A DNA stretch of 64,000 bases, taken from assembly GCA_905178155.1 (NCBI GenBank), contig CAJINV010000005.1:1156392-1220391 (forward strand), read 5' to 3'. This document shows positions 1 through 64,000 of this stretch, one piece after another. The position numbers and the translations under genes were made by a program. The DNA comes from Amoebophrya sp. A120 (Eukaryota > Protista > Dinoflagellata). Under the pieces are notes generated by a model. The model had not been told where the DNA came from. It was given only the letters and a program-made list of their open reading frames with translations, and made no database searches. How positions within the stretch are numbered: the first letter of the stretch is position 1; each line of letters opens with the position of its first letter.

Positions 1-1044
1 CACTGTTGCCCGCCGAGCATGCAAGAAGAGTTTTTTGCTGACTATTACGCTAAGCGGAACAACAAGAAAGAGGATACCACCGACGACGACGATGAACTCG
101 CAGCCATGGACACGGATCACGATGGGTTTCTGTCCGCAGACGAAATCCATGACGAGCAGTGCGACCTGCTGAAAGCCGACCACCAGTATGGCAACGATGA
201 TGGGAGAATTACTCTCCAGGAAATACACGACGCCTGTCACGACATCTGTGTCCCGGACTCGTCTATTTCGAAAACCGAGGATCCGCAGATCGTTCGGGCT
301 ATCTGCCACTGCTGCTCGCCGCACACAAAGGAAGCGTTTTTTCCGTACTTCGACGCCTGGCTGAGCACGACCACAACTTCTACAACCACCGCTGCGCCAG
401 TTGTGCTATCAGACGAAGACGAGCTTGCCGCCATGGACACGGATCACGATGGGTTTCTGTCCGCGGAAGAAATCCATGACGATCAGTGCGACCTCCTAAA
501 AGCCGATGGCGACGACGATGGGAGGATTACACTCAAGGAGATGTCTGAAGCCTGTCACAAAATTTGTGTGCCGGGCTCGGAGGCTTCGCAGATGGAACCC
601 GAGCTCGTGATCCTGCACATCTGCCACTGTTGCCCGCCGAGCATGCAAGAAGAGTTTTTTGCTGACTATTACGCTAAGCGGAACAACAAGAAAGAGGATA
701 CCACCGACGACGACGATGAACTCGCAGCCATGGACACGGATCACGATGGGTTTCTGTCCGCAGACGAAATCCATGACGAGCAGTGCGACCTGCTGAAAGC
801 CGACCACCAGTATGGCAACGATGATGGGAGAATTACTCTCCAGGAAATACACGACGCCTGTCACGACATCTGTGTCCCGGACTCGTCTATTTCGAAAACC
901 GAGGATCCGCAGATCGTTCGGGCTATCTGCCACTGCTGCTCGCCGCACACAAAGGAAGCGTTTTTTCCGTACTTCGACGCCTGGCTGAGCACGACCACAA
1001 CTTCTACAACCACCGCTGTGCCAGTCGTGCTATCAGACGAAGAC
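1..1044 (+). repeat. Intragenic tandem repeat, 624-bp period
   Basis: ATGCAAGAAGAGTTTTTTGCTGAC at 19 and 643; about 1-420 is near-identical to 625-1044; more diverged units follow to about 1700. Confidence 0.9.
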
Positions 1045-4000
1045 GAGCCTGCAGCACCATCAAGCTTTCTGAACAAACAGCACGGGGGCTTTCCGAAACA
1101 CACTGTCAGAGCGCCAGGTGTGCAATCAGACAACCACGAAGATCTTGTAGCCATTATGGACACGAACCATGATGGCTTTCTGTCCGCAGAAGAAATAAAT
1201 GACGACCAGTGCAACGTGCTAAAACTCGATCAACAGTCTGGCGACGGTGAGAGGAAAATTTCACTCAAGAAGTTGGATTACGCCTGTAGCGATTACTGTA
1301 CCCCGGGTGCGGCTGGTGTGGAGGATCTTGACGAGGACGTGCTCTTGGAAATCTGCCACTGCTGCCCGCCGGAAATGCAAGAAGCATTTTTCCCTTGGTA
1401 CTATGCGAACCGTGAGTACTTGAAGGCGCAGGAGGACCTCGATTTTGCGAAAATGGATGCTGACGATGACGGGCGGCTCATCGCAGACGAGATCCATGAC
1501 GGAATGTGCGACGCGGGAAAAGTCGACCACGAATGGGGCGACGGCGATGGGCAACTTACGGTGAAGGAAGTGCACACTATGTGCGATGCGGTGTGCGTGC
1601 CGGAATCCGCCCTCGAAACGCTTCCCGAGGAGGAACTGATGGCCCTGTGCCACTGCTGTCCGAAAGGTATGCAGGGGCGTTTTTTTGCGCACTATTACGG
1701 AAGAAAAAGCGGCGCTTTTGCGGGGAATCAGGCCGCAGAGGCCAGAATGGCGCTGGACTACTTGGTCTATCGCAACCCGGGAGATGTTGACCACGAAGAT
1801 CTGCAAGTCGCTTCGAGCACCACGACCTCGAACGACAGCGAAGGGGCTGCAGCCCCGTCGGCCTACCAATTTTGCAGCGTAGTGCACATGAACGAGGCGC
1901 CGGTGCGGGTTTGTGGCCGTTTCGACAAGGATGCAAACGCAATCTCCGTGACTATCGCGCGCTGTGTATCCTGTGCAAAAACGTCGTCCCCACACCATAG
2001 TCAAGTTGGGAAATCTGCTAGAGAAAGCAGCCAGCTTTGTTGTTGCGCATGACAAGTTTGGCCTCGATTATAGCTAGCTCAGCAGCGTCACAGGTCTAGC
2101 GCATCGCTCTAATTGGAGCGTCACAAATTCCGAAAAACGAGTACGAAAATTCCTAGCATCATGGGGCTCCGCATGAGAAATATTCTCAGCATGCAGATCC
2201 ATCTGCATATACAACTATGGGGTGGGGACGTTTTTACATAGCATACTACGTGGAGAAGGTAGTCGCGTGGGACCTGACCGACTGCCCGCAGCAGAAAGCC
2301 ACCTGGCAGAACCTGTTTCGGCAGACGTCTGAGAAAACCTACGACAGTTTTTATGGACTGCAAAAATGTCTGGGTCTGGAAGATTCTGACACTTGTCATG
2401 CACGTTTTGCATGAGCCATGATGTCTGTGATGCATCCCCTAGCAATACAGTTTTTTTGAGGGCTTCTTGATGCGTATTCCGCATGACAAATGCCTTCTCA
2501 GCGTAGCAAAAATTGCCTTCCTTTTGGTACTCATGCAATACAATTTTTTTTGGAATCCAAATGCAGCACCATCACAAGTTGCATTCTTCCAGACCCAGAC
2601 ATTTTTACATTTGATAGTTTTTACGATCACGCGTTCGAGCCGCAGTGCAACCTGGTGTCCACGTATGCAAGAAAGGAACTGTGTAAGTGTAACTCCGTAA
2701 AAATGCAGAACATGCAACAGTAGAGTTACACCTGTCATGCCACACGACAAGCATGAAGTCCTCGTTTCATGTGTGTTTTATCCCCTCATAAGGCACCCAT
2801 GACAGGTTATTTTCTCTGTCATGTAGAACAAATTTGTGATGCTGTCAGGGAAAGAAAGTTACACTAACACAGTTTTTTTATTGGATACCACGGACCGATC
2901 CGCCCTGCTGGAGAACGGCAGGCCCGACGTGTATCCTGAGTAAAAATGTCCCCACCCCAGAGTTGTCATGCAGATTTGCGATGACAGGAAGACTTGTAAT
3001 GCGCATCTCCATGAGAGGCAATACCAGTCGTGTTTTGGAATTTGTGATGCTGTGAACAGGATGAGGAGGTGGATTTGTTATGCGGCTTCCCTTGCTAAAC
3101 TGCACTACAATACAGCCTGCAACTTGTCATGCGTGACTCACAAAACTCCTAGGTTTGTGGTGCTAAGTCCCCAACTTGACTCTAGTGTGGGGACGTTTTT
3201 ACTCAGGATAACGTGCAGAAGAGCTTCAACCTGGTCCTGGTGCCGTTCGGCTGGAAGAGCCGCGCGCTGTGGAAGCAGCACACGGAGAGGCTGGTCGAGC
3301 AGCTGGAGCACGACTACCCGCCGCTGAACGCGCGCGAGATGGGCGGCCGGTTGAATTGGCACCGGATCGACGCCTGGCCGAGGTTTGTGGGTTCGGGGGT
3401 CTCCGACTACGAATGCAACGACGTCTATCCAGGAAAAAACACCCATCCCCATCCAATTTGTCATGCAAAACATGCATAAAATACACTATTTGTCATGCAA
3501 AAAATGGATGGGGATGGGTGTTTTTTCCTGGATAACGTCACGGGATGGGACTTCGTCAACTGCTTCTTCGACGCGGACCGCGACTGGTACCGGATCGCAC
3601 GCTTCGCGAACGACCAGTGCAATCGCGAGTACCAGGCCCAGGGTGGATTGGCGCACATGACGGTGCTCGTCCAGGCACGCATGGATCACCGTTCCGAGAG
3701 CGACAACGCGTACGGATTCGCCATGATGTCCTGGAACACCCTATCCTAAGGAAAAACGTCCCCGCCCCAGAGTCAAGATGGGGACTTTGCAACACAAACC
3801 TCGAAGTTTTGGGAGTCATGCATTACAAATTGCAGGCTCTAGTGTAGTAGTTCAGTTTAGCAAGGGAAGTCGCATTACAAATCCATCTGCTTAATATCCT
3901 GTTTACAGCATTACAAGTTCCAAAACATGATCGGAAATCCCTATCATGTGGATGCGCATTACAAATGCTTTTGTGCTTGCAGATCTGCATGGCAACTCTG

Positions 4001-5268
4001 GGGCGGGGATGTTTTCACACAGGATACACCCTGCTGACCCCGGCGGTTCCGGGGTGGAGCTACAAGACCGCGGCCTTATCAAATGTGAAAATGTCTGGGT
4101 CTGGAACGATGTAACTTGTGATGCGCATTTCAGAACACACAAAAATCTCTGATGCATAGGCAGCAAAAGCTGCTCACTTTCTGTCACCAAAGTGGGGGAC
4201 TTGCCATGCGGATTCGGCATTGCGGACGCTTCTCGAAACCTGTGATGCAGCTTCCACGCCAGACCTTCTGTGTCATGCAGAAACAGCATGACTCTTCCAG
4301 ACCCAGACATTTTTACATTTGATAGGCCTCCACGGTCGCCCACGAGCTGGGCCACGCCCTATTCGGCCTGGAAGACGAGTACCATTGGACGACAACCAGC
4401 ACTTTCTTCCCGAATTGCGGCAACGAAAAGTCGCAGTGCAACCGCTGGCTCGACCTGATCGACGCGGGGCTTTCCGGCTGCTACAAAGGCAGCTGCCAGG
4501 AGGAGCAAGGCTACATCGACGGGCCGGAGGTGGACAGCGTCATGGCCTGGTACGGCCGCCAAATGTCGCACAGCCAGAAGCGGATCTCCTGTTGCAAGTA
4601 CTTCAAAGTGCACAAGTTCACGCCTGCCTACTGCGACGTGTACAACCGGACGTATCGCAACAGGACCCTGCAGCGCCCCGTGAACGTCACGGTTCAGCAG
4701 GACGGCTGGGTGGTGGACGAAAGTAAGCACAATCTGGCCGGCTACTACAAGGGCCCGGTGCCCTTGCCGCTGCAGCAGAAGCTGATGGAAACCAGACTGG
4801 CGCCGAGGGTGGTATGGCGTTCTCAAATGTTACATTCTCAACTGTTACATGATTTGTCATGCAAAATTTAAATTGCAAGCAGAATCGATGTGATTAAGCT
4901 GCTGCGCTGCATGATAAATTCTAGAGGAGCCAAACAGGCTGAGAATCTCTCTGTGCCAAATCTGTGATGCGAGACGTGCAAGGTCATCCCTTTTACTTTT
5001 GTCATTCGCGCATCACAGATTCATGTAACAATTGAGAATGTAACAGTTGAGAGCGCCATACATGGACTGGGCCACGGTTTCCGCCGACGGCGTGGTTCAG
5101 CTGGACATCACCTTGAATCCCAAGTCCGAGTTTTATCCGGGCCAGGATGTGGTGCTCGACCTGGCCGGCTTCTGCGACGACCCGGGGCACTGGCGCAACC
5201 AGGAGCTGGACGTGAAAGCCAGTCATCCGCTCTTGGGAAAAGTCGAGTACCCGGACGTGAAAAACTAA
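1..5268 (+). CDS. Zinc metallopeptidase (M64/IgA-peptidase-like) with N-terminal EF-hand/Cys-rich repeats; 5' end outside window; interrupted by 8 TIR introners
   Basis: ORF 19-2052 has repeated MDTDHDGFLSADEI EF-hand-like loops and ICHCC motifs. Removing the 8 elements plus one TSD each gives one frame containing FNLVLVPFGW, TVAHELGHALFGLEDEY (HELGH 4341-4355), and a stop at 5266-5268. Confidence 0.75.
1967..2245. mobile_element. Introner, TIR group B (279 bp)
   Basis: TATCCTGTGCAAAAACGTC...GACGTTTTTACATAGCATA; flanks CTGTG/CTACG (3/5); removal of 284 nt restores frame. Confidence 0.8.
2352..2616. mobile_element. Introner, TIR group A (265 bp)
   Basis: TATGGACTGCAAAAATGTCTGGGTCTGGAAG...CTTCCAGACCCAGACATTTTTACATTTGATA; TSD GTTTT/GTTTT. 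Confidence 0.92.
2664..2887. mobile_element. Introner, TIR group G (224 bp)
   Basis: TATGCAAGAAAGGAACTGTGTAAGTGTAACT...AGTTACACTAACACAGTTTTTTTATTGGATA; TSD CCACG/CCACG. Confidence 0.9.
2932..3210. mobile_element. Introner, TIR group B (279 bp)
   Basis: TATCCTGAGTAAAAATGTCCCCAC...GTGGGGACGTTTTTACTCAGGATA; TSD ACGTG/ACGTG; reverse-complement homolog of 3742-4026. Confidence 0.93.
3426..3534. mobile_element. Introner, TIR group C (109 bp, smallest)
   Basis: Perfect 30-bp TIR TATCCAGGAAAAAACACCCATCCCCATCCA; TSD ACGTC/ACGTC. Confidence 0.95.
3742..4026. mobile_element. Introner, TIR group B (285 bp)
   Basis: TATCCTAAGGAAAAACGTCCCCGCCCCAGAG...CTCTGGGGCGGGGATGTTTTCACACAGGATA; TSD CACCC/CACCC. Confidence 0.92.
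4077..4324. mobile_element. Introner, TIR group A (248 bp)
   Basis: TATCAAATGTGAAAATGTCTGGGTCTGGAA...TTCCAGACCCAGACATTTTTACATTTGATA; TSD GGCCT/GGCCT; interior homologous to 10977-11230. Confidence 0.93.
4813..5060. mobile_element. Introner, TIR group D (248 bp)
   Basis: About 40-bp TIR TATGGCGTTCTCAAATGTTACATTCTCAACTGTTACATGA; flanks GGTGG/CATGG (3/5); frame restored (PRVDWATV). Confidence 0.87.
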
Positions 5269-6903
5269 AACTCGGTTGATGCAGCAGTCTCACCGGTGAT
5301 TTCTAGTGCTTAAGTCGAAGAACAATTGCAGTAGCTTGAATTATAGCAACCAATACAATTTGAATTTCAATACCATGATTATGCTCTCTCTCGAGTTTTC
5401 AAAAAAGCGAAACGAAAGTAAGTATCATCACGACAATTTATCGTTGCGCATCAACAAAATGAATGTACTAGAGATTCCAATAGAAGGAGATGACTCTCTA
5501 AGCTTTCCTGTTTATTAAATTTGTCTTTATGTTCGAGCATATGGATTTTGTGCCACTGACTTTCATCAATTTAACGTTTCACTCCGATCGTTTCAGATTT
5601 TTCTCGGGCTGAGACTCATTCTGCAAGCCGAGAGAACGTAATTCAGACTTGATTCACTAGCAAAGTGTATCCAAACATCAAAATGATAATTGCATACTGT
5701 AAAGATATGGAATTTAAAATTGTAACAACCTTGTGCTGTGGATATGGTGGGCCGTCATCAAAAATCTCTTATGTTTACTAGCACGATGAGCACGACCACA
5801 CAGAGGACAGGAAGTAGCATCAAACTAAATGTATCCCACAACTATGGTGCATCTGAATTTCAACTTTCCTGCAGTTAGGCATGACAAATTGATATCTACT
5901 TACTGCAAATTAATAAGAATTGGAACGAAGCTCCGAAATAAAGAACAGGCAAGGCTATTAATGCCGGGACGGGACAGACAACTGCTAGCTTAATGTACAA
6001 TGCAGAAGTGAAAAAATCATAATAGGTAGCCCTCTTCGCTTCTGGAGGTCGTCAATAGCGACCCGCAAGACACGGACCCCTGGAGAGTGCTTGCTAGAGG
6101 GCTCGCCAAATAAACCGCTTGCTAAAGTAGTTTTATCCACGCGCTTTCTCGTTCAAAAAAACAGCGCGGTTTTTTCGTATCGCGTGAAAGTAGACGAAGA
6201 AAGGTCGGTCTCGTACTTCATCTGTACCGTTTCGGTATATACGAATCAATAAACTTCGGTCTCGTGGTGCGTCCCCTTCCCTGGTTGTCGTCAGAGGCGG
6301 AGCTGCCCTGTTCTTGTGGTAGTCGAAACTTGATTATGCATATCTTGGTTGTGCAGCTTTAGCTTAAGGTCGGTAATATCAGTTCGAAGTTTTTCGTCCA
6401 CTCCTTCGTGTTTGCATACGTTCCGCTTAGTTGACGTTCGTTCACTCGTTCTTTTTTTCGTGGATGTTTCTTCCGTTCATGCTAACAAATGTGCGAACAG
6501 ATTTTTTTCCACACGATTTCAGGCAGAACTATCTTGAGACGACGTTTTTTCCCCTTAATTCATCTGCCACCACCCAATTTTTTTTCTGTTTCGTTTTTCG
6601 CAAAAATCGGGATAGAATTAAAGAAGACGGTTTTTTCTCTCAAAAAGCTCATTTACGGTCTCTTGGACTACGAGGCATATCCTGCCTCGTAGTTTTTTTT
6701 TGAAAAAGAATATCAAAAAATACAAATTGCAAGAAAGGCCCGCACTAAATTGCAAAGCCCGAAGATCATCTCAAAAGAGCAGTAGCAGCTTTCCGGCATA
6801 TCCTGTTCGCTTAAAATTCCCCCAGACAAGTCAAAGTTTAAACAGTCAAAGTTTAAACCATCACACCTCCACTCCTCTTCGTGCGCAAGAAAGACACACG
6901 AAA

Positions 6904-9163
6904 ATGGCTTCCTTCAAGTCTATACCGGTGATTACGCCCTACACCTACAGTTCGAACATGGGTCCGGGCAGCGAGCACGGGGGTCCCTTTTACCCGCTCG
7001 GGCAGCAGTACCACCAGCCTGACATGCTGGCCGACCAGCTGAAGAAGGAGCGAAATCCCCCGCGAGCGGTGATCACGGGCGTGAACACGGACTTCAAGCT
7101 GGACTCCTCTCGCCGGCTGCGGTGGAACGACCCAAAGTCCGGGGTCGTCGACCAGTGTACCATGTACACCTACGGGCAGCCGGACTCTCACCGCTCCTGC
7201 CTATGCATTGCAAATATCGATCTGGGTCTGGAAGGTCGTTGCAAATTGTCATGCTAGTACGGTTGGATCGTGCAAAATAAAAATTTCAATTTGTGTTGCA
7301 TGGCTACCAAAAGTAGTTCGTTGTCCACTTTTATTAAACAAGTTTAGAGGCAGCTTATTCATCTCATGCAGGGGAGGCATGATAGAGATCTCACAGAATC
7401 TTCTGTCATGCTCATGGGCCATGAAATAAAACCAGCATGACCACAAGTCTCGCTATTCTCCAGAAGATCCAGACATATATTTGCAGTTGATACTGCGTCA
7501 CCAGCTACAACAAGGACGGCCTCACGATGAACTCCTTGTCCCACTACAACAAGGTCGGCGCCAAACACCTGCAAGCCCAGTCGCGGTCCAGTCTATCAAA
7601 AGTAAAAATGTCTGGGTCCTCTGGGAACTTGTGATGCTGGGTAGCGTCTCATGATGAGGCTACAAATGCTGGCTCAGCATGACAAGTTTCTGAGCTCCTC
7701 GGTGTTGCCTATTCTGCATGACAAACTGCGTAGTTTCTGCATCACGGAAAAGCGGAGCTGCTCTTGGGTAACGTGCATGACAGATCATTTAAGAGTCATG
7801 CCAGACAAGCATGACAAACATGAACAATTCTTCCAGACCCACACATTTTTACTTTTGATACCGTCCCATCCACTCCTACTTCAGCGAACCGAGAAGAAAG
7901 GTGCCGGACATCGGAACCAAGGTGTGGGATAACTTCGGCATCGACGGCCACATGAAGGCAACGTCAGAGGAGATCGGCAACTGGTCGCCGTTGTGGTACT
8001 TGATAGTGTGAATGAAATTCTCAACTTCTTATTTCGGCGTGCTTTAAATTTGATATTGTTTCCTCTGCGCTTGCTTTCTCTTCCAAACGAAAAACGTTGT
8101 TGATCCGCAACTTGATAGTTGCCCTCGGTATTAGTGCACTTGAAGAAGTTGTCGCAAAATCGTTTATTGAGACGGCGATCCTCGGCCTCGGGCTAAAGCT
8201 AATCCTGAAGAAGTTCTTACAGGGTTCTCATGCGAGAATCTGTTGAAAAAAAATAACCACCAGGTACCGCGCCGTGAACGACATGAACGTGTATGCCAAC
8301 CTGCGACCGGACACCATGAAAGCCCTCGGTCTCGAATACGAGGAGCCGGGCGTCAGATACGGCATGATCAACGGGGAGTTTCTTCCCAAGGTCGAAAAAG
8401 TGAACGATTCCGCGCGAAGTTCGGCGTGGAGCGAGAACCACAAGTACGTGGGGTATCCCAAAGAACCCTCCATGCAGGCCCGGGCCTACTACGGCAACGA
8501 CGCGCGGACCAGCTTCGCCTTGGCCGACGTCCAGAAGTACATGTCACCGCTATGCCACTGCAAACCAATTTGTCAGTCGTGTTTGGGTCGGGATTATTTC
8601 TGGTCATGCGAGTTTATGTAAAAGTACTACAGAAACTTCAACAGGATCTTTATCTTTTGTGATGGTACGAACATAGATAGGACAAGGAGCATTTTTGAGG
8701 GTTATTTCTTCTTGTTTTCTCATGCTGGGCGTTGTACCAATTGCAATAATTTTCCAGACGACATAAAGATACCCCTGAAGTTGTAGTTGTCAAAACAATC
8801 GCAAACTTGTCATGCGGTCGTGGACCACAGAAAGCCTTTGAATATTTCCACTCTGAATAGCTTGTGCACAGCAACACAACTAGAACTACGCTGCATCCTT
8901 TACCCAGACCCAGCAGACAACATGTTTGCAGTGAATAACCGGTCTCCATCGCGAACTCGGACCCCACGTCTCTCCTGCGCGCACAGAAGAACCGGGTTCG
9001 GGAGGAGGTTTTGGCGCAGGTGCGCCGGGCACCGCAGTACGGGAGCCACCGGGGGAGCGGGGGCGGGAGGGCACTGTCCAGCGGAAGGACCGCGTCGACA
9101 ACGCACTCCACACCGAGGGCCGGCGACTTCATGCGGAAGTCCGCCTCCACACCGAGAATGTGA
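6904..9163 (+). CDS. Hypothetical protein; 3 introners plus one GT-AG intron (7996-8263)
   Basis: ATG at 6904 (MASFKSIP). Joining across 7202-7492, 7594-7860, 7996-8263 and 8551-8937 gives a continuous frame ending TGA 9161-9163. No family recognised. Confidence 0.7.
7202..7492. mobile_element. Introner, TIR group A, degenerate (291 bp)
   Basis: TATGCATTGCAAATATCGATCTGGGTCTGGAAG...CCAGACATATATTTGCAGTTGATA; TSD CTGCC/CTGCG. Confidence 0.83.
7594..7860. mobile_element. Introner, TIR group A (267 bp)
   Basis: TATCAAAAGTAAAAATGTCTGGGTC...GACCCACACATTTTTACTTTTGATA; TSD CAGTC/CCGTC; interior highly similar to 39574-39831. Confidence 0.9.
8551..8937. mobile_element. Introner, decayed group A-like (387 bp)
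   Basis: TATGCCACTGCAAAC...TGGGTCGGG and CCCAGACCCAG...GTTTGCAGTGAATA; TSD ACCGC/ACCGG; frame restored. Confidence 0.75.
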
Positions 9164-10621
9164 AGATGTTGATTTATGTATTATTTTCAACACAAAAGTC
9201 TAAGTCTTCACAGGCATACTTCGTTCTGACTCAGTGGTGGAAAACCGCGAAACTCAAACTCTGTTAAGTACCCCTCCTGGAAGATGAAATAAACAAGAAG
9301 TCGGAAAGAACTGATGAACCTACCACTCTACTCCCGTTCTGCAACTTTTCCCCAAAGCAAAGTTTATCGACAAAAAAGCTTTTTTTTTCTTTTTAGCAAT
9401 TTGAAACTACTTCCTTGAGACAAAATAAAGGACAACCGATATTGTGGTTATTCTGTAGAAATAAATCATTCACGTTATTTGACAAGTTCTGTCTCTACTA
9501 CTTTCGGCCTGCTTTCGCACTTGAATTTCATAACCTTGTACTTTTTATTTTTGGCTAGAGGCTCGTGTCATGATCATTTTCGGGAAGAGATGTTGACTTC
9601 TGGAAGTAAACGAACTCGCGCCAGAACTACGCCCTCCTGGAAAAAGGAAAAGGTGTAGAGACCTCCAGAATCAATGCATGTCATGGAACTTTTTAGACAC
9701 AAACGTCATGTACATCATTTCAGTTGGATCAAGTAGAGGATGATTGTGACAGAACTCCTTACATGGTAGGGAGAATGATCGACACTGTAGCCTCGCTACA
9801 GTTGTGTCGTCAACATGTATTTTACATAAATCGCAAAGGTTCAAGTTCTCGCTCTTCTTCCAAGAATCAAGATCATGAAGGATCTCATGAAGTCCCCAGA
9901 TCTCAACCTCAAGGTCAAAAATCTTTACACAGAAGAATCTTCTGCTGTATTCCTGGACTGTCGGCACACGAACGATCCAGCGATCGCCGCGAGCTGAACC
10001 CTGTGGTCCTCGCCAAAGTTGATCTATTTACGGACGAGCTCACGAACACATCGATGCTTTTGCTGGTGGGGGTTTCCAGAAAAGTCCCGCTTTCCTGATC
10101 TGCTCGTCATGTTGATCACTTCTTGGCCAACATGTGCTAAATGCAGAAATAATCAATTAATATTCAGAATAAACTAAACCACTCCAGCACAGCTACACAA
10201 ATTATCACCCTACTTAGAGGCTGAAATAGTCTTCTTGTTTGCAGACATAAGCTTCACTGTAGTACTATACCAAAGTAGGTGTAGGATTTTGATTTTGTTC
10301 CATTTGTTTTGTGAAAAACCAAAAAGCTTCTTCACTAGGAGAGTAGACTCCACTCTTCAAGTCGTACCACATAAATACCAAAAACCACCAACAATAATCT
10401 CTTGAGAAAAAAATTGAGTTGCCACCCGACTCTCTCCATCAATCCGCTGTAAGATTTGGGAATCAATCGTAATTTTTCCTACACCGCTGTAAGATTTACC
10501 TTCTACTTTTGCAATAGTAGACGAAAAAGGAATAAAACCAGAATACGTATTGATCATTGTGTTTACCTGAAATAACTTGTTGCGAGCCGTTTTCTTCTAT
10601 TTACAAAAAGAAAAAAAAGAC

Positions 10622-13600
10622 ATGAGCAAAGAACAAAGAATGTGTCTCCGGGCGCAGGCAATGAAAAGGAAAAGCTCAACGACGACCTGTCAAGCCATGA
10701 TTGTCTGGGCATTAGCGTTTTCTTCTCCTCTTGCAGGCGTGCGTGCTTTCCGGTTTCAGCTAGAAGAAGCGAAGCTCCAGCCCTTCGGCACTACCGCTCA
10801 CCGTCATTATTTCGATCGCAAGAACGGAAACAACAAGGACACCAACCTGACCGGTGATGAAGGTTTTGCTGAGAAACGCGAGATGACAAAGCAGCTCGAG
10901 CAGTGTCCTCGTCCCATTGATTGGGACCCTGCGTACGAGATATTTTCCGTCAGGGACATTGCGGAAATGTTAGCGCTATGGATTGCAAAAGTGTCTAGCT
11001 CTGGAACAAGGTTGAAACCTGTGATGCGCATTTCAGAATGCAGAAAAATCTCTCATGCATAGGCAGCAAAAGTCGCCCACTTTCTGTCACAAAAATCAGG
11101 GATTTGTCGTGCGGATTCGGCATTGCGAACGCTTCTCGAAACCTGTGATGCTAGAGCTTCCATGCTAGACCTTCTGTGTCATGCACAAGCAGCATGATTC
11201 TTCCAGACCCAGACATTTTTACATTTGATAAGCGCGACAGCTAAAAATGGGCGGGGTCGACGCAATGATGCAGGCCTTGGCGAAGAGGCTCCAGAAGTTC
11301 TCGACCAAGTCCATGAATGTGGAGTACCATGACCGAGCCGTGTTCGAAGCCATGGTGGGAAAAGCTGCAGACGATGATAAAGCGAACGGCAAAACGGACC
11401 TTGGCAACCTCGGGGCCTACGTGACGAAACTGGCGGCCAAGTGCGCGTGGGTGAAGTTGGTGCGGGGAAGTTCGGGGTGGCAGGAGTGCTTCATATCCTG
11501 AGTAAAAACGTCCCCATACGAGAGTCAAGATGGGAAATGTGCTAGACAAAGGAGCCAGCTTTGGTTGTTTCGCATGACACGTTTGTACTCGTAGTGTAGT
11601 GCTGTTTAGCTAGTTCAGAAGCATCACTTACCTAGCACATCATGCTGATTCTAGCATCACAAATACCAGAACACGACGAGAAAACGCGTCTCATACAGCT
11701 CCGCATGAGAAACTTTTTGGCACGCAGATTTGCGGGACAACTCTGGCGTGGGGACGTTTTTACACAGGATACTTCACGAAGGAGATTTACAAGGTGTACC
11801 AGGAAGCCACTTGGCAAGACGCGAAATGCTACGCGGAAGCGGCGGAACGATGGATCTCTAAGGGAGGACTGTCGGCTGGTGGTGAGGACGAACTACGCAA
11901 CATTACCAGCGTGGACCAGATTCTCGCGTCCGGCGTGGCAGGTGTTGCCAGCAGCAGTGGCACAACTACAACTTCTGGCGCAACAACTGCAAGCTCAAGC
12001 ACGGTGTTGAACAACAAGCCGAGTACAACTGTTGAAACGAAGAAAGCGGAACTGCTTCGCTCGTTCAAAAATGCAGGGTTGGTGCACGACAGTGCTGCTC
12101 TGCCGCCGGAGGACCTAGCGAGGAAGATTTGCGAGATGGAGCTTGTAGCACCGGAAATTTGCCAGAGTGATCATCAAAAAATGGACGACGACGAGGATGT
12201 TAAGGAAGAAGCAGAAGCGCTCGATTCTAACGTTGGCAGGAGGACTTCTTGTTCAGCGGACGTTGAAACAGCCGGCTCTGAAGAAGAGTCCGACAGTGAT
12301 GTTGACAACTGCTCGACGGACTCCGTCGAGGCGGAAGGTGAAGAAGGTCGGGTTCTACAGGATGGACCACGTGGTCCTGGGTCTCCTGCACGAGGATCAG
12401 CTGCCACTCCTCTTGCAGATGCCCTCAACCTTGTGAAAGGTCCGCAGAAACGGGCGTCTGCGAAAGCTAAAGGCTGCATCGAATTCCGATCCGACATGAT
12501 GAGCCCGCAGTGGATGTTTTTTCTGGACAGTGAAAACAAGCAGGGGTTTCTGACCATCCGGGGTACGGTTTACCTTGACGACTGGAATACGAATTTCAAC
12601 AGCTCGGGGGATCGGGCCAGCCCGGTGTACGCGGAATACAAGCATTCTATGCCCGCCGCAAAGTCCGCGTTGTCGATGGGTACGAACCCAGAGGAGGAGA
12701 AGGAGTTGGGACCCTTTTTGATGCTGCACAAAGGTTTTTACGACCGCGCGGCCACGGCAATCATGGAACTGGAGGTGGAGTTGTGGAAGCAGAGCAAGAA
12801 GATTGCGCAACAAGAACAGCGCGTGGCCGAGGAGAAGATGAGCAAAGACGAAGGAGGTCGTGATGAGGATGATGGAGCAGGTACTAGTGGTAGTGAACGT
12901 GAACAAACGGTGGAAACCGAAACGGCTCCTGTGATGATCCGCGATTCCACGAGCAACTGCGATCCAGCCGACGAGGAAGTACTCGCTTTCGAAAAGCAAG
13001 CGGGGACAGAGAGTCACAAAAGCGACGTGTTCCGGAATTTCGCGGAAGAAAAAACTTACCTGGAAAAGCGCCAAACCAAATTGCCGACCTGCTTTGTCGA
13101 ATATCTGAAAAAAAACATCGCAACTAAAATCTCCGACAAGCTGTTCCTCCAGGGCCACTCGTTGGGCGGCGCCGCGGCATTGGTGATTCACCGTCTGAGG
13201 GAAAAGTCCGACCTATTGCAAGCGATGACGAACAACTCTGCCGGGAAAAAGATCCACACGAACGCGTTCTCCGCGCCCCCAATGTTCACGTCCGGGTCGC
13301 CGGAGCAGGCAAAGCTGGCTTTTGTGTACCTCGCCACCGGGAAACTCGCCAACTGGGCGCTGGATGTAAACCGCGTGCTTGCGGGCGACTACCGCTGCTC
13401 CTGGCTTGAGGAGCTCGCGACGGAGTTTCCGGACGGTGACTTGAATAAACAGGAGACTATATTGTGGAAGAACTCCACGAACCTGTTTTTCAATTTCGAC
13501 TTTGTGCCCCGGCTCGCGTTCATGAACGTGCAGAAGGAGCAAATTGTCCTCCCGCCCGTAGAGAAAGTTTTCTGGCTTCGCGACACCGCGCCCGCGGGGC

Positions 13601-14187
13601 TGCAAGAAAAGTTGGACAAGTGCGGGAAAAGCTGCAGCAAAACTCTTACCCGCGTCGCTACCGTATTCCGGGTTCCGCTTTACGCGCAAGCGACGGTCTT
13701 GTCGAGTCTAGACCAGATGCTCTCGCCGTATCCAAAGGAATTCTTGCTGGACGCAGTACAGGAACACCAGATGCCTACTTACGAACCGCTGTTGGTGGCC
13801 TTGTTAGGAGGAAAGAACAGCAAGAAAGATAGCCTGTCTGCTGGTGTAGCAAGTCTTGAAGTGGGGATGAAGGGTGAAGAGAAAAGCGTCCCTGCTTCTG
13901 AGACGCAGAACGTACAAGAATTTGAGCTGGAGCGACCGCGCGGTGAGGACAACGTCGAGAACCTTCTCGCCAATAGCAAAAGGAACAGCACTTCTGGAAA
14001 CAAGAAGGGCTTTCTTGATGAGGTTAAAGAATCTACTGCGGAGGTGGATGATGATGTTGATGACGTTGACGAGGATAAAAACAGCGAAGAAGAAGACCAA
14101 GAACCTGTTGCTTCCATGCCGCTCCCGCCGATCGTTACTCCGGCAGAGTACATGGAAATGACATATGGGGACATGACTATACACTAG
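10622..14187 (+). CDS. Class 3 lipase (alpha/beta hydrolase), copy A; 2 introners
   Basis: GHSLGG nucleophile motif, FLTIRGT, HKGFY, NFDFVPRL; N-terminal hydrophobic stretch; colinear with copy B after removing 10977-11230 and 11494-11771 plus one TSD each. Confidence 0.88.
10977..11230. mobile_element. Introner, TIR group A (254 bp); empty site in paralog
   Basis: TSD AGCGC/AGCGC; the paralog at about 16775 has a single AGCGC and no insert. Confidence 0.95.
11494..11771. mobile_element. Introner, TIR group B (278 bp); empty site in paralog
   Basis: TIR TATCCTG(A/T)GTAAAAACGTCCCCA matches 22/23; TSD CTTCA/CTTCA; the paralog at about 17033 has a single CTTCA. Confidence 0.96.
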
Positions 14188-16208
14188 AAAAGTTTACAAA
14201 TATATATCTGAAAGAATAAATTTTTGAGATCTTCATCTCCCGCTTTATTTTTTGCGATGGGCTCTACCTTTGACTTTGTGTTTATGGAAGCTCGGCGTGT
14301 GGCACATTCGCACTCTTTTAGCAACCGTAAACAAGGTCGAAGTCCAGCAGACGAAGAAGCTGAGCCTGAAGCTGCATCGAGCTGATGCACTTTGGCAAGA
14401 CAAAAGAATCAAAATTCAATAAATTTTGAATTTTATTATAATGAAATTCAATGTGAGAAATGCAGGGCGTTGAAATGAAGATGCAAAATACGTGTGATGA
14501 TGTCTGCAACAAAGCACTTTGATTTTTGTTTTTGTTTTTGCAGACAGTTACTCGCAGGCCATAAGAGGCGAGCAAAGGCTTGTTTTTGTTTTTGCACAAT
14601 TTTGGGATGTAACATTTTGTTTTACGAACCTCGCAGGATGACCAAGGCCTGTGGCCGACGTTTGCTGCACATGAAATTGAAAAAAGCTGTATCGATGAGA
14701 TTTTTACATGACCGCCTGTGGATATGAAAAGCAAATTGTGCCTCTATCCGCAGTGTTGTCGTGCGAAAAATGTAAGATGTGAACTGGCAACACCCGTGTA
14801 TGATGAGGCGAAAAGAAGTATGAAGCCTAAGAAGCTTCCGAAAGCAAAAGCATTGAATACAATAAATGTACCATCCATCCGACCGACAAATGAAGCGCTA
14901 AAGGAAAAAGGTGAGTAATCGCGTTTCCACCCTGCCGCATAACTACAAACAAACAACAAACAAGATAAAGGCAGTAGGTAGAACATGAACATGGCAAAAG
15001 AACCTAAAACCCACCCTAGGAAGAAGTCGATCATGGAACTCAAGTACTTCAGAGCTAGTCTGGCATGTTGACCGTAGTGGTCTTTTGATTTTGCACAGTA
15101 ACTCCGACGTCTACGGTAACATGCCGAGAAGCGAATACGAAATGTATGGATGAAATGAAACTGTGATGAACAAGAAGTACTGAAAGTACGTGACGAATCT
15201 GAAGAAGAAAAAGTTGGAGCCTAGGAAGAAGAGCACTATTATAAACGAGTTTACGGCGTGGGCGTCGAGGGGTGTCCTCTGGTGATGCTTCCGCGACAGG
15301 ATATTTTCTACCCTGGCAGACTCATGTTCGTTGTGTCTTTATTGCACACTAGATCATTTCAGTTGGATCAAGTAGAAGATGACTGTGACAGAACTCCCTT
15401 CTGACACTGTAGCACCGCTACAGTTGTGTCGTCAACATGTATTTACATAAATCGCAAAAGTTAAAGTTCTCGCTCTTCTTCCAAGAATCAAGATCATGAA
15501 GGATCTCATCAAGTCCCCAGATCTCAAGGTCAAAAATCTCTACACAGAAGAATCTTCTGCTGTATTCCTGGACTGTCGGCACACGAACGATCCAGCGATC
15601 GCCGCGAGCTGAACCCTGTGGTCCTCGCCGAAGTTGATCTATTGATGCTTTTGCCGGTGGGACGTTCCAGAAAAGTCCCGCCTTCCTGATCTGCTCGTCA
15701 TGTTGATTATTTCTCGGCCATGTGCTAATCGAAAACGCAGAAATAATCAATTAGTATTAAGAAAACATCAAACCACTCCGCAGCTACACAAATTATCACC
15801 CTACTTAGAGGCTGAAATAGTCTTCTTGTGTGCAGACATAAGCTTCACTGTAGTACTATACCAAAGTAGGATTTTGCTTCATCCGTTTTGTGAAAAACCA
15901 AAAAGCTTCACTAGGAGAGTGGAAAACTCTCTTCAAGTTGTACCACATATTAAGAACCAGAAATCACCAACAATAATTTCTTGAGAAAAAATTTTAATTG
16001 ACACCCGACCCTCAATCCGCTGTAAGATTTGGGAATCAATCGTAATTTGTACTACGCTGTAAGATTGTATACTTAGTACTTGTGCAAGAATAGTTGCTAT
16101 AATAGACGAAAAAGTAAAGGTAAAGGAAACGCAAAATACGTATTAATCATTGTGTTTACCTGAAACTTGTTACGAACCCTTTTCTTCTAACAAAAAGAAA
16201 AAACAAAC

Positions 16209-19200
16209 ATGAGCAAAGAACAAAGAATGTGTCTCCGGGCGCGGGCAATGAAAACGAAAAGCTCAACGACCTGTCAAGCTATGATGTTCTGGGCATTTGC
16301 GTTTTCGACTTCGCTTGCAGGCGTGCGTGCTTTCCGGTTTCACCCAGAAGAAGTGGAGCTCCAGACCTTCGGCACTACTCCTTCCGCTCACCGCCATTAT
16401 TTCGATCGCAACGGAAACAACAACGACACCAACCTGATCGGTGATGAAGGTTTTGCTGAGATGAATGAGGCGGCCACGGCCATCTGGACAAAGACTCCAC
16501 CTGCGCATCATGATTCTAAAGTTGGAACGGGAAAAAGTGCAGCCGGAGAAGAACTTCGAAAAGATGAAACAACAAAGGCCGTAGTTGAAGTAGCTCCCAC
16601 GAGAAAACAAATGATGCAAAATAGTAAGTTGGATCGTGCAAAATCCATGCTCTCCGGAACAAATGACAAAGCCAAAAAACTGAAACGCGAGGTGACAAAG
16701 CAGCTCGAACGGGGTCCCACTGATTTTGACCCTGCGTACCAGATATTTTCTGCCAAGGACATTGCGGAAATGTTAGCGCAACAGCTGAAACTGGGCGGCC
16801 TCGACGCGGCGATGCAGGCCTTGGCGAAAAGGCTCCAGAAGTTTTCGACCAAGTCCATGAATGTGGAGTACCATGACCGAGCCGTGTTCCACGCGATGGT
16901 TGGAAAGGCTGCAGACGATACTAAAGCGAACGGCAAAACGGCCCTTGGCAACCTCGGGGCCTACGTGGCAAAACTGGCGGCCAAGTGCGCCTGCGTGAAG
17001 TGGTGGCGGGGAAGTTCGGGGTGGCAGGAGTGCTTCACGAAGGAGATTTACAAGGTATACCAGGAAGCCACTTGGCAAGACGCGAAATGCTACGCGGAAG
17101 TGGGGGAACGATGGAATTTCAAGGGAGGAGGACTGTCGGCTGGTGGAGGCGCTGGGGACGATGAGGAACATCAACTACGCATGATCACCAGCGTGGACCA
17201 GATCCTCTCCGGTCGTGTAGCAGGTGTTGCCAGCAGTGCGACAACTACAATTGCCGGTGGAAAAAGAACTTCTACAAGTACGATGCTGAACAACAAGCCG
17301 AGTGCTGTTGAAACGAAGAAAGCGGAAATGCTTCGCTCGTTCAAAAATGCCCGGTTGGTGTACGAAAGTGCTCTGCCGGTGAAGGACCTAGCGAGCAAGA
17401 TCTGCGAGATGGAGCTTGTCGGACCGGAAAATTGCCAGAGTGAAGATCGTCAACAAATGGACGACGAGGAGGATGTTGAGGAAGAAGCAGAAGCGCTCGA
17501 AGATGTTGATTCTAACGTTGGCAGGAGGACTTCTTGTTCTGCGGACGTTGAAACAGCCGACTCTGAAGAAGAGTCCGACAGTGATGACAACTGCTCGACG
17601 GACTCCGTCGAGGCGGAAGATGAAGAAGGTCGGGTTCTACAGGATGGACCACGTCATGGTTCTCCTGCACGAAGATCAGCTGCTGCCACTCCTCTTACAG
17701 TTACCCTCAACCTTTTGACCGGTCCGCAGAAACGGGCGAGCGCAAAAGCTAAAAGCATCGAATTCCGATCCGACAAGATGAGCCCGCAGTGGATGTTTTT
17801 TCTGGACAGTGAAAACAAGCAGGGGTTTCTGACCATCCGGGGTACGGTTTACTTTGACGACTGGAACACGAATTTCAATAGCTCGGGGGATCGGACCAGC
17901 CCGGTCTACGCGGAATACAAGCATTTTATGCCCGCCGCAAAGTCCGCGCTGTCGATGGGCGCGAACCCAGAGCAGGAGGAGTTGGGACCCTTCTTGATAC
18001 TGCACAAAGGTTTTTACGACCGCGCGGCCACGGCAATCATGGAACTGGAGGTGGCGTTGTTGGCGCAGAGCAAGATTGTTGTGCAACAAGAACAGCGTGT
18101 CGTGGTCCAGGAGATGAAGAAAGACGAAGGAGGTCGTGATGGAGATGATGAAGCAGGTACTAGTGAACATGCGCAAACGGTGGAAACCGAGACGGCTCCC
18201 GTGAAAGTAATCCGCGATGCCACGACCACTTGCGATCAAGCCGACGAGGAACTCCTCGCTTTCGAAAAGCAAGCGGGGACAGAGAGTCACAAAAGAGACG
18301 TGTTCCGCAATTTCGCGGAAGGAAAATCGTACCTGGAAAAGCGCCAAACCAAATTGCCGACCTGCTTTGTGGAATATCTGAAAAAAAACATCGCGACTAA
18401 AATCTCCGACAAGCTGTTCCTCCAGGGCCACTCGTTGGGCGGCGCCGCGGCATTGGTGATTCACCGTCTGAGGGAAAAGTCCGACCTATTGCAAGCGATG
18501 ACGAACAACTCTGCCGGGAAAAAGATCCACACGAACGCGTTCTCCGCGCCCCCAATGTTCACGTCCGGGTCGCCGGAACAGGCAAAGCTGGCTTTTGTGT
18601 ACCTCGCCACCGGGAAACTCGCGAACTGGGCGCTCAATGTAAACCGCGTCTTTGCGGGCAACTACCGCTGCTCCTGGCTGCAGGAGCTCGCGACGGAGTT
18701 TCCGCATGATAATTTAAACAAGCAGGAAACCAGACTGTGGAAGAACTCTACGAACCTGTTTTTCAATTTCGACCCGGTGCCCCGGCTCGCGTTCATGAAC
18801 GTGCAGAAGGATCAAATTGTCCTCCCCCCCGTGGAGAAAGTTTTCTGGCTTCGCGACACCGCACCCGCGGGGCTGCAAGAAAAGTTGGACAAGTGCGGAA
18901 AAAGCTGCAGCAGAACTCTTACCCGCGTTGCTACCGTATTCCGGGTTCCGCTTTACGCGCAAGCGACGGTCTTGTCGAGTCTAGACCAGATGCTCTCGCC
19001 CTATCCAAAGGAATTCTTGCTGGACGCAGTGGAGGAACACAAAGCGAATACTTACGAACCGCTGTTGGTGGCCTTGTTAGGAGGAAAGAACAGCAAGAAA
19101 GATAGCCCGATATCATCTGGTGAAGCGAGTCTTGAATTGGGGATGAAGGGTGAACAAGAGAACAGCGTCCCTACTTCTGAGACGCAGAACGTACAAGAAT

Positions 19201-19475
19201 TACAGCTGGAGCAACCGCGCGGTGAGGAGAACGTCGAGAACCTCCTCGCCAATAGCAAAAGGAACGGCACTTCTGGAAACAAGAAAAAATTTCTTGATGA
19301 GGTTAAAGAACTTACTGCGGAGGTGGATGATGATGTTGATGACGTTGACGAGGATAAAAACAGCGAAGAAGAAGAGCAAGACCCTGTTGCTTCCATGCCG
19401 CTCCCGCCGATCGTTACTCCGGCAGACTACATGGAGAGAGCACACTGGAACTTGAGTATACATACTAGTAAGTGA
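16209..19475 (+). CDS. Class 3 lipase, copy B (intronless, 1088 aa)
   Basis: Single ORF with GHSLGG, FLTIRGT, HKGFY, NFDPVPRL. Confidence 0.9.
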   Translation: MSKEQRMCLRARAMKTKSSTTCQAMMFWAFAFSTSLAGVRAFRFHPEEVELQTFGTTPSAHRHYFDRNGNNNDTNLIGDEGFAEMNEAATAIWTKTPPAHHDSKVGTGKSAAGEELRKDETTKAVVEVAPTRKQMMQNSKLDRAKSMLSGTNDKAKKLKREVTKQLERGPTDFDPAYQIFSAKDIAEMLAQQLKLGGLDAAMQALAKRLQKFSTKSMNVEYHDRAVFHAMVGKAADDTKANGKTALGNLGAYVAKLAAKCACVKWWRGSSGWQECFTKEIYKVYQEATWQDAKCYAEVGERWNFKGGGLSAGGGAGDDEEHQLRMITSVDQILSGRVAGVASSATTTIAGGKRTSTSTMLNNKPSAVETKKAEMLRSFKNARLVYESALPVKDLASKICEMELVGPENCQSEDRQQMDDEEDVEEEAEALEDVDSNVGRRTSCSADVETADSEEESDSDDNCSTDSVEAEDEEGRVLQDGPRHGSPARRSAAATPLTVTLNLLTGPQKRASAKAKSIEFRSDKMSPQWMFFLDSENKQGFLTIRGTVYFDDWNTNFNSSGDRTSPVYAEYKHFMPAAKSALSMGANPEQEELGPFLILHKGFYDRAATAIMELEVALLAQSKIVVQQEQRVVVQEMKKDEGGRDGDDEAGTSEHAQTVETETAPVKVIRDATTTCDQADEELLAFEKQAGTESHKRDVFRNFAEGKSYLEKRQTKLPTCFVEYLKKNIATKISDKLFLQGHSLGGAAALVIHRLREKSDLLQAMTNNSAGKKIHTNAFSAPPMFTSGSPEQAKLAFVYLATGKLANWALNVNRVFAGNYRCSWLQELATEFPHDNLNKQETRLWKNSTNLFFNFDPVPRLAFMNVQKDQIVLPPVEKVFWLRDTAPAGLQEKLDKCGKSCSRTLTRVATVFRVPLYAQATVLSSLDQMLSPYPKEFLLDAVEEHKANTYEPLLVALLGGKNSKKDSPISSGEASLELGMKGEQENSVPTSETQNVQELQLEQPRGEENVENLLANSKRNGTSGNKKKFLDEVKELTAEVDDDVDDVDEDKNSEEEEQDPVASMPLPPIVTPADYMERAHWNLSIHTSK

Positions 19476-20811
19476 AATTTACAATAAATATATATCTGAA
19501 AGAACACTTTGTTTTACAATAAATATATATCTGACTTTGATGAGACCTTCTCCTGCTCTATTTTTTGCGATGGACTCTACTATTGTGTTTATGGAAGCTC
19601 GTCGTGTGGCATATTCGCACTCTTTTAGCAACCGTAAACAAGGTCGAAGTCCAGCAGACGAAGGAGCTGAACGTGAAGCTGCATCGAGTTGATGCAATTT
19701 GGCAAAGCAAAAGAATCAAAATTCAAAAAATTCAATGTGTGAAATGCAGTGTGTTGAAGATGTAAAATACGTGTAGTGATGTCTACAATAAAGATAAAGA
19801 AATTTGAGGATATGACACTTTCTTTGTTTTATGAGCCTCGCAGGACGACCAAGGCCTGAGGCCGACGTTTGCTGCACATGAAATTGGAAAAAGTTGTATC
19901 GATGAGATTTTTACAAGACCGCCTGTGGATATGAAAAGCAAATATGCCTTTATCCGCAGTGCTGTCGTGCGAAAGATGTAAGAATTGGACTGGGAACACC
20001 CGTGTAAGATCGAATAAATGTGAAAAGATTGATGTTAACTGCACTTCCGTGTATGATATTACGACGCGAAAATAAGTATGAAGCCTAAAAAGAAGTTTCC
20101 GAATCCGAAAGCATTGAAATGTACCATCTGACGACAAATGAAAATCCCCCGTCAGAATATATGAAAGCAGTAAGTACAACGTGAACAACATGGAAAAAGA
20201 ACCTAGAACCCACCCTACGAAGAAGTCGATCATAGAACTACCGTAGAGCTAGTATGGCATGTTGACCGAAGAAGTGGTCTTTTGTACAGTAACTCCGACG
20301 TCTGCGTCGACATGCCGAGAAACGAATTGTATGGATGAAACTGTGATGAACAAGAAGTCTGAAAGTACGTGACGAATCTGAAGAAGAAAAAGTTGGAGCC
20401 AAGAACAACACTACTTATTATAACGAGTTTGCGCCGTCGAGGAGTGTCCTCTGGTGATGCTTCCGCGACAGGATATTTTCCACCCTGGCAGAGTCATGTT
20501 CGTTGTGTCGGCACACTATAGCATTTTTGTTCGTTTCAGTTTCTTTTGCGTGATGATAGATTCTGCAGGCCAGCCAGTAGACATCAGATCTGCCAGGAAA
20601 AGGAGACCAAAAAAGATGAAGTCGATGAGCGAAACGCTTCCTGAGCAGGTGCGATGAGAGAAAGACAGAGAGCAGCGTTCGTGGTGCACAGACACCAAGG
20701 CATGTTTTTTTAAATTCAAGATTTTGATTGCACAAAGATCGATGCAACTGGCACTGCAGGTTGAATTGATTTGGGTTCAGCTTCTTCGCAAGGTGCCGTG
20801 CGTAAACAAAG

Positions 20812-22359
20812 ATGTCCGGCAACAGTGGCATCGTCGGCCAAGAGGCCTTCCTAACCGAGTTCCAGTATCACCCGGGCATCCACCCGAAAGGCACCCCCGC
20901 GAGTATGGCCGGTGCGCGGGTGAAACTCCCCTGGAACGAAGCCGTCGTGCAGGAGTGCAAGGGGTGGGGCAAGGTGATTCTCGGCCATCGACCGCACCAC
21001 ACCAGGCCGCACCTGCTAGAGAAGGTCGGGCGGCTGGGAAAAGTGGATAACTCTGCGACCGCTTCTACGGATGGCGGCATTGGTGCGCCGTTGGACAAGA
21101 GACGTAACTCAACATCTGAGGGGGCAAGAACGGAAGGTGGCACCACTAGCCCGAGTGCAGAAATGCTTGAGAAAATTGGCGTAGTGCTTCAGCCTTTGCC
21201 ACCATCGCTGGAACCTGAAGACAGTGACGTCGGAGAAGGAAGAGGAGGAGGAGCGCAACAGCCCCCCGCTGCACTCACACAAGTTGTTGAAGAAAAGCTG
21301 CAAGGCGTCTTCACGGGCTCGTCCACGCAGCATCTTCACAAGTCTTCGTCTTCGAAAACAAGTCCATTAGCCGCTTCTGCTAACACTAGACCTAGAGCAG
21401 CCTCTGCAGTGCGTTCCGCGCCGCCCAACGGGAGTGCATTAAAAGTAAAAGCTGTAGAAGATGACCCAGACAGCACGACGAACCCGTTTTCCGCCCCCAA
21501 AGAGCTAAACGACACTCTGGGCGGCTTAATCCACGCCCGGTCCGTGTTCCAGCGGCGCGTCGCCCGCACTAATGTCGGCGTGAACTCGGTGACAAGTAAG
21601 AAGGTGGTGAAAATCGGGCCGGGCGTTTTGTACGTTGGGGACGTAGATTTCAAGAAGCGCCCGCACGGCGAGGGGACGCTGCTGATTGTGAACCAAGGGC
21701 AACGAGCGGCAGCTGTTTCTGCTGATAAGAAAACACCTCCTGCAGTGGATGTTGCAACGGAAGATGGCAATAACTACTGTCCGCCCCACGGTATTAAAGG
21801 TATTCGAGTTTCCTACCAGCAGCACGTGGGTCGGTTCGCAGAAGGGCGGGCCCACGGCGACGGCGTTTACCTTACCTCCGCCGGGCAAGTGCTCGTCGGC
21901 TCCTGGACGGAAAATAAGCGGGTTGGGGTGTTCCAATGCTTGGAAGCAACTGGGGTTGCGTTTGAAGAAAAGTACAACGAGAGCGGGAAGAAGATCGCGA
22001 GGAAAAAGATTATTATAGCTCGTGCACAGGAGCCCGCAGCGGCATCTGCATCGCTTTCGTCGGCTTCCGAAGGGAACGAAAAAGAGATTGAAAATGCAAC
22101 TACAAACGGCGCCACTGACCTCCCGGAAACTACAGCTACCCCCAGCACCACGACCAGCCAAGCGGAGACCTGCAGCAAATGCGGCTTTCTGTTCCACGCT
22201 GCGTACAACCACTCGCTCGCCTGCAGAACCCACGTTGCGAACTTCGTACAGGATGATAAGTCCGCGGATCCAAACAAGGGTATTTGGACCTGTTGCGGGG
22301 CCCGGGAGTGGGCTGATCTGGGATGCAACTTTGGGATGCATAGAAGCTGTTCAGCTTGA
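20812..22359 (+). CDS. MORN-repeat protein with C-terminal Cys/His zinc-binding motif
   Basis: YVGDVDFKKRPHGEG, HVGRFAEGRAHGDGVY and LVGSWTENKRVGVF are MORN-like; CSKC...CRTH...WTCC...GC...H at the C-terminus. Confidence 0.7.
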   Translation: MSGNSGIVGQEAFLTEFQYHPGIHPKGTPASMAGARVKLPWNEAVVQECKGWGKVILGHRPHHTRPHLLEKVGRLGKVDNSATASTDGGIGAPLDKRRNSTSEGARTEGGTTSPSAEMLEKIGVVLQPLPPSLEPEDSDVGEGRGGGAQQPPAALTQVVEEKLQGVFTGSSTQHLHKSSSSKTSPLAASANTRPRAASAVRSAPPNGSALKVKAVEDDPDSTTNPFSAPKELNDTLGGLIHARSVFQRRVARTNVGVNSVTSKKVVKIGPGVLYVGDVDFKKRPHGEGTLLIVNQGQRAAAVSADKKTPPAVDVATEDGNNYCPPHGIKGIRVSYQQHVGRFAEGRAHGDGVYLTSAGQVLVGSWTENKRVGVFQCLEATGVAFEEKYNESGKKIARKKIIIARAQEPAAASASLSSASEGNEKEIENATTNGATDLPETTATPSTTTSQAETCSKCGFLFHAAYNHSLACRTHVANFVQDDKSADPNKGIWTCCGAREWADLGCNFGMHRSCSA

Positions 22360-22873
22360 AGTCGTGAAGATGAGCTTCATTCTACTGCTCGAGTGTGAAG
22401 ATCTGAATCCTTTTTCTCTGAAATGGTTTGCGCCAGCGCACATGGGTGTGCATGTCTGTGCTCCGGGATTGAAATCAATGAACGAAGCTTACCTAAACAA
22501 AATCTAACGTCAAGGTGCGGGACCTATGTTTCGACTTTCTCCTTTACCTGTTTCAAAAATGGAACGCTGGCACGAATTATATTGAGTCGCATTTGAAGAT
22601 GCGTTGGTGGTCTTCATCATGGTCGCACTATTGATGGCTGCCCGACAACATGGTAATCGTATATTTACTTGTTCAATTTTTTGGTCCTTGTGTCATTCGA
22701 CCGGCGCTGGCGTCTGTGGAGACCGGGACTTTCTTTTCTTTTTTCCTTTGAAACAGAGTCACCTAAAGGACATTAGCGGTCTTCGATCAACATGGGATGA
22801 TACCCTGCAGCATAAGCTCGTTCTTTCTGAAGCTATTTTTCCTTATTCGCCGTTTTATTTTTCCTCCAACAAA

Positions 22874-25642
22874 ATGTTGTCGAGTAGCTCCAGCGGTATC
22901 TCACTGGCTCGCACGCGAAGCGTTAACAGCACGGGTGTAGTCGATCACCTCGATGCTGTGATGCAGACTGACACCGGAGCCGGAGCTCACACACAGCAAT
23001 CGCATTTCAACGAGAGGAACGAGACCACAAGTGGCGGAGTGGGTGGAATGGAGCAGCGGACTTCTTCTAGCCCAGTACCGAAAATAAATGCAGAAGGGGA
23101 GCACGCGCCCCTACCGTCTTCTACAAATGTCGACAGTACCATGGATGATGTCGTGGAGATGGGACAAGACGAGAACAAAGAAAACGGTCCGGCTGACGTA
23201 GTTCCTTCGGCCTCATCAGTGTCTGCGTATGAAACAAACGAGAAAGGCAGCGACGTGGTTTTCCACGATGCTGATGTGGACCATCAGGTTGACAACAACG
23301 AAAACAATTTCCCCGGCAATGTTGACACCGCTTCCGTGGGCAACCTTTCCCAAAAGTCCCACCTCGAGGACCCCTGCAACGCGAAGAACAACCCTTCGGG
23401 TCAGCAATCCCTCTCTCAATCCGCGGCGGAGTCCGCGGAGTTGGATCCGTGGCGCGCCTTTCGCCGCGACGTGGACGAGCTGACCAGCAGCAGCTCCTTG
23501 CATCCAAACTTTTCCGACAGTTTGTCCGCGAAAAACTGGCTCTCACTGGCACGGAACACGCGGATCATGAACAGCCGGAACATGCGGAAGTACTTGCGAA
23601 ACAAACGACGACTGATGACCCCTGCGCCGGGGGGCTCATCTGCAGCTGGCGTTGGACCACATCAACACGGAAGTTGGAACAACGCAACTTCCAGCACGAG
23701 AATCCTCCCCAGCAACGTAGAGCGGGTCACGAACTTTCACGCGGGCGTGAATTTTCCTTTAGGCTCGCCGCCGCCGAGCAACGCCGTCAGTTCTACTTTC
23801 TCTGGCGGGGGGACGACCAATGGCTCGATTATACACGGTTTGCACCAGAACACGGGTGGAGGGGGGGGCCAACATGGTGCTACTACAACTACGTCGATTC
23901 CTGCTGCGCATAACAGCCTTGCCGCCGCGTTGCAGCACCAACAGCAATTATCGTCCGGCGGTGGAGCAAGTGCGGCTTCGAACGCGCCCCCGAGTGCTTT
24001 GTTTCCGCTGGCGAGAGAGTTCTTGTCCCCGGGCAGCGGCAGCATCAGCCCCGTGCCGGGCGGGATGAACGCGAATAATAGTACTGGAAACAACAGCAAT
24101 AATCTTCATCATCTTCACGGAGGTGATAGTCATAGTTCCTCGCACCACACCGGGCAGCACCAGCACGCCGGGGCTGCGAATCCAGACCTCCTATCCCGCC
24201 TAATGGAGGACGCTTTCGCAGGCAGGGCGTCGAAGTCCGGGGGGTCCAAGAAGCCCGCAAAGAAAATCCCGTTGCTCCACGGTCCACCGCCGGGTTTGGC
24301 CGCGAACTTTAGTCAACATTCTTCAGCGAGCGCCGGGCTGATACCACCGGGGTCCTTTGCAGGGGCGGGCGCGGGGGGAGCTAGTGGTATTGCGGGAATT
24401 TCGTCACAACTTGCCGGTACGCCCGGAGGGGCCGCAGCGTCTTCGTCCGCTGGAATGAATACAGGCGCAGGAGGACCGGGTGGAGCGACATCATCAACAT
24501 CGGGCATTAACAATGTCCTCACCGGTGGTTCTTTTGCCGGCGCGTCGTCTGGGGCTGGACCAGGAACCACCAATCCCAATTTTCCCCCCTCAACATCGTC
24601 CACATTAGGGCGAACGCGGCTAGCGCGGCCTAGTTTCTTTCTCGAGGACAGCATGCTGCGCATGTGGAATCCTGAACGGTGGAAATCCGCCTCGGAAAGC
24701 GACAGCGGGTACGAGGCGGGCTACGAAACCGACGCGGACGAGTCGGACGCGTTGTCGGAATGGGAAAGCTCCGCGTTCAAAAAGCACTTCCAGCAACAGG
24801 GAGCGGGTAGTGGTCATTTGCCCACGAACTACAACGTCGGCCCCGTGGACACGAAGACCAGCCGGAAGCGGAAGATCGACGCCTTGGTGAACTTGACCAT
24901 GCGGATGAGTCTGGTCGGGGGCGCCGAGGGCGAAGAGATGGAGGAGGACGAGGAGGGTTTTTTTTCGAGCAACATGGGCCGCGGCAAGGGATCTTCGAAC
25001 AACCTCCAAGATGGACCACATGGCGCAGGAGCCGTGGCGGGGGAAAGTCTTCTGCACAAAAGCACCAGCGGAGGAGGTGGACACAATACTGCGGGATCAT
25101 CTACTACTTCTTCCGGCGGGTTGGTAGATCACCACAATGTAGTTGATCATTCCCACGGTTGTATGGTGGACCACTACGAGGGATCTAGTACTTCCCAAGG
25201 TGGCAACTACCTGCAAGCGGATCACGATGCACGGCCCCGGAAGTATTTGAGGTCCGATCAGTACGCGTTCATGGAAATCGCACCGATTCGCGAGGAAGAG
25301 GATGAGAGCATGCAGCAGAAGACGACTGTCTCTGTTGCGGAACCACAATTAATAGGACAACAACCACCTGCAGTTCTTGATAACGGAGGTCAAGGAACTT
25401 CTGCTTCTGGTGGCACACCTGCAGAGCAGGCACATGAAGTTGTAGAGGACACTGCTTCTGCAATGGAGATTGTGCCAGCGGAAGATGATGAAAATAATAC
25501 GCCGTCAGAAATGTTGTTGACTAGTACAACGCAAGGAACCACTTTGGGTGGGCAAGGAACCACTTTGGGTGCGGTGCCTGTCGTAATGTTACCACCGACA
25601 ACGGTGGGCGATGCGGGAACTGCTGGTGAACAATATCACTGA
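22874..25642 (+). CDS. Hypothetical low-complexity (Ser/Gly/Ala-rich) protein
   Basis: Open frame over 900 codons; probable ATG at 22874; no recognisable domain. Confidence 0.7.
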   Translation: MLSSSSSGISLARTRSVNSTGVVDHLDAVMQTDTGAGAHTQQSHFNERNETTSGGVGGMEQRTSSSPVPKINAEGEHAPLPSSTNVDSTMDDVVEMGQDENKENGPADVVPSASSVSAYETNEKGSDVVFHDADVDHQVDNNENNFPGNVDTASVGNLSQKSHLEDPCNAKNNPSGQQSLSQSAAESAELDPWRAFRRDVDELTSSSSLHPNFSDSLSAKNWLSLARNTRIMNSRNMRKYLRNKRRLMTPAPGGSSAAGVGPHQHGSWNNATSSTRILPSNVERVTNFHAGVNFPLGSPPPSNAVSSTFSGGGTTNGSIIHGLHQNTGGGGGQHGATTTTSIPAAHNSLAAALQHQQQLSSGGGASAASNAPPSALFPLAREFLSPGSGSISPVPGGMNANNSTGNNSNNLHHLHGGDSHSSSHHTGQHQHAGAANPDLLSRLMEDAFAGRASKSGGSKKPAKKIPLLHGPPPGLAANFSQHSSASAGLIPPGSFAGAGAGGASGIAGISSQLAGTPGGAAASSSAGMNTGAGGPGGATSSTSGINNVLTGGSFAGASSGAGPGTTNPNFPPSTSSTLGRTRLARPSFFLEDSMLRMWNPERWKSASESDSGYEAGYETDADESDALSEWESSAFKKHFQQQGAGSGHLPTNYNVGPVDTKTSRKRKIDALVNLTMRMSLVGGAEGEEMEEDEEGFFSSNMGRGKGSSNNLQDGPHGAGAVAGESLLHKSTSGGGGHNTAGSSTTSSGGLVDHHNVVDHSHGCMVDHYEGSSTSQGGNYLQADHDARPRKYLRSDQYAFMEIAPIREEEDESMQQKTTVSVAEPQLIGQQPPAVLDNGGQGTSASGGTPAEQAHEVVEDTASAMEIVPAEDDENNTPSEMLLTSTTQGTTLGGQGTTLGAVPVVMLPPTTVGDAGTAGEQYH

Positions 25643-26300
25643 GAATCAGTAGTAAGTACTTAATATGAGTCTGCTGGACGAAGTTGTCTCTTGCACCAAG
25701 ATGAACACGTCCACGAAGACGATATGTCTCGCTGGCTGCTAGGCACCTTACAACCCAAACCAATCTCCCTTTTGGGTTACGAGTACGACCTGATACAAAA
25801 GGAAAACGAAAAAGGGGCGCTGCCACCTGTGACGCCCTGTTGCGCTGTTGAAATATCAGCCATGTAGCCTAGAAAAAGGCAATTGCTACCACGAATGAAA
25901 CGCGAAATCCGGACTTCATTAGCGTGATCGATCAATATCATCTTCAAGAAGAGATGAAAGCGGATCCAAGTCTGCAGCTACCTGCTTTGTCTGACGATCG
26001 TTTTCTGCTCCACGACACAGCAGGGGATACTAAGTTTTCTTATGTGCTGTCGTGAATATTATGGTGGTCGAAATCCAATCGAAAATCTAGATGGGCTTTT
26101 TCGCTCTAGTGTACTGTGTACGACGATTTTTGTGAAAAAAGTTTCCATTAGACTTTTTCCCCCTCCCCTGTCCTAAGACAAGAGCTAGTAGCCCGCACTG
26201 TTACAGTACTATACCCAAGAGAGACTTATCCTCCCCCAGAAGTACTAGATATTTCACATCGTTCATACAGCTTCATCACCTCCCTCCCCACAACCTCAAC

Positions 26301-29300
26301 ATGCTCGCCGAGGCTCTTTCTTCCGGCGCGCAGACCCGGCGGCGCGTTCTGTCTATCCAGAGCCACGTGGTTCACGGTTACGTCGGTAACAAATCCGCGA
26401 TCTTCCCCCTCCAGCTCCTCGGCTTTGACGTGGATCCGATAAACTCCGTGCAGTTTTCCAACCACACGGGCTACCCGTCTTTTTCCGGGGATATTTTGAA
26501 ACCGGATCAGCTCTGGTCGTTGTTCGAAAAACTGCCACAGCTCCAAGTCAAGTACTCCCACGTTCTAACCGGCTACATCGGCAGCAGGCAGTTCTTGGAA
26601 ACGGTCGGAAAAATCGTGGCCGAACTCCGGCAAAACGCGCCGGAGCTGATTTACGTCTGCGACCCGGTTTTGGGCGACAACGGGAAGTTTTACGCGCCGA
26701 AAGACTTGGTTTCCGCGTTCCAAGACACCATTTTACCCCTCGCGACAATTCTAACCCCGAACCAGTTCGAGTGCGAGCAACTGACGGGGATGAAGATCGA
26801 GACTTTGCAGGACGCCTGTGCCTGCTGCGACAGGTTGCACGAACTCGGGCCGCCGCACGTGTTCGTCACTTCTCTCGATATCTTCGCCGAGTCGGAGGGG
26901 GTGATCACCATGTTGTATTCCTCGAAAAGTCCGGTCGTGATTGAGCAAAATCTTGAGGAGTCTGAGGGTGACGAAAATAAAGCAGAATCCGAGCTGTCCT
27001 CTACCGCGGTCAGCCCGGGGAACAAGTACTTGCTGAAACTCCCTTTATTACATTTCGCCGCCGCGGCCAGTCCGAGCAGGAAAAGCTCAACGCATAGCCA
27101 TCTTGTTCCGGGGGAACAACAGTCCTCCGGAGTTGTAGCAGAGAAGGAACTATCAAATGCAAAAATGTTTGGGTCAGGAAGAATGCAAGATTTGTGAAGC
27201 AGTTTTTCCATGACCCATGAGGCCTGGAATGCAGCACCTAGCATGACAAACCCTGTGAGGTGTTTATCATGCCTATCCTGCATGAGAAACTCCCTGTCAA
27301 ACTGGTCAAAAGTGGACATCTTTTGGTAATCACGCAACGCAAATTTTTGCATGCTTCAGATTCAGCATGACAAGTTCCATGCTTCCAGACCTGGACATTT
27401 TTGCATTTGATAGAAACCACCGACCACGGGAACCGGGTTCACCGGCACCGGGGATCTCTATTGAGAGGAAAAATCTCCCCTCCCCATATCGAAAAGGTAT
27501 CTTTCCGAAAATTTGCGTTGCTGATTTGAGGTCACAAATCACATTGCTCTTGCAAGAAGACAAGGGCAGAAGCTTCCGCCCCATTATGGAAGCGATTTGT
27601 CATGCTGTTGGGCCTAAAGGTCAGCCGTTTGCAATGCTGAACAACTAGACCCATACGCCCCTATCTAGCCAGGGGATCTGGCCGCAATGCCTTCCTGCAA
27701 TACAAATCAGATTTGTGTATGCAAATCCAGCATCACAGATTTCCTTTTTGATATGGGGAGGGGGGATTTTCCCTTTTCATAATCTCACGGCCGCGCTTCT
27801 GCTGGCGCGGACGTTTGAGCATCCGTGTGAACTCCCGAAAGCGTTGGAGTTGGTCGGCGCCAGCATGCAGGCGGTGCTCGAGGAGACAGCCATGCGCGGG
27901 CGGCCGCGAAGATTGAGTGTCTGCTCGTCCTATCAAATGCAAAAATGTCTGGGTCTGGAAGAATGCAAGACTTGTCATGCATATTTCTCATGACCCATGA
28001 TGCCTGTAATGCATGACCTAGCATCGCAGACTTTTAGGGGGCTCCCTGATGCACCTTCCGCATGAGAAGTGCCCTGTCCGTGTAAGCACAATTTGTGCCT
28101 CTCTTGCTGGTCATACAGTACAAATTTTTTTAGAGTCCAAAAACAGCATGACAAGTTGCAATCTTCCAGACCCAGACACTTTTGCAGTTGATACGTCCTC
28201 CAACTTTGGCCCGGCGGCGAGGAAAAGTTTCTCCGCGTCGGAAACAGCAAAACTAGAAGCACCTGGTGCACCACCAGCCCCCGCGGCTTCTTCACCCAAG
28301 GTGGGGCCTACTTCAGGAGCAGCTCCGCCACCTGTCAGTAAGAAGCTCGTGCCGCCGGAGATCCGGCTGATTCAGTCGAAAGCGCAACTGGAAAGACCGA
28401 CAGTTGTGCACTACTGCAGGCGGATCGGGCAGAACTTAGGCATCAAGGCCGTCGCTTTCGACATGGACGGAACTTTGACGCTCCCACACCAGATCGATTT
28501 CAAGAAACTTCGGACGATGATCGACGCCCCGCGGGATTCGGACATCCTTGGCTACGTGAAAAGCATCGAAAGTGAGGAGAAGCGCAGAACCTTAACCGAA
28601 ACGATCGAAGCCGTGGAGTTGGCCGGGAAATACGAATTGCAGCCGGGCATTGTCGAGGTGCTAAAGGAATTGAAAAAGAAGGGCTACAAGCTCGGACTGA
28701 TCACGCGGAACCACTTGGGCGGTGTGGAAGTGTTTTTGAAAGAACTTGAGAAAAAGTGGAACAGCAGCTGCACAGCGGCACTACCTGACATTCGCGTCGT
28801 CGCACCAGCAGGGAGTGGTCTTACCACCACGGGTGGCTACGGCTATCCCGAAGACGGTGCTGGTTTGGGTCATCCTGATGCAGGCTGTGGCAGAACAAGT
28901 ACTGTCGCGATCTCCAGCGGCTTATCGTCCGTGACGTCCTCTGCCGGAGGCGGACCGTCCCCTCCGGAATCTGCTTGTCCGGTGGATCCAAGAGAGTCCG
29001 CGGACTCCGGGTCGTTCTCCATACCGACATCCGCGGCCGGTGCGACGGGGAACGGCCACGCGAAGGAGCACGACAAGAATGCTGGCGGTGGACCAAACGC
29101 ATCACAACATGACTCATTTCCTTTCAAGATCTTCGACGGGATTCGGACCCGCGACTCCCCGGTCGCCCCAAAGCCTAGCGGGGAGGCGATCCGCGACCTG
29201 TGCGAGAAGGTGTTTGGTTGCGATCCAGAGGAGGTCCTGATTGTTGGTGACCACGTGGACGACGTGCGGTGCGGGGAGGACGTCGGGGCTTGGACGTGCG

Positions 29301-29380
29301 AGATCTTCGAGGGACCCATTCCGCATTGCGGAGCGGATTTCAAGATCAGTTCGTTGAGCGGGCTGCTGAGGTTTTTGTGA
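26301..29380 (+). CDS. PDXK: Pyridoxal kinase fused to a C-terminal HAD-family phosphatase; 3 introners
   Basis: RVLSIQSHVVHGYVGNK, QFSNHTGY, CDPVLGD, TPNQFE; FTGTGDL at 27438-27458 appears after splicing; EIRLIQSK is the PdxK C-terminus, followed in frame by IKAVAFDMDGTL...PKP...IVGDHVDD. Confidence 0.88.
27151..27412. mobile_element. Introner, TIR group A (262 bp)
   Basis: TSD GGAAC/GAAAC; reverse-complement homolog of 32479-32740. Confidence 0.92.
27459..27781. mobile_element. Introner, TIR group E (323 bp)
   Basis: TATTGAGAGGAAAAATCTCCCCTCCCCATATC...GATATGGGGAGGGGGGATTTTCCCTTTTCATA; TSD ATCTC/ATCTC. Confidence 0.92.
27931..28193. mobile_element. Introner, TIR group A (263 bp)
   Basis: TATCAAATGCAAAAATGTCTGGGTCTGGAAG...CTTCCAGACCCAGACACTTTTGCAGTTGATA; TSD CGTCC/CGTCC. 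Confidence 0.93.
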
Positions 29381-29423
29381 GCCTAATATCAGTGGTGACT
29401 GCCCACCGAGGTACTTACTATAC

Positions 29424-30276
29424 TAGAGTATTTTATAGGCAAGGGAGTGAAACTTCGAAGGGAGTCAAGGGAGCCAAGGGAGGAAGATAAAACCTTTACA
29501 AATTGCCTTTCCTTAAATCATCGCCAAAATGCATGCTATGGGCGCGCTTACCGGTCGCCGGTTTGGGCCCTGCTGCCCCCCCCCCCGCCGCGGCCCCAGG
29601 TTTGTCCGCGTTTAGGCATTGGCCCGTTGCCGAAGGCCCTGGCCTTTTGAAGAAGGTGAAGGCTTGTAGAGTCGCCCCCGTCAACAGGAGTCGCCGGGGC
29701 GGCCTGGCCTCTGCCTAGCAACATAGAGCGTGGAGCCGAACAAGGAACGCGTAAACTGTTGCCGTGGCCATGTCAAGTTTCCGTTGTCCGGGGGAAGTTG
29801 AGGCAGCCACTTCAGCAATTTCCTTGTCGAGATCTTTCGCGCGAGGTTCTGCGTGATCAGATTCAACGCCATGCCGAACAGAGATTACGAAATGGAAACT
29901 TTGAAGCGGCCACTTCGACTTTCTCCAATCGGGAAAGAGTTGCAATGGCCGTCGGAACGCGCAGCAAGTTTGAAGCCCACACGCGTAGCATGTGCAGCCT
30001 GCTTCGCGCTGATGCATGCTGCGCAACGTTCCCACACGTGGGCGCATGTTCTACATGTTGCACGTGCCTCGCTGCGCGCGCGCAGCGCGCGGCCTCGAAA
30101 ATTTTTGTTGTGTGCGCACAGATGTCGATCCGCGCGCGCGCAGCGCGCGCCGCTAAAAATTTTTGCTATATGCCGATCGCATTGGCGCGTGCGACTGCTT
30201 TTTTATCTTACTCCCTTGACTCCCTTGAAAAGTTGCGCTGTACTCCCTTGGCTGGCGCCAGACACTAATAAACCTA
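29424..30276. mobile_element. Probable intergenic non-autonomous TIR element unrelated to the introners
   Basis: AAGGGAG subrepeats plus AAGATAAAA on the left, mirrored by TTTTATCTT plus CTCCCTT subrepeats on the right; flanked by the direct repeat (TA)CTATAC at 29416-29423 and 30275-30282. Confidence 0.6.
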
Positions 30277-30981
30277 CTATACGACGTGTTTATGCCCCCC
30301 GCGGAAGAAGTACAGTATCGACCACTTAACGACATGGGCATTGGATTCTGCACAAGATGAAGAACATGTCATCTCCTTATTTACCTTTTGGAAACGAAGA
30401 ACAACCTACCAACCCGAAAAGCACTTGTACTACAGAATTGTCTGGAACTTTTCCAAGAAGCCCTCCTAGCGAAAACAAATGACTGTATGTATCATCTCCC
30501 AGAAGACATGATCACCAAAAGACTGTCTTGAAGTTTTTCCTGCTTCAAAATCAACCTTTAACGTAAATCCATGTAAGTACCAGTTCACTACTAACGTCAG
30601 ATTTATCCCTACGTAACAGACGCACACCACGACATGGAGTCGCTCGCAAGAGACCTGATTGGACCCTTCATTTCAGTAGAGGAGTGCGTAGTGTTTGTCG
30701 TTGCAAGTGGACTGAAAGAGGACTCTCGAGTTGAGTGCACGAGAAGCAGATTTTGGTTTCGCTAGAGAACCCCAGTGCGTCGCATGTTTCGTCTCAAGCG
30801 AATGTAGTTGTCGTCTGTTCTTTCCCTACCGTCCGATGAAGAACGCTTTCACGAACAAAACGTACTTAGTCGAAAGTGCCCTCTGATGTAGTTGGGTTTA
30901 GCTGGTTTTTTGAATTTGTAAAATTTTTCTCCGGTATTGTTGATTGACACTCGTCAGTATCACATCAATCCAATATAAAAG

Positions 30982-32989
30982 ATGTTCCGTTCCGTCTACG
31001 ACCAGCTCACCGCAGCGAGCTCCTTCCCAGCAACCTCGTTTCATCTCCTCCCCAGCGACCCAGCGAAGGCTCGTCACACCGGTCTTCTTGACAACTACGT
31101 GGCTCACACCAGAACAGCAGGGGAGTATGATGCAGACGATGCTGCGTTTCTTGGAGCTCAGGGCGTTGGCTCCTACTCCTTCGGTTTCTCATCCTCCTCA
31201 ACGAGCAAAACCTGGCACGACCACAATCACAGGCGAAATCATCTTCACAACAGCAGGATAAAAACCGCCTTCAACGAGTCGCCGACGTTCCAGATCGTCT
31301 CCGGGATCACCGCCGCAAAGGAGCACTGCCTCGTCGCCGACGCACCGGACCGCGATGGGACAGGCTTGTACCGAATGTTTGTCGGATGTGTCTGTGATGC
31401 GAGGCACGAAGTACTGGATGCTTGTTTCATGCATAAATTACTTGCAGTTGCACTGCAGTTCCTTTCCAGTTTCACTCAAATAAGACAAATCCAAAAATAA
31501 AAAACTCTTCCACAGCCATCTCGCCCCGTGTGATGATCAAGTGAGGAAGATGAACGGCCACGAACTGTATCGGTTCATGGACAACGGGGCGCTCTACACA
31601 CTGATGGGCAAAAAGTGCATGACCCTGGAGGACGGCAAGGTGACCGCTTCCGGCGGGTCGGTGACGCTGCAAGACTGCGACGCGGCAACCGCTGCGTCGG
31701 ATGGGCGCGCGTTGTGGGAACCCATGCCGAGCTCGCAGCTGAAGGTGGCGAAGGTCGGGGACTACTGCTTGTCCATGGGGCCGGAAAAGGCGTCGATCGG
31801 GGAGGTATAGAATCGTGAATAAGAGGAAGAGAGACCAAAGCTAGTGTTGCAGTTCCAAATGAAGGTTGCATGATTCATTGGCTTTTTCATGCTGGATCGA
31901 AGTTGTTCTTCTTCTTTTTTCACAAAAAAATTGATTCTCGTGAAAACCCCCTCCGCAGACCAACCTGATCAAGGGCAGTAGCTCCATCGACGCGTCCAGT
32001 AGCAACGGCACCCACACCGCAAAAATGATTGCCGACGGAAACGACTCCACGTACTGGGCCAGCGATTGGGACCCTAGCGAGCCGGAAACGGTGACGATAG
32101 GTATAAGAGGTGAAGAGCGATTCGTCATGTACATGCTGTGCGTATGACATACAAAATTTTTTTCGCAAATTTTTTCTTCATTTCAACTAACCTCACACCA
32201 AAACATTCAGATCTCGGCAGTTCGCAGAAGCTTTCAAAAGTGGACATTGACTGGGAGTATCCGCCAAAATCTTTCTCTATCGAATCCTCCTCCGACGGAC
32301 ACCACTTCAGTTCCTGCAACCGCGTGAATTTCAACGACAAGTGGACGTACCACATGCCGGGACGGGCGCTGAAAGCTCGGTACCTGCGAATCAAGATGCA
32401 TGAAACGCACCCGACGCTGGGCCAACACAAGGAATCGGGCAGACACCTGTATGGAATCCAGCACGTGCGCGTCGTCACTATCAAATGTAAAAATGTCTGG
32501 GTCTGGAAGAACGCAACTTGTCATGCTAAATCTGAAGCATGCAAAAATCTGTATTGCATGATTACCAAAAGTCGTTGAGTTTTGACCAAGTCGCGAGGGA
32601 GTTTCTCATGCGGGATAGGCATGAGGGAGATCGCACAGAATCTGTCATGCCAGGTCCTGCATTCCAGACCTCATGGGTCATGGAAAAGCTGCGTGACAAA
32701 TAGCGCATTCTTCCAGACCCAGACACTTTTGCATTTGATAGTCACCCGGGCGTTACAACCCATTCTTCAGAAGTGCAGCGACGCAGCCCGGAGTGCGGAT
32801 GCGCGGGACAAATGGTTTCTCGTCGAGGTCACTGAGTTCAACCCGTGCAAAAACCCGAAGCTGGATTTACCCCCGCAGGGCGTGCCGCAAACGACGCAGT
32901 TCGCGGGCAATGAGGAATCGAAGGACGGGCAGAAGATGGATGTCAGTGGGGTGCCAAGCAAGGAAATGATGTCGGCGGCAGAGGAATGA
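30982..32989 (+). CDS. Ricin-B-like plus F5/8 type C (discoidin) domain protein resembling alveolate CCp/LAP modules; start uncertain
   Basis: GT-AG introns 31368-31515, 31805-31958, 32101-32210 and introner 32479-32740 join into one frame with SQLK...DYCLS, ADGNDSTYWAS, IDWEYPPKSFSI, DARDKWF. Confidence 0.65.
32479..32740. mobile_element. Introner, TIR group A (262 bp)
   Basis: TATCAAATGTAAAAATGTCTGGGTCTGGAAG...GCATTTGATA; TSD GTCAC/GTCAC. Confidence 0.93.
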
Positions 32990-33635
32990 TGATGATGATG
33001 GAACACGGAGTACTTGATGTTGATGTGTAAATCTCACCTGTCGTTCATCTCGTCCGTGCAGTATGCGTATCATGGTTCTTTTTGTATGAAGATGCTTCAA
33101 ACAATAGCAAACCGTTTCTATTTTGGAGTTCTCTTAGCTAGTTTTTGCAGAACTATTTTTCGAAGAAATTTACTTTTCGTATTCATTCATCCACCTCCCT
33201 GCGTAATGTCTATTCGCACCACAAGAAATTATCCCGGCTCCTAGTACGATTGCAAGATCAGCTGCGCGGCCGTTAAGAGAGCTCTCGATGAAACAGATTG
33301 AAACTTCTCAAAAGCAAAACCGAGCATCAATGTATCTGCCAAAAAACGACCGCAGCTGCGCACACCAGGCGCTACGTGTGCTGCAGGCGGCCGTCATCTA
33401 CATGTTAGGTGTTCGTAGATGGAGCTCTATTGTTTGTTCTTAGATGGATCTCTTGGATGCAGTTTTGCGCCTTCGTGTGTTGGCGGTGAAGTTGACAGCC
33501 AGTTTAAATACGTACGTTGTTCGCATTGATTGATCTCTTTTTCACCTTTCTCGTTGGATCAAACCGAAACATTTATTTCCAAAGAAAAGGGTTTTTTCCG
33601 GTCAAGAACATCATGCCCAACTGCACTAAAACGGC

Positions 33636-35546
33636 ATGATGTCGCTGTTTCTCTTGCTCTACTCCTCAGTTTTCCTTCCGGCGGTTCTCACATCTGCTTT
33701 CAAAATCGCGCCTCTGGGTGTCACCGAAGCCGACTGGAACCGAGGGAAGCCGAGTTTCTCCGCCAGTGTGAAGCAAATTTACGACAGCGCGGTGTTGAAA
33801 GCTAACAAGAATGCCAAGATCGCGGCACAAGCTTCTAGCGGTCTTGTTGTCAAAAACAAAAATGCCGCGACGGCCAGCTCGGTTGGTGTCGTGCAGAATC
33901 ACATAAACAAGCAGGCGGCAGCGCATCTCACCGCGGTCAAGGATGCTTACGTGAACACGGTGAGGAATAATTCTGCTGCGAAGCCAAAGGAGAAATCCGC
34001 CACAGTGACTGCGCAGAAGAGAGAACCTGTTCTCGTACGGAGAACGACCAGCGCCGGGAACAAGGCCTGGAGTGCCAGCGGGCCAACAGCAGTAGCGGAT
34101 GCAAGTGCGGTTGGGGGGAACAAGGCAAAGGCACGGCCAGCCGCCAAGAACCCGCGTGGACAAGCTGCTGCTCCGGTTGTGACAGTCAGCAAGATCAGCA
34201 CCGGTGTGGAAGGACAAGTCAAGAAAACGGCTGCTGCGAGTTCATTATCTGCTAAAAAAGCCAATACTCAAACTCAAAGCGACGGCCCGGTCCAAACAGC
34301 AAAGGAGTACGAGGAGGATTTTCCCGTCGACGACGCGAACCAGAATTCTTCGGCGGCGAGCACCACCGTGAGTAGTGGTAGTCCATCTTCTGAGGCCGAA
34401 ACTCCCACAGTCGAGGAAGAAAAACCAGTTCTCACGAAAGACGGAATTCCGGTGGACGCCAAGCCGGAGGAGCACAGCGCGGTGACAGCGAGTACCAAGA
34501 ATGCAGCGGATGCCAAGGCTGACGTTGTCGCCAGCGGCGCAGCGGTGGCGGCGAAGGAGGAGCAGGTGGAGGAGATGAAAGGGAAACAAATCAGCGCGGA
34601 AACTTCGCAGGCCACCGCGGCGAGTGATGTCTCGAACGCGCAAGACAGTCTGGCCGCGGAGAAGCAAAACGCGAATGCCGAGCAACTGGAATATTCCGAC
34701 GCGCAGGCGAACGTCGCGGCGAAAAAGGAGGAGCTGCGTGTTGCCACGGAAATTGCGGAAGCGGCGCGCAAGGAACTGGAGGAGGCAAACAAGAGATTAG
34801 AGGAGGCGACGGCTAGAGTAGCCTTCGCGGAAAAGCTATCCTGAGGAAAAACGTTCCCACCCAATAGTCAAGATGGGAAATCTGCTACACAAATCCCCAA
34901 GCTTTGGCTGTCGCGCATGACAAATTGTGGCTCGCTGTGTAGTCGTGTTTAGCTAGTGCAGCAGCATATCAGATCCAGTTTGTCATGCTGATTCGAGCAT
35001 GACGAGTCTCAGATCACAACGAGAAAACGCCTTTCATGAGTCTCCGCATGAGAAACATTTTAAGCATGCGTTTTAGCATTACAACTCTGGGGTTGGGACG
35101 TTTTTACACAGGATAAAAGCAGCTGAAGAAAGCGGAAGATGAAGCGAGGTCGGCGACCGCAAACCGCTATCCTGTGCAAAAGTATCGTACTCGTAGTAAT
35201 TGCAGTCCTGCAATACAAATTTTTTTCTCAAGGTAAATCTGCATGACAGATTTTATTTCTCGTGCTGAGGAAATTTGTATTGCATTTATACGAGTGCGAT
35301 ACTTTTGCAATGCATAACCGCGAAGCGGCGGAGGCCGCGCTTTTGGCCGCGCAAAAGGCACTAGAGCAGGCGAAAGAGGTGGAGTATTTGGCGGAGCAGG
35401 ATTTGGAGGCCCTCAAACAGCGGATCATCGACCGGATCGAGGGCGAGAGAAGTTCCGCGGTGGGCAGATGGGGTGGCAGTGCACAGCTGTTTGGAACTAC
35501 GAGCTTGATGATCGCGATTGGCTTAGTAGGGTTTGGCTTCTGGTGA
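33636..35546 (+). CDS. Probable secreted/surface Ala-rich coiled-coil protein with C-terminal hydrophobic (GPI/TM-like) tail; 2 introners
   Basis: Signal-peptide-like MMSLFLLLYSSVFLPAVLTSA; coiled-coil continues across both elements; ends LMIAIGLVGFGFW*. Confidence 0.72.
34837..35115. mobile_element. Introner, TIR group B (279 bp)
   Basis: TATCCTGAGGAAAAACGTTCCCAC...GGGACGTTTTTACACAGGATA; TSD AAAGC/AAAGC. Confidence 0.93.
35168..35316. mobile_element. Introner, TIR group F (149 bp)
   Basis: TATCCTGTGCAAAAGTATCGTACTCGTA...TACGAGTGCGATACTTTTGCAATGCATA; TSD ACCGC/ACCGC; related to 56700-56849. Confidence 0.9.
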
Positions 35547-36093
35547 CGCAGTTGTTTGCAGAGTGTGATGTTGATGTTCCGTTGATACAAAACATTTTTT
35601 TTTTCCCATTGTTGAAATCGTTCCGATAACAGCAGGACCACAGTGAAGACGAACTACATGAATTTTGAGGCGACTTTATTAGTACCCTTATTCAGGCTTA
35701 GCCCATTTTTACATCCATCCAAACGTCAGTTTGGAAAAAAAAAATTGGACAGCACACCCAAAGCGATCGTGTTCGTATTTCCGCGAAGCCTCCCTTTTTC
35801 ATTATTTTTTTCTACTTTTCGTTTTCTTGGACTTTGCGTCGTGGGTACGAAACACGCGCTGATTCTGGTGTCGGAAAGAACCTGAACCTCGGAAATCAAA
35901 TGGCCAAAGTCTGCCCATCGTTTATTTCAATTTTTTCTTTCGCAGCCTGTACTGGCTTCTTGGCGGAATGGCATTGCAACGTACTACCTTTGTTTCGTTC
36001 CTCACTAGTAAATAAGAAAAATTGCTTGTTCTTGTCTCGCTTTATTTTGCGACGGCCTTTGCTCGCAACATCAGAAGTACATTACAAATCACC

Positions 36094-39000
36094 ATGGCCT
36101 TTCCTGGTTTCGCGGTGGGATTAGGTTCCTCTGCCTCCACGCGAGCGCTCGACGGGTCACACTCGGTCTGTTTACCAAACGGTTCATCAAACCGGGTGGG
36201 GCCGGGCAAACTGATCGCGTCCGCCAGCCTGAAGGACGTGAGGCTTGGTAGCAAAACTCATGAGCTGTCTAGCAACAATGTTTACCCCAGAAGTAGTTCG
36301 ACAACGAGGGTCAGTGCGACGAAGAAGTTTGCTGAAGCTTCGTCGGTGGCAAACGCAACTAAAGGCGAAGCACCGTTTTCAAGGAGAACACCGTCCGTCA
36401 GTGGCACGCCCAAAGAACATCAACGCACGACAGACTATGTGAACGTCCAAACAATGGCAGCTTCATCTTCTGCTTCAAGTGGACCGAATCGTGCTGCTGC
36501 GACACCGACCGCGCATACGATCGCACAAGCGCCGCAGCGGTTAACTCGACTGCAAATGACACGGAGTGTGTCTGATCGGCATCTGATGATGCTGTCATCT
36601 TCTACTTCTGCAAACCGGCCCTTTATTGGAGGTGCAATTTCTACATCATCTTCCACTACGTCTGCTTTTGCGCGGACAGTGCTCGCAGCATCCCCGTCTT
36701 CGTCGCAATTGCGCCGGCCGGACTTGCAGCTTGGGTCATTTATTTCAACCGCAGGCGCCACTGCAACTGGCAGCAGAGCAAACTCAAAAAAAGTGGCAGG
36801 GGTAGCGCACAGGGAAGTACCAGGTGCTGGTGTGCAAAATGTGAATCTCACGACGACGTTTTTGAGCAGCGCTGCTGTTTCTGGTAGTTCCTCGAAGACC
36901 GCTACAACGAACTCCTCCCTCGCGCAAAGCGCGATGAAGCCGCCGCCGCCGTTGCAGCTGAACCTGAAAAAAGCGCGGATTCGGCCGTTCGAGGAACGAT
37001 TGGCGGATTTTTCTGCAGGTGGAGCGGAGAATTTTTCGCAGTCCAGCACGACAACCGCACCTGCCGGTCGTTCTGGAAGCGAAAAGAAGGCGCAAGGCCC
37101 GGGAGCAGAGGTGTCAAGCGAGGAAAGGGGGAAGGGTGCGACGTCGTCACCAAGTGAGGGAAAGACGGGGCCGGGACTCCTGGGAAGTGGTGGAGAAACG
37201 ACTGCGAAAAAGAACGCAGAACCAGGTAACAAAATCGCGCAAGAAGATCATGAATTGATGAAATCTGAAGGTATGGCACCAAAATCCGCTCTGCCATCCA
37301 CTTTCGGGAGCGCAAAACCGCTGTATGGTTCGTCGTTCATCCGCGCACGGGCAGGCACCGGCGGCAGCGTGGTCAAGGGAGAAAAGCCAGATGTGGCGCA
37401 GGTAAACAGTGCTGGGACTAAGGATATTCGAAACCTGTAGTGCACGACCTTTCTCAGATTCATTCGATGAGCATGCATGTCAAGAAGTAGTACAATCTAC
37501 AGCAAAACCTACAACTACAAGTCCAGCAAGTGAAATTGTTCAGGTCGTCAAGGCTGTCGCAGCGAACACCATAACTGTAAAAAAGGACACAGAGGACGGA
37601 TCTTTACTGCGACAGGAATTGCAAGAGCCTCACGGCGATGGTTTTCTGCGACCGGCAGAAGGTTGCTCATCCAGCATCGGAGCAGATCTTCACGCACTGG
37701 GGGAAGTAAAAGACCACCTTTACGAGGAAAAGGATAGCAGTGCCAGCGCGTTTCGCGAGTTGAGCGGTGCTGCCCCAGCTTCGTTTGGGAAGAGACCGCA
37801 AAGTACAGATGTGATTTTTTCGAAGATGAAATTGAATTTGAAATTTGACCCCTTGTTCGCTGTTGCTGCAGTTGGTTCTGTAGAAATGAAATCTTATCGT
37901 TACCTTCATCTGCAGGACCTCCACAACACCTCACCCAATCCGCGTCTCGCCAGCAGCTGCACCCGGATTTGCTCCTAGCGAAGTCTGCCCGCTTGCGAAA
38001 AAAGGTGTCCGCGGAGATGACCAAAGCGCGGGAAGCGAGTCGTTTTCTGGAGGCAGACTGCGAGCTCGCCGTGAAGAGGACCCGGTACGTGGAGCAGCAG
38101 CTACGGCAAGCGCAGAACGAGTTGGAAACGATTGCGAGCAGCAGTGCAGTTTCGTCGAATTATTGTGCGAAAACTACCAGTAAAGGTAACCGGCCAGTTC
38201 CAGGGGGTACCACGACCTCCAAAGGATCCTCGTCCGTAGGAAGCAGTGTGCGGGAACAAAGCTGTAGCGCCGCCGACAGCAGGACGAGAGCGGGAGCAGC
38301 CGTCGTGGTGCGCGATAGTACATCAACCAAAGCGCGTAGTGGGCAGAGAATGACGGCGACTTCTGCAAGTACTGCAAAGGAGGCAACAAACCTTTCCCGA
38401 CGAAATTCGAGACGGGAGGGAGCTACTGTAGTACCTGCCGCTATTGGAGCTCGTGGCACATCTGTAACAAGTAAAACCTCGTCGTCCGCCGGAGGTGCTG
38501 CCAGGAGCAAAACCACCACTGCATCGAGGGAGGCTTCTAAGGCATCGTCGACTGTGCAAGACACGACTGAGAACTCCGCCTCCATTCGCTCCACAAATGC
38601 CAGAACTGCAAAAACCTCTCAGTCCTCTCACATGTTGCGTCGGCAGGAGCAGAAAGTCGCGAAACTGCTTGCTGACCTTCGCAAAGCCTCTGATTCGGAG
38701 CAATCTTTGCGAACGAAATTGCAGGAATCAGAACAAACGTACAAAAGGTTGGAAAGGAAATTTCAGCACTGCCAGGCCATCGCCACGGATTTGTTCTTGG
38801 GGACAAAAGTTGTAGCTGGGTCCGCGTCTGCCCCAACTGGTATTAATAACGCGGCCATGATGGCAAACGCAAGTCATGACCACCAGGCGTCAGCGAGTTT
38901 TTTTCCCGGCACTGTATCTGCATCAGCGAGCCACAGCCTCGTGGAGCCACAGGGAGTTCTTGCTGAAGGCGAGCACGACATTTTTGTTGACGAAGAGAGA

Positions 39001-39971
39001 TATGGTTTGCAGCCAAGCCACAAAGCGGAGTCTGAAGTTCGTCCGGAGGCCTCGTCACAGAAGCGTGCTGCGGTTGCAGAAGTAGATCAGAGCCAAAAAT
39101 TAGCGCAGGCTGGTACTGTACCAACTACAACGAGCTTGCAACGGGAGATGAGCAACTCCTCGGCCAAGAATCTCGAAACCAGCACGACCATGAACCTTGT
39201 CGACAGTGAGGCGAGCACCGAGAAGATAAAGTCGCGCTGCGTTGTCCGCACGACACACACACACTCCCTGAAATCCTTATTTGGGAACATTAACGAGAAC
39301 CGGTTTATTGGGAATGCAACGGCGAATACGACAACATCGAATGGCGCGGTGTCCTCCTCATCGTCCCGTTTCATGAACAATAAAACCAACACACATTTCA
39401 CCACCACCGCACACCACGCGCAGATGAATCATTGTAACCAAATTTCAACAACATCAAACACCTTCGCCCCGCCGCCCCGCACGCTCTATGCGTTCCAGCC
39501 GTCGCCCGACGATGAGCAAGAGCCACCGGAAGACTCGCCGCTGGACCCGACCGTGTTGCAATTTACCACGCCGTATCAAATGCAAAAATGTCTGGGTCTG
39601 GAAACTTGTGATGCTGGGTGGCGTCTCATGATGAGGCTACGAACGCTGGCTCAGCATGGCAAGTTTCTGAGCTCCTAGGTGTTGCCTATTCTGCATGACA
39701 AACTGCGCTTCTGCATCACAGCAAAACGGAGCTCATCTTGGGTAACGTGCATGACAGATTTAAGAGTCATGCCAGACAAGGAGCATGACAAACATGAATT
39801 CTTCCCGACCCAGATATTTTTACAGTTGATACGCCGGTACAGGCCAACCCGGATCCGCACTCGAGATTGGAGAACGCGCTGGCCAGTGCAGAGCAGCAGT
39901 TGCGAAAAACGAAGACGCGAGGATTTTACAACACCAATGTCAAGGCTACCTCGCCTGTTTTCTCGAATTAG
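36094..39971 (+). CDS. Hypothetical Ser/Thr-rich coiled-coil protein
   Basis: Predicted GT-AG introns 37402-37543 and 37803-37915 plus introner 39574-39831 link three long ORFs; TAG at 39969-39971. Confidence 0.65.
39574..39831. mobile_element. Introner, TIR group A (258 bp)
   Basis: TSD CGCCG/CGCCG; interior nearly the same as 7594-7860. Confidence 0.93.
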
Positions 39972-40855
39972 AGCGCTTGGAGATGTGTTTGCCGAGGCCG
40001 CGAGGTTGTAGTTCATGAACTTGCTTGCTAGAAAATGAGAAACCATATTAAACCAACTACACGAGAGCACGGTCGCACCTTCACATCTGTGTGAGCGTGA
40101 TCCGTTCCCGAGAGCGTTTAGTGATTGTGTTCTTTGTACCCCAACTTCTTCATTGTTGTCGCCGAATATTGTCGTAGTCGTTCACCTTTTATTTTCACTT
40201 TTTCATACTTGTTAGTATGAGTCCGGCAGTATACTATGAATGAAAATCCAAGGGATTCGGTGAACTGGTACTATCGTCAAAATGAAAATGAAAAAGCGTA
40301 TGCATCCTTTGGAAAGAAGATGTTTACGTACACGATAAATTCAAAGATCTCCCTCAGCGATCTTTAATACGGATTGATAAATAATTATGATGGCGAGTAA
40401 ATATTTACATGTTGTCACTCGTTGTCTCGGTCGGTCTGCAAAATAGATACTACGAATGTGACCACGCAAATAATACAGACAAGCGGATCTTCTCCCCTCT
40501 GTAGCTTTACCCACCGCAAAAAATTTTGATCTCGAAACGTCAAAAGTGGATCAATACAAGGTCTTCATCTCGAGCAGGTGGAATTCGGTCGTTGGGACTT
40601 CTGTAGAAGGCGCGCATTGAGACGCCTACTGCTCTCTGCCGAGCAGAGTAGAGAATTGAGATCTGCACGCTGCCTTCCGAGCTTTCTGCTCACCCGCCGA
40701 ATGGCCAAGCATCAAAAGGGATAACCTACAAATGTCTTTCGGAACAACCACAGCAACACTCTTTTTTGGAGCGTAGTTTCGAAGAACGCGATCTGCGTTC
40801 GAATTGGAAGTAAAAGCGAAGGAGCATTTTCATTCTGCTTGCTGTAAGTAAACGA

Positions 40856-40969
40856 AAAACTGTGACTGCTAAACATATTCCCTTGCTAAATATATTCTAA
40901 ACATATTCCCTTGCGAAAACTGTGACTGCTAAATATATTCCCCCTGCTATCCCTTGCTAAATATATTCT
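40856..40969. repeat. Short intergenic tandem duplications
   Basis: AAAACTGTGACTGCTAAA(C/T)ATATTCCC occurs twice, with repeated CCCTTGCTAAATATATTC. Confidence 0.75.
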
Positions 40970-41170
40970 TTATACTGTCTTATCCTCTTTGCTATTTTTA
41001 CTTCGTTTTCTGATTCATTGTAGAACAAAATTGGAAAACCCACAGCAAATCAGGGCCAGAAAAGAACGCTTTTATTTACTTTTACATCTCGCCTACAGAT
41101 AACACGCTGCTCCTTGTGTCGAGCCGTTTCTTCAAGGCAGCGCGAGTAAGTGTTTTAAAAGAGCATAACT

Positions 41171-43856
41171 ATGGCGTCCCTCTTTCGTCGCGTACTTGCC
41201 GCGGCCGGGGCTGGTATCTCTCTCCACTTGCGCAGAGAATTACTATTCAGCGCAGTCCTGCTGGGCGGGCGTGGTGCTTTTGAAACCTCTGGGATGAATG
41301 CCAGCCACTCTACTCGCCCGTTCGTGGTTGCTGTCCAGGTGCGGCCATCTTGGAAGCCAAGTTTGTGGCGGCCATCCCGTTTGTGGTTGTTTCCGGGAGG
41401 CGGCCCAAGCCCACTTACGTGCATGATAGACAGCAAGGATCTGGCGGGGGCAAAAGAAAACTTTTACGAAATGTTGCAACACGAGCGTCCTCGTCTACCC
41501 ACGGAGTATGAGTACACGGAATTGCGAGACGCACTTTTCAAAATAGGGGATCGGACTGGTGCGCAGAACTTGTTCGATGCCGTGCAAAATGAGGGCGAGG
41601 AGTTTCGCAACCGCAAGGCCTGGGAAAGTCCGAAGAGCGGAAAACCAGAGGCGCAGGGTGGCGCGTCGCCGAAGCCGTGTCGCGAGCAACTGGCGGAGCC
41701 CTCCGTTTTTACGCCAGGGAACGCCGGAGCTGTGGGAAGAAGCGCTCCTCGTGCTGATGGAGATCCTCAGGGAAAAGCAGGGTGGAAAGGTCAGGAAGAG
41801 AGCATGCTGGCGCAACAGATGCAATCCGGCGAGTGGTATATCGGATGCGGCCGGCCGGAGCCGGGGACGAGAGTAGGCAAAAGCTTGCTCGCTAACCTGC
41901 ATTCTAGTAAAAGATAAAGACTTTTTTGCATTTGCTTACCTCCTTCGTGGCACTTCGCGGGATTCTATTTAGCAGAATCCCGTGGCCATGAGGTGGATGA
42001 GGGTTAGGAAAAGGAGGCTTTATAATGTTGTTTGTGACGTTGCAATCCGTGTTCTGTTAATTTAAATTCGAAAGAATGACTGACAACTGAAATAAGGTAA
42101 TGTCGAGGAGGGCTCCGAGGTTCGCGTTTCTCGTCCGGGGGACTTGATTTGCACGACCGTCCATGTCTTCGATCCACAAGGCCAATCGCGCAAAGTATTA
42201 AGCAACAAGCTCGCCCAGTATTGCGTGTTGGAAGGAGAGGAGTGCGTGTTTCATTCCGAGCGGGCAACCAGGGAAACCCGGAACGCTCTCATCCACATTC
42301 TGGAAATGCATGAGAAGGAAGCCTACCTTATGCTATTAAATGCCTACAGCGAAACAGGCGACGCGGTTGGCGCGCGACAGGTGTTGGAAGATATGAAGGC
42401 CGCGAAAATCGAGCCAGATGCGCGGACCTACAACTCGTTACTGGACGCCTACGGAAGAAGAGGCGACTGGGAGGGCGTGACAGACGTGCTGCAACAAATG
42501 AAGGCCGCGAAAATCGCGCAAAATGTCGCCACGTGCAACATCTTCGTCGCCGCGTACATAAAAGGCGGCGACATGGACAGCGCGCGGCTGGTGCTGGAGG
42601 AAATGAAGGACGCGGGCCCCGCGCCGAATGTGATCACTTACCACACCCTAGTGAGCGGACATGCTGACGCTGGCGACGTTGAGGGTGTGAAGGGAGTGTT
42701 GGAAGAAATGAGGGCCGCGGGTATCGTGCCAAACGCCGCCACCTACGACGCGCTGATGAATAAAGCGCACATAGAGAAATATAAGCGAGACTGCAGCGTT
42801 GCCCGCGAGGGTATCGAACAGGTCTTGCCGGGGCGGGGAGAGACCAGTGCAAAAGGGAAAAAGAAAAGGGGAAACTCTGTAGAACTAATTCCCAAGGCGG
42901 GAGATGTGCACGCCGCTTGGGGACAGCCGCCAGTGCGGAGTCAAAGTACGCCCCTAGGACGACAGAGACAACGCAAGCCTTCGGGCCCTCCATCGGCCCG
43001 AGCGGCGGCTGGAGAATCAGAGAGGCGCTCATCTCGAGGTCACCGCAGCCGCACCGCCGTTTCTTCAGTTCCGCCGGCCTCAAAAACAGGAGCAGATCAT
43101 CCAGAACAGAACGACATCCGCCGAGAAAAGGTGTCCCGGTTTCGGGGAGCTACTCCTCGCCGGGGCCGAGGAAGGGGCCGAGGACAGGGCAGACGCTCGC
43201 CCTCGCGCCCGGTGCCTAAACGGCCGGCCGCTGCATCTGTATTTGTTGATGCTAGTTCGGCAGCTGGTGCTGGTCCGGGTGGAAGTAATTCCACAAATGG
43301 CGCGGCCGGGGTGGTGGAAGGAATACACGACCCGGCTGTCGGATTTTTTTGGGACAAGCAGCAAAATCAGGAGCCTTGGCACCACGACACTCAGCCTTGG
43401 CCGCAGCCTCCGCAGTGGATGACGAACGACAACTACACTGGTCCGCCCGCGTTTTATGGTTGTCAGGGTTTTCAGAATTGCATGGTGAGCGCTACTGCGG
43501 GCGACCACCACGACTACTGGAACCCTCGCGACGGTACAAGGACGCTTGGCCATTTTGTATGGGACGGCTATAATCGGGGCCTCGAAGGAGCGGCGCAGCA
43601 GCAGCTGGTGCAAGCGGGGGAGCCCGTAGGGGGTCCGCATTACGTACCGCAGGAGCAGCTGATGGAGAACCTACTAACCATTCTGACAACGGATCTTCCA
43701 CCAAAAAAGCGAGAGTGGAAGTCTCACTTTGATGTTCCGCTTTTAACAGGAGCACTTTGTGAATACAGCCGGCAAGAGTGTGCCGATAGTGAAGACTGCG
43801 ACGTAACGAAGGCGACGGCGCAGATGGAAGGGTCAGACGAGCAACTTCACACTTAA
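41171..43856 (+). CDS. Pentatricopeptide repeat (PPR) protein; one probable intron ending near 42096
   Basis: About four 35-aa repeats, e.g. TYNSLLDAYGRRGDWEGVTDVLQQMKAAKIAQNVA and TYHTLVSGHADAGDVEGVKGVLEEMRAAGIVPNAA; linkage of the first exon is inferred. Confidence 0.8.
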
Positions 43857-45714
43857 GGTCTGAATGCAAAGAAGCAAAACGCGGTCTCCAGCTGGTTTGG
43901 CTGTTTTGGTGCCGCCAGAGGCCTTATATCGATTTTTAGTGGGACGGCTCTACTTTGTTTTCCTTGTCTCTATAGCTCTTTTTTTCTATCTTGTAGCTAT
44001 AGGCCACTTTTCTTTCTTTTTCTTGTTCTATTGCCACCGCGGATGGTATTGTCAAGCTAGCATGTTTATTCTAGCAAAGCGCCTACCTTTGGTGCCATAC
44101 CATCCCGCTTCAGGAGTATTTTTAGCGAAAGCCCATGTCTTAAAACTTAAGCCTAAGCGTCTGACAGTTTTTGTCAATAAGAATAAACGCAATCATCATC
44201 AATTTCACACTTGCGCTTACCAATTTACTATCCAGCTTGCTTGGTACGTTATTTCTGTCTCTTTATCCCAAAGAACTGTAGATTGTAGAAAAAAACAGAC
44301 TCCCAAGTTTTCAAAGGAAAAGGCTTCATAGTTCTTTCTCACTTACAGGACTAGAAAGCACTCTTGCCACCATAGTTCTTTCTCACTTACAGCACCACGT
44401 GAAAGTGGCAGAAAGATTCCCTCTCTCTTCAGCCTAGCGCCGTGGCAACTTCAGACCCAAAGTCAACAAAGCACTATTTTTGGAAGGCTCTAGTCCACGC
44501 ACTATTTTTGGAAGTTAGCAAATGATCTGTAGTCCAAGCACTAGCTTTGAATTGAAAGGCTCAGTTTGTCAGCAGCAAGTCCAATTTTTAGAAATTTCAG
44601 GCTAGTCAATCTGTTATGCAAAATTATTCGAGCAAGCGAATGCGCTCATTAATGTCGGCAATAACGCGGAGGACGGAAGACGGGATGATGACAATTATGG
44701 AGACTATTTTGAACAACAAAGTGATGAGGTGGTGATGGAAGAACATGCTCTTTCTGAAGAATGCAAATCTGTGAACTCAACCAACGCAGTTCGCTGCCAC
44801 CAAGAAAGTCAGTCGCATGCTGAGGAGGCGTCTCCTCTTGTTTGCGCGTTTTGATATGAACGCGAGGTCCTCATGATGCGGTCTGAAAATGACATCTCAA
44901 GATGCGCAAGCGGCCTGAAGCAAGATGGTCATCAATATCACTGCAATTTCGAAAATTCCGATGTACAAGGCTTGCGTCTCGTACGCAATAGCCTCAGTAG
45001 AGTAGAGCAGTCTTCATGTGTTCGCCCCGACGACCTGGAAGCAGAGTGCGTCGCTCCACCGTCTCCGTCCACAAAAGAGCGAAATGCGTCAAGAGGTGCA
45101 GTTCCAGGTACAGGTAGTGAGTGCTTCAGAGTGATTCGACTTCGAGCGTGCATGAGCCTCCGTCCTAATTTGTGTGAGAGTTTGCTTCCTGCCAGGAAGT
45201 TCCTGGTCGCACGGGGGAGAGCACACAGTCGAGAGCGCGCGACGCAGTTTCTGGAGGGAGAGATCACGTGGCTCACGATTGTGGCTCAAGCGCATCGACA
45301 TGTTCCTCACGCACCAAGACCTCCGCCAACGGCTCAAGTGCAGCATCTCGTGGCGTCCGAAGCGTCCTGGTACTCCTGGAGAAGCTGTTAGTGGTTGTGG
45401 TTGTGGCGGTAGTGATGATTGCGCTTGCGTTTGCAGCTGCGCTTGGCATGAGGCCGAAGTCCGATTTTGTTGCTCACGCGACCATCTTCGATGACGATTC
45501 GCTGCTTCCCACCACAGCTACCGACGTACCTTGCGACGAGGAGGGGGCATGGGCATCACGCAAACGGGACACGAGGCGCAGATCACAACTCCTCCGACTA
45601 GTCTACGACGTTCTGAATCAGCGTGCAGCAAGCGATAAAACAGGCTTTCACACAGCAAAAGGGAGGGGCCACTGGCTGCGGAAATGGAGGAAGCACAGGA
45701 ATGAGGCAACTGCA

Positions 45715-46086
45715 ACAGGCCAACCCGGATCCGCACTCGAGATTGGAGAACGCGCTGGCCAGTGCAGAGCAGCAGTTGCGAAAAACGAAGACGCGAGGAT
45801 TTTACAACACCAATGTCAAGGCTACCTCGCCTGCTTTCTCGAATTAGAATAGATAGAACATTGGGAGATGTGTTTGCCGAGGCCGCGAGGTTGTGGAAAG
45901 TTCACGAACTTGCTATAAAATGAAAAACCATATACCAACTACACGAATTCACGGTAGCACCTTCAGATCTGTGTGAGCGTGATCCGTTCCCGAGAACGTT
46001 ATGATTGTGTTCTTTGCGTTTGCACCCCAAAAATTTCTTCATTGTTGTCGCCGAATATTGTCGTAGTCGTTCACCTTTTATTTTCA
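45715..46086 (+). repeat. Dispersed duplicate of 39839-40197 (last exon and 3' flank of the 36094-39971 gene)
   Basis: ACAGGCCAACCCGGATCCGCACTCGAG...GTCGTAGTCGTTCACCTTTTATTTTCA is near-identical at both loci. Confidence 0.9.
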
Positions 46087-47145
46087 GTTCGCAGAACAGT
46101 AGCGTCAGCGTGCATTTGAAGAGTCTTCTTTGCGTTTGAGGCGAATAGAATTAGAAGCGGTGGAACTGTGAAGCGAGAAATATCGCGATCCTTTCTCCCG
46201 ATTGCGCAGACAAAACTTGAGTTGATACGGAAAGTGTCAAAGCGATGGATTGTGGTAAGGTGCACTGGTTCTGATTAGATTCTGAACTGCAAGACTTTGA
46301 GCGGGGCGAAACCGAATGTCAAAGAAAAAGGCTGACGATAGGTGTTGGGGCAATTACGCAAGAGTCGCGAACATTTTCGCTCTTGTTGTTTCCGTCTCGT
46401 GCTACAATTTCAATCATAGAAAACCAAAACCTAAGAGAACTACAAAGAAAGAATTTCCAGCTGTAGAGTGTGGACGATCTCGCGAAATCGACCTAGACTC
46501 AGCTGAACACGACAAAAAAAATCACGTGAAAAATGAACCCAACGTTTCAATCCTCGGTGTTTGGCTCGGGGCCTGCGCCGGGCCCAATCCCGGGTGGACC
46601 GATGACGGGGTCAAATCAGGCAAGCTCTTCGCAACGGGTAGCCAACATGCAGACTTACCAATCCAGCGTGTTTGCGGACAACTCGCCGAAACGTAAAGGG
46701 CTATAGCTAATAAAAATCACTAATTTTTAGTGCTTTGCGTGCAAGGGAAATCAAGTTGGCTCCTCATGATTTGTATTTGGCACGACAGAGCGAGAGGAGC
46801 TTACTTCTGTCTGTGCGGCTGCATTGATTCTGGAAGATTTTCTACTTTTCCGTCCGCATGATATTATTAAAGTCCGATCTGAAATTGTGACAAAAAACAG
46901 GAAACGTCGCGACGCGTCCCACATCTAGCGGCGTCACCCGAACGACGAACAACATTTTTACTGAGCCGCAACCTGGCTTGAATGAGCCAACCAGCATGCA
47001 CGCCTGGTTCGGAAAGGGCAAAAAGACGGAGGAATGTAAGGACTGAGTTTTTTTAATACAACCAATTGCTGTTTGCAACACATCAACAAGTTTACGCTTC
47101 GAAGCGTTTTGCGTATGACAAACGGAAATCTTCACGAAATCTATC

Positions 47146-48657
47146 ATGACAGCCTGCCGTTCCGAGTTCACGGGCTACGTGAGGTCCGTAGACAAGGACA
47201 AACTTCAATCCGAACTTCTCTCTTCTGACGGGCACGCAGCCCCCTGCCATAGGAGGAAACCCTTCGCCGACGCGCGCTACCAGAGCAACATCAGGACGCT
47301 TGGCGCCGACGAGATGCCGAACGTGGAAACGAAACTGGACCGACACCTGGTGTCCGATGGCGTCAAGGGGAGTCTGCGCATGAGCGCGAGCCCACTCCGC
47401 GGGGAGAGGCAAGCGGCGCAGCAGGCAGCAGCAGTGCGGGAGCCGATCGATATTGCGCCAAGTTTCAGCGAAGACTCCATGACGTCGATCTACTATGCAA
47501 TAAAAAAAGATTGTAGCTGTAAGTTTGTGTTGATGCGCTAAGTACATGTGTTAAGATGATTGCGTCTCATGCTGGTCATGCATTGCAGGACCAGGAGTCA
47601 ACTCAAGCGCGGTTTCACGTGCTATTTGCGCAAGACAGGTTTTTGCTGTCATGCCAAACAGATTTGTAATGCTGGCCAGCCAAAATCAAAAAGTTACACC
47701 TACGATCTTTTTTTCTTTGATTTCTACCCGAACGCGACGAGCATACACAAGAAGAGGACGGTACACAATTTAATTTGATTTGTGCACCACGAGGATGAGC
47801 ATGCATCAGAGAAAATGCTTATGCTGCATTGCATGCTGGGGTAACGACCACAACAATTTTTCGTTTCAAAAATAATCTCCTCAGGTGAAGCACGAACACA
47901 CCCCATACGCTCACAGCGAGGAGTTTACCATGCTCAAGCAAGAAGTCCGCGACTTCAACGACGGCGTTCCGCCCTCCATGCTCAGTGGCAGCTATGCAGC
48001 AGGAGGGTATTTTGTAGTTTCTATGTTTTCCACTTTCACTCTCAGAAGTTCACCTCAATCCGCATGCCATGGTGTCATGACTGTTGGTTGATGTGGGCTT
48101 TTTTGGCACCGGGGGTATCTATTACTTTGTCACAGCAGCGCCGACCCCTCACCATCCCTCCGCGGCGTCCCGCATGGCTACCAAGACTATTACAACCCAA
48201 ACCTGGTGGAACGGAGCACGTTGTTAGACCATAACCCGACGCGATCGAGCGCGCCGGTGGAGTCAGAGTCGTCGAAAACGGGAAAAAAGCTGATTCCGCA
48301 GCCGGAGAGGTTACAGGGCAACCCGGACGCGCTGATGCACGTCGGACGTATTACTTATCCGATTCGCTTAGCCTTAGCCTTACTAATGTTGGTGCAATCA
48401 AATTTTGGGTCTACTTCGCATGACAGACGCATTAGGTTACTTTATGAAAGTCTAGCATGACAGGCTGCAAGAACAGTAGAGACTTAAGAAGAAAAAACGC
48501 ATCAGATGGCCTCGGCAGCGGGCCGGAGGCGGTACCGAGAAAAAACTACCATCTAATGGTCCACCAAGCCCCCTTGCGCGGCGACTACTCCCGACAAGTC
48601 ATCACGCGGTACGAGCAGAGCCCAGCGAGCAAGGGACAGCAGGATTTGTTTCACTAG
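47146..48657 (+). CDS. Hypothetical protein; 1 introner plus GT-AG introns; start uncertain
   Basis: Introner 47494-47722 and introns 47761-47884, 48007-48135, 48348-48505 give a continuous frame to TAG 48655-48657. Confidence 0.6.
47494..47722. mobile_element. Introner, TIR group G (229 bp); right end ATT
   Basis: TATGCAATAAAAAAAGATTGTAGCTGTAA...TTACACCTACGATCTTTTTTTCTTTGATT; TSD TCTAC/TCTAC. Confidence 0.85.
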
Positions 48658-49816
48658 AAAACCGGTCTACTTGAAATGCACCAAGCTGCGGGAGGTGGTC
48701 CAGCAGCGAGCAGTACAGTATAATAGATACGAAAAATATTCATTGTCACGACCAAGCGAAGTATAGAACGAAGTAGTTGTGCTACTGGATCAGGCTCACT
48801 GACAGCCTGAGCACAGACAAGAAACTCAGCCAACAGCCGGCACTCTTCGCTGCGTGCCTTGCAGTTGTACCTGAAACAATAAGAAATGAACGAGAGGAAT
48901 GAAAATTAGAGATTTATGCCATAGCTGCCATGATGAAACGATAACAGAAGATTCATTCTGTGCCTATCGTTACGACCATCGTTTCAGAAATTTCACACTT
49001 GTTACAAGCGCCTGATAGGGCCTCGTCGTCTAGCGTAAACTAGAAATGATTTTTCCCGCACCGATAATTGCATATTCCTTTTTTCATGGTTTCCGTCCAT
49101 CTGCCGACCGGATGACCGTTTTATCTGAAAACAGAAGAAGCCTTCTACCTCCACCATCGTGGAGGAACATTAGAACACCCTACAAGAGCGTATAAAAAAC
49201 ATTTAAGTGAAAGCACGAATCGGAAAAGAAATGAACCCAACGTCAGAGCAGTAACCAATGAAAAACGGAGCGGAATTATGCTCCTTGCAGCCACCTCGCT
49301 GTTTTTTTACAAAGCAGTGACGAATATAAGATTTTTGGCAAGAAGACAGCAACAAGGTTGTGCCTTTTGCTATTTTTGCGCAGTGCATGTCAACGTCATG
49401 CAAGATAAAGAGCACATTTGTCTGTTCGGCCAGTCGTATTTCTTCGTACTCTGTAGCCGGTTGATGCGCGACCTTTTTGATACACCTGAGCGAGTCGAGG
49501 GATCGAGGGCTTGTGCTAAATCGATGGTCTTCCGCCGTTAGTGCCAGCATTTTTTGCCATTCTCAGTAAAAAATTGAACTTTGAAATCCGATGTTCGTAT
49601 CGAAATTCTTTTCAATTTTCTTGCAGGAGAAATGGTGCCCCCCAGCACGAGGAAATACGAGCAAATCAACCTTGTTACTGCAAATTGGCACGACCGCCTA
49701 ATGGAGTCAAAAATAAAAATGTTAATATAGAAGCTGATACAATTACAACAGCCGCACGAAGACCGTCTCTCTGTTGTACAACACCATTAAAAAAGAACCC
49801 GAAAAACTAAGAAATC

Positions 49817-52800
49817 ATGCAACACCTCGGACGTCGTTTGTCTGGTTTGCAAAAAGCAGCCTCGTCCTCCTCGTCCAGTCGCTCGTTCTCAACGTTGGTC
49901 GTGACCGCAGGCGACGCGCAGGCTGGACTCGCCCCGGCCACACAGCACGTGATTTCCGCCGCCAAAGTATTGGGGAACGACATCAGCTTCTTGGCGACCA
50001 GTAAGGAGGCAGCGGAGAAAGCCGCGGCCTACGGGGGGAAGACGTACTTGGCAGAGGGAGCAAGGACGGCGGATGCACTGTATATTTTTATAGACTATAT
50101 TTTTATAGACTATAGACAGATAAGGACTTGACTCAAAAGCTGTAGAGGAGAGTTGCGAAACCCTTAAACAGGCTCTAAAGTTGCGGCTCAACCTGCAGCA
50201 AACCTGGAGCAAACCCCTAGGGCTTTTAGAAATGGCGCAGCTTTCTACTCGCGAATGCGCACGCTATTCGACCCAAAAGATGGAGGTCGACCCGTAGGGA
50301 ACAAGCAAAAATCACGAAAAGCGCGACACTTTGGAAGCGCTGAACCTGCATGCTATTACGACAAAGCCTGGAGCTTTTCTGGGGCTCGAGCTCTAGAGCT
50401 TTGCATATATTTGCGCTCTTATTTTTCGAAAGCGCGTGCTGCTGTGCGAAATATTTCCGATAAATTCTACGACTTGGGCTGTAGGGGTTCAGCGCGATGA
50501 GCGACAAAGAAACCCCTGGGCGCTGCAAAAATAGCCCGAGCCCTACACGCAGCGACAACCCCCGCGCTCAGAAGAGAGCCCCTTGTCGCCTTCAATATGC
50601 AAGCGCCCCTCGCCCAGTGTGGTGCGCCCTGCTGCTGGTGGCGGCAGCCCTTGCCCCTGCGTGCAGGCACCTGCCACGTCGCCCTGGCAGCATTTCTCGC
50701 TCTTTGCGTTGGGTCCTGCCCCTCGCAGTAACTCTTGTCCCTCGCAGTAGCTCTTGCCCCTCGCAGTAAGTCTTGCCCCTGCGCATACGCCTTGCCCCTG
50801 ATAGGACTTCTTGCCCTTTGTAGTACTAGCACCCCTTGCCCCTGCCTCGCAGAACATCTCGCCCCTGCAGGCACATCTTGTCCCTGATAAGGGAGCAAGA
50901 GCCACTCACACGGCGCAGAGTTTTAAAAACCACGATCACAAACTTGGCAGAGGGAGCAAGGACGGCGGACGCACTGTATATTTTTACATTATGCCTTGGA
51001 CGGTCGTTAGCGTACAGAAGGGTGAATTTGCAGTGAATTTGTATTGCATGACTTGCATTTACTTCAAAAGAGAAGTGCGCTGCGTGGTAAAGGGCTGGAC
51101 ACGAGCCCAAGCAGCTCACGCAGCGTGAAGGGCTGGTCGGCGCCAGGTGGCACTTGCAGCACCGAAAAAAGCGGTCTTACGGGGCCCGCCGGACCGTGTA
51201 GTGCATAACCAAAGAAGGTGGATCGTGGGGCACTTGTTCATCTGCGCGTTCACCTCAGAAGTTCCTCTCTGAAATGGTCGAAAGGGAGGGCGACGCCTGA
51301 ACACAGGGGCACGAGTTCAACGCGTACGCTCTCGCGAGTTGTGGTTTGGAATTGGATATCTGGGAGTAGCCTCGGGTGGAAGGGAAGGCACGACTCGGCC
51401 GCGGGCACTAGTTTGCTTCGCCTGCTGTGCTCGGCTTACAACTCCCCAGGTGTTTTTTGCCTCCGGAGCAAGTCTTATTCGACGTGACCCCCAGGTCAAG
51501 AATTCCCTGGGTGAATTTTCAGGCTTTTTGTTTTTGCGACACTTTCTGGAAGCCCCAAAACCCGGAGTTTCTCATGCGCCAGCGCATTTTGAACAGGAGC
51601 CGGAAGACAAAATTCACCGGCGTCCTTTCCAAAATTCACCCCAAAATTCACCGAGCGCCACTTTTCGACCGTGATAAGCAAAGTTTAGCGCAGAAAAGTG
51701 CTCAAAAAAACGCACAAGTAGACCCTGGGAAGTGGGGCCGAGGGGAAAAGACAGGCGCCCGCTGTTGCCCTTAGCGCCTCTACATTCTGCCGAAAAGGCC
51801 TGGAGAGTTCACGCGCCTGCCGGATAGACGCGCCAAAGCTCTCGGCCGGGTCCTTTTCACTTGGCAGAGGGAGCAAGGACGGCGGACGCACTGTATAATT
51901 TTACAGTGCTTTGTTTTGGTCCTCTCGTGGTTTTTAAAACTAGCAATAGAGTATGTTCGGTTTGATGTCCGAAACGGAATCTTCTCCACTCGGAACTGTC
52001 ATGCTTGTAACAAGTACAACGAAGCCTGCCAATACTACTAATAAATACAACAGCGCCCCTGTGATAGCGGACCTGCAAAAAGCACACGGCTTCAAGCACA
52101 TACTCGCCGCCTCCGGAGATGTTGGAAGGGACTGCCTGCCCCGGGTGGGCGCTCTGCTCGACGTGCAGCCCGTGAGCGACATTTTGGAAATTTTGGGCGA
52201 CAAAAAGTTCAAAAGACCCATGTACGCGGGGAATGCGATAGCCACGGTGGAAGTCACGGACGACGTCGTTTTGGCGACCGTAAGACCAACTGCTTTCCCG
52301 CCCGCGGCTGCAGAGGGAGGGGGAGGTGCTGAATAGTAGATGTTTCTTGGTTTTCGTGATCTACTTATGTTGAATCAATTTCCTGTTTGCTCCATCCAAG
52401 CACCTGCTCCTCACATGATGGTATGATAAATGATGATGAGCGCGCTGTTCGTGTTCTTGCAGTTTCCAGCATGGCAAGTTCGACGATTCTTGAGCCTCAC
52501 ACGTACATATAATATATATTGTTACAACTACAGGTGCTATCGAAGACGTCTCCGTCCCTTCCTGCAAGTCCGAATTTGTCTCCGAGTCCACGAAAACCGA
52601 CGACAAGCCGCAACTCGGCTCTGCGAACGTCGTGGTCGCTGGTGGCCGAGCCTTGCAGTCATCGGAAAATTTCGACAACGTTTTGCAACCGCTCTGTGAC
52701 AAGATGACGGCGGCGATGGGCGCCAGTCGAGCGGCCGTAGACGCAGGGTATGTGCCCAACGACATGCAGGTAAGCGTAAGTAAGGAACATAGGCTCGTGC

Positions 52801-53160
52801 TGTCAACATTCTCAAAACGTGTAGGAGACAGACGCAAACATCCTCATCCCCTACATGAAAATGCATTTAATTTTACGGAGCAATCTTCTGAGGCGGGTCT
52901 GAGTTGTCTCATCAACCACATGATATGCGCGGTACTTACATCAAATCTATCAGGTGGGCCAAACCGGGAAAGTTGTCGCCCCGGACTGCTACGTGGCGGT
53001 CGGAATTTCCGGCGCCATCCAACACCTCGCGGGAATGAAGGACAGCAAGACCATCGTGGCGATCAATAAGGACCCCGATGCGCCGATTTTTTCTATTGCG
53101 GACTACGGACTGGTAGCGGATTTGTTCGAGGCGGTTCCGGAAATGACAAAGAAAATCTAA
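49817..53160 (+). CDS. ETFA: Electron transfer flavoprotein alpha subunit, mitochondrial
   Basis: Transit-peptide-like start; [76 protein letters not shown]; GT-AG introns 50080-52053, 52326-52533, 52770-52953. Confidence 0.95.
50046..51903 (+). repeat. Three direct copies of a 45-bp exon-end/donor sequence
   Basis: ACTTGGCAGAGGGAGCAAGGACGGCGGA(T/C)GCACT|GTATA(T/A)TTTTA at 50046-50090, 50942-50986 and 51859-51903. Confidence 0.93.
50715..50890. repeat. Degenerate minisatellite of about 19 bp inside ETFA intron 1
   Basis: Repeated CTTG(C/T)CCCTCGCAGTA-like units. Confidence 0.75.
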
Positions 53161-54175
53161 CCTGGTTTTTTTGATAAATAAGGCAAAAAAATTGATATTT
53201 GCGAGCGAATTCTTTTGTGTAAAGATGAAGTTTTTTTGTGTCCAGAGCCAGACTTTTTTTCTGCACCGCGTGCAGCAGCCGTCAACGGAATATGGATCAC
53301 GACAAATGCGCCTCACCATGGGCGTTGGGGGCCGCCCGCAAGGAGCGGGTGTCCTCGGGAAGCACCTGTGCATACACGCCCAGGAACCCACGACGGTAGG
53401 ATAGGATACGGCACTGCTGTGTCGTCCTGCACCCCCCCCGCGTATGCAGGTCCCAAGCCCGGCGATCCTGGGGCGGAAACTGGGGAAATGCCTAAGGGAT
53501 CTTGGTTTGGCAGCAATCATACTGTAACACCATAGACCTAGAGTAGTAGACTTTTTTTCTGCAGCTGTACAGATTCCTTGTAAGAGTTGCGCAGACGGAC
53601 CACACACGCCAGCTCATTTGACGTCGTGGTGGTTAGGGGAAAAACCCATCTACCTTTCCGGCACGCGTGCTCTGGGCTGGGCAGATGAACCATAGTTTTT
53701 GAAGAAGGCGAGAGCTCATGGAAATCCTTATCATAAGGATTTCCCATAATATGGGACTTCTTCGCTCATTGTGTACAAAAGTAAATTCTTTGCGTCGATG
53801 ATTAAATTTGATTTGACGAGAATCGACTTGCAATATTCATATTTTTGCGTTGCTTGAACATCAGCAGGGGGTCAAATGTGTTTCCCACCACGCTCCTGTT
53901 CAGCCTACCCTCCCACGGAGCGTACTAAGTGCGAGAGATAGAGGGCATCTGCAGTTCGGGTTTTCCGGGAAAGAACACACGTCGTGAGAGCTCCTCAGGT
54001 GCGTTCCGGAGCGCGAGTGAGAGGGTATGTAAGGGCAGATGATGCTCACCGTACTTTTGGCGTCCTGTTGTTCTGCTTTTGTGCGGTGCAGCTGCGAGGT
54101 CCATTTTGGCGTGTATTGACACTTTTGTAAAACACGAACAAAGCAAACACGGAATACATAGTAACCATTTGCATT

Positions 54176-57100
54176 ATGGATATGGCCTCCCCGATTACAA
54201 AGAAAGACGACGCAGTCCGTCGGAATGTCCCCGAAGTCGACGCCTGGCAGGAGCGGGTCCGCAACCCGCCGCCGCCTGACCCCGTGCGAGACAATTTTGC
54301 GGCGGCGCACATCCTCGAAACTTTGCAGGAAATCCAGGTGGTGGGCGAGGAGAAGATTCAGAAGCAGGAAACCAGGGAGGCGAGAAGAAAATCTTTGGAA
54401 AGGTGGACCGACGAGACGCTAGGCCCGCTGCAGAAGTCCCCCATCATCGGGAAAAAATTGCGGATTGGCAATAGCAGTACTTCTGCTTCTTCGCCTTCAC
54501 GACACGGGCAACCGCAACAGATGGTGAAGCCAGGGTTTTTACAATCCAACACTTCCAGCACGGGAGTACCACGATCACACGATCCCTTTTTAGCTGGTGG
54601 ACCCAGTGTGAGTAATGTAAATACAGCTACCGGTAGTTCATCTCAGCCCGGTGCGGGGAAGAAAATCAATGACCACGTGGGGAACGTGATCGACAGTGTG
54701 GAGTTCCTGCAGGACCACGATCGAGTTGCCACGGGACATTCTTCGAACAAAGTGACGCCCTCCGCTACCCCGCCGTTGCAGGAGTCCAGGACAGCCTCGA
54801 AAAACAGCACGACGCAGTCGTCAAATGTGGTTAAAGATGACCACAGTAGAAGAAGGAGCAAAACGACCGCGTCGAAGGACAGCGCGACTGGATCGGCGAC
54901 TGGAAAGAACAAGACAAAAAGTAGAAAAAGCAGGACGAGCAGAGGCAGTCGGGACAGCAGAGCGAGTGGTGACGATGAGGACGAAGATTTCGCGCCAGCC
55001 GGTGTGGACAACCTGCTGTTCCGCGACGACACAAATTTGGAGCAACTCGACGCCGATCACCCGTTTTTAGACCGGAATATCAAAGTTGGCGACAGCGTCG
55101 TGATTCATCAGCGCACGATCGACAGTAGTCCGAGCGGCTCCGAGGACTTAAACACAGAGGAGCTCGGGTCGGAGGACCATGCGGAGGTTGGTGGTCCTCA
55201 CGATTATGCCAATGCGGCCACCAGAGGACCCAAGCAAAAAGTCATGTTTGTGCCCGGTGCGAAGGAGGAACATGCTGGCGTCGGGTCGTTTCGGAAAGCG
55301 GCGATGCGGGTCCGGGATTCTGTCGTGAATCTACCCGTTTTCGCCAAAGTCGCCCAGATGCGACGCAACCGGATGCAGAAAGAGGAGACAAAGGACCATA
55401 TTGGGGTCGTGCAGGACTGGCGGGAGTTGAATACGTCGAAAAAGGACCACAAGAGTAAACCCGCAGTGGATGTAAGAGACTTGCACATGCACGAGAAGAA
55501 CACAAATCCCTTGTCGGATTTCGTTTCCTGGGTGGGTGGGGTTTTCTCCTCGAGCAGCTCAAAGCACCAACTCCAGTACGACGAAGACGGTAACCCGGTG
55601 GTTTTCGGGCAGAACGGGGCGTTGCAGGCGGGAGAGACGCAAGTGCAGCAAAACCCGGTTACCGGTTCGTGGTCGTTCAAAAAACACGCCGAAGAGCTGT
55701 TCGGAAAGAAAAAGAAGAAAAAGAAACGACGACGCGCGAAGTTGCTGATGCCGAGATTAAACGCGATCGCAGGGTCGAACAAGCAGAAGCAAATGATGCG
55801 GAAAACTTTGTCGGATACAGACATTTACAGCAATTTGAACAACCACAAGGAGAACGATAACTGGTCGGAATCCAGCGAAGACGAGGAGGACTCCGACAAT
55901 TCCTCCGCCCAGTCGGTGAAGCTGAAAAAGAAGATGATCAAGTATGACCCGGTCAGTTGCTACAATCTCAAACGTTACAATAGAATCTGGAAGGCTGTTA
56001 TGCAAGAGGTGCATTATCTTCTACCAAACTCTCATAGGATTGCCCATAACAAGTTCCGGAGTGCCAAACCGCACTACAATCGGGCGAAATTTGTATTGCA
56101 GAAAGTGGAATGCTGTCCGAGTCTGTCATGCTCGTCAGGCAAGACAAGTTTGATTTGGATTTCTGATTCTATTGTAACGTTTGAGATTCATTGTAACGTC
56201 TGAGCAAGCCATATCAAGGTCCTCGTTAAGCAGCAGGACAACGCGAAGACCCACCCGCACTACAAGGTGTACAAGTGCACGTGTTACAGTTGTACGGTGT
56301 GGGCCGCGTTTGCGTCGTTTTTCCTGATTTTCGGGGGCATTTTGTACTTCACGTCGATTTATGCATTGCAAATATGTCTGGGTCTGGAAGAATGCAAGTT
56401 TGTCATGCTTGTCTGGCATGAGCCTTAAATCTGTGTTGCGTGAGCAGGAAAAGGGCCCCTTGCCTGTCAGGCAAAAACGCAGTTTGCCATGCGGAAAACG
56501 AAACACATGGCGCATTATAAACTTGTCAACATGCTTGGCTGCGCATTGCAGTGCGCCTGCCATTCACAGATTTGCATCACAAGTTTCCAGACCCAGACAT
56601 TTTTGCATTTGATACGATTTTGCCGTCGTTGCGGTTCATCTACAACGAGTACGGGACCGCGGAGCGGATAGAGGCCCAGTTTGTCCACTTTCTCGAACAT
56701 ATACTGTGCAAAAGTACCGTACTCGTAGTAATTGCTATCATGCATGACAAATATCCCTTTTTAGGCAAATCAGCATTACAAATTCCATTTTTCTTCTTGA
56801 AAAAATTTGTGATGCAATTTATACTAGTACGATACTTTTGCAATGCATAGAACAGTCGTCGTTTGACGTGGTGGAAGTCTTGAACCAGGCGGTGCAACAG
56901 GGACTGTACAAGGAGCCCCTGCATTTCCAACACCTCGACTGGCTCCTGACCCCCTTGCTGCAGCAGCGACGAGCGGGGGTGAACCGGTTGGAACTCGGGT
57001 TTCTGGGTACCCGGAAACCGGTCACGGAACACGGAATCATTTTCCGGAAGACCGGACCCTTAGGGCACTTCATTCTGCAATCTGACATGTACCCGAGCTG

Positions 57101-60100
57101 CGTTTCCATCGGCGCCTTCGGCTGCGTTCCGGACATGAAGATTCCGCAGCGGAGCTGGTACCAGCGGTTGACAAAAATCTCCTTCGAGAATCTGTACCTG
57201 ATCTACCCCTTGGATTTGTTGACGATGAAAGTCAGCCCGGAAAACTTCGAAATGAGCAAGCAGTCGATTGTCAAGATGAACGAGTGGGACTGGTTTCGGT
57301 ACGTTTTGGCGAAGCAGGACATCAACGAAACGAGTATGGTGAGTAACAACGAAATCAGAATTGACGAGTGGAAGCTCGCCTACGAGGAGTGCCACGCTGC
57401 CGCGGCTAGCGGCGACTTCTGTGACGCGGGGGGCAACCCTTTGGTGGCTGTTTTCAACAATCCGCTGAATGCGATAATAGGTGCACGAGCCTCGGCCTCG
57501 GGACAAAGTGGTAGTGGAGGGTCAACATCTGCGACAGGTGTGAGCTCCGCGACAGTCAGTGCTTCTGCTTCTTCAAACAGTACTGCAATTATGATCTCAT
57601 CTGCCAGCACCAGCAGCACCTCCACTCTTACTACGACCGCTCCAGCACCTCTGCAAGTGTTGAACACGACACCAACCTCGACTACCACGATAACCTTAAC
57701 CATTCCCTCCTTCCCCAACGTCGTCGACGGGTGCTTCACTGCTTACCAAATCACCGACAACTACTATTACAGTGAAAATCTCCCCACTCCCAAAGTTGCA
57801 ATAACTTGTGATGCGAAGTTTCCAAATGAAAACCTTTTGCCATGCATGAAAGGAGTATGAATCTTTCTGATGCAGAGTCTAGGCGTATGTAGCATCGCTT
57901 GCATGAGGACAAGCGCCGCTCTTGCTGGGCTCGTTTGCAATACAGATTTTTGCTAATCACGATTGAAAATTTGCAATGCTGATAGATGCAAGAGGGCGAA
58001 TGTTTCGTTTGGAAAGGTTTGCAATACTAACAAATGCTCCCAAGTTCTGGGTGGGGGGCATTTTTCATTGTAATAACTACCTCTATTTCCATTTCAAGCA
58101 CGACCGGAGCGAGCACCTCTACGTGATCGACCCACCATATGGAACGGTCAGGATTGAAATTGACAAAGTTGAAAAATTTGTGATGCATAAAATCGATACC
58201 AGTTGGAACCCCAATTCTTCTCGGCGCATGACAAATTTTGGCACCGTCTGAAGCCAGTTTATCATGCTGCTTAGGGACAGACGGCGTCTTTTGTCATGCT
58301 ACTTTGGCAGCCCGCCTATCGCAGACCCCAAACAGGCTGACAGTTGGCCTCACTTGTCATCCCTGCAAGAGAGGCGCTGCATGCCTTGCAATTTCTGCAT
58401 GAGTAACTACTTATTTCAACTTTGTCGATTTCAATCCTGGCGCTTCCATACACCGGAATCCTGTTACCGCAGCGACAGCGGCCAGTTATCAAAAGGAAAA
58501 ATCCCCCCACCCCATACTCAAACTAGAAATTTGTGATGCAGATTTGTGGCCACAAATCAGCTTTGTTATGCTAGAAGGGAAAAGATGCGGACTGTAGTGC
58601 TTGTTGGTGTGGGAAAGCCTTGCATCTTCAGCATGACAGGGGGCAGCTGGAAGTGGGAAACAGCATGACAAATTGCCTGCAAAAGAGGCCACAGCTGCGT
58701 CTCTTGGCCTTCTAGCATTACAAATCGATTTGTGTACTCAAATGCAGCATCACAAATTTCGTTTTCGATATGGGGAGGGGGGATTTTTCCTCTCAATACC
58801 AGTCCAGGGGCATCAACTGGGAGGAGCAAACTATCGCGAGGCAGAGGGCGTACCTGCAAGGTAGTTTCTTTCACACTTGAGATTTTTTGGCTTTATTGCT
58901 GAAGGAAGTGGTCATGTGCTGATCCTGATAGACATAGATATGCGCGCAAAGTTGGATTTGGTTTAACGAGTAACAAGCGTACTTAAGTCAATCCCTAAGT
59001 CCTATCAGGTCGAAAATGGCAGCGTCGCATCTATTTCGAGTGGAACCAGGATGGCCCGGATTTCGTGTCCACGTCCGGCACGCAAATAGATCTCTCCGGG
59101 GATGCGTTCAAATTTTCGCCCGCTATGGGTTTGACGTTCAAGCTGGAGTTTCCGGACGCTCCGTTGGACCCAAATTTGCAAAATCTGAACCTCGCGGAGA
59201 TGCAGGTCACCCACATAATTGGTCGGATTTCCGTCGATTTGACCGGTTGCAGTTCCTTCATGCGGGACCCGTTTGTAGATGAGTATTTGGGGGCAGAATC
59301 CAGTGCCGCCCAGGTGCGGGAGGACTTCGAAGCGTTCATTGTGGATAAAGGCGGAAGAATCGTCTGCGCGCGGTCGCTAGACGACCAGGTGCGGAAAGTG
59401 GACAACAGCGGGAAAAATACTCAGTTGCAGTTCAAGAAGATCTGGGAATTAGCTCACTTCAAAGACGATTTGGGATTGTCTCCAACCAGCTGGGCGCTGA
59501 CCGTTGCGAAATTGGACACCATTCCAACCTTACCGCCGCTCTCCGGCGGGATGGTGGGAGTGCGGAGCAAAGTCGACCAGTTTGAACTGCCGAACTACGC
59601 GAACGAATATGAAACAACCACTTCCGCCTCCAGCTCCGCGGAGCTGGACCACGAGGACGCGAATTTAGGGCCGCTCGGCTGGGGCTCCCCCTTCGTGATC
59701 CGGCGGATCAGACACAGTCGCATGGCAGGCTTCTACGTCGTGACCCGGATGACGACCGCACCCTTTTCCTCCACTGCAAGCGGGATCGCCGCGGTGTTCA
59801 TGACGCTGGTCATTCTGGGGGGTTCCCCGTTTGTGCTCTGCTGTTCCATCGTCGGGTTATTCGCGATCCGGGATGTCGCTATCTACAAAAAGGAAACGCA
59901 GAGGCAGCGCGCGTTGTTGGAAGCGAAAGCAACGTTGGAAGCGGTGGCCGCGGCGACCGGCGGTGGGGGAACGGCGGGACGGAACTTGAACCAGACGGAG
60001 GTCGACGATGCGAAAATGATCGAGGCGGCAGCGTTATGCACTGCAAATAATATGTCTGGGTAAGGAAGGATAGGAACTTGTGATGCGTCCTGTGGATCAC

Positions 60101-60306
60101 ACAAATATCTGTCTTACGTGATTAACAAAAGACGCCGTTTTCTGACCACCATTAGAGGGAGTTTCTCATGCAGGACAGGCATGATAGAGACCTCGCAGAA
60201 TCTTTCATGCTATGTACTGCATTCCCGACCTCATGGGGCATGGAAATTCTGCATGACAATTTCGTATCCTTCCAGACCCAGACATACTTGCACTTGATAA
60301 GCGTGA
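54176..60306 (+). CDS. Large hypothetical membrane protein (two predicted TM regions); 7 introners plus GT-AG intron 58861-59008
   Basis: Continuous frame after removing all elements; TM-like VWAAFASFFLIFGGILYFTSIL and IAAVFMTLVILGGSPFVLCCSIVGLFAI; stop TGA is formed at the last junction. Confidence 0.72.
55943..56213. mobile_element. Introner, TIR group D (271 bp)
   Basis: TATGAC...AATCTCAAACGTTACAATAGAATC and GATTCTATTGTAACGTTTGAGATT...GCCATA; TSD TCAAG/TCAAG. Confidence 0.88.
56360..56614. mobile_element. Introner, TIR group A (255 bp)
   Basis: TATGCATTGCAAATATGTCTGGGTCTGGAA...TTCCAGACCCAGACATTTTTGCATTTGATA; TSD CGATT/CGATT. Confidence 0.92.
56700..56849. mobile_element. Introner, TIR group F (150 bp)
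   Basis: TATACTGTGCAAAAGTACCGTACTCGTA...TACTAGTACGATACTTTTGCAATGCATA; TSD GAACA/GAACA. Confidence 0.9.
57765..58075. mobile_element. Introner, group E-like (311 bp)
   Basis: TATTACAGTGAAAATCTCCCCAC...GTGGGGGGCATTTTTCATTGTAATA; TSD ACTAC/ACTAC. Confidence 0.88.
58138..58450. mobile_element. Introner, TIR group H (313 bp)
   Basis: TATGGAACGGTCAGGATTGAAATTGACAAAGTTGAAA...TTTCAACTTTGTCGATTTCAATCCTGGCGCTTCCATA; TSD CACCA/CACCG. Confidence 0.9.
58487..58798. mobile_element. Introner, TIR group E (312 bp)
   Basis: TATCAAAAGGAAAAATCCCCCCACCCCATA...TATGGGGAGGGGGGATTTTTCCTCTCAATA; TSD CCAGT/CCAGT. Confidence 0.92.
60035..60299. mobile_element. Introner, TIR group A (265 bp), inserted at the stop codon
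   Basis: TATGCACTGCAAATAATATGTCTGGG...CCCAGACATACTTGCACTTGATA; TSD AGCGT/AGCGT. Confidence 0.88.
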
Positions 60307-61566
60307 TGGAGAAAATGGTGATCAAGATGTCCAAGCGAGCGAAAAGCGGGGGTGAGGTCGGTTGGATGGGATAGGTGAGGACGTATTGATGGAAAACATA
60401 AAGAATCAGGCTAGTGGGCACAAATGCTGGCTCGTACTACGGTTTTTTTCAACACCTTTCAAGTTCAAGGTGACATGTAGTGTTTTAGTGAACTTTCTAC
60501 ATAGAACAGGAAACCGAATAAACAGGTTTTGACTCTGAGTTTTTTACATGAAGATACCCTCAAGCAGTGTGGTTAAAACAACATAAAAGTGTAGCTGTAG
60601 CGCAAAATAGAGGCAGAAAATGCTCGATCAAATAAAAAGAAAAAAAATGAAGGAGAGTGCGGGAGAATTCAAGTTGGTATCTTACTCGTGGTTGTGGTCG
60701 CAAAGACCATGCGGGAAATAAAGACGAATGAGGCCTAACTCAGTTTCAGAGCAGATGACCATGTTGCTGGATTTCATTGCACCACACAGGAAATAAAGCC
60801 CAGCCGCTTTCTTGTGTACCGACTCTTATCTTATCCCACTGCGTAAGAAGGTGTTAGTGTTAGTACCACTGATGAAGATGCAGTGAGATAGCATGCCAAA
60901 GAAAACGCGCTGATGTAACTAACGAGGGAGAAGGGAAGCGAGGAGCTCATGGCTAGTTCATGCGAATCTATATCCTGGCCATAGCCAGCAAAGAAACGAT
61001 CCAAACAAAAGCACTCTTCATATGTCTTCTTTCAGTAGCCGTTGTTAATAAACACACGACGGTCCGAGTCCGTATACGTATAGGCCCGTAGCCTTTATCC
61101 ACATCAAATTCCCCGTACACGTACAAATGGATGCTGTTTATTCTGCATGCAAAAAACTGGCCTTCAATGTCAATCCTAGTCAGGAGCATGTCAAGAAGTG
61201 GAACACTCTAAATGAGCGAAATTTGTTCTACATTTTGTTATATTGTACGGGTGCGGGGAATGGTTGCAATTGCATAACCCACGACATCTTCAGGGCTTGT
61301 CTTGCCGAACATGATGATAGTCCTGTTCTGCTCACAGGAAATACGTTCGTTCCTGATCAGTGCAGCTGCGTGGGCGCGAGATAGAAAGGAACGAGGAAGA
61401 TCATAACGGGTCTTCATGTGGTGCGACCCCGTAAGGCTTGTTGTGCCAAACGCGGCAGCCGCTGCGCCGGCTCGATCGCTGCGTCCTCGCGGCCGACGTC
61501 CCTTCGTCCTCAACCAGAAAGAGAGCGACTTCGTGCTGCTTCCGTGCACCACCGCGACATCGTGAA

Positions 61567-64000
61567 ATGCTCGCACCCTGCTGGTACTGGTGGTGGTGGT
61601 CGTGGTTCCAGCTTGATCTCCAGAATTTGAACTATACTTCCTACATGGAACAAATCCTGGAGAAACATCATACGGGGTTGATGCGAGGACCTACGCTCCT
61701 TCTTGCCTACGCACGCACTCACCCGAACGTCGTTCGGCGGGAAGTAGAGATTCTCCCCGTAGTAGAAGAACCTGAAGATGCGGATATCAAAATGAAAAAT
61801 CACCCTTTCCCGCCATTGGAATCTGTGATGCGGGATTTGTGTACAAGTACACAAATCGAATTTGTCTTGCAGTAGGGGACTGCAGGCTGCAGATCTTAAG
61901 CCTAGGTAGAAGGAGCTTTGTGGTGTAAGTAGGCACTTCTTAGCATGGCAGAAGTCTACTACCCTGCACGCCTGACAGCATTGCAGACCGCCCGCATAAC
62001 GCGGCGGGGTCTCGTCCGGGTTTGCCTTCCTGCAAGACAGACTGACGTGATTTGCGGTCACAAATCTGCATGTTGAGAAGGATGCGCTTTCGATACGGGG
62101 AGGGGGATTTTTCTTTGCGACAGTGGAACAAGAACGACCACGACCGAATGAAGCACCAGGCGAGGACGACGCAGTGATAGATGACGCGGCTGCCCCGGGC
62201 TCACTGCGTGGTCCCGCTGGTACTACGAGTACTAGGACGAGCACCCCAAGAACCCTAACTAGAGGAAGTGCCACATCTTCAAGAGCCTCCGCGACCCTGG
62301 TCCGACGGACAGACGTCGAGAGCCGTGCCGCGGTGGAGAAGGGAAACGATCAAGCTGGACATCATGAAAATGAAGCAGGTCGTGCTGGACCACCAGGACG
62401 GACCACTCCTGCTGTATTCTCGGGGCGCGGGCAGATGAAGATGGATGCGGATGCGGTAGTCCGGAGCGACGAGGGCGTCGAGGGTCAAGTGGATCAAGAT
62501 GCAGACCTTTCAGCAGATGAACAACAGTACAACTACGGTCAAGATAGAGATGATGTCGATCTGTGGTCCAAAAACACCAATTCCGTTGTTCATCATCATG
62601 ATTTGGTGGCCGCTGCTCCCTCCGCTTCTACGAATTATACCACCTCCACGAGGCAGCGGGATTCCCACCAGCGTAGTATGCAGCGCCGTCACGAACACGA
62701 GCACGACACCATAATTGACAATAAACCTGGTGTCCGTGAAGCAGATCACCCAGATGAAGCAGAAACCTTCTCGGGAACTAATTACGTCCAGGCTGTGCTG
62801 TCCTCCTCCAGTAGAACTAGAACCCCAGAAGAGGATGCTCACTATCAACTTCACTGCATTGAGAAGAGCCGGTTCACCACCAAAAGAGGCGTTAACCACA
62901 TGCAATGGTCGATGTATGGCTGGGACCCGGATGACCACTGCGGATGGGACTACTGGGGGTATGACCACTGCTGCTACACAATAAAGCCTAATGGTGAGTA
63001 CTCCGCTAGTGTTCCTGCTACGGACAACAAGGACGGCTGGAAGCAGTGGAGGACGGATGAGTGGCACGGCAGCGGTTCGGGATTCGACCGTGACGCGGTA
63101 GATGACGTCCTGGCAGGTTTCAAGCAGTCCACTACGGAGATAAGTATTCCGATGACGGCCGTCGACAACGAATTATGCCACACCTCTTCGCTCACAGTGA
63201 TCGAAAAACTGTACATTGCGCGAGACAGGACCGGTTGGCGTAGGGGGTGCGATTGGAAGGGCTCATGGCATACGGACTATTGTTATTCCGACCCGAGTAA
63301 CAGCTACGGCTTCGACAGCGACGAAAAGACGTCGCACTTCCTCAAGGAGAACACGTGCGGCAATGTGGCCATGGAGGAAAAAGTGCACTTGGCGTCTTGG
63401 CGTGCACGCGTCCAAGATGCAAGTGCGAGCTGGGAGACTGGGGGGACTGGAGCCCCTGTAGCAAGACTTGCGGCGGCGGCTACAAGATGCGGACACGGTA
63501 CTGGCAGCCCCCCCACGATGGAATTGCATGCGATGGCAATGAAGAGCCAGACATCGAGGACAGCCACTGTTCCGAACAGGATTGCTGGGTCCACCCGAGT
63601 CCCACCCCGGCAGCCTATCCGAGTCCCACCCCGGCGGCCACCCCGAGTCCTACCATCGCCACCACGCCTAGCCCGGTGAACCCGAGTCCCACCACCACGA
63701 CCACCACCACCACCACCACCACCACCACCACCACCACCACCACCACCACCACCACCACCACCACCACCACCACCACCACCACCACCACCACCACCACCAC
63801 CACCACCACCACCACCACCACCACCACCACCACCACCACCACCACCACCACCACCACCACCACCACCACCACCACCACCACCACCACCACCACCACCACC
63901 ACCACCACCACCACCACCACCACCACCACCACCACCACCACCACCACCACCACCACCACCACCACCACCACCACCACCACCACCACCACCACCACCACCA
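61567..64000 (+). CDS. Cys/Trp-rich protein with thrombospondin type-1 domain and poly-Thr mucin stalk; apparent frameshift at about 63301-63420; runs out of window
   Basis: Frame restored across introner 61785-62122. WGDWSPCSKTCGGGYKMRTR (from 63439) and PSPT/poly-Thr are in frame 1, whereas ORF 62123-63679 is in frame 2. Confidence 0.6.
61785..62122. mobile_element. Introner, group E, degenerate (338 bp); right end ACA
   Basis: TATCAAAATGAAAAATCACCC...GGGGAGGGGGATTTTTCTTTGCGACA; TSD GCGGA/GTGGA; frame restored (DAEQER). Confidence 0.8.
63691..64000 (+). repeat. (ACC)n microsatellite encoding poly-Thr, over 100 units, truncated by window end
   Basis: Direct reading; in frame with the PSPT repeats and the TSP1 domain. 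Confidence 0.97.

Follow-up and report, generated by a model that had tools for sequence, protein, structure and literature searches.

TAT...ATA miniature transposons as introns in Amoebophrya sp. A120: a likely fixed cut register and a probable role for a relaxed spliceosome

Introner elements are known from the marine parasite Amoebophrya sp. A120, the same organism as here (Farhat et al., 2021, PMC7789003). According to that study, they have inverted repeats composed of TAT, 7 variable nts and at least 3 A, direct repeats of 3–5 nts (5 bp in the legend of Fig. S19), a size of about 240 nts and no internal transposase, and they belong to many families. How the A120 introns without GT-AG ends (65%) are removed has been a question since 2021; their border was called unknown or variable, whereas the elements described here point to a fixed register, 1 nt before and 4 nts after the element. 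A120 family 38 (Gozashti et al., 2025, PMC12130899) shares with our elements the terminal inverted repeats (TIRs), the TA/TA termini and a target-site duplication (TSD) of 5 bp. It is filed as Ginger in Dataset S2, while, according to the main text, known Gingers differ from it in termini and TSDs and share no homology with it; its ORFs show Copia/Gypsy homology. It measures about 810 bp with coding remnants, and our elements 109–387 bp without such ORFs; the two are likened by description only. Two more distant systems are comparable. The non-canonical TIR/TSD introns of Fritillaria borealis (reviewed in PMC11282704) are also MITE-derived and devoid of GT-AG, with a modified U2-type spliceosome reported, but they mostly have AG-AC or AG-AT ends and a fixed TAC target, whereas our elements have arbitrary targets and a single fixed position, +2. 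The nonconventional introns of euglenids (PMC12501133), likewise found beside GT-AG introns and of probable MITE origin, share a terminal stem from which the offsets are counted, and a longer 3′ overhang; their signature, N3CDG...CHG N5-6|R, differs from the N-TAT...ATA-N4 found here, where exon-start purines (132/226 versus about 128 expected) reveal no purine rule. New with respect to the printed accounts are the likely fixed register, the constant 5-bp TSD established via empty sites, a subterminal motif common to the elements and a U at +2 whose invariance is strand-specific.

The window, i.e., the whole stretch of 64,000 nts analysed here, yielded all 29 inserts of 109–387 bp listed in a preliminary description (Table 1). 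As claimed there, all 29 start with TAT, 27 end with ATA (element 47494 ends with ATT and element 61785 with ACA) and 21 have a perfect 5-bp duplication. The TIRs extend 22–90 bp from the ends in alignments, a somewhat wider range than the 20–45 bp given previously, and form 10 groups at the threshold used, or about 7–8 once close pairs are merged, against the approximately 7 of the earlier count. At least 15/20 TIR matches combined with a perfect 5-bp duplication occur at 19 window sites and at none in each of three block shuffles. The inverted repeats have the profile of TAT, 7 variable nts and an A run (weak in the 4813, 55943 and 58138 types), the borders carry a direct repeat of 3–5 nts, the families are repeated and an internal transposase is absent, as in the published introners. 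Furthermore, a window ORF minus three elements is identical to the annotated A120 protein P0002 (738/738 residues). The public gene model already treats such elements as introns, and their earlier assignment to a known Amoebophrya class is confirmed.

The TIRs, shortness, non-coding content and multicopy nature of the elements are those of MITEs, and a subterminal motif, TTGT(C/G)ATGC, is common to them and inverted at the two ends. The paralog at 16191–19472 is devoid of elements and holds single-copy empty sites matching elements 10977 and 11494; in further loci, 7 sites in repeats or paralogs likewise have the 5-mer only once. Because the empty sites hold a single 5-mer, the duplication is a true TSD of fixed length made on insertion; no palindromy of the TSD was detected. 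Further counts were made on an oriented set of 402 elements, 373 of which are non-window, from another assembly and possibly not A120; 3 of 405 oriented candidates, all varying at position 2 only, were considered probable false positives and excluded before the termini were counted. Both orientations occur within families (57:53, 26:20, 24:20 and 18:17). The 29 inserts are thus miniature DNA transposons bounded by TAT...ATA and flanked by 5-bp duplications of the target.

Table 1. Coordinates of the inverted-repeat elements, empty target sites and ordinary intron in the window. Where two TSD copies differ, left and right are separated by a slash.
Positions	Strand	Feature	TSD	Remark
1967..2245	+	TIR element	CTGTG/CTACG	Register-informative; left copy kept at positions 3-4 in transcript
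2352..2616	+	TIR element	GTTTT	Removed with 5 nt (length arithmetic)
2664..2887	+	TIR element	CCACG	Removed (length arithmetic)
2932..3210	+	TIR element	ACGTG	Family of 3742, opposite orientation; removed (arithmetic)
3426..3534	+	Shortest element, 109 bp	ACGTC	114-nt skip read directly
3742..4026	+	TIR element	CACCC	Removed (arithmetic)
4077..4324	+	TIR element	GGCCT	Removed (arithmetic)
4813..5060	+	TIR element	GGTGG/CATGG	253-nt skip read directly; positions 1-2 retained from left copy
7202..7492	+	TIR element	CTGCC/CTGCG	Right copy kept at position 5
7594..7860	+	TIR element	CAGTC/CCGTC	Removed (arithmetic)
7996..8263	+	Ordinary GT-AG intron in element-bearing gene		Likewise missing from transcript-like contigs
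8551..8937	+	Longest element, 387 bp	ACCGC/ACCGG	392-nt skip read directly; right copy kept at position 5
10977..11230	+	TIR element	AGCGC	Paralog has empty site
11494..11771	+	TIR element	CTTCA	Paralog has empty site
16775..16779	+	Empty target site	AGCGC (single)	Element-free paralog 16191-19472
17033..17037	+	Empty target site	CTTCA (single)	Element-free paralog 16191-19472
27151..27412	+	TIR element	GGAAC/GAAAC	Pyridoxal kinase-HAD gene; annotated protein keeps left copy, position 2
27459..27781	+	TIR element	ATCTC	Missing from annotated protein P0002
27931..28193	+	TIR element	CGTCC	Missing from annotated protein P0002
32479..32740	+	TIR element	GTCAC	Frame restored (sequence only)
34837..35115	+	TIR element	AAAGC	Frame restored (sequence only)
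35168..35316	+	TIR element	ACCGC	Frame restored (sequence only)
39574..39831	+	TIR element	CGCCG	Frame restored (sequence only)
47494..47722	+	TIR element	TCTAC	Variant last base (ATT end); frame restored (sequence only)
55943..56213	+	TIR element	TCAAG	Within 1035-aa restored ORF
56360..56614	+	TIR element	CGATT	
56700..56849	+	TIR element	GAACA	
57765..58075	+	TIR element	ACTAC	
58138..58450	+	TIR element	CACCA/CACCG	
58487..58798	+	TIR element	CCAGT	
60035..60299	+	TIR element	AGCGT	Sits at host stop codon
61785..62122	+	TIR element	GCGGA/GTGGA	Variant 3' end (ACA)

As the preliminary description had it, no transposase is encoded in the window: a Pfam scan of its 87 ORFs returned no transposase or integrase family, and the same is true of 104 of the 180 long ORFs of the loci. 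A cognate autonomous element with the same ends was found neither in the 64-kb window nor in 731 kb of partly overlapping loci, where long TAT...ATA pairs (up to 15 kb and 9 kb, respectively) were only composites of 457–1104 bp in which sequence had been captured or nested; a single long ORF from these was scanned and had no Pfam match. A 6.2-kb pairing in locus L064 was rejected, because a host gene lies between its two ends, each of which belongs to a short element of its own. Three TIR patterns gave 0 matches in viral contigs, and Rfam gave 0 matches in the window. Some Copia elements have 5-bp TSDs and TA ends; a solo-LTR origin is nevertheless less likely given the long TIRs, the inverted subterminal motifs and the derivatives by internal deletion or capture. 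Ginger2 elements have TGT..ACA termini, whereas TAT..ATA is present at both ends in 377 of the 402 oriented elements and TGT at one end in 4. On the other hand, the 4–5-bp TSD of Ginger2 agrees with ours, while IS3EU/GingerRoot (TA..TA termini) and IS481EU (TNT..AYA) fit at their ends but not in their TSDs, usually 6 bp for the former and 4, 15 or 25 bp for the latter; none of the three combines TAT..ATA with a 5-bp TSD (PMC10045372). The IS3EU assignment initially suggested is thus disfavoured, and a Ginger-like nature has already been published for family 38 (PMC12130899). A mobiliser of the integrase clan, encoded elsewhere or lost, is probable; such a cut-and-paste DDE transposase would bind the TIR and the TTGT(C/G)ATGC motif and insert copies in both orientations, showing little preference for particular targets.

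If retained, every element would add at least one in-frame stop to the host frame (29/29). Removal of the element plus 5 nts, reported earlier to restore the frame at every site, lets it continue at 28 of the 29, while at 60035 it is the gene's own stop codon that is restored; the resulting ORFs include 1096, 1024, 793 and 1035 aa. Because the intron equals the element plus one TSD length, the coding sequence is restored exactly. The claim that the same genes also carry GT-AG introns holds for the intron at 7996–8263 but not for gene 1, which has none in the part covered. In the contigs of runs X3 and X6, whose RNA nature is guessed and which hide minor isoforms, all 11 elements of the two covered genes are missing, each with a skip of the element plus 5 nts (3 read directly and 8 from length arithmetic) and at non-GT-AG ends, as for the A120 introners. 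Elements 2932 and 3742, which belong to one family in opposite orientations, are both removed. Transcript-level support therefore consists of these 11 elements and the 3 missing from the annotated protein, the remaining 15 being read from the DNA alone. Together with the empty paralog sites, these skips bear out the view of the preliminary description that MITE-like elements with a true 5-bp TSD act as introns. The RPB1 gene in locus L066 has 6 elements in its exons (one measures 972 bp) and aligns without breaks to the RPB1 of a relative only when the elements plus 5 nts are removed.

Ciliate IESs are TA-bounded and subject to programmed elimination. Excision of our elements from DNA rather than RNA would accord with TA-type ends in an alveolate, with the guessed run types of X3 and X6 and with the 514 contig joints outside those inspected. 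However, the contigs of DNA run X1 retain the elements missing from X3 and X6, reading through element ends and all of 8551–8937; furthermore, X3 and X6 also lack the GT-AG intron and show gaps between genes, and the constraint described below is tied to the transcribed strand, which makes elimination very improbable. Hairpins flanked by short repeats are a textbook substrate for template switching by reverse transcriptase, and the anatomy of the elements would suit such artefacts, in which case the genes would be dead. Against this speaks a 3-kb contig that makes eight exact skips in a row, even where the duplication is only 3/5, as do the RPB1 core segments, 82–93% identical to the relative although an element interrupts the bridge helix, and the excess of TSD mismatches at third codon positions (31/53 versus about 19.5 expected, hand-computed from phase counts); we give this explanation hardly any credence. 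The elements are almost certainly introns at the RNA level.

The cut register can be expressed as k, the number of bases of the left TSD copy kept at the joint. The X3 and X6 contigs allow k of 4–5 at site 1967, 2–5 at 4813 and 0–4 at both 7202 and 8551, and the annotated protein P0002 imposes k of at least 2 at 27151. Since only k=4 fits all five informative sites, of which 1967 and 7202 show one end of the joint only, the cuts would fall 1 nt before TAT and 4 nts after ATA, and we regard this fixed register, N-TAT...ATA-NNNN, as likely. Any other arrangement than one fixed k=4 appears improbable: it could appeal to the Fig. 3 legend of Farhat et al. (PMC7789003), to the mixed annotated intron ends, to the small number of informative sites and to the site at 9990–10301 of locus L059, where the adjoining repeat unit agrees with the right rather than the left TSD copy, contrary to the simplest expectation under k=4; against it, all five sites agree on one register in two samples, the invariance of one base on the transcribed strand only implies a fixed geometry, and aligners, for which a perfect 5-bp repeat leaves the border ambiguous, would be expected to produce the variability seen in print. 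A codon-likelihood test on the 53 TSD mismatches was flat, and spliced proteins for the locus genes were not found. Published splice-motif tables were rejected as independent proof owing to aligner bias: intron ends such as those of family 3 (AG+AC in 1776/3852, PMC12130899) are confounded because aligners slide within the TSD, and the mirror register fits too.

The first T of the element is changed in 0/402 5′ arms as compared to 9/402 3′ arms (p=0.004), while changes at the third position number 8 in 5′ arms and 2 in 3′ arms (p=0.0007 in a 2x2 Fisher test). Wobble does not explain this asymmetry, because no general G-U excess exists at positions 4–30 (420 versus 410); likewise, comparing G-U with A-C gave no signal of RNA pairing. 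Ordinary, homology-bounded RPB1 donors in locus L066 read GTA in 8/8 cases and GTAT in 5/8, so that the element end, with its invariant T, seems to supply positions +2 to +4 of the host donor. Position +1 is free, with G in 68/226, and AG lies at −2/−1 in 22/226 versus 16.7 expected, i.e., without detectable enrichment; GT and AG coincide in 6/226 elements. The elements therefore lack both G+1 and AG, by which U2-type introns are defined. In the published family data, T at +2 also occurs in non-TAT families, and families 26 and 65 have GT or AT donors in 34/36 cases and AG or AC acceptors in 0/36 (PMC12130899). In the predicted fold, a terminal stem joins the two ends, as in euglenid introns, with 16–30 of the 30 terminal positions paired in register and a median z of −8.2 (29 elements, 12 shuffles each); no extension of the stem by the TSD was detected.

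The preliminary description proposed a second pathway reading the TAT...ATA stem instead of GT/AG. This is disfavoured by a constraint that is asymmetric although the stem is symmetric, and by the resemblance of N-TAT to the host GTAT donors. In its concrete form, a non-spliceosomal, hairpin-guided endonuclease plus a ligase, as suspected for euglenids, would excise the same elements in the same register. The strength of the predicted stem, removal regardless of orientation and the lack of both G+1 and AG would suit it, as would a 3′ overhang exceeding the 5′ one as in Euglena (N3...N5-6, PMC12501133), the circles reported for excised Euglena introns (PMC11282704) and the A120 inventory, in which U1 snRNA was not detected (PMC7789003). 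We consider it unlikely, since U+2 is invariant within a host-like donor (although a U might also be what an endonuclease recognises), the stem does not need to pair at its base (C-A at position 3 in seven cases, U-G in two), the stem has no wobble excess and the non-TAT families share T at +2. Because the 5′ T is invariant, its 3′ partner is not and N-TAT equals host GTAT, we favour a relaxed U2-type spliceosome, which, cutting 1 base before and 4 bases after the element, could remove it; U2, U4, U5, U6 and 83/89 spliceosomal proteins are reported to be present in A120 (PMC7789003).

On this sequence evidence, the excision machinery is probably the host's own spliceosome, guided by the terminal hairpin and acting at a fixed offset. 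The transcript would fold into the long terminal stem, the donor would be N|N-U-A-U, a version of the host consensus GUAU in which any base may stand at +1, and the acceptor, relieved of the AG requirement, would be measured 4 nts from the stem. Exact restoration would make insertions nearly free, and thus let the elements spread. More speculatively, and with less confidence, A120 might possess a U1-less spliceosome with a ruler code needing only the U+2 of the hairpin end and a fixed 4-nt tail. If so, neither G+1 nor an AG acceptor would be necessary, a TAT...ATA transposon with a 5-bp duplication would make a perfect intron wherever and in whichever orientation it inserted, and the invasion by tens of thousands of copies would be explained. 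The fixed register and the single invariant base make lariat location, base mutation and snRNA change directly testable, and the register rule would fix intron borders in the A120 annotation. A spliceosome acting without G+1 and AG would be a natural bypass of textbook 3′ splice site docking; if another machinery is at work, it would be a second structure-guided splicing machine beyond euglenids. Finally, the A at −7, with which the terminal ATA begins, is a tentative and rather doubtful candidate for the branch point. No fixed branch-to-AG spacing was seen in ordinary introns, whose de novo calls are noisy, and A at −7 occurs in only 4/8 ordinary RPB1 acceptors; in the elements, this A is changed twice, as compared to 8 times for its mirror base (p=0.11).

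All 29 elements, named here by their start coordinates, were found again when the 64-kb window was scanned for inverted ends with flanking repeats. The ends and duplications hold as first described (TAT start in 29/29, ATA end in 27/29, perfect 5-bp duplication in 21/29), as do the lengths of 109-387 bp. In a block-shuffle comparison made without presupposing a TAT start, 19 window sites combined at least 15 of 20 TIR matches with a perfect duplication, against 0 per shuffle (n = 3 shuffles). The elements have a GC content of 44% and, as RNA, a predicted fold with a long terminal stem (median z -8.2). The host frame is on the + strand in every case, and each of the 29 elements contains at least one in-frame stop. 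Removal of the element plus 5 nt, which the preliminary description held to restore the frame, keeps it open at 28/29 sites, and the 29th regains a stop codon.

Removal from transcripts was followed in window 1200-12100 by comparing contigs of X3 and X6, two runs guessed to be RNA, with the DNA run X1. The X1 contigs run through the elements with zero differences, whereas the X3 and X6 contigs skip them; elimination of the elements from the DNA itself is, beside these uninterrupted genomic contigs, very improbable. The skip of element plus 5 nt is directly visible at 3426, 4813 and 8551, and exact length arithmetic yields it for all 8 others in genes 1 and 2 (gaps of 178, 46 and 230 nt). In all, 11 elements are absent as element plus 5 nt; two remaining elements of the region have no spliced contig, and transcript or annotation evidence covers 14 of the 29 window elements. 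The same arithmetic places an ordinary GT-AG intron alongside the elements, as had been claimed for these genes, and since it is also missing from the X3 and X6 contigs, these represent spliced mRNA. That the skips are artefacts of the reverse transcriptase is the most improbable reading of all. Further evidence comes from 145 loci (731 kb, with some overlap) drawn by TIR pattern from one public assembly, which may not be of the A120 strain. In the locus L066, six elements, one of them 972 bp long, break the exons of RPB1, which aligns unbroken to the RPB1 of a relative only with removal of the additional 5 nt; one of these elements lies between yeast-equivalent residues 830 and 831. The element-bearing genes are alive. 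In window 2292-5203, an RNA run of 2026 that carries this species name (X9) gave 10 partial reads matching nothing but element ends, as would be expected of another strain with the TIR family in common but a different gene sequence.

The exact cut is hidden at a perfect TSD and revealed at an imperfect one, so the register was read from imperfect duplications, carried by about a fifth of all elements, as k, the count of left-copy bases kept at the joint. X3 and X6 agree in permitting k = 4-5 at 1967, 2-5 at 4813 and 0-4 at both 7202 and 8551, and the annotated protein requires k ≥ 2 at 27151. Only k = 4 is compatible with all five informative sites, and the intron is therefore most likely N-TAT...ATA-NNNN. 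This register predicts the right-copy base at position 5 for 58138 and the left-copy base at position 2 for 61785. At two of these five sites, 1967 and 7202, the reading uses one visible end plus leftmost alignment placement, a placement verified at 3426, 3742 and 8551. A codon-likelihood test of the register on 53 TSD mismatches was flat, and one locus site leans against k = 4. A register that slides between sites is unlikely.

The locus assembly shares the window families, with identity up to 95% and matches to 28/29 window elements, and contributes ~425 further elements, giving 454 with the window. Coding potential oriented 405 of these; 402 were retained and 3 discarded as likely false. 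If a DNA-level process or a purely structural reader were at work, the two arms should be symmetrical. The first T is unchanged in 402/402 5′ arms and altered in 9 3′ arms (p = 0.004), and position 3 is altered 8 times in the 5′ arm against 2 in its 3′ counterpart (2x2 p = 0.0007). The stem shows no overall tolerance of wobble (G-U 420 vs A-C 410), and at position 3 the ratio of C-A mismatch to wobble is 7:2. The second pathway proposed earlier, reading the TAT...ATA stem rather than GT/AG, is not supported as worded, since the arm constraint is asymmetric and only the T+2 side is invariant. In the k = 4 register this first T is U+2 of the intron; for A25, the prediction is a T-T-A start, once more with U+2 and A+3. 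Ordinary RPB1 introns, bounded by homology, start with GTA in 8/8 cases and with GTAT in 5/8; because such are the ordinary donors, the TIR provides host donor positions +2 to +4. The rows of families 26 and 65 in the accessible part of PMC12130899 (GT or AT at 34/36 donors, neither AG nor AC at any acceptor) point the same way, although their annotated ends are aligner-biased. In the ~320-bp family (27459 and 58487 in the window), the TATT end lies 20 times at the 3′ side and 6 times at the 5′ side in the loci (p = 0.009, one of 80 tests), a bias possibly due to selection against U at intron +5.

By membership the elements count as A120 introners of a MITE-like kind. They lack the GT and AG of textbook U2 introns, and they also lack the signature of euglenid introns. 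The main alternative, a non-spliceosomal removal like that of Euglena (PMC12501133, in the part available), is weighed as rather doubtful. We infer that the elements work like spliceosomal introns, probably removed by a U2-type spliceosome of the host whose demands are relaxed both at +1 and on the acceptor side. The terminal hairpin would keep the intron ends together for this relaxed spliceosome, and the acceptor would be set by counting 4 nt from the stem. The branch point could, speculatively, be an A at -7; the available portions of PMC6679479, on the constant-distance fusion of branch point with 3′ site in Giardia and Trichomonas, and of PMC11282704, on Fritillaria, supply precedents for the -7 spacing and for spliceosomal removal of TIR introns, respectively. 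According to the accessible part of PMC7789003, U1 snRNA is undetected, and U2, U4, U5, U6 and 83/89 spliceosomal proteins are present; a U1-less, AG-free ruler splicing in A120 is a tentative suggestion.

As for the origin of the elements, a tandem paralog lacks both elements of gene 10571-14184, and its empty sites hold one AGCGC and one CTTCA, each in single copy. The 5-bp duplication is therefore a true TSD and the elements are insertions. No strong target 5-mer preference was found after allowing for codon position, and both orientations relative to transcription occur in all four large families. The motif TTGT(C/G)ATGC is present in 353/418 short locus elements (6.7 per kb inside vs 0.4 outside), mostly 30-50 nt from the element end and facing inward (356/412 within 60 nt), and may be the binding site of one transposase common to all TIR groups. 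Pfam scans of 87 window ORFs and 104 of 180 long locus ORFs found no transposase, in agreement with the earlier claim for the window. As to the guess of an IS3EU/Ginger-like enzyme, in the available part of PMC10045372, the TA..TA termini of IS3EU and the TNT..AYA termini of IS481EU match the elements but their TSD lengths do not, whereas the TSD length of Ginger2 does. Since termini and TSD length fit different families, the elements were filed in none of the three. Insertion phases 0, 1 and 2 are uneven in the loci (107, 54 and 65 of 226 when counted with k = 4; p = 3e-5), and number 12, 4 and 13 for the 29 window elements. Passengers or twintrons exist among the copies, as one locus copy nested in an ordinary intron shows.

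Features of the window and of the loci, with their coordinates
Sequence	Position	Feature	Remark
window	1-1055	internal repeat in EF-hand gene 1	1-431 vs 625-1055, 99% identical
window	7996-8263	ordinary GT-AG intron	
window	9711-20526	lipase-3-like gene plus flanks, tandemly duplicated	81-87% identical; elements in first copy only
window	16191-19472	tandem paralog of gene 10571-14184	87% identical
window	26301-29380	pyridoxal kinase-HAD hydrolase fusion	also seen in other database proteins
window	39839-40200, 45715-46089	384-bp segment, twice	87% identity; no TAT...ATA element
window	42096-43853	gene for multi-repeat PPR protein	
window	63650-64000	long triplet repeat	reaches window end
L012	635-4090	two neighbouring long ORFs	jointly match C-5 cytosine DNA methylase
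L015	505-1608	elongated element	ends and TSD intact; captured or nested sequence
L042	571-1051	elongated element	ends and TSD intact; captured or nested sequence
L043	3862-4492	elongated element	ends and TSD intact; captured or nested sequence
L066	9024-9995	elongated element, 972 bp, in RPB1 exon	ends and TSD intact; captured or nested sequence
L066	10540-10779	element nested in GT-AG intron of RPB1	

The pyridoxal kinase-HAD gene minus its three elements equals a public Amoebophrya sp. A120 protein (738/738 residues). In the accessible part of Farhat et al. (2021; PMC7789003), the introner inverted repeat is TAT, seven variable bases and an A run, the elements are flanked by 3-5-nt direct repeats and number 29,850 copies in A120, and non-canonical introns amount to 65%, the border position being described as one that "remains unknown". 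In Gozashti et al. (2025; PMC12130899, likewise in part), A120 family 38 is entered as "Ginger, 5-bp TSD, TA/TA termini", and its ORFs are Copia/Gypsy-like. Since these sources describe the introners and family 38, the class, rightly called not new, and the Ginger-like guess are both already published; the text of the openly accessible literature yielded no paper that pins down the splice register or the enzyme, and figures S19-S25 could be relevant to the former. The phenomenon is real and striking, the system already described and the genome already annotated; the new contribution is a testable splice code, with evidence on which bases count.

Among the neighbouring genes, the X6 contig at the lipase-3-like duplication is closer to the element-free copy, with 25 differences. 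The lineage has reportedly lost its plastid, and perhaps also the mitochondrial genome; the RNA target of the PPR protein could be nuclear.

Follow-up and report, generated by a model that had tools for sequence, protein, structure and literature searches.

In the marine parasitic protist Amoebophrya, removal of about 60% of the introns involves neither GT-AG nor U1; how this is done is left as an open question in the parts of PMC7789003 that treat introns (Farhat et al. 2021). According to these parts, the introner elements of strain A120 end in TAT, seven variable nucleotides and three or more A, the gene models were built from transcript alignments, and the organism retains U2, U4, U5, U6 and 83 of 89 spliceosomal proteins, with U1 not found. 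The introner-like elements of Polarella glacialis and Aureococcus are likewise inverted-repeat transposons with a target duplication; as reported in bioRxiv 10.1101/2020.10.14.339549, they form introns in either direction, leave the mRNA unchanged, draw their G(T/C/A) and AG either from the element itself or from the duplication, and show an orientation bias. In euglenid nonconventional introns the motif is CDG/CHG, the spacers are N3 and N5-6, the next exon starts with a purine, and excision is described as yielding circles (PMC12501133, PMC11282704). Fritillaria borealis has transposon-derived, non-GT-AG introns with inverted repeats and a target duplication; their preferred ends are AG-AC and AG-AT, and their removal is ascribed to the spliceosome, per the review PMC11282704, in an altered form (PMC11282704, PMC13326754).

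The stretch of DNA analysed here (the window) is 64,000 nucleotides long. Its exons belong to Amoebophrya sp. A120, as three exon queries are 100% identical to named A120 proteins, and the ends of its elements fit TAT plus seven variable nucleotides plus at least three A. The elements are almost certainly the published introners of A120, with which they share the organism, the ends, the boundary repeats, the length of about 250 bp, the lack of GT-AG and the hairpin. This intron class is already described; it is the splicing mechanism that is now more testable. Where the introner account in PMC7789003 has borders that vary and are not defined, with repeats of 3-5 nt, we find exactly 5 nt and one register (3 or 4), and we add a near 1:1 element orientation, which that account does not discuss, free drift of the repeats and a T specific to the 5' end. 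Unlike the Polarella and Aureococcus elements, those of A120 do not require G(T/C/A) or AG, and they show no orientation bias. With euglenid introns they share the absence of GT-AG, paired ends (predicted in A120), direct repeats at the junctions, set but unequal cut distances and a MITE-like origin (PMC12501133, PMC11282704). However, the euglenid signature N3-CDG ... CHG-N5-6 followed by a purine is replaced by TAT/ATA ends and spacers that sum to 5 (1+4 or 2+3), there is no clear purine rule, and the lineage is unrelated. In contrast to Fritillaria, the terminal dinucleotides are free except for one T.

Each element consists of TAT...ATA inverted repeats with a 5-bp direct repeat immediately outside, a duplication that the initial annotation had not mentioned. 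The duplication is perfect over 5 nt in 21 of 30 window candidates, and 3-4 of the 5 bases are alike in 8 more; among elements of related loci it spans 5 nt in 249 of 325 and 6 or 7 nt in none. Most elements contain stops in all three frames. A paralog of the gene that hosts 10977-11230 and 11494-11771 has gap-free empty sites (329/359 identical). Short, non-coding, and with inverted repeats, a fixed target duplication and an empty site, the elements are MITE-like non-autonomous TIR DNA transposons. An autonomous partner with a transposase and matching ends was found neither in the window nor in 495 kb of related loci, viral contigs gave no match to one, and the 1104-bp element L023:505-1608, considered as an autonomous copy, had no transposase-like frame by eye. 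Rfam had no match within the window. Candidate 61096-61276 was rejected as an element; it has no duplication, and its removal does not restore the frame.

Table 1. Positions of the host gene, its elements and selected target duplications, and of the other elements of the window. A register is the base of the 5-nt repeat after which the cut falls.
Feature	Positions	Strand	Remarks
Host gene, EF-hand repeats and HELGH motif	1..5268	+	begins before window; eight elements inside
Element, family 2	1967..2245	.	duplication alike at 3/5; registers 3-7 permitted by model
Element, family 0	2352..2616	.	
Element, family 3	2664..2887	.	
Target duplication ACGTG, upstream copy (2932 element)	2927..2931	+	
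Introner element, 279 bp, family 2	2932..3210	.	opposite to 3742-4026; end-to-end fold, z -5.6
Target duplication ACGTG, downstream copy (2932 element)	3211..3215	+	
Introner element, 109 bp	3426..3534	.	perfect 25-nt arms; duplication ACGTC
Target duplication CACCC, upstream copy (3742 element)	3737..3741	+	
Introner element, 285 bp, family 2	3742..4026	.	end-to-end fold, z -6.1
Target duplication CACCC, downstream copy (3742 element)	4027..4031	+	
Element, family 0	4077..4324	.	opposite to 2352-2616, same gene
Element, family 6	4813..5060	.	duplication alike at 3/5; registers 2-5
Element	7202..7492	.	base 5 of duplication mismatched; registers 0-4; homologs consistent
Element, family 0	7594..7860	.	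base 2 of duplication mismatched; registers 2-5; homologs consistent
Element, 387 bp	8551..8937	.	duplication differs at base 5; registers 0-4
Element, family 0	10977..11230	.	empty site in paralog near 16774-16778
Element, family 2	11494..11771	.	empty site in paralog near 17033-17037
Element, family 0, in pyridoxal kinase-HAD gene	27151..27412	.	registers 2-5
Element, family 4	27459..27781	.	within conserved GTGDL/TAALL stretch of pyridoxal kinase (slash, insertion point)
Element, family 0	27931..28193	.	
Element, family 0	32479..32740	.	reverse complement of 27151-27412
Element, family 2	34837..35115	.	
Element, family 1, about 150 bp	35168..35316	.	
Element, family 0	39574..39831	.	
Element, family 3	47494..47722	.	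3' end ATT
Element	55943..56213	.	
Element, family 0	56360..56614	.	reverse complement of 39574-39831
Element, family 1	56700..56849	.	
Element	57765..58075	.	
Element, family 5	58138..58450	.	
Element, family 8	58487..58798	.	
Element	60035..60299	.	removal with 5 nt: long upstream frame stops at TGA on junction
Element, family 4	61785..62122	.	opposite to 27459-27781; 3' end ACA

The deposited gene models omit each element together with exactly one copy of the duplication. Removal of element plus 5 nt agreed with these models at all 14 junctions tested and restored the frames. In the host gene at 1..5268, which has Pfam EF-hands and an HExxH motif, removal of all eight elements, each with 5 nt, gives a single frame of 1096 codons. 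Between window position 961 and the stop codon, this frame and the deposited model P0103 are identical; upstream of 961 P0103 departs from the window, so the deposited models are not flawless. As the models derive from transcripts, the elements are likely cut from pre-mRNA.

Six imperfect duplications among the 14 junctions jointly leave only registers 3 and 4, and the homologs P0105/P0106 keep the same residues at the 7202 and 7594 junctions. On these models, register 4 puts the 5' cut 1 nt ahead of TAT and the 3' cut 4 nt beyond ATA, and register 3 puts them at 2 and 3 nt. If the cut falls after base 4, the first T of TAT is the +2 U of the intron, as in canonical GUA donors; register 3 would mean that the conserved T is not +2. 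In Table S4 of PMC7789003, the nine leading A120 boundary types all have T at +2 and fit register 4 (66/334). We do not count this as evidence for register 4, as a very similar list (74-80/267) comes from a mock aligner that chooses whichever of six equivalent registers looks most like GT-AG.

The initial annotation held that the same elements occur in both orientations, and its element coordinates proved exact throughout. Global identity in the same orientation and in reverse complement was 0.60 and 0.81 for 2932-3210 against 3742-4026, which lie in one gene, 0.62 and 0.84 for 27151-27412 against 32479-32740, and 0.60 and 0.73 for 56360-56614 against 39574-39831. Local scores, with 45 nt trimmed off each end so that the inverted repeats cannot contribute, were 18 against 189, 21 against 193 and 15 against 74, respectively; the maximum of 200 shuffles was 23-25. 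All host frames are on the + strand. For the fourth pair, 58487-58798 and 27459-27781, the outer ends do mirror each other (22 vs 17 of 24 bases), but the interior cannot be oriented (59 vs 53) and the two fall into different clusters.

The window and metagenome loci together supplied 334 oriented copies, with strand calls from our own coding model, and these sort into 11 families of 3-161 members. All 11 families occur in both directions and none deviates from 1:1, which bears out the claim that the orientation of the interior is irrelevant. The same copies agree with the view that neither a directional motif nor a GT-AG register is needed. No 3-, 4- or 5-mer was strand-biased after correction, and only 20 of 334 copies had GT-AG in any of six registers; for 2932 and 3742, no register compatible with the models gives one. 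The GT/GC donor and AG acceptor of U2-type introns are thus not characteristic of these copies. Neither G at +1 (100/334) nor AG at the 3' end (33/334) was preferred, and no directional branch motif was found among the 334 copies (sense vs antisense, CTAAC 5 vs 3 and YTRAY 159 vs 166). A difference between the ends at arm position 4, where TATG was commoner at the 5' end in the window, was gone in 240 oriented copies (C/G 48, G/C 34). Because the interior may lie either way, no directional motif is needed and arm pairing is predicted for both orientations, the symmetric ends must carry the signal.

The repeats themselves appear to be unconstrained as a signal. Mismatches between the two copies numbered 14/404, 11/363 and 31/428 at codon positions 1, 2 and 3, as is expected if the intronic copy drifts freely. 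The third positions drift about twice as fast as the first and second, which indicates that the exons are under coding selection.

The two ends do not behave alike. Of 23 changes to the terminal triplets, 22 could be oriented; they numbered 0, 2 and 6 at T, A and T of the 5' end and 8, 4 and 2 at the outer A, T and inner A of the 3' end (exact p=0.006, or p=0.08 if L018:2261 sits on the other strand). Against the family consensus, the first position was changed in 0/295 at the 5' end and in 8/295 at the 3' end (p=0.007); at the drift rate of the duplication, about 10.6 terminal-base changes would be expected. The asymmetry is a post hoc observation on 8 events, and with only self-called strands it is 0 vs 5 (p=0.06). 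These results suggest that one base at the 5' end is required. The earlier claim of strand-independent removal therefore stands for the interior, but not fully for the ends: the first T at the 5' end of the transcript is unchanged, whereas its 3' counterpart changed 8 times.

We propose that the machinery is most likely an adapted, U1-less spliceosome that cuts at fixed distances from the symmetric ends (probability roughly 0.45). Through pairing or a bound factor, the arms may draw the two ends together and so replace U1 and the factors that read AG. A cut 1 nt before TAT would start the intron with N-U-A-U. In either orientation, the element would then provide the U at +2 and the A at +3 that the usual GUA donor of this organism has; 12 of 14 GT-AG introns picked by eye in the window read GTA. 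The argument that two orientations exclude the spliceosome fails, because the Polarella and Aureococcus introners reported in bioRxiv 10.1101/2020.10.14.339549 are two-way and yet spliceosomal. Against the spliceosome, a stem from +2 onwards would conceal bases that it must read, and there is no preference for +1 G, AG or a sense-strand branch motif. The inner A of the 3' end, a candidate branch point, also counts against it: a first tally gave no changes, but blind and manual strand calls gave two, and we rejected it as an invariant branch point.

We favour the adapted spliceosome only narrowly over a somewhat less probable route: a dedicated, structure-guided endonuclease and RNA ligase that would cut both sides of the arm-arm stem and join the exons without a spliceosome, as the initial annotation had suggested and as is proposed for euglenid nonconventional introns. 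The 1:1 families, the absence of a strand-biased motif and the rarity of GT-AG all suit such an enzyme, and a sequence-specific one could need the 5' U as well. Its cuts would be staggered round the stem; in register 4 the spacers measure 1 and 4 nt, and this offset resembles the N3 and N5-6 of Euglena (PMC12501133).

Folding of 36 elements predicts paired arms in 35, similarly on the two strands. G-U exceeded A-C at arm positions 16-22 (92:58, p=0.007), but over positions 8-22 the ratio was 184:158 (p=0.18) and four other positional windows were null; sense-strand deamination would also mimic G-U wobble. Private transitions kept pairing in 92 cases and broke it in 78 (p=0.32). Between nearest neighbours both arms changed together 102 times, against 39 expected, and 48 of these changes were compensatory. 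Such co-change is equally expected from DNA transposition or conversion, and positions 4-7, next to the cut, showed no covariation. Thus the proposal that the TIR hairpin is the splice signal is partly supported: the arms are predicted to pair either way, but the G-U wobble gives no clear sign of selection for pairing.

A more far-reaching reading, which we put forward tentatively, is that the symmetric transposon end alone suffices as an intron signal. The cuts in tens of thousands of introns would then follow N/N-UAU ... AUA-NNNN/ (slashes mark the cuts), with the 5' U as the sole required base and without any consensus for G, AG or branch point. The machine, either a spliceosome lacking U1 or a novel nuclease-ligase, would measure from the paired ends; transposon and splicing machine would have co-evolved, so that any insertion is silent whatever its direction or site, and the bases next to the termini would be replaced from a limited pool of end alleles.

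It is unlikely that no RNA is cut at all, the element being excised from DNA at some life stage, as with ciliate IESs, or bypassed when a polymerase slips across the hairpin from one 5-bp repeat to the other. Precise loss of an element plus one repeat is the product expected of excision or slippage, orientation would be irrelevant, and a reaction with two-fold symmetry would agree with register 3. However, the repeat copies need not match (the central base is mismatched in 7/239), and a double-stranded reaction should put the same constraint on the two terminal bases, whereas we observed 0 vs 8 changes. It is highly improbable that the spliced form arises as an artefact of template switching by reverse transcriptase and that the genes are really broken: a hairpin with a short direct repeat is a known setting of such artefacts, but eight elements lie in one gene, three lie in a conserved pyridoxal kinase whose homologs are continuous across the junctions, most elements have stops in three frames, and third codon positions of the repeats drift at about twice the rate of the others.

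The counts narrow the mechanism, in that the sequence of interior and repeat is irrelevant and the cut is fixed relative to the ends. What had been an 'alternate splicing mechanism' is reduced to three questions: register 3 or 4, lariat or circle, and pairing or sequence. If the spliceosome is responsible, it demands far less of a minimal substrate than has been supposed; if it is not, there is a second nuclear splicing system, convergent with that of euglenids. Either route would show a host making a transposon harmless wherever it inserts. Insertion phases were 93:68:49, a bias that we do not use as evidence, as a weak C-N-N-N-G target preference could produce it.

The elements studied here, introner elements whose inverted-repeat ends (arms) begin with TAT and close with ATA, behave as inserts within coding exons. 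Scanning the window for these termini yielded 30 candidates, two of them with one change. A 5-bp direct repeat lies directly outside the element; it is perfect in 21 of the 30, matches at four of five bases in six and at three of five in two, and is absent from one. When the element and 5 nt were taken out, a + strand frame stayed open over 28 of the 30 junctions. Elements 2932 and 3742 (we name elements by their start) share a host gene, deposited as model P0103, which then reads as 1096 codons in one frame through all its elements. Removal of 4 or 3 nt instead breaks the same junction frames. The exceptions are 60035, where a stop is formed at the junction, and 61096, which has no frame. The window also contains a tandem paralog, 92% identical, from which two of the elements are missing. 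As its empty sites align without gaps to the copy minus element and 5 nt (329/359 identical), the target duplication is 5 bp. Because that paralog has empty sites, both insertions are younger than the gene duplication or have been precisely lost.

Three exons match named Amoebophrya sp. A120 proteins at 100%, and the elements are already known: they belong to the described A120 system. The available text of Farhat et al. (2021, PMC7789003) counts ~29,850 non-canonical introns of a repeated kind. They carry inverted repeats (TAT at the start, seven variable bases, then at least three A) as well as 3-5-nt direct repeats. In the 22 of 58 A120 rows available from Gozashti et al. (2025, PMC12130899), most families are assigned to TIR DNA elements, with the superfamily unknown.

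The initial annotation had named three reverse-complement pairs and a fourth mirrored at its ends, and had taken the hairpin of the arms as the likely splice signal in a strand-independent removal. Its observation is correct and the elements are real. On alignment, three of the pairs hold over their whole length; for 58487/27459 the likeness is limited to the outer ends. With arms trimmed, the interiors of 2932 and 3742 reach an alignment score of 189 as reverse complements, compared with 18 in the same orientation (shuffles at most 25, n = 200).

Features of the window, and of two metagenome loci (L004, L023) with related elements
Coordinates	Feature	Observation
1-5268 (+)	host gene of 2932 and 3742	eight elements; also bears a HELGH metallopeptidase-like motif
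1-960	624-bp tandem EF-hand repeat	P0103 mismatched here; seems to skip repeats
2932-3210; 3742-4026	element pair	identity 81% as reverse complements, 60% in same orientation
27151; 32479	element pair	reverse-complement copies, 84%
56360; 39574	element pair	reverse-complement copies, 73%
58487; 27459	element pair	mirroring confined to outer ends
10622-14188; 16209-19467	tandem paralogs	last exon 92% identical; two elements in one, empty sites in the other
26301-29381	pyridoxal kinase fused to HAD-type hydrolase	fusion common to many protist proteins
45714-46085	duplicate of 3' end of gene at ~39838-40200	starts just past site of element 39574-39831
50047-51895	gene resembling electron-transfer flavoprotein alpha (by eye)	1.8-kb interruption: exon end and donor in three copies (near 50047, 50943, 51859), 19-bp tandem array
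60030-60304	element on stop codon	removal with 5 nt gives TGA at junction; frame one base off runs 22 codons further
61096-61276	degenerate element-like stretch	no duplication; in no clear frame
63689-64000	~104 CCA units	end of a long frame
L004:1570-1800	fused element	opposite-strand ABC-transporter-like coding halves meet here; either inversion or misassembly
L023:505-1608	1104-bp element	same end design and 5-bp duplication; interior long, unrelated, GC-rich; no transposase-like frame by eye

Metagenome contigs searched with one arm motif yielded at least 173 stretches, and the 165 loci taken from the matches listed (L001-L165) merge into 152 stretches (495 kb). Identity between a window element and its closest counterpart among these matches is 69-94%, about as close as metagenome copies are to one another. 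The 5-nt duplication, which the search did not require, is perfect in 249 of 325 well-paired elements listed, and a duplication of 6 or 7 nt occurs in none of the 325. Strand calls for genes came from a coding model that had the window as its training set; the own call matched the neighbour call in 204/207, and 334 of 389 elements from the window and the matches listed were oriented and kept. In this set, all 11 families (sequence clusters) with at least three members occur both ways (87:74, 21:20, 9:16, 9:12, 9:7, 5:7, 7:4, 5:3, 3:3, 3:2 and 2:1), and none departs from 1:1. The same 334 listed elements display no strand bias of 3-, 4- or 5-mers after correction and no sense-strand enrichment of a branch-like motif. 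GT-AG is offered in any register by only 20 of the 334, by a rough estimate about the base-frequency expectation, and the base composition of the repeat is almost flat. The near 1:1 orientation, the lack of strand-biased motifs and the few GT-AG pairs support the proposal that the interior does not matter and the signal lies in the symmetric ends.

The hairpin is predicted to be available in both orientations: for 2932-3210 and 3742-4026 the predicted fold spans the full element (z -5.6 and -6.1, respectively), with arm positions 9-20 predicted paired in 35 of 36 sampled elements on either strand. If RNA pairing were under selection, G-U should outnumber A-C on the sense strand. The ratio was 184:158 at arm positions 8-22 (p = 0.18), 85:78 at positions 4-7 and 92:58 at positions 16-22 (p = 0.007, a single range among six); private transitions gave 92:78. 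Joint arm changes exceed chance (102 versus 39 expected, 48 compensatory), but such co-change is expected from DNA-level events as well. No covariation is seen at positions 4-7, which adjoin the cut, and their nearest-neighbour difference reaches four times the interior rate. The hairpin is predicted to form, but neither wobble overall nor covariation beside the cut shows it to be the splice signal.

Across all families (window and L001-L165), arm positions 4, 5, 7, 10, 14 and 15 differ between nearest neighbours at 0.21-0.48, compared with 0.11 in the interior, and alternate among a few recurrent alleles (CAAA, GCAT, GGAT, CAAC, CAAG); the corresponding values are 0.02 for TAT and 0.04 for the A-run. 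The element ends look rewritten or swapped. An internal motif, TGTnnTGC/GCAnnACA, is common to unrelated families (11.7 per kb versus 0.4 outside) and faces inward near both ends; a few copies lie within GT-AG introns (near 31393, 47075, 48418 and 48455). It is possibly a common factor's putative binding site, or a remnant of old elements.

Deposited A120 models were built from transcript alignments, ab initio tools having failed. In three genes, each of the 14 junctions compared, 2932 and 3742 among them, is modelled as if the element were precisely removed. Homologs of pyridoxal kinase continue straight over the 27459 junction, and homologs agree with the models at 7202 and 7594. P0103 does not follow the window before position 961, where the sequence is a tandem repeat, so the deposited models are not flawless. 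The repeat copies are unequal at six of the 14 junctions, which jointly permit only two cut positions, following base 3 or 4 of the repeat (register 3 or 4). No model-compatible register at 2932 or 3742 offers GT-AG.

The terminal TAT and ATA change less than the repeat, with one change in 23 of 370 elements and two in none, among the window and the matches listed. By direction (22 changes oriented, one not), the 5' T, A and T changed 0, 2 and 6 times and the 3' bases, outermost first, 8, 4 and 2 times (5' versus 3', exact p = 0.006). Against the family consensus, the first base is changed in 0/295 5' ends and 8/295 3' ends among the matches listed, a post hoc asymmetry of eight events, one with its strand taken from neighbours; self-called strands alone give 0 versus 5 (p = 0.06). 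If the register is 4, the 5' T is the intron's +2 U. Twelve of 14 hand-picked GT-AG introns in the window read GTA, matching N-U-A.

We propose, with a probability of about 0.45, that an adapted spliceosome without U1 removes the elements. The arm would supply the 5' U, and the joined arms would guide the spliceosome to both ends. The available text of PMC7789003 reports U2, U4, U5, U6 and 83 of 89 spliceosomal proteins, with U1 not found. Insertion both ways does not on its own rule out the spliceosome: Polarella and Aureococcus introners do likewise with recruited splice sites, as stated in the portion available of bioRxiv 10.1101/2020.10.14.339549. In contrast to those introners, the A120 elements recruit no dinucleotide. 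Removal may plausibly be the work of a dedicated nuclease-ligase instead, resembling the one put forward for euglenids in the available parts of PMC12501133 and PMC11282704; we favour the spliceosome by a small margin. Skipping at the DNA level or by the polymerase is unlikely. Mismatches between the two repeat copies number 14/404, 11/363 and 31/428 at codon positions 1, 2 and 3, and the intronic copy drifts at ~3%. Because it drifts, the two copies need not match for removal to occur. This speaks against slippage, against template switching and against an excision from DNA that is guided by homology. A template-switching artefact is highly improbable.

The available text of PMC7789003 and PMC12130899, and the literature searched, held no treatment of element orientation, although their figures may. 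Within the literature searched, new points are the 1:1 orientation, a duplication of exactly 5 bp whose intronic copy is neutral, the single cut register and the T specific to the 5' end.

Follow-up and report, generated by a model that had tools for sequence, protein, structure and literature searches.

The 109-bp element at positions 3426..3534 of a 64,000-nucleotide stretch of contig CAJINV010000005.1 of Amoebophrya sp. A120 (the whole stretch that was analysed, hereafter the window) raises the question of whether a short motif that recurs inside elements with dissimilar inverted repeats (TIRs) is a common protein-binding site and, if so, at which stage of an element's life it would be read. 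According to the available part of the genome report (PMC7789003), more than 60% of Amoebophrya introns lack GT-AG ends, U1 snRNA was not detected and an introner transposase was not found in A120; the removal of non-GT-AG introns and the mover of the introners are questions that the report leaves open. We give roughly even odds to the reading that TGT[CGA][AT]TGC is a double-stranded DNA half-site for one shared factor, which would serve both mobilisation and a post-insertion role.

The 109-bp element

The make-up originally claimed for this element, two perfect 30-bp TIRs plus two motif copies, is confirmed by the sequence. The left TIR (3426..3455, + strand) has a TAT tip, an A-rich stretch at bases 11-15 and a family-specific part at 17-30; the right TIR lies at 3505..3534 (- strand), and position 31 differs. 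The element is flanked on both sides by ACGTC, with the upstream copy of this target-site duplication at 3421..3425 and the downstream copy at 3535..3539 (both + strand). Transcript contigs join 3420 to 3535, which cuts out the element and leaves one copy of the duplication. TTTGTCATGCAAAA is present at 3457-3470 and 3489-3502, and the two half-sites TGTCATGC, at 3459..3466 (33 nt from the tip) and 3491..3498, both lie on the + strand at a distance of 32 bp; two TIRs and one such motif pair make up the whole composition. A degenerate inverted partner half-site (GCATAAAA on the + strand) lies between them at 3474..3481 on the - strand, at the +15 offset that is prominent over 94 anchors (z = 10). 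With its TAT...ATA ends and 5-bp target duplication, the element is an introner of the Amoebophrya A120 type.

Introners along the window

Removal from transcripts without GT-AG is documented for 18 of the 29 window elements, nine by direct joints and nine by exact length; the transcript contigs come from one study, and ten GT-AG introns are absent from them as well. Besides the 109-bp element, joints were found for 4813..5060 (family 7, 32-bp pair absent at threshold; 4809|5063), the strongly decayed 8551..8937 (8545|8938), 47494..47722 (family 11, with a mutated 3' tip, ATT; 47488|47723, seen in four runs), 56360..56614 (family 1; 56354|56615), 57765..58075 (family 14; 57758|58075), 58138..58450 (family 6; 58132|58451), 58487..58798 (family 9, three pairs; 58481|58799) and 60035..60299 (family 0; 60029|60300). 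Transcript length is consistent with the removal of 2352..2616 and 4077..4324 (both family 0), 2664..2887 (family 5), 2932..3210 (family 3), 7202..7492 (an aged copy with eight private insertions and without an intact pair), 7594..7860 (family 1), 55943..56213 (family 12) and 56700..56849 (family 2). The copy at 2932..3210 carries six sites, all forward, with three 32-bp pairs, and the reversed family 3 copy at 3742..4026, with seven sites that are all reverse, is removed from the same transcript. Pair-less and aged copies are also among the elements removed from RNA. Only 4 reads of a raw RNA run could be placed.

The remaining introners belong to family 0 (10977..11230, 27151..27412, 27931..28193 and 32479..32740), family 1 (39574..39831), family 2 (35168..35316), family 3 (11494..11771, 34837..35115 and the aged 1967..2245, whose target-site duplication matches at 3/5) and family 4 (27459..27781, with three pairs, and the aged 61785..62122, with nine private insertions and a 3' tip ACA). 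Paralogues near 16.8 kb and 17.0 kb represent empty sites for 10977..11230 and 11494..11771, with one AGCGC and one CTTCA, respectively; the duplication is 5 bp long at both of these sites, which carry one copy each, and in the RNA joints.

Among alignment-found copies, 376/413 have TAT...ATA ends and 306/413 a target duplication matching at 5/5. The frequency of A at positions 11-15 is 0.72-0.94 over 36 family ends, whose TAT start is built into the detector, and families 6, 7, 8 and 12 deviate. TIR bases 17-32 sort the families into 8 groups. These TIR families had been described as unrelated; dissimilar they are, but not wholly unrelated, as all share the TAT start and the A-rich stretch at 11-15. 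All 18 families sampled are TAT...ATA introners that carry the motif, and their probable assignment to the A120 type follows end pattern and family lengths. No cognate autonomous element or transposase, of the kind that non-autonomous TIR DNA transposons (MITEs) depend on, was found in the window or in 545 kb of loci, 12 ORFs from five long copies gave no Pfam match, and the TIR pattern had no match in viral contigs. Two larger candidates were rejected: a 6.2-kb TAT...ATA candidate (locus L065) results from inner palindromes in two family 2 copies that were paired by chance, and a 1,031-bp candidate (locus L060) consists of two copies with a common duplication.

The motif and its enrichment

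Strict TGTNATGC has 74 matches in 7,425 bp of 28 window elements that were detected blind to the motif, and is found in all 28 (10/kb). Outside them there are 11 matches, 6 in the coding proxy (42,046 bp) and 5 in the other non-coding sequence (14,219 bp), which has the same GC (43.8%); this range of 0.14-0.35/kb puts numbers on the sparseness in exons and intergenic DNA earlier judged by eye. Two of the 11 fall in a 29th element, 47494-47722, which initial detection had missed. Over 500 dinucleotide shuffles of the window interiors, matches averaged 2.0 and never exceeded 7, so the motif is enriched over composition-matched background. In held-out loci, detected elements (79.6 kb) contain 973 matches (12/kb), copies matched by BLAST (28.5 kb) contain 340, and the remaining 353.9 kb contain 131 (0.37/kb). 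Ten RNA-confirmed GT-AG introns hold 3 matches in 3,521 bp, eight of them having none, and at least one intact site is present in 412/413 copies.

Motif discovery, which the original prediction had proposed, recovers the motif de novo by EM from the elements; with both strands admitted, EM degenerated into a symmetric matrix. The predicted TGT(C/G/A)ATGC is real but too narrow as a consensus, since W is tolerated at position 5 (TGT[CGA][AT]TGC). The site is asymmetric, with 52 of the TGT..GCA type, 5 of TGC..GCA and 1 of TGT..ACA, and an oriented matrix was therefore used. Its reported presence in both orientations is true of the elements taken together (41 forward, 33 reverse) but not within the 109-bp element, where the copies share a strand. 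Sites do lie just inside the TIRs, as had been noted, but they are not confined there and spread over the whole interior. The first site is 32-55 nt from the tip overall, with suggestive clusters at 32-33, 40-44 and 53-55 nt between which intermediates exist, the ends not being independent.

Geometry of the half-sites

The motif behaves as a half-site: 15 bp further along there is a partner in inverted orientation, and copies on the same strand recur at a distance of 31-33 bp. Same-strand pairs at 31-33 bp number 27 against 3.15 expected and are found in 16/18 families; none of 5,000 random placements reached 27 pairs in any spacing window. Over the 94 anchors the offsets +15 (z 10.0) and +/-32 (z 4.8, 6.1) are accompanied by -17 (z 6.4), -35 (6.0) and +47 (3.8), which describes a symmetric 55-bp module F0, R15, F32, R47. 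Taking one family per interior group leaves 15 pairs against 2.0 expected (maximum 8), and the 32-bp pair occurs in each of ten interior groups that are otherwise unalignable. A motif-preserving shuffle, preferred to a motif-masked alignment test of low power, shows 10/153 family pairs to be clearly related beyond the motif. At threshold, 79/352 elements lack a pair; removal from RNA is seen for several of them.

A raw periodogram shows strong wider phasing that peaks at 10.5 bp, not 11. With the modules held rigid this 10.5-bp phasing reaches only P 0.013-0.024, and with 10 independent representatives it is not significant.

Conservation and the proposed reading

At the level of sequence, the motif's enrichment, its fixed geometry, the indifference to strand and the selective conservation all support a common protein-binding site. 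The original prediction had offered a transposase or a removal factor as its reader; the role as a site stands, and in place of the either-or both stages are suggested, as the motif is conserved on transposing lineages and also after insertion, while the inner TIR decays. When changes are mapped on trees, the invariant motif bases of families 0-14 change at 0.21 (internal branches) and 0.44 (terminal branches) of the interior rate; for families 2-14 the values are 0.18 and 0.43, and TIR 17-28 of these families stands at 0.32 on internal branches. With private small insertions as an ageing clock, whose sharing pattern fits independent events, the ageing slope relative to the interior is 0.40 [0.05-0.99] for the motif and 1.14 [0.67-1.89] for TIR 17-28; TIR bases 4-28 decay with age like the interior. 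This difference persists within families, at four rarity cut-offs and in five leave-one-family-out sets, and the motif/TIR slope ratio of 0.32-0.37 is lower than in all 150 neutral simulations, although in an earlier set of six neutral simulations one yielded a bootstrap P of 0.01. A clock based on target-site duplication mismatches does not reproduce the slower motif decay (motif 1.57, TIR 1.97, with a very wide interval). All private 3-bp insertions in the cores reach 0.58 of expectation (P 0.009), and the clean 2-bp-duplication insertions 12.4 against 16.2 expected (0.77, P 0.18). The signal of post-insertion conservation is moderate and not unanimous. As only 7/413 copies were called non-exonic, too few to tie the constraint to exon location, lower mutability of a protein-covered site could also be at work.

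In the reading that we favour, one shared dimeric or tetrameric protein would read the module on double-stranded DNA. It would serve the mobilisation of introners and would still be needed after insertion, for the host transcript to lose the element or to tolerate it. The ends may be acted on by an integrase-type transposase whose putative family-specific site would be TIR bases 11-28, and the later role could be one of marking, for example if non-canonical excision machinery were recruited during transcription. Protein binding to the half-sites is likely, and so is a DNA rather than an RNA substrate; 32 bp correspond to three turns of B-DNA. Exactness of spacing seems to be important chiefly for spreading, and the half-site sequence also later. 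Against the favoured reading, length changes in the 32-bp spacers are no rarer than between other sites. In 2/7 copies of the 109-bp family the only pair is stretched to 35 or 38 bp, with a flanking frame that is open only after removal.

These stretched copies fit the alternative that survives best, though we consider it doubtful, namely that the module is a mobilisation signal only, bound inside the element by the transposase or an accessory protein after the manner of IS21, Mu, Tn7 or En/Spm. Slow decay would then reflect low mutability under bound protein or an unsampled history of transposition, with no host selection, and RNA removal would depend on the tips and the TIR stem alone. The constraint on the motif is indeed strongest on internal branches, pair-less and aged copies are removed all the same, clean-signature insertions reach the cores at a near-neutral rate, and the duplication-mismatch clock is uninformative. 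An unsampled history should, however, protect TIR 11-28 too, yet these bases, although under constraint on internal branches, decay freely with age. Transposase sites usually track the TIR, unlike one motif that is common to 8 TIR groups.

Going further than the favoured reading of a factor active at both stages, we speculate, as a rather unlikely extension, that a sequence-specific double-stranded-DNA-binding protein, possibly part of a domesticated transposase, sits on the module and defines introns on DNA in tens of thousands of introners. As a transcript passes, the DNA-bound protein would deliver the non-canonical excision machinery to it. If true, DNA-defined introns would explain exact removal in either orientation where U1 snRNA was not found.

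Strand use and RNA pairing

A single-stranded RNA reader of the motif is not supported. Rare changes number 119/5255 where RNA reads UGUNWUGC and 115/4796 on the complement (p 0.69), and family 0 is inserted 48:48. A single-stranded splicing signal of the branch point or enhancer type was rejected on these grounds, the strands being equally conserved, orientation random and both polar family 3 copies removed.

It is improbable, but worth weighing, that the motif acts in RNA as a duplex: pseudo-palindromic copies would pair in either orientation, their helices would bring the element ends together, and a protein would read or need these helices for excision. The 109-nt RNA is predicted to fold as one rod in which the two motif copies pair (z -13.3), the predicted paired fraction is 0.78 for motif bases and 0.61 for the rest of the interior, and paired motif bases change less than open ones (97/4455 vs 33/1004), which fits a contribution of RNA duplexes. 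Of 69 intact dyads, 16 show complementarity at the two variable positions, against 8.9 expected, but 53 do not. The extent of motif-with-motif pairing moreover differs among families, spanning 0.00 to 1.00 with family 3 at about 0, which leaves no common fold. The TIR stem, the best-paired region of the RNA, is itself unprotected (changes 271/7975 paired, 18/532 open). Pairing would require neither one sequence in all families nor a spacing of 32+/-1, and the periodogram peak is at odds with it. Four miRNA-hairpin matches in Rfam, far below the gathering score, are due to the TIR stem.

Comparison with known systems

A120 introners are described, as far as the accessible accounts go, as having TAT-start inverted repeats with seven variable bases and then an A-run, short direct repeats at their boundaries, non-canonical removal and many families (Farhat et al. 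2021, PMC7789003; Gozashti et al. 2025, PMC12130899), and the elements found here agree in end pattern, boundary repeats, removal and family multiplicity. In 38 of 58 A120 rows, lengths of about 106, 149, 209, 256-261, 278, 305 and 320 bp match those found here, and the 810-bp family 38 is given '5-bp TSD, TA/TA termini' and integrase-like homology (PMC12130899). These descriptions, in their accessible portions, cover ends only and mention neither an internal motif nor a dyad or spacing. The accessible supplement of PMC7789003 has no occurrence of 'CATGC' or 'internal motif', and a literature search returned no description of the motif, exact-word matches being unrelated.

Multiple internal transposase-binding repeats are reported for IS21 (IstA), Mu and Tn7 (PMC10122671) and, as cited in PMC9921582, for En/Spm, Sleeping Beauty and P elements; the duplications of IS21 are 5 bp long, and it depends on two direct repeats set 23 bp apart (PMC10122671). 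The likeness to such systems, as partially documented there, consists in short sites that recur at a fixed spacing inward of the ends and in conservation on transposing lineages (0.18-0.21 on internal branches here). The sites found here differ in lying outside the TIR proper, filling the whole element in both orientations and being common to different TIR groups. The free decay after landing that would be expected of such systems is not seen, the motif slope being about one third of that of the TIR, although the noisy duplication clock disagrees. Ginger and IS3EU/GingerRoot share short TIRs and integrase-type target duplications with the present elements (PMC2836005, PMC10045372). In the consulted parts of these sources, Ginger1/Ginger2 end in TGTNR (PMC2836005) and not in TAT...ATA, whereas IS3EU/GingerRoot have the TA..TA termini seen here but duplications of usually 6 bp instead of 5 (PMC10045372); TDD-4/5 make 5-bp duplications (PMC2836005, PMC10045372). 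Euglena nonconventional introns are likewise abundant, non-GT-AG and paired at their ends, but their code, in the portion of PMC12501133 at hand, is a paired-end CDG/CHG motif 3-6 nt from the boundaries, against a first site 32-55 nt inside and a repeated DNA-like lattice here.

A further likeness is to the VANC motifs of Arabidopsis VANDAL, dense short double-stranded DNA motifs that benefit the element after insertion; VANC binds their arrays in non-coding element DNA, so far as PMC5735166 is available. By analogy the bound factor could counter silencing or open chromatin, so that genes laden with elements stay transcribed, and could have no part in excision, a proposal that we consider very unlikely. 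This would account for DNA-type geometry, strand indifference and post-insertion selection in exons. VANC motifs, however, are family-specific, same-orientation and derived from tandem repeats (PMC5735166, in part), whereas here one dyad-based motif at fixed spacing occurs in all families and spacer similarity is 0.41 vs 0.36 at random. The proposal overlaps with the 'tolerated' clause of the favoured reading.

Common descent of functionless interiors alone, in spite of the 10/153 related family pairs and the tip common to all, is largely refuted and hardly credible, since the 32-bp pair is kept in ten of ten dissimilar interior groups and motif bases change at 0.2-0.4 of their neighbours' rate.

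Significance

A universal internal module is a defined bait with which the protein could be sought, and the half-site state offers a sequence variable to compare with intron retention in existing RNA data. The element seems to split into a TIR body that serves jumping only and tips and half-sites that matter afterwards; such a split would show how a transposon becomes harmless enough to invade exons. In one sequencing run, depth is about 42 on single-copy DNA and 3,777 at position 3483, and bins of the same run are up to 343,861 deep, which indicates that introners are repeated in the genome.

Introner elements in the window

In the window, short elements bounded by terminal inverted repeats (TIRs) interrupt co-oriented protein genes. 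A detector blind to the internal motif, requiring a T[AG]T start, a matching end, a 5-bp flanking repeat and aligned ends, recovered 28 elements, each lying within a long open frame once all are spliced out; a 29th (47494-47722), with a mutated 3' tip, was found via RNA joints. The ends consist of TAT, seven variable bases and an A-run. Introners of Amoebophrya A120 have already been described in passages of PMC7789003 and PMC12130899, and the published ends and family lengths, the latter source represented by supplement rows, match the window elements; from this end pattern and these lengths we infer that the elements are A120 introners. At 16-19 kb there is a paralogous gene in which neither the element at 10977 nor that at 11494 is present and each 5-mer occurs just once, which confirms the target duplication.

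The tandem paralogues at 10.6-14.1 kb (two introners) and 16.2-19.5 kb (none) form a clean presence/absence pair. Another gene (1-5270 region) holds eight introners in 3.1 kb; its spliced frame runs for 1,096 codons without a stop and includes an HExxH stretch that matches Peptidase_M64 below threshold, and an EF-hand-rich, tandemly repeated coding region lies upstream. Decayed fragments resembling introner families 16 and 2 occur outside exons at 61096-61238 and 51037-51063.

Motif enrichment and the module

The strict motif TGTNATGC has 74 matches in the window elements (28 of 28 elements, 9.97/kb). The coding proxy (42.0 kb) has 6, and the remaining non-coding DNA, equal in GC (14.2 kb), has 5; dinucleotide shuffling, repeated 500 times, gave a mean of 2.0 and a maximum of 7. 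Counting thus bears out the earlier impression that the motif is rarer in exons and intergenic DNA. A TIR-pattern scan of the collection yielded 146 further loci (545 kb; the 77 listed by name come from one assembly) with 324 more elements, a sample skewed to the families in which the search pattern is present, 0 and 1; the detector made no false detection on 260 kb of shuffled loci. Here the motif reaches 12.2/kb within elements and 0.37/kb outside. Among 115 outside matches examined, the partner at +15 is still detectable (z 4.9), and several lie visibly in decayed elements. Ten RNA-confirmed canonical introns contain 3 matches in 3,521 bp. Two GT-AG introns are possibly introners turned canonical: that at about 31369-31515, predicted from sequence, has a strong half-site TGTGATGC at 31393 and a near match 32 bp on, and the RNA-confirmed one at about 48348-48505 has two GCATGACA 37 bp apart.

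Clustering of the 352 elements gave 18 families with at least two copies and 26 singles. The oriented matrix on the 18 consensus sequences, [AA][TC][TC]TGT[CGA][AT]TGC, has 94 sites. Same-strand sites 31-33 bp apart number 27 against 3.15 expected and are present in 16 of 18 families, and an offset scan places an inverted half-site at +15 (z 10), with further peaks at -17, +47, -35 and -66. The unit is therefore a dyad (half-site, 7 bp, inverted half-site) recurring 32 bp on, which makes a symmetric 55-bp module usually bearing two or three strong half-sites. Its minimal case is the 109-bp element (3426..3534), with perfect 30-bp TIRs, ACGTC at either flank and two TTTGTCATGCAAAA copies on the same strand, 32 bp apart. 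Judged by depth in sequencing run X1, close copies of this interior number about 90 and those of the main family run to thousands. The 32-bp pair is secure; helical phasing beyond it is suggestive only, with a 10.5-bp peak in the periodogram of all motif distances and between-module phasing, modules held rigid, at P 0.013-0.024 that is not significant among ten independent representatives.

Large indels common to five or more copies comprise 11-bp deletions in families 0 and 1 (consensus ~219 and 189; 9 and 5 copies) and one 4-bp deletion in family 2 (5 copies); lineages that went on spreading thus tolerate a change of roughly one helical turn. Four introners from the further loci are enlarged to 0.5-1.1 kb (L016 505-1608, L067 6024-6995, L044 3862-4492, L069 8961-9456) by unrelated inserts or simple repeats, both ends and half-sites being kept; the tested ORFs from three of the four have no Pfam match.

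Removal from transcripts

Were it retained, the 109-bp element would bring a stop codon into the host reading frame. In contigs of runs X3 and X4, position 3420 is joined to 3535, so that the element and one duplication are gone. These runs, presumed to be RNA and all from one study, likewise leave out GT-AG introns (one and nine), which shows that they derive from transcripts. Removal was seen for 18 of the 29 window elements, nine by direct joints and nine by exact length, the contig gap equalling exon length (82, 46, 98 and 222 nt). The cut falls after duplication base 2, 3 or 4 (imperfect duplications: 4809|5063 and 8545|8938). Since the ATT-tipped element 47494-47722 is exactly removed in four runs, an ATA tip is not strictly required; the introner with an ACA end (61785-62122) is not among the 18.

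A putative DNA-bound protein and its alternatives

We favour, at a probability of about one half, a mechanism in which a putative common DNA-bound protein would use the module both in jumping and after insertion. One such protein would bind the module on DNA, and an integrase-type transposase would act on the ends, using the TIR body. Module geometry would be selected as elements jump; later, selection would favour occupancy, since elements so marked would be removed from, or tolerated in, transcripts. The original prediction of a common binding site for a transposase or removal factor is partly borne out by selection and a fixed geometry, with both stages proposed and binding putative. No transposase was found in the window or the 545 kb of loci, and the twelve ORFs tested from long copies lack a Pfam match; a lead is A120 family 38, listed with '5-bp TSD, TA/TA termini' in PMC12130899.

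That the module serves mobilisation only is possible but rather unlikely. When selection acts was examined through the ageing of inserted copies. Small private insertions are shared as independent events would be (165 private, 34 double, 8 triple or more; 175, 32 and 7 expected), so they date copies after landing. Across 413 full-length, alignment-found copies, with trinucleotide context adjusted and gap-adjacent bases excluded, rare substitutions build up with this clock in TIR bases 4-28 as fast as in the interior (slope ratios 0.96-1.18), but at 0.40 of that rate in motif bases and at 0.33 in TAT tips. The motif-TIR difference persists within families and with any of five families dropped, and the motif/TIR slope ratio (0.32-0.37) lies under all 150 neutral simulations; the TAT-tip slowdown is unstable in such checks (0.41-1.10). 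Against selection after insertion count the clean-signature insertions, which strike motif cores at 0.77 of expectation (P 0.18), the presence of only 7 non-exonic copies among the 413, and a clock of target-site-duplication mismatches, which showed no motif-TIR difference although its interval was very wide. Once a copy has landed, exact spacing appears dispensable, since in two of seven members of the 109-bp family the only pair is widened to 35 or 38 bp within frames that, judged from sequence, are open only after removal, and pair-less window elements are also removed from RNA.

A role as RNA duplex is unlikely. The 109-nt RNA is predicted to form one rod with its two motif copies paired, and motif bases predicted to pair are better conserved; however, motif pairing varies from 0 to 1 among families, 53 of 69 intact dyads are non-complementary at variable bases, and the TIR stem itself is unprotected. 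A simple single-strand signal is ruled out: among 303 copies with a called host strand (on the window copies that trained it, the caller got all 21 of its calls right) the two orientations are about equally common and the motif is conserved to the same degree whichever strand the RNA carries (p 0.69), and one transcript loses both copy 2932, whose sites are all forward, and copy 3742, whose sites are all reverse. The layout of the module, dyads with a 7-bp spacer set three helical turns apart, is of the kind that dimeric DNA-binding proteins require. A purely anti-silencing function we consider improbable.

Least credible is a motif common through descent alone. The families were described as unrelated; their inner TIRs are indeed dissimilar (8 groups at bases 17-32), but all ends have a common tip, so they probably form one superfamily. 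With motif sites fixed and the remainder shuffled, a test of limited power as about two thirds of the interior is fixed, 10 of 153 family pairs remain similar, leaving 10 groups. Each keeps the 32-bp pair, one representative per group giving 15 pairs against 2.0; between-family spacers are barely alike (0.41 versus 0.36). Mapped onto family trees, changes at invariant motif bases run at 0.21 of the interior rate on internal branches and at 0.44 on terminal ones. Common descent of the interiors thus fails to explain the motif, and descent without selection is rejected on these sequence comparisons.

Known systems and further observations

Internal binding repeats are known from IS21, Mu and Tn7 (passages of PMC10122671) and from plant elements (PMC9921582, in part), and motifs acting post-insertion from VANDAL elements (PMC5735166, likewise). 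No mention of the internal motif was found in text passages of the A120 introner literature or in 38 of 58 A120 supplement rows of PMC12130899. Apparently new is one module that several TIR groups of intron-forming elements have in common and that stays conserved in inserted copies.

Private insertions in introner copies of the window and the further loci (L001-L146) peak sharply at 3 bp (128; 32 at 2 bp, 34 at 4 bp), a peak absent from deletions. Of these 128, 55 consist of a duplicated 2 bp on either side of one extra base (11% by chance) and 23 of an exact 3-bp duplication (6% by chance); no target preference was found, and the pattern looks like a footprint left in non-coding DNA by a distinct kind of repair or excision.

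A 1,974-bp GT-AG intron (50080-52053) interrupts a gene that we take, from its translation, to be electron-transfer-flavoprotein-like. Within this intron the end of the preceding exon recurs twice, near 50943 and 51859, the two copies being separated by repeated DNA. Some 350 bp comprising a gene end and downstream DNA (39841-40200) are duplicated 6 kb away at 45723-46090, and over 300 bp of pure CCA repeat (63690-64000) close the window.

Follow-up and report, generated by a model that had tools for sequence, protein, structure and literature searches.

We find that two tandem copies of a predicted lipase gene in Amoebophrya A120 preserve both the filled and the empty state of two insertion sites. 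Copy A carries two elements of different families, each flanked by an exact 5-bp repeat, while copy B has each 5-bp sequence once, within an uninterrupted reading frame. It is probable that these elements, which belong to multicopy families, were gained in copy A by staggered insertion and are spliced from its mRNA together with one copy of the repeat.

The two gene copies lie within adjacent duplicated units on the forward strand of the window (the whole stretch of 64,000 nucleotides that was analysed). Unit A, comprising gene and flanks, spans 9711..15349 by self-BLAST and pairwise alignment, with an approximate left edge inside an inverted-repeat stretch (9558-9794). Unit B spans 15350..20526 by pairwise alignment, its right edge being approximate. 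Copy A (10622..14187, forward strand) is a class 3 lipase-like gene that has three exons when the elements are omitted. The public model P0002, whose A120 label comes from its source, matches spliced copy A exactly as a substring running across both junctions, which identifies the host as Amoebophrya A120. Copy B (16209..19475, forward strand) is a single open frame of 1088 codons (1088 aa), uninterrupted as an earlier note on this sequence had stated. The same note held that B is not a retrocopy; the unit alignment bears this out, as the intergenic flanks are duplicated too (mismatches of 7.9% upstream and 8.8% downstream). Omitting each element plus one repeat copy from copy A gives a product of 1007 aa, with no stops and no frameshifts over the 1007 codons, and dN/dS between the copies is about 0.5 (0.39-0.62). 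The duplication age per lineage ranges from 0.04-0.05, based on the flanks, to 0.08, based on dS/2.

Copy B also contains an in-frame segment of 222 bp (16460..16681, forward strand; 74 codons) that is absent from A and was overlooked by the earlier note. It lacks inverted repeats, and it is present ungapped in a piece of an X3 contig (15921-16874) from one of the RNA-like runs. Thus, the segment is an exon rather than an element.

The unit alignment reproduces exactly the pattern described in the earlier note: AGCGC[254 bp]AGCGC and CTTCA[278 bp]CTTCA in copy A, against a single AGCGC and a single CTTCA in copy B. Element 1 (E1, 254 bp, 10977..11230, strand not given) lies between an upstream AGCGC (10972..10976), likely the copy retained in mRNA, and a downstream AGCGC (11231..11235). 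Element 2 (E2, 278 bp, 11494..11771, strand not given) lies between CTTCA copies at 11489..11493 and 11772..11776. The corresponding empty sites in B, 258 bp apart and within the 5' third of the gene, are at 16775..16779 and 17033..17037 (target-site copies and empty sites all on the forward strand). The A-only gaps, 10972-11230 (259 bp) and 11489-11771 (283 bp), each slide by exactly five bases, which fixes both the element ends and the 5-bp length of the target-site duplication (TSD), as had been proposed. Both elements have TAT...ATA ends. Their terminal arms are complementary at 17 of 24 positions in E1 (family length about 250-265 bp) and at 22 of 24 in E2 (family length about 279 bp). 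The hairpin fold of E2 exceeds that of shuffled sequences (z -3.9), while E1 folds no better than its shuffles (z -1.1). Neither has an open reading frame longer than 51 (E1) or 52 (E2) amino acids. Being short, with terminal inverted repeats (TIRs), a TSD of fixed length and no coding capacity, both have the features of MITEs.

E1 and E2 belong to different families, as the earlier note had claimed. Their interiors align with a score of 38 (shuffle maximum, 33), while the scores within their own families are 267 and 194. Among the window and loci L001-L152, which come from a metagenome record of another assembly, the E1 subfamily has 14 copies and the E2 subfamily 16, and the summed depth of element ends in run X5 is very high, as expected of repeated elements. 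All four ends of the two elements fit TAT, seven looser bases, and AAA. The family end motif is matched 18 times in the window and never in 100 shuffles, so its occurrence is not due to chance. Of 516 ends, 96-98% have A at positions 11-13, although TAT and A-rich positions 11-13 were themselves selection criteria. A search blind to the repeat, covering 236 elements from these loci plus 22 in the window, located an exact 5-bp repeat beside 185 of the 236 related copies and 17 of the 22 window elements; repeats of 3, 4 and 6 bp flank 3, 2 and 0 of the 236. Base composition of the 5-bp repeat is near even in this search, and insertion shows no target-sequence preference.

We detected no transposase among the 38 open reading frames of the window, nor among three longer stretches with the same ends in the metagenome loci. 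The element motif was not found in viral contigs, and an Rfam search returned only chance hairpin matches. Two other candidates in the window were rejected. A 45-bp triple repeat near 50046, considered as a U1-like snRNA, reads as ETF-alpha coding sequence and has no Rfam match. The paralogy at 39839/45715 offers no empty site.

The host gene is predicted to encode a class 3 lipase (PF01764). Based on copy B alone, the lipase label given by the earlier note is weak, as its match to the Lipase_3 profile (E 7.6e-4, 19.8 bits) is under the cut-off of 22. However, the C-terminal model P0004 reaches 23.5 bits, and seven of the nine homologues scanned are above the PF01764 cut-off. Copies A and B both have GHSLG (18426-18440 in copy B, forward strand, from the translated sequence), NFDxVP and EH in the right order, which we take to be the Ser-Asp-His lipase motifs. 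The Asp and His are invariant across eight aligned sequences, and fungal lipase structures give weak matches to the gene product.

Gain of both elements in copy A is likely. A second paralog pair (L009/L011), 11% diverged, has no element common to both copies (0 of 4); filled sites occur in both directions, and three of the four have aligned empty sites. Eight self-hits in the search for such pairs were dropped as alignments of an element to its own flank. In the opposite scenario, both elements predate the duplication and were precisely lost from B, either by one recombination with its own spliced cDNA or by two repairs across the 5-bp repeats. The adjacency of the sites means that one event would be enough. 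Element age also allows it. Of the 14 subfamily copies sampled, E1 is the most diverged: it departs from the majority sequence at 27 of 251 bases, and its terminal branch is 0.099 against a median of 0.048. The E2 branch is 0.10 among 16 copies. A divergence of about 0.10, compared with 0.04-0.08 per lineage for the duplication, permits insertion before it. These branch lengths are upper bounds, given a small sample drawn from another assembly, and terminal-branch dating of the 14 and 16 sampled copies does not separate gain from loss.

Regardless, loss from B is improbable: it calls for the same two insertions followed by a precise loss, none of six elements is common across the two paralog pairs (about 10% diverged), and the second pair has filled sites in both copies. 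In addition, the sites lie in the gene's 5' third, where cDNA-mediated intron loss is less usual. The region between the two sites is about 90% identical in A and B and thus not homogenised, so that B was not overwritten by A's cDNA. Searches gave no outgroup and no orthologue near the insertion sites, yielding only the window's own proteins, models from A120 and remote relatives that share 31-42% identity across the lipase part. A scan of the metagenome loci was likewise empty, a weak negative since all six peptide patterns used were specific to B. Of the original claim that both elements inserted after a recent duplication, the gain in A therefore stands as likely, with the reciprocal second pair in its favour, while age lends no support to it.

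E1 and E2 are likely cut out of copy A mRNA, and both already count as introns in the public A120 gene model. Runs X1-X4 are RNA-like by a program's guess and consist of contigs rather than reads; X5 has even depth. An X1 contig joins 10971 to 11231 in copy A, skipping 259 bases with five ambiguous letters. It was mapped with B also in the reference; among the 31 bases on either side of the joint, B has 3 and 5 differences. Contig depth is low (3.3). For E2, a chimeric X1 contig passes from B sequence to A-specific bases from 11796 onward. None of the six 31-mers it needs occurs in the genomic window, and only an A molecule free of the second insert would contain them. Thus, A appears to be expressed and spliced when followed by paralog-specific bases, with a joint for E1 and, indirectly, k-mers for E2, in one sample.

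Removal is also seen at eight further elements in an upstream M64-peptidase-like gene (1967..5060, forward strand), in which both orientations of one family are present. Over this gene, a 3263-nt X1 contig has 635 nt in place of 2359 genomic nt; omitting seven elements and five bases with each gives exactly 635 nt, and at the eighth the contig skips 4810-5062. X5 contigs run into these elements and keep them.

An alternative is that the inserts are something other than RNA introns: they might be excised from DNA in some cells, be absent from another allele or strain, or sit in a dying copy A that is rarely spliced. The guessed RNA status of X1-X4, with contigs in place of reads, leaves room for this, and the X5 joints come from a shortened list, so that an insert-free A junction might occur in that run. 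Copy A also lacks the 74 codons present in B, and dN/dS is 0.5. We nonetheless regard this alternative as very unlikely. At 15314-15781, no cover is seen in X1-X4, against an even depth in X5, and the X1 contig omits all eight peptidase-gene elements that X5 contigs retain. Copy A has an intact frame, dN/dS is below 1 throughout the estimated range, and such introns have been validated by RNA-seq (Farhat 2021, PMC7789003, accessible text). On the other side, many contigs in the RNA-like runs still contain element ends. In X8, a 2026 raw-read RNA run with the same species label, 11 partial reads matched, too few to bear on splicing.

E1 and E2 are not canonical U2 or U12 introns. GT-AG, GC-AG and AT-AC are absent at all six cut positions of either element; among 29 hand-listed window elements, GT-AG is possible at none and GC-AG or AT-AC at two. 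The open frame of copy A also survives if two or eight bases, instead of five, are removed with the element at both sites, so it does not by itself fix the number five. Two imperfect repeats in one contig, at two other elements, suggest that the upstream target-site copy stays in the mRNA and the downstream copy leaves. Mismatches in imperfect repeats are spread evenly over positions 1-5 (4, 3, 5, 2 and 3, from 62 confidently oriented of 216), and thus do not locate the cut. Removal appears to be blind to target sequence and orientation.

These observations can be accommodated as follows. An enzyme cutting its target with a 5-base stagger, putatively a DDE integrase-like transposase that acts in trans, would insert TAT...ATA elements, and both probably entered copy A after the tandem duplication. 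The splicing machinery would then read the paired terminal repeats and cut a set number of bases away from the element, about 0-1 upstream and 4-5 downstream of it. The downstream repeat would thus leave with the intron; removing the element and one repeat copy would restore the reading frame. A stricter version, which we offer tentatively and consider somewhat doubtful, is that the machinery recognises nothing but the paired TAT-N7-AAA ends, cutting at the 5' edge of the element and five bases past its 3' edge. If so, splicing would exactly undo a 5-bp staggered insertion in any target sequence or orientation, any insertion into a coding exon would be a perfect intron from birth, and a single integrase-like mobiliser with a 5-bp stagger would be implied.

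This intron class and its 5-bp target duplication are already in print, as the accessible parts of two studies indicate. Farhat 2021 (PMC7789003) describes A120 introners as multicopy elements of about 240 nt with inverted repeats of TAT, seven looser bases and at least three A, non-canonical ends, and direct repeats of 3-5 nt at variable position; a supplement legend names 5-bp direct repeats. Its accessible text leaves splice sites undefined, calls gain and loss inseparable, argues against general mobilisation by transposases, and reports no transposase in A120. E1 and E2 share the end motif, direct repeat, multicopy status and non-canonical removal of these introners: they have TAT-N7-AAA, a repeat within 3-5 nt and related copies, with removal seen in one sample whose RNA status is guessed. 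They differ from that description in that the repeat is strictly 5 bp, abuts TAT/ATA and is shown to be a target duplication. In Gozashti 2025 (PMC12130899), many A120 families are 250-320 bp and classed as TIR DNA elements. Family 38 has a "5-bp TSD, TA/TA termini" and is Ginger-like with integrase-like homology, family 19 has a TSD of 5 by manual inspection, and automated calls for other families are 2 to 6 or missing (40 of 58 A120 rows, Dataset S2). Compared by description only, E1 and E2 resemble these families in size and TIR class, and families 38 and 19 in the 5-bp TSD. Within the accessible literature searched, including the text of Farhat 2021 and 40 of the 58 A120 rows of Dataset S2, we came across no comparison of filled and empty sites in Amoebophrya, no map of its cut sites and no mention of the copy A/B pair.

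In a genome with about 29,850 repeated introns (PMC7789003, accessible text), the E1/E2 pair is ordinary, and its value is that of a clean control. Its empty sites identify the flanking repeat as a genuine 5-bp duplication of target bases. This favours a single integrase-like mobiliser, contrary to the published doubt. They also fix element ends that the literature had left open, so imperfect repeats become usable genome-wide to locate real cut sites. Together with existing RNA-seq, such repeats make non-canonical intron removal, in a system where U1 snRNA has not been detected, testable.

Comparison with known systems is limited to the accessible parts of the respective papers. Among Ginger/TDD transposons, whose transposase is of the integrase type, TDD-4 and TDD-5 generate TSDs of 5 bp (Bao 2010, PMC2836005), as seen here. 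However, Ginger elements have TGT (TGTNR) termini and mostly 4-bp TSDs with a target preference (PMC2836005), whereas E1 and E2 start with TAT, and no transposase was found in the window or loci. The introner-like elements of Polarella and Symbiodinium (bioRxiv 10.1101/2020.10.14.339549) are likewise transposon-derived dinoflagellate introns with TSDs, some functioning in both orientations. They take GT/GC/GA and AG either from the TSD or from their own sequence, which constrains their target, while the A120 target is unconstrained. Nonconventional introns of Euglena also lack GT-AG and have paired terminal motifs, with cut sites set by spacer lengths, including 5 nt on the acceptor side (Nomura 2025, PMC12501133). 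The lineage is unrelated and the motif is another one, CAG/CTG, combined with a donor spacer of 3 nt and an exon that begins with a purine. Euglena spacing was tested by knock-in (PMC12501133), whereas that of A120 is suggested by two elements. The two share the absence of GT-AG and the paired ends, and if the stricter version proposed above is correct, A120 would have converged on the acceptor spacer of Euglena.

Copies A and B of the lipase-like gene lie in a tandem duplication of ~5.5 kb inside the window, recovered by self-alignment: unit A (gene plus flanks) spans ~9711-15349 and unit B, the second duplicated unit, 15350 to ~20526. Realigning the units returned exactly the filled and empty sites listed in the earlier note. 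The blocks found only in copy A measure 259 bp and 283 bp, and each slides by exactly 5 bases. Element 1 (E1) sits in copy A as AGCGC[10977-11230]AGCGC and element 2 (E2) as CTTCA[11494-11771]CTTCA; in copy B the two 5-mers occur once each, AGCGC at 16775 and CTTCA at 17033, within an open frame 1088 codons long. Removing each element with one repeat copy from copy A leaves a 1007-codon open frame (10622-14187) with 85% identity to B. The filled/empty observation is real and exact, and the single 5-mers in B show the target duplication directly, bearing out the earlier claim that element ends and a 5-bp duplication can be read from the empty sites.

The copies differ by a dS of 0.157 (0.128-0.192) and a dN of 0.078, and their flanks by 8-9%. 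An in-frame 222-bp segment present in B and missing from A lacks inverted repeats and is retained in RNA-like contigs. In the public annotation, copy A appears as two separate models, a partial one of 192 aa and one of 565 aa, rather than as the single 1007-aa frame; the N-terminus of that frame has a hydrophobic stretch, a candidate signal peptide. Spliced copy A contains the public gene model P0002 as an exact match spanning both junctions, and the source label of P0002 gives Amoebophrya A120 as the host. At its left edge (9711), the duplication starts within an inverted-repeat stretch at 9558-9794, which has non-TAT ends and a 4-bp flanking repeat (GCTA), so that B has only the right part of this stretch.

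E1 and E2 belong to two different families, as had been proposed. Both begin with TAT and end with ATA, their arms are complementary at 17/24 (E1) and 22/24 (E2) positions, and neither has an open reading frame above 52 aa. Their interiors score 38 against each other, near shuffle level (shuffle maximum 33), and each is strongly similar to other copies within the window. An exact 5-bp repeat flanks 21 of the 29 hand-listed window elements. A motif scan of one other assembly gave at least 152 loci, with elements found from their ends alone; among the 236 elements in the loci listed, the exact flanking repeat was 5 bp in 185, 4 bp in 2, 3 bp in 3, and 6 bp in none, with near-even base composition. 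These counts and the even composition indicate that the target duplication has a constant length of 5 bp and is indifferent to sequence. Two longer stretches there, L045 1815-2445 (631 bp) and L070 1501-2472 (972 bp), have family ends, a 5-bp repeat, and unrelated non-coding interiors; they may be nested insertions or captured DNA.

Both elements were probably gained in copy A. Gain requires no extra event. Sequence between the two sites shows no homogenisation, which favours gain. So does a second tandem paralog pair, 11% diverged (L009 923-1762 and L011 1501-2123), which shares none of its four elements: filled sites occur in both copies, with aligned empty sites for three and the fourth at the alignment edge. 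Element age counts the other way. Among 14 sampled copies, E1 has diverged furthest, with a terminal branch of 0.099 against a median of 0.048, and E2 has a terminal branch of 0.10 among 16, values that are upper bounds given the small samples; the duplication age is 0.04-0.08 per lineage. It also counts against gain that one cDNA recombination could have removed two adjacent introns from B. Protein searches and a metagenome locus scan found no outgroup orthologue of the lipase pair. Gain in A, as first proposed, stands as likely, although its direction is unproved and element age lends it no support.

Removal of both elements from copy A is suggested by contigs of X1, one of four assembled runs (X1-X4) from one sample, RNA-like by guess and mapped as contigs rather than reads where A and B were both present. 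One contig joins 10971 to 11231, skipping 259 bases, with 5 ambiguous letters, a depth of 3.3, and a short side of 31 letters. We assign this joint to A because B, although available as a match, differs at 3 and 5 bases in the 31-base flanks. For E2, a contig passes out of B sequence into A-specific bases, and the six 31-mers that this path needs occur nowhere in the genomic window and could come only from an E2-free A molecule. Paralog differences, the check suggested earlier, point to an apparently spliced copy A in contigs of guessed RNA status. Element ends are still present in many X1-X4 contigs. Non-coding stretches 3' of the lipase copies (14549-15209 and 19634-20388) are covered by single contigs in X1, X2, and X4 at greater depth than the coding parts, and may represent a separate transcript or a long 3' UTR; reads of X8, a raw-read RNA run, also match a short piece near 14894.

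The upstream M64-peptidase-like gene (1261-5268; HELGH), which holds eight elements drawn from several families, is a stronger test of removal than the lipase pair and better suited to probing the splicing rule. All eight appear to be removed in one RNA-like contig. This 3263-nt X1 contig has 635 nt against 2359 genomic bases, exactly the length left when seven elements plus 5 bases each are subtracted (a total-length match rather than piece by piece), and it skips the eighth as 4810-5062. Without the eight elements, the gene has a 676-aa open frame. X5 has even depth, including a stretch left blank by X1-X4, and among the matches listed its contigs run into the upstream-gene elements.

GT-AG occurs at no position within the repeats in any of the 29 window elements, and no canonical pair fits E1 or E2 at any position. 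Both orientations of one family occur in the same spliced contig (2932 versus 1967 and 3742), and both are present in the loci, where a coding model preferred removal of the element plus 5 bases over plus 4 or 6 in 99 of 134 cases. At the element at 1967 (CTGTG/CTACG), the upstream-gene contig retains genomic sequence through 1965, position four of the upstream copy; at 4813 (GGTGG/CATGG), it retains the first two bases of that copy or more. These two imperfect repeats suggest cutting 0-1 base ahead of the element and 4-5 bases beyond it, and the signal for removal would be the paired element ends rather than junction letters. In folding, E2 forms a hairpin (z -3.9) and E1 only joins its ends (z -1.1). 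Where the fifth base differs between repeat copies, the downstream copy has G in five of six cases (window 7202-7492, 8551-8937, and 58138-58450; L005, L040, and L001); these small numbers hint at a drift to terminal G, provided that the intron ends at that base.

Other repeats occur in the window. A 45-bp ETF-alpha coding piece appears at 50046, 50942, and 51859, at intervals of ~900 bp and always with GTATA after it, with 850-bp spacers unrelated to the TAT elements; these are possibly long-repeat insertions inside an intron. Two further repeats lie in coding-like sequence: one is a 51-bp tandem array (63689-64000, right end), the other a 624-bp near-identical repeat (1-1055, left end).

The E1/E2 pair is a further instance of an element class already described in A120. 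Farhat 2021 (PMC7789003) report inverted repeats that open with TAT and run through seven looser bases to AAA, direct repeats 3-5 nt long, splice sites left undefined, and no detected U1, and doubt transposase mobilisation; a 2024 review (PMC11282704) repeats the variable 3-5 nt. Many A120 families are classed as TIR elements among 40 of the 58 A120 rows of Dataset S2 in Gozashti 2025 (PMC12130899), with family 38 listed as '5-bp TSD, TA/TA termini' with integrase-like homology. In the literature searched, neither a comparison of filled and empty sites nor an analysis of cut sites turned up for Amoebophrya; the lasting value here lies in the element ends now fixed and the cut-site test they permit. 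Ginger elements (PMC2836005) have TGT termini in contrast to the TAT of E1 and E2, which by this trait places the pair outside Ginger. In Polarella, the elements draw on the target for their splice letters (bioRxiv 2020.10.14.339549). In the nonconventional introns of Euglena, paired motifs set the cut sites by fixed spacing, which is 5 nt at the acceptor (PMC12501133).
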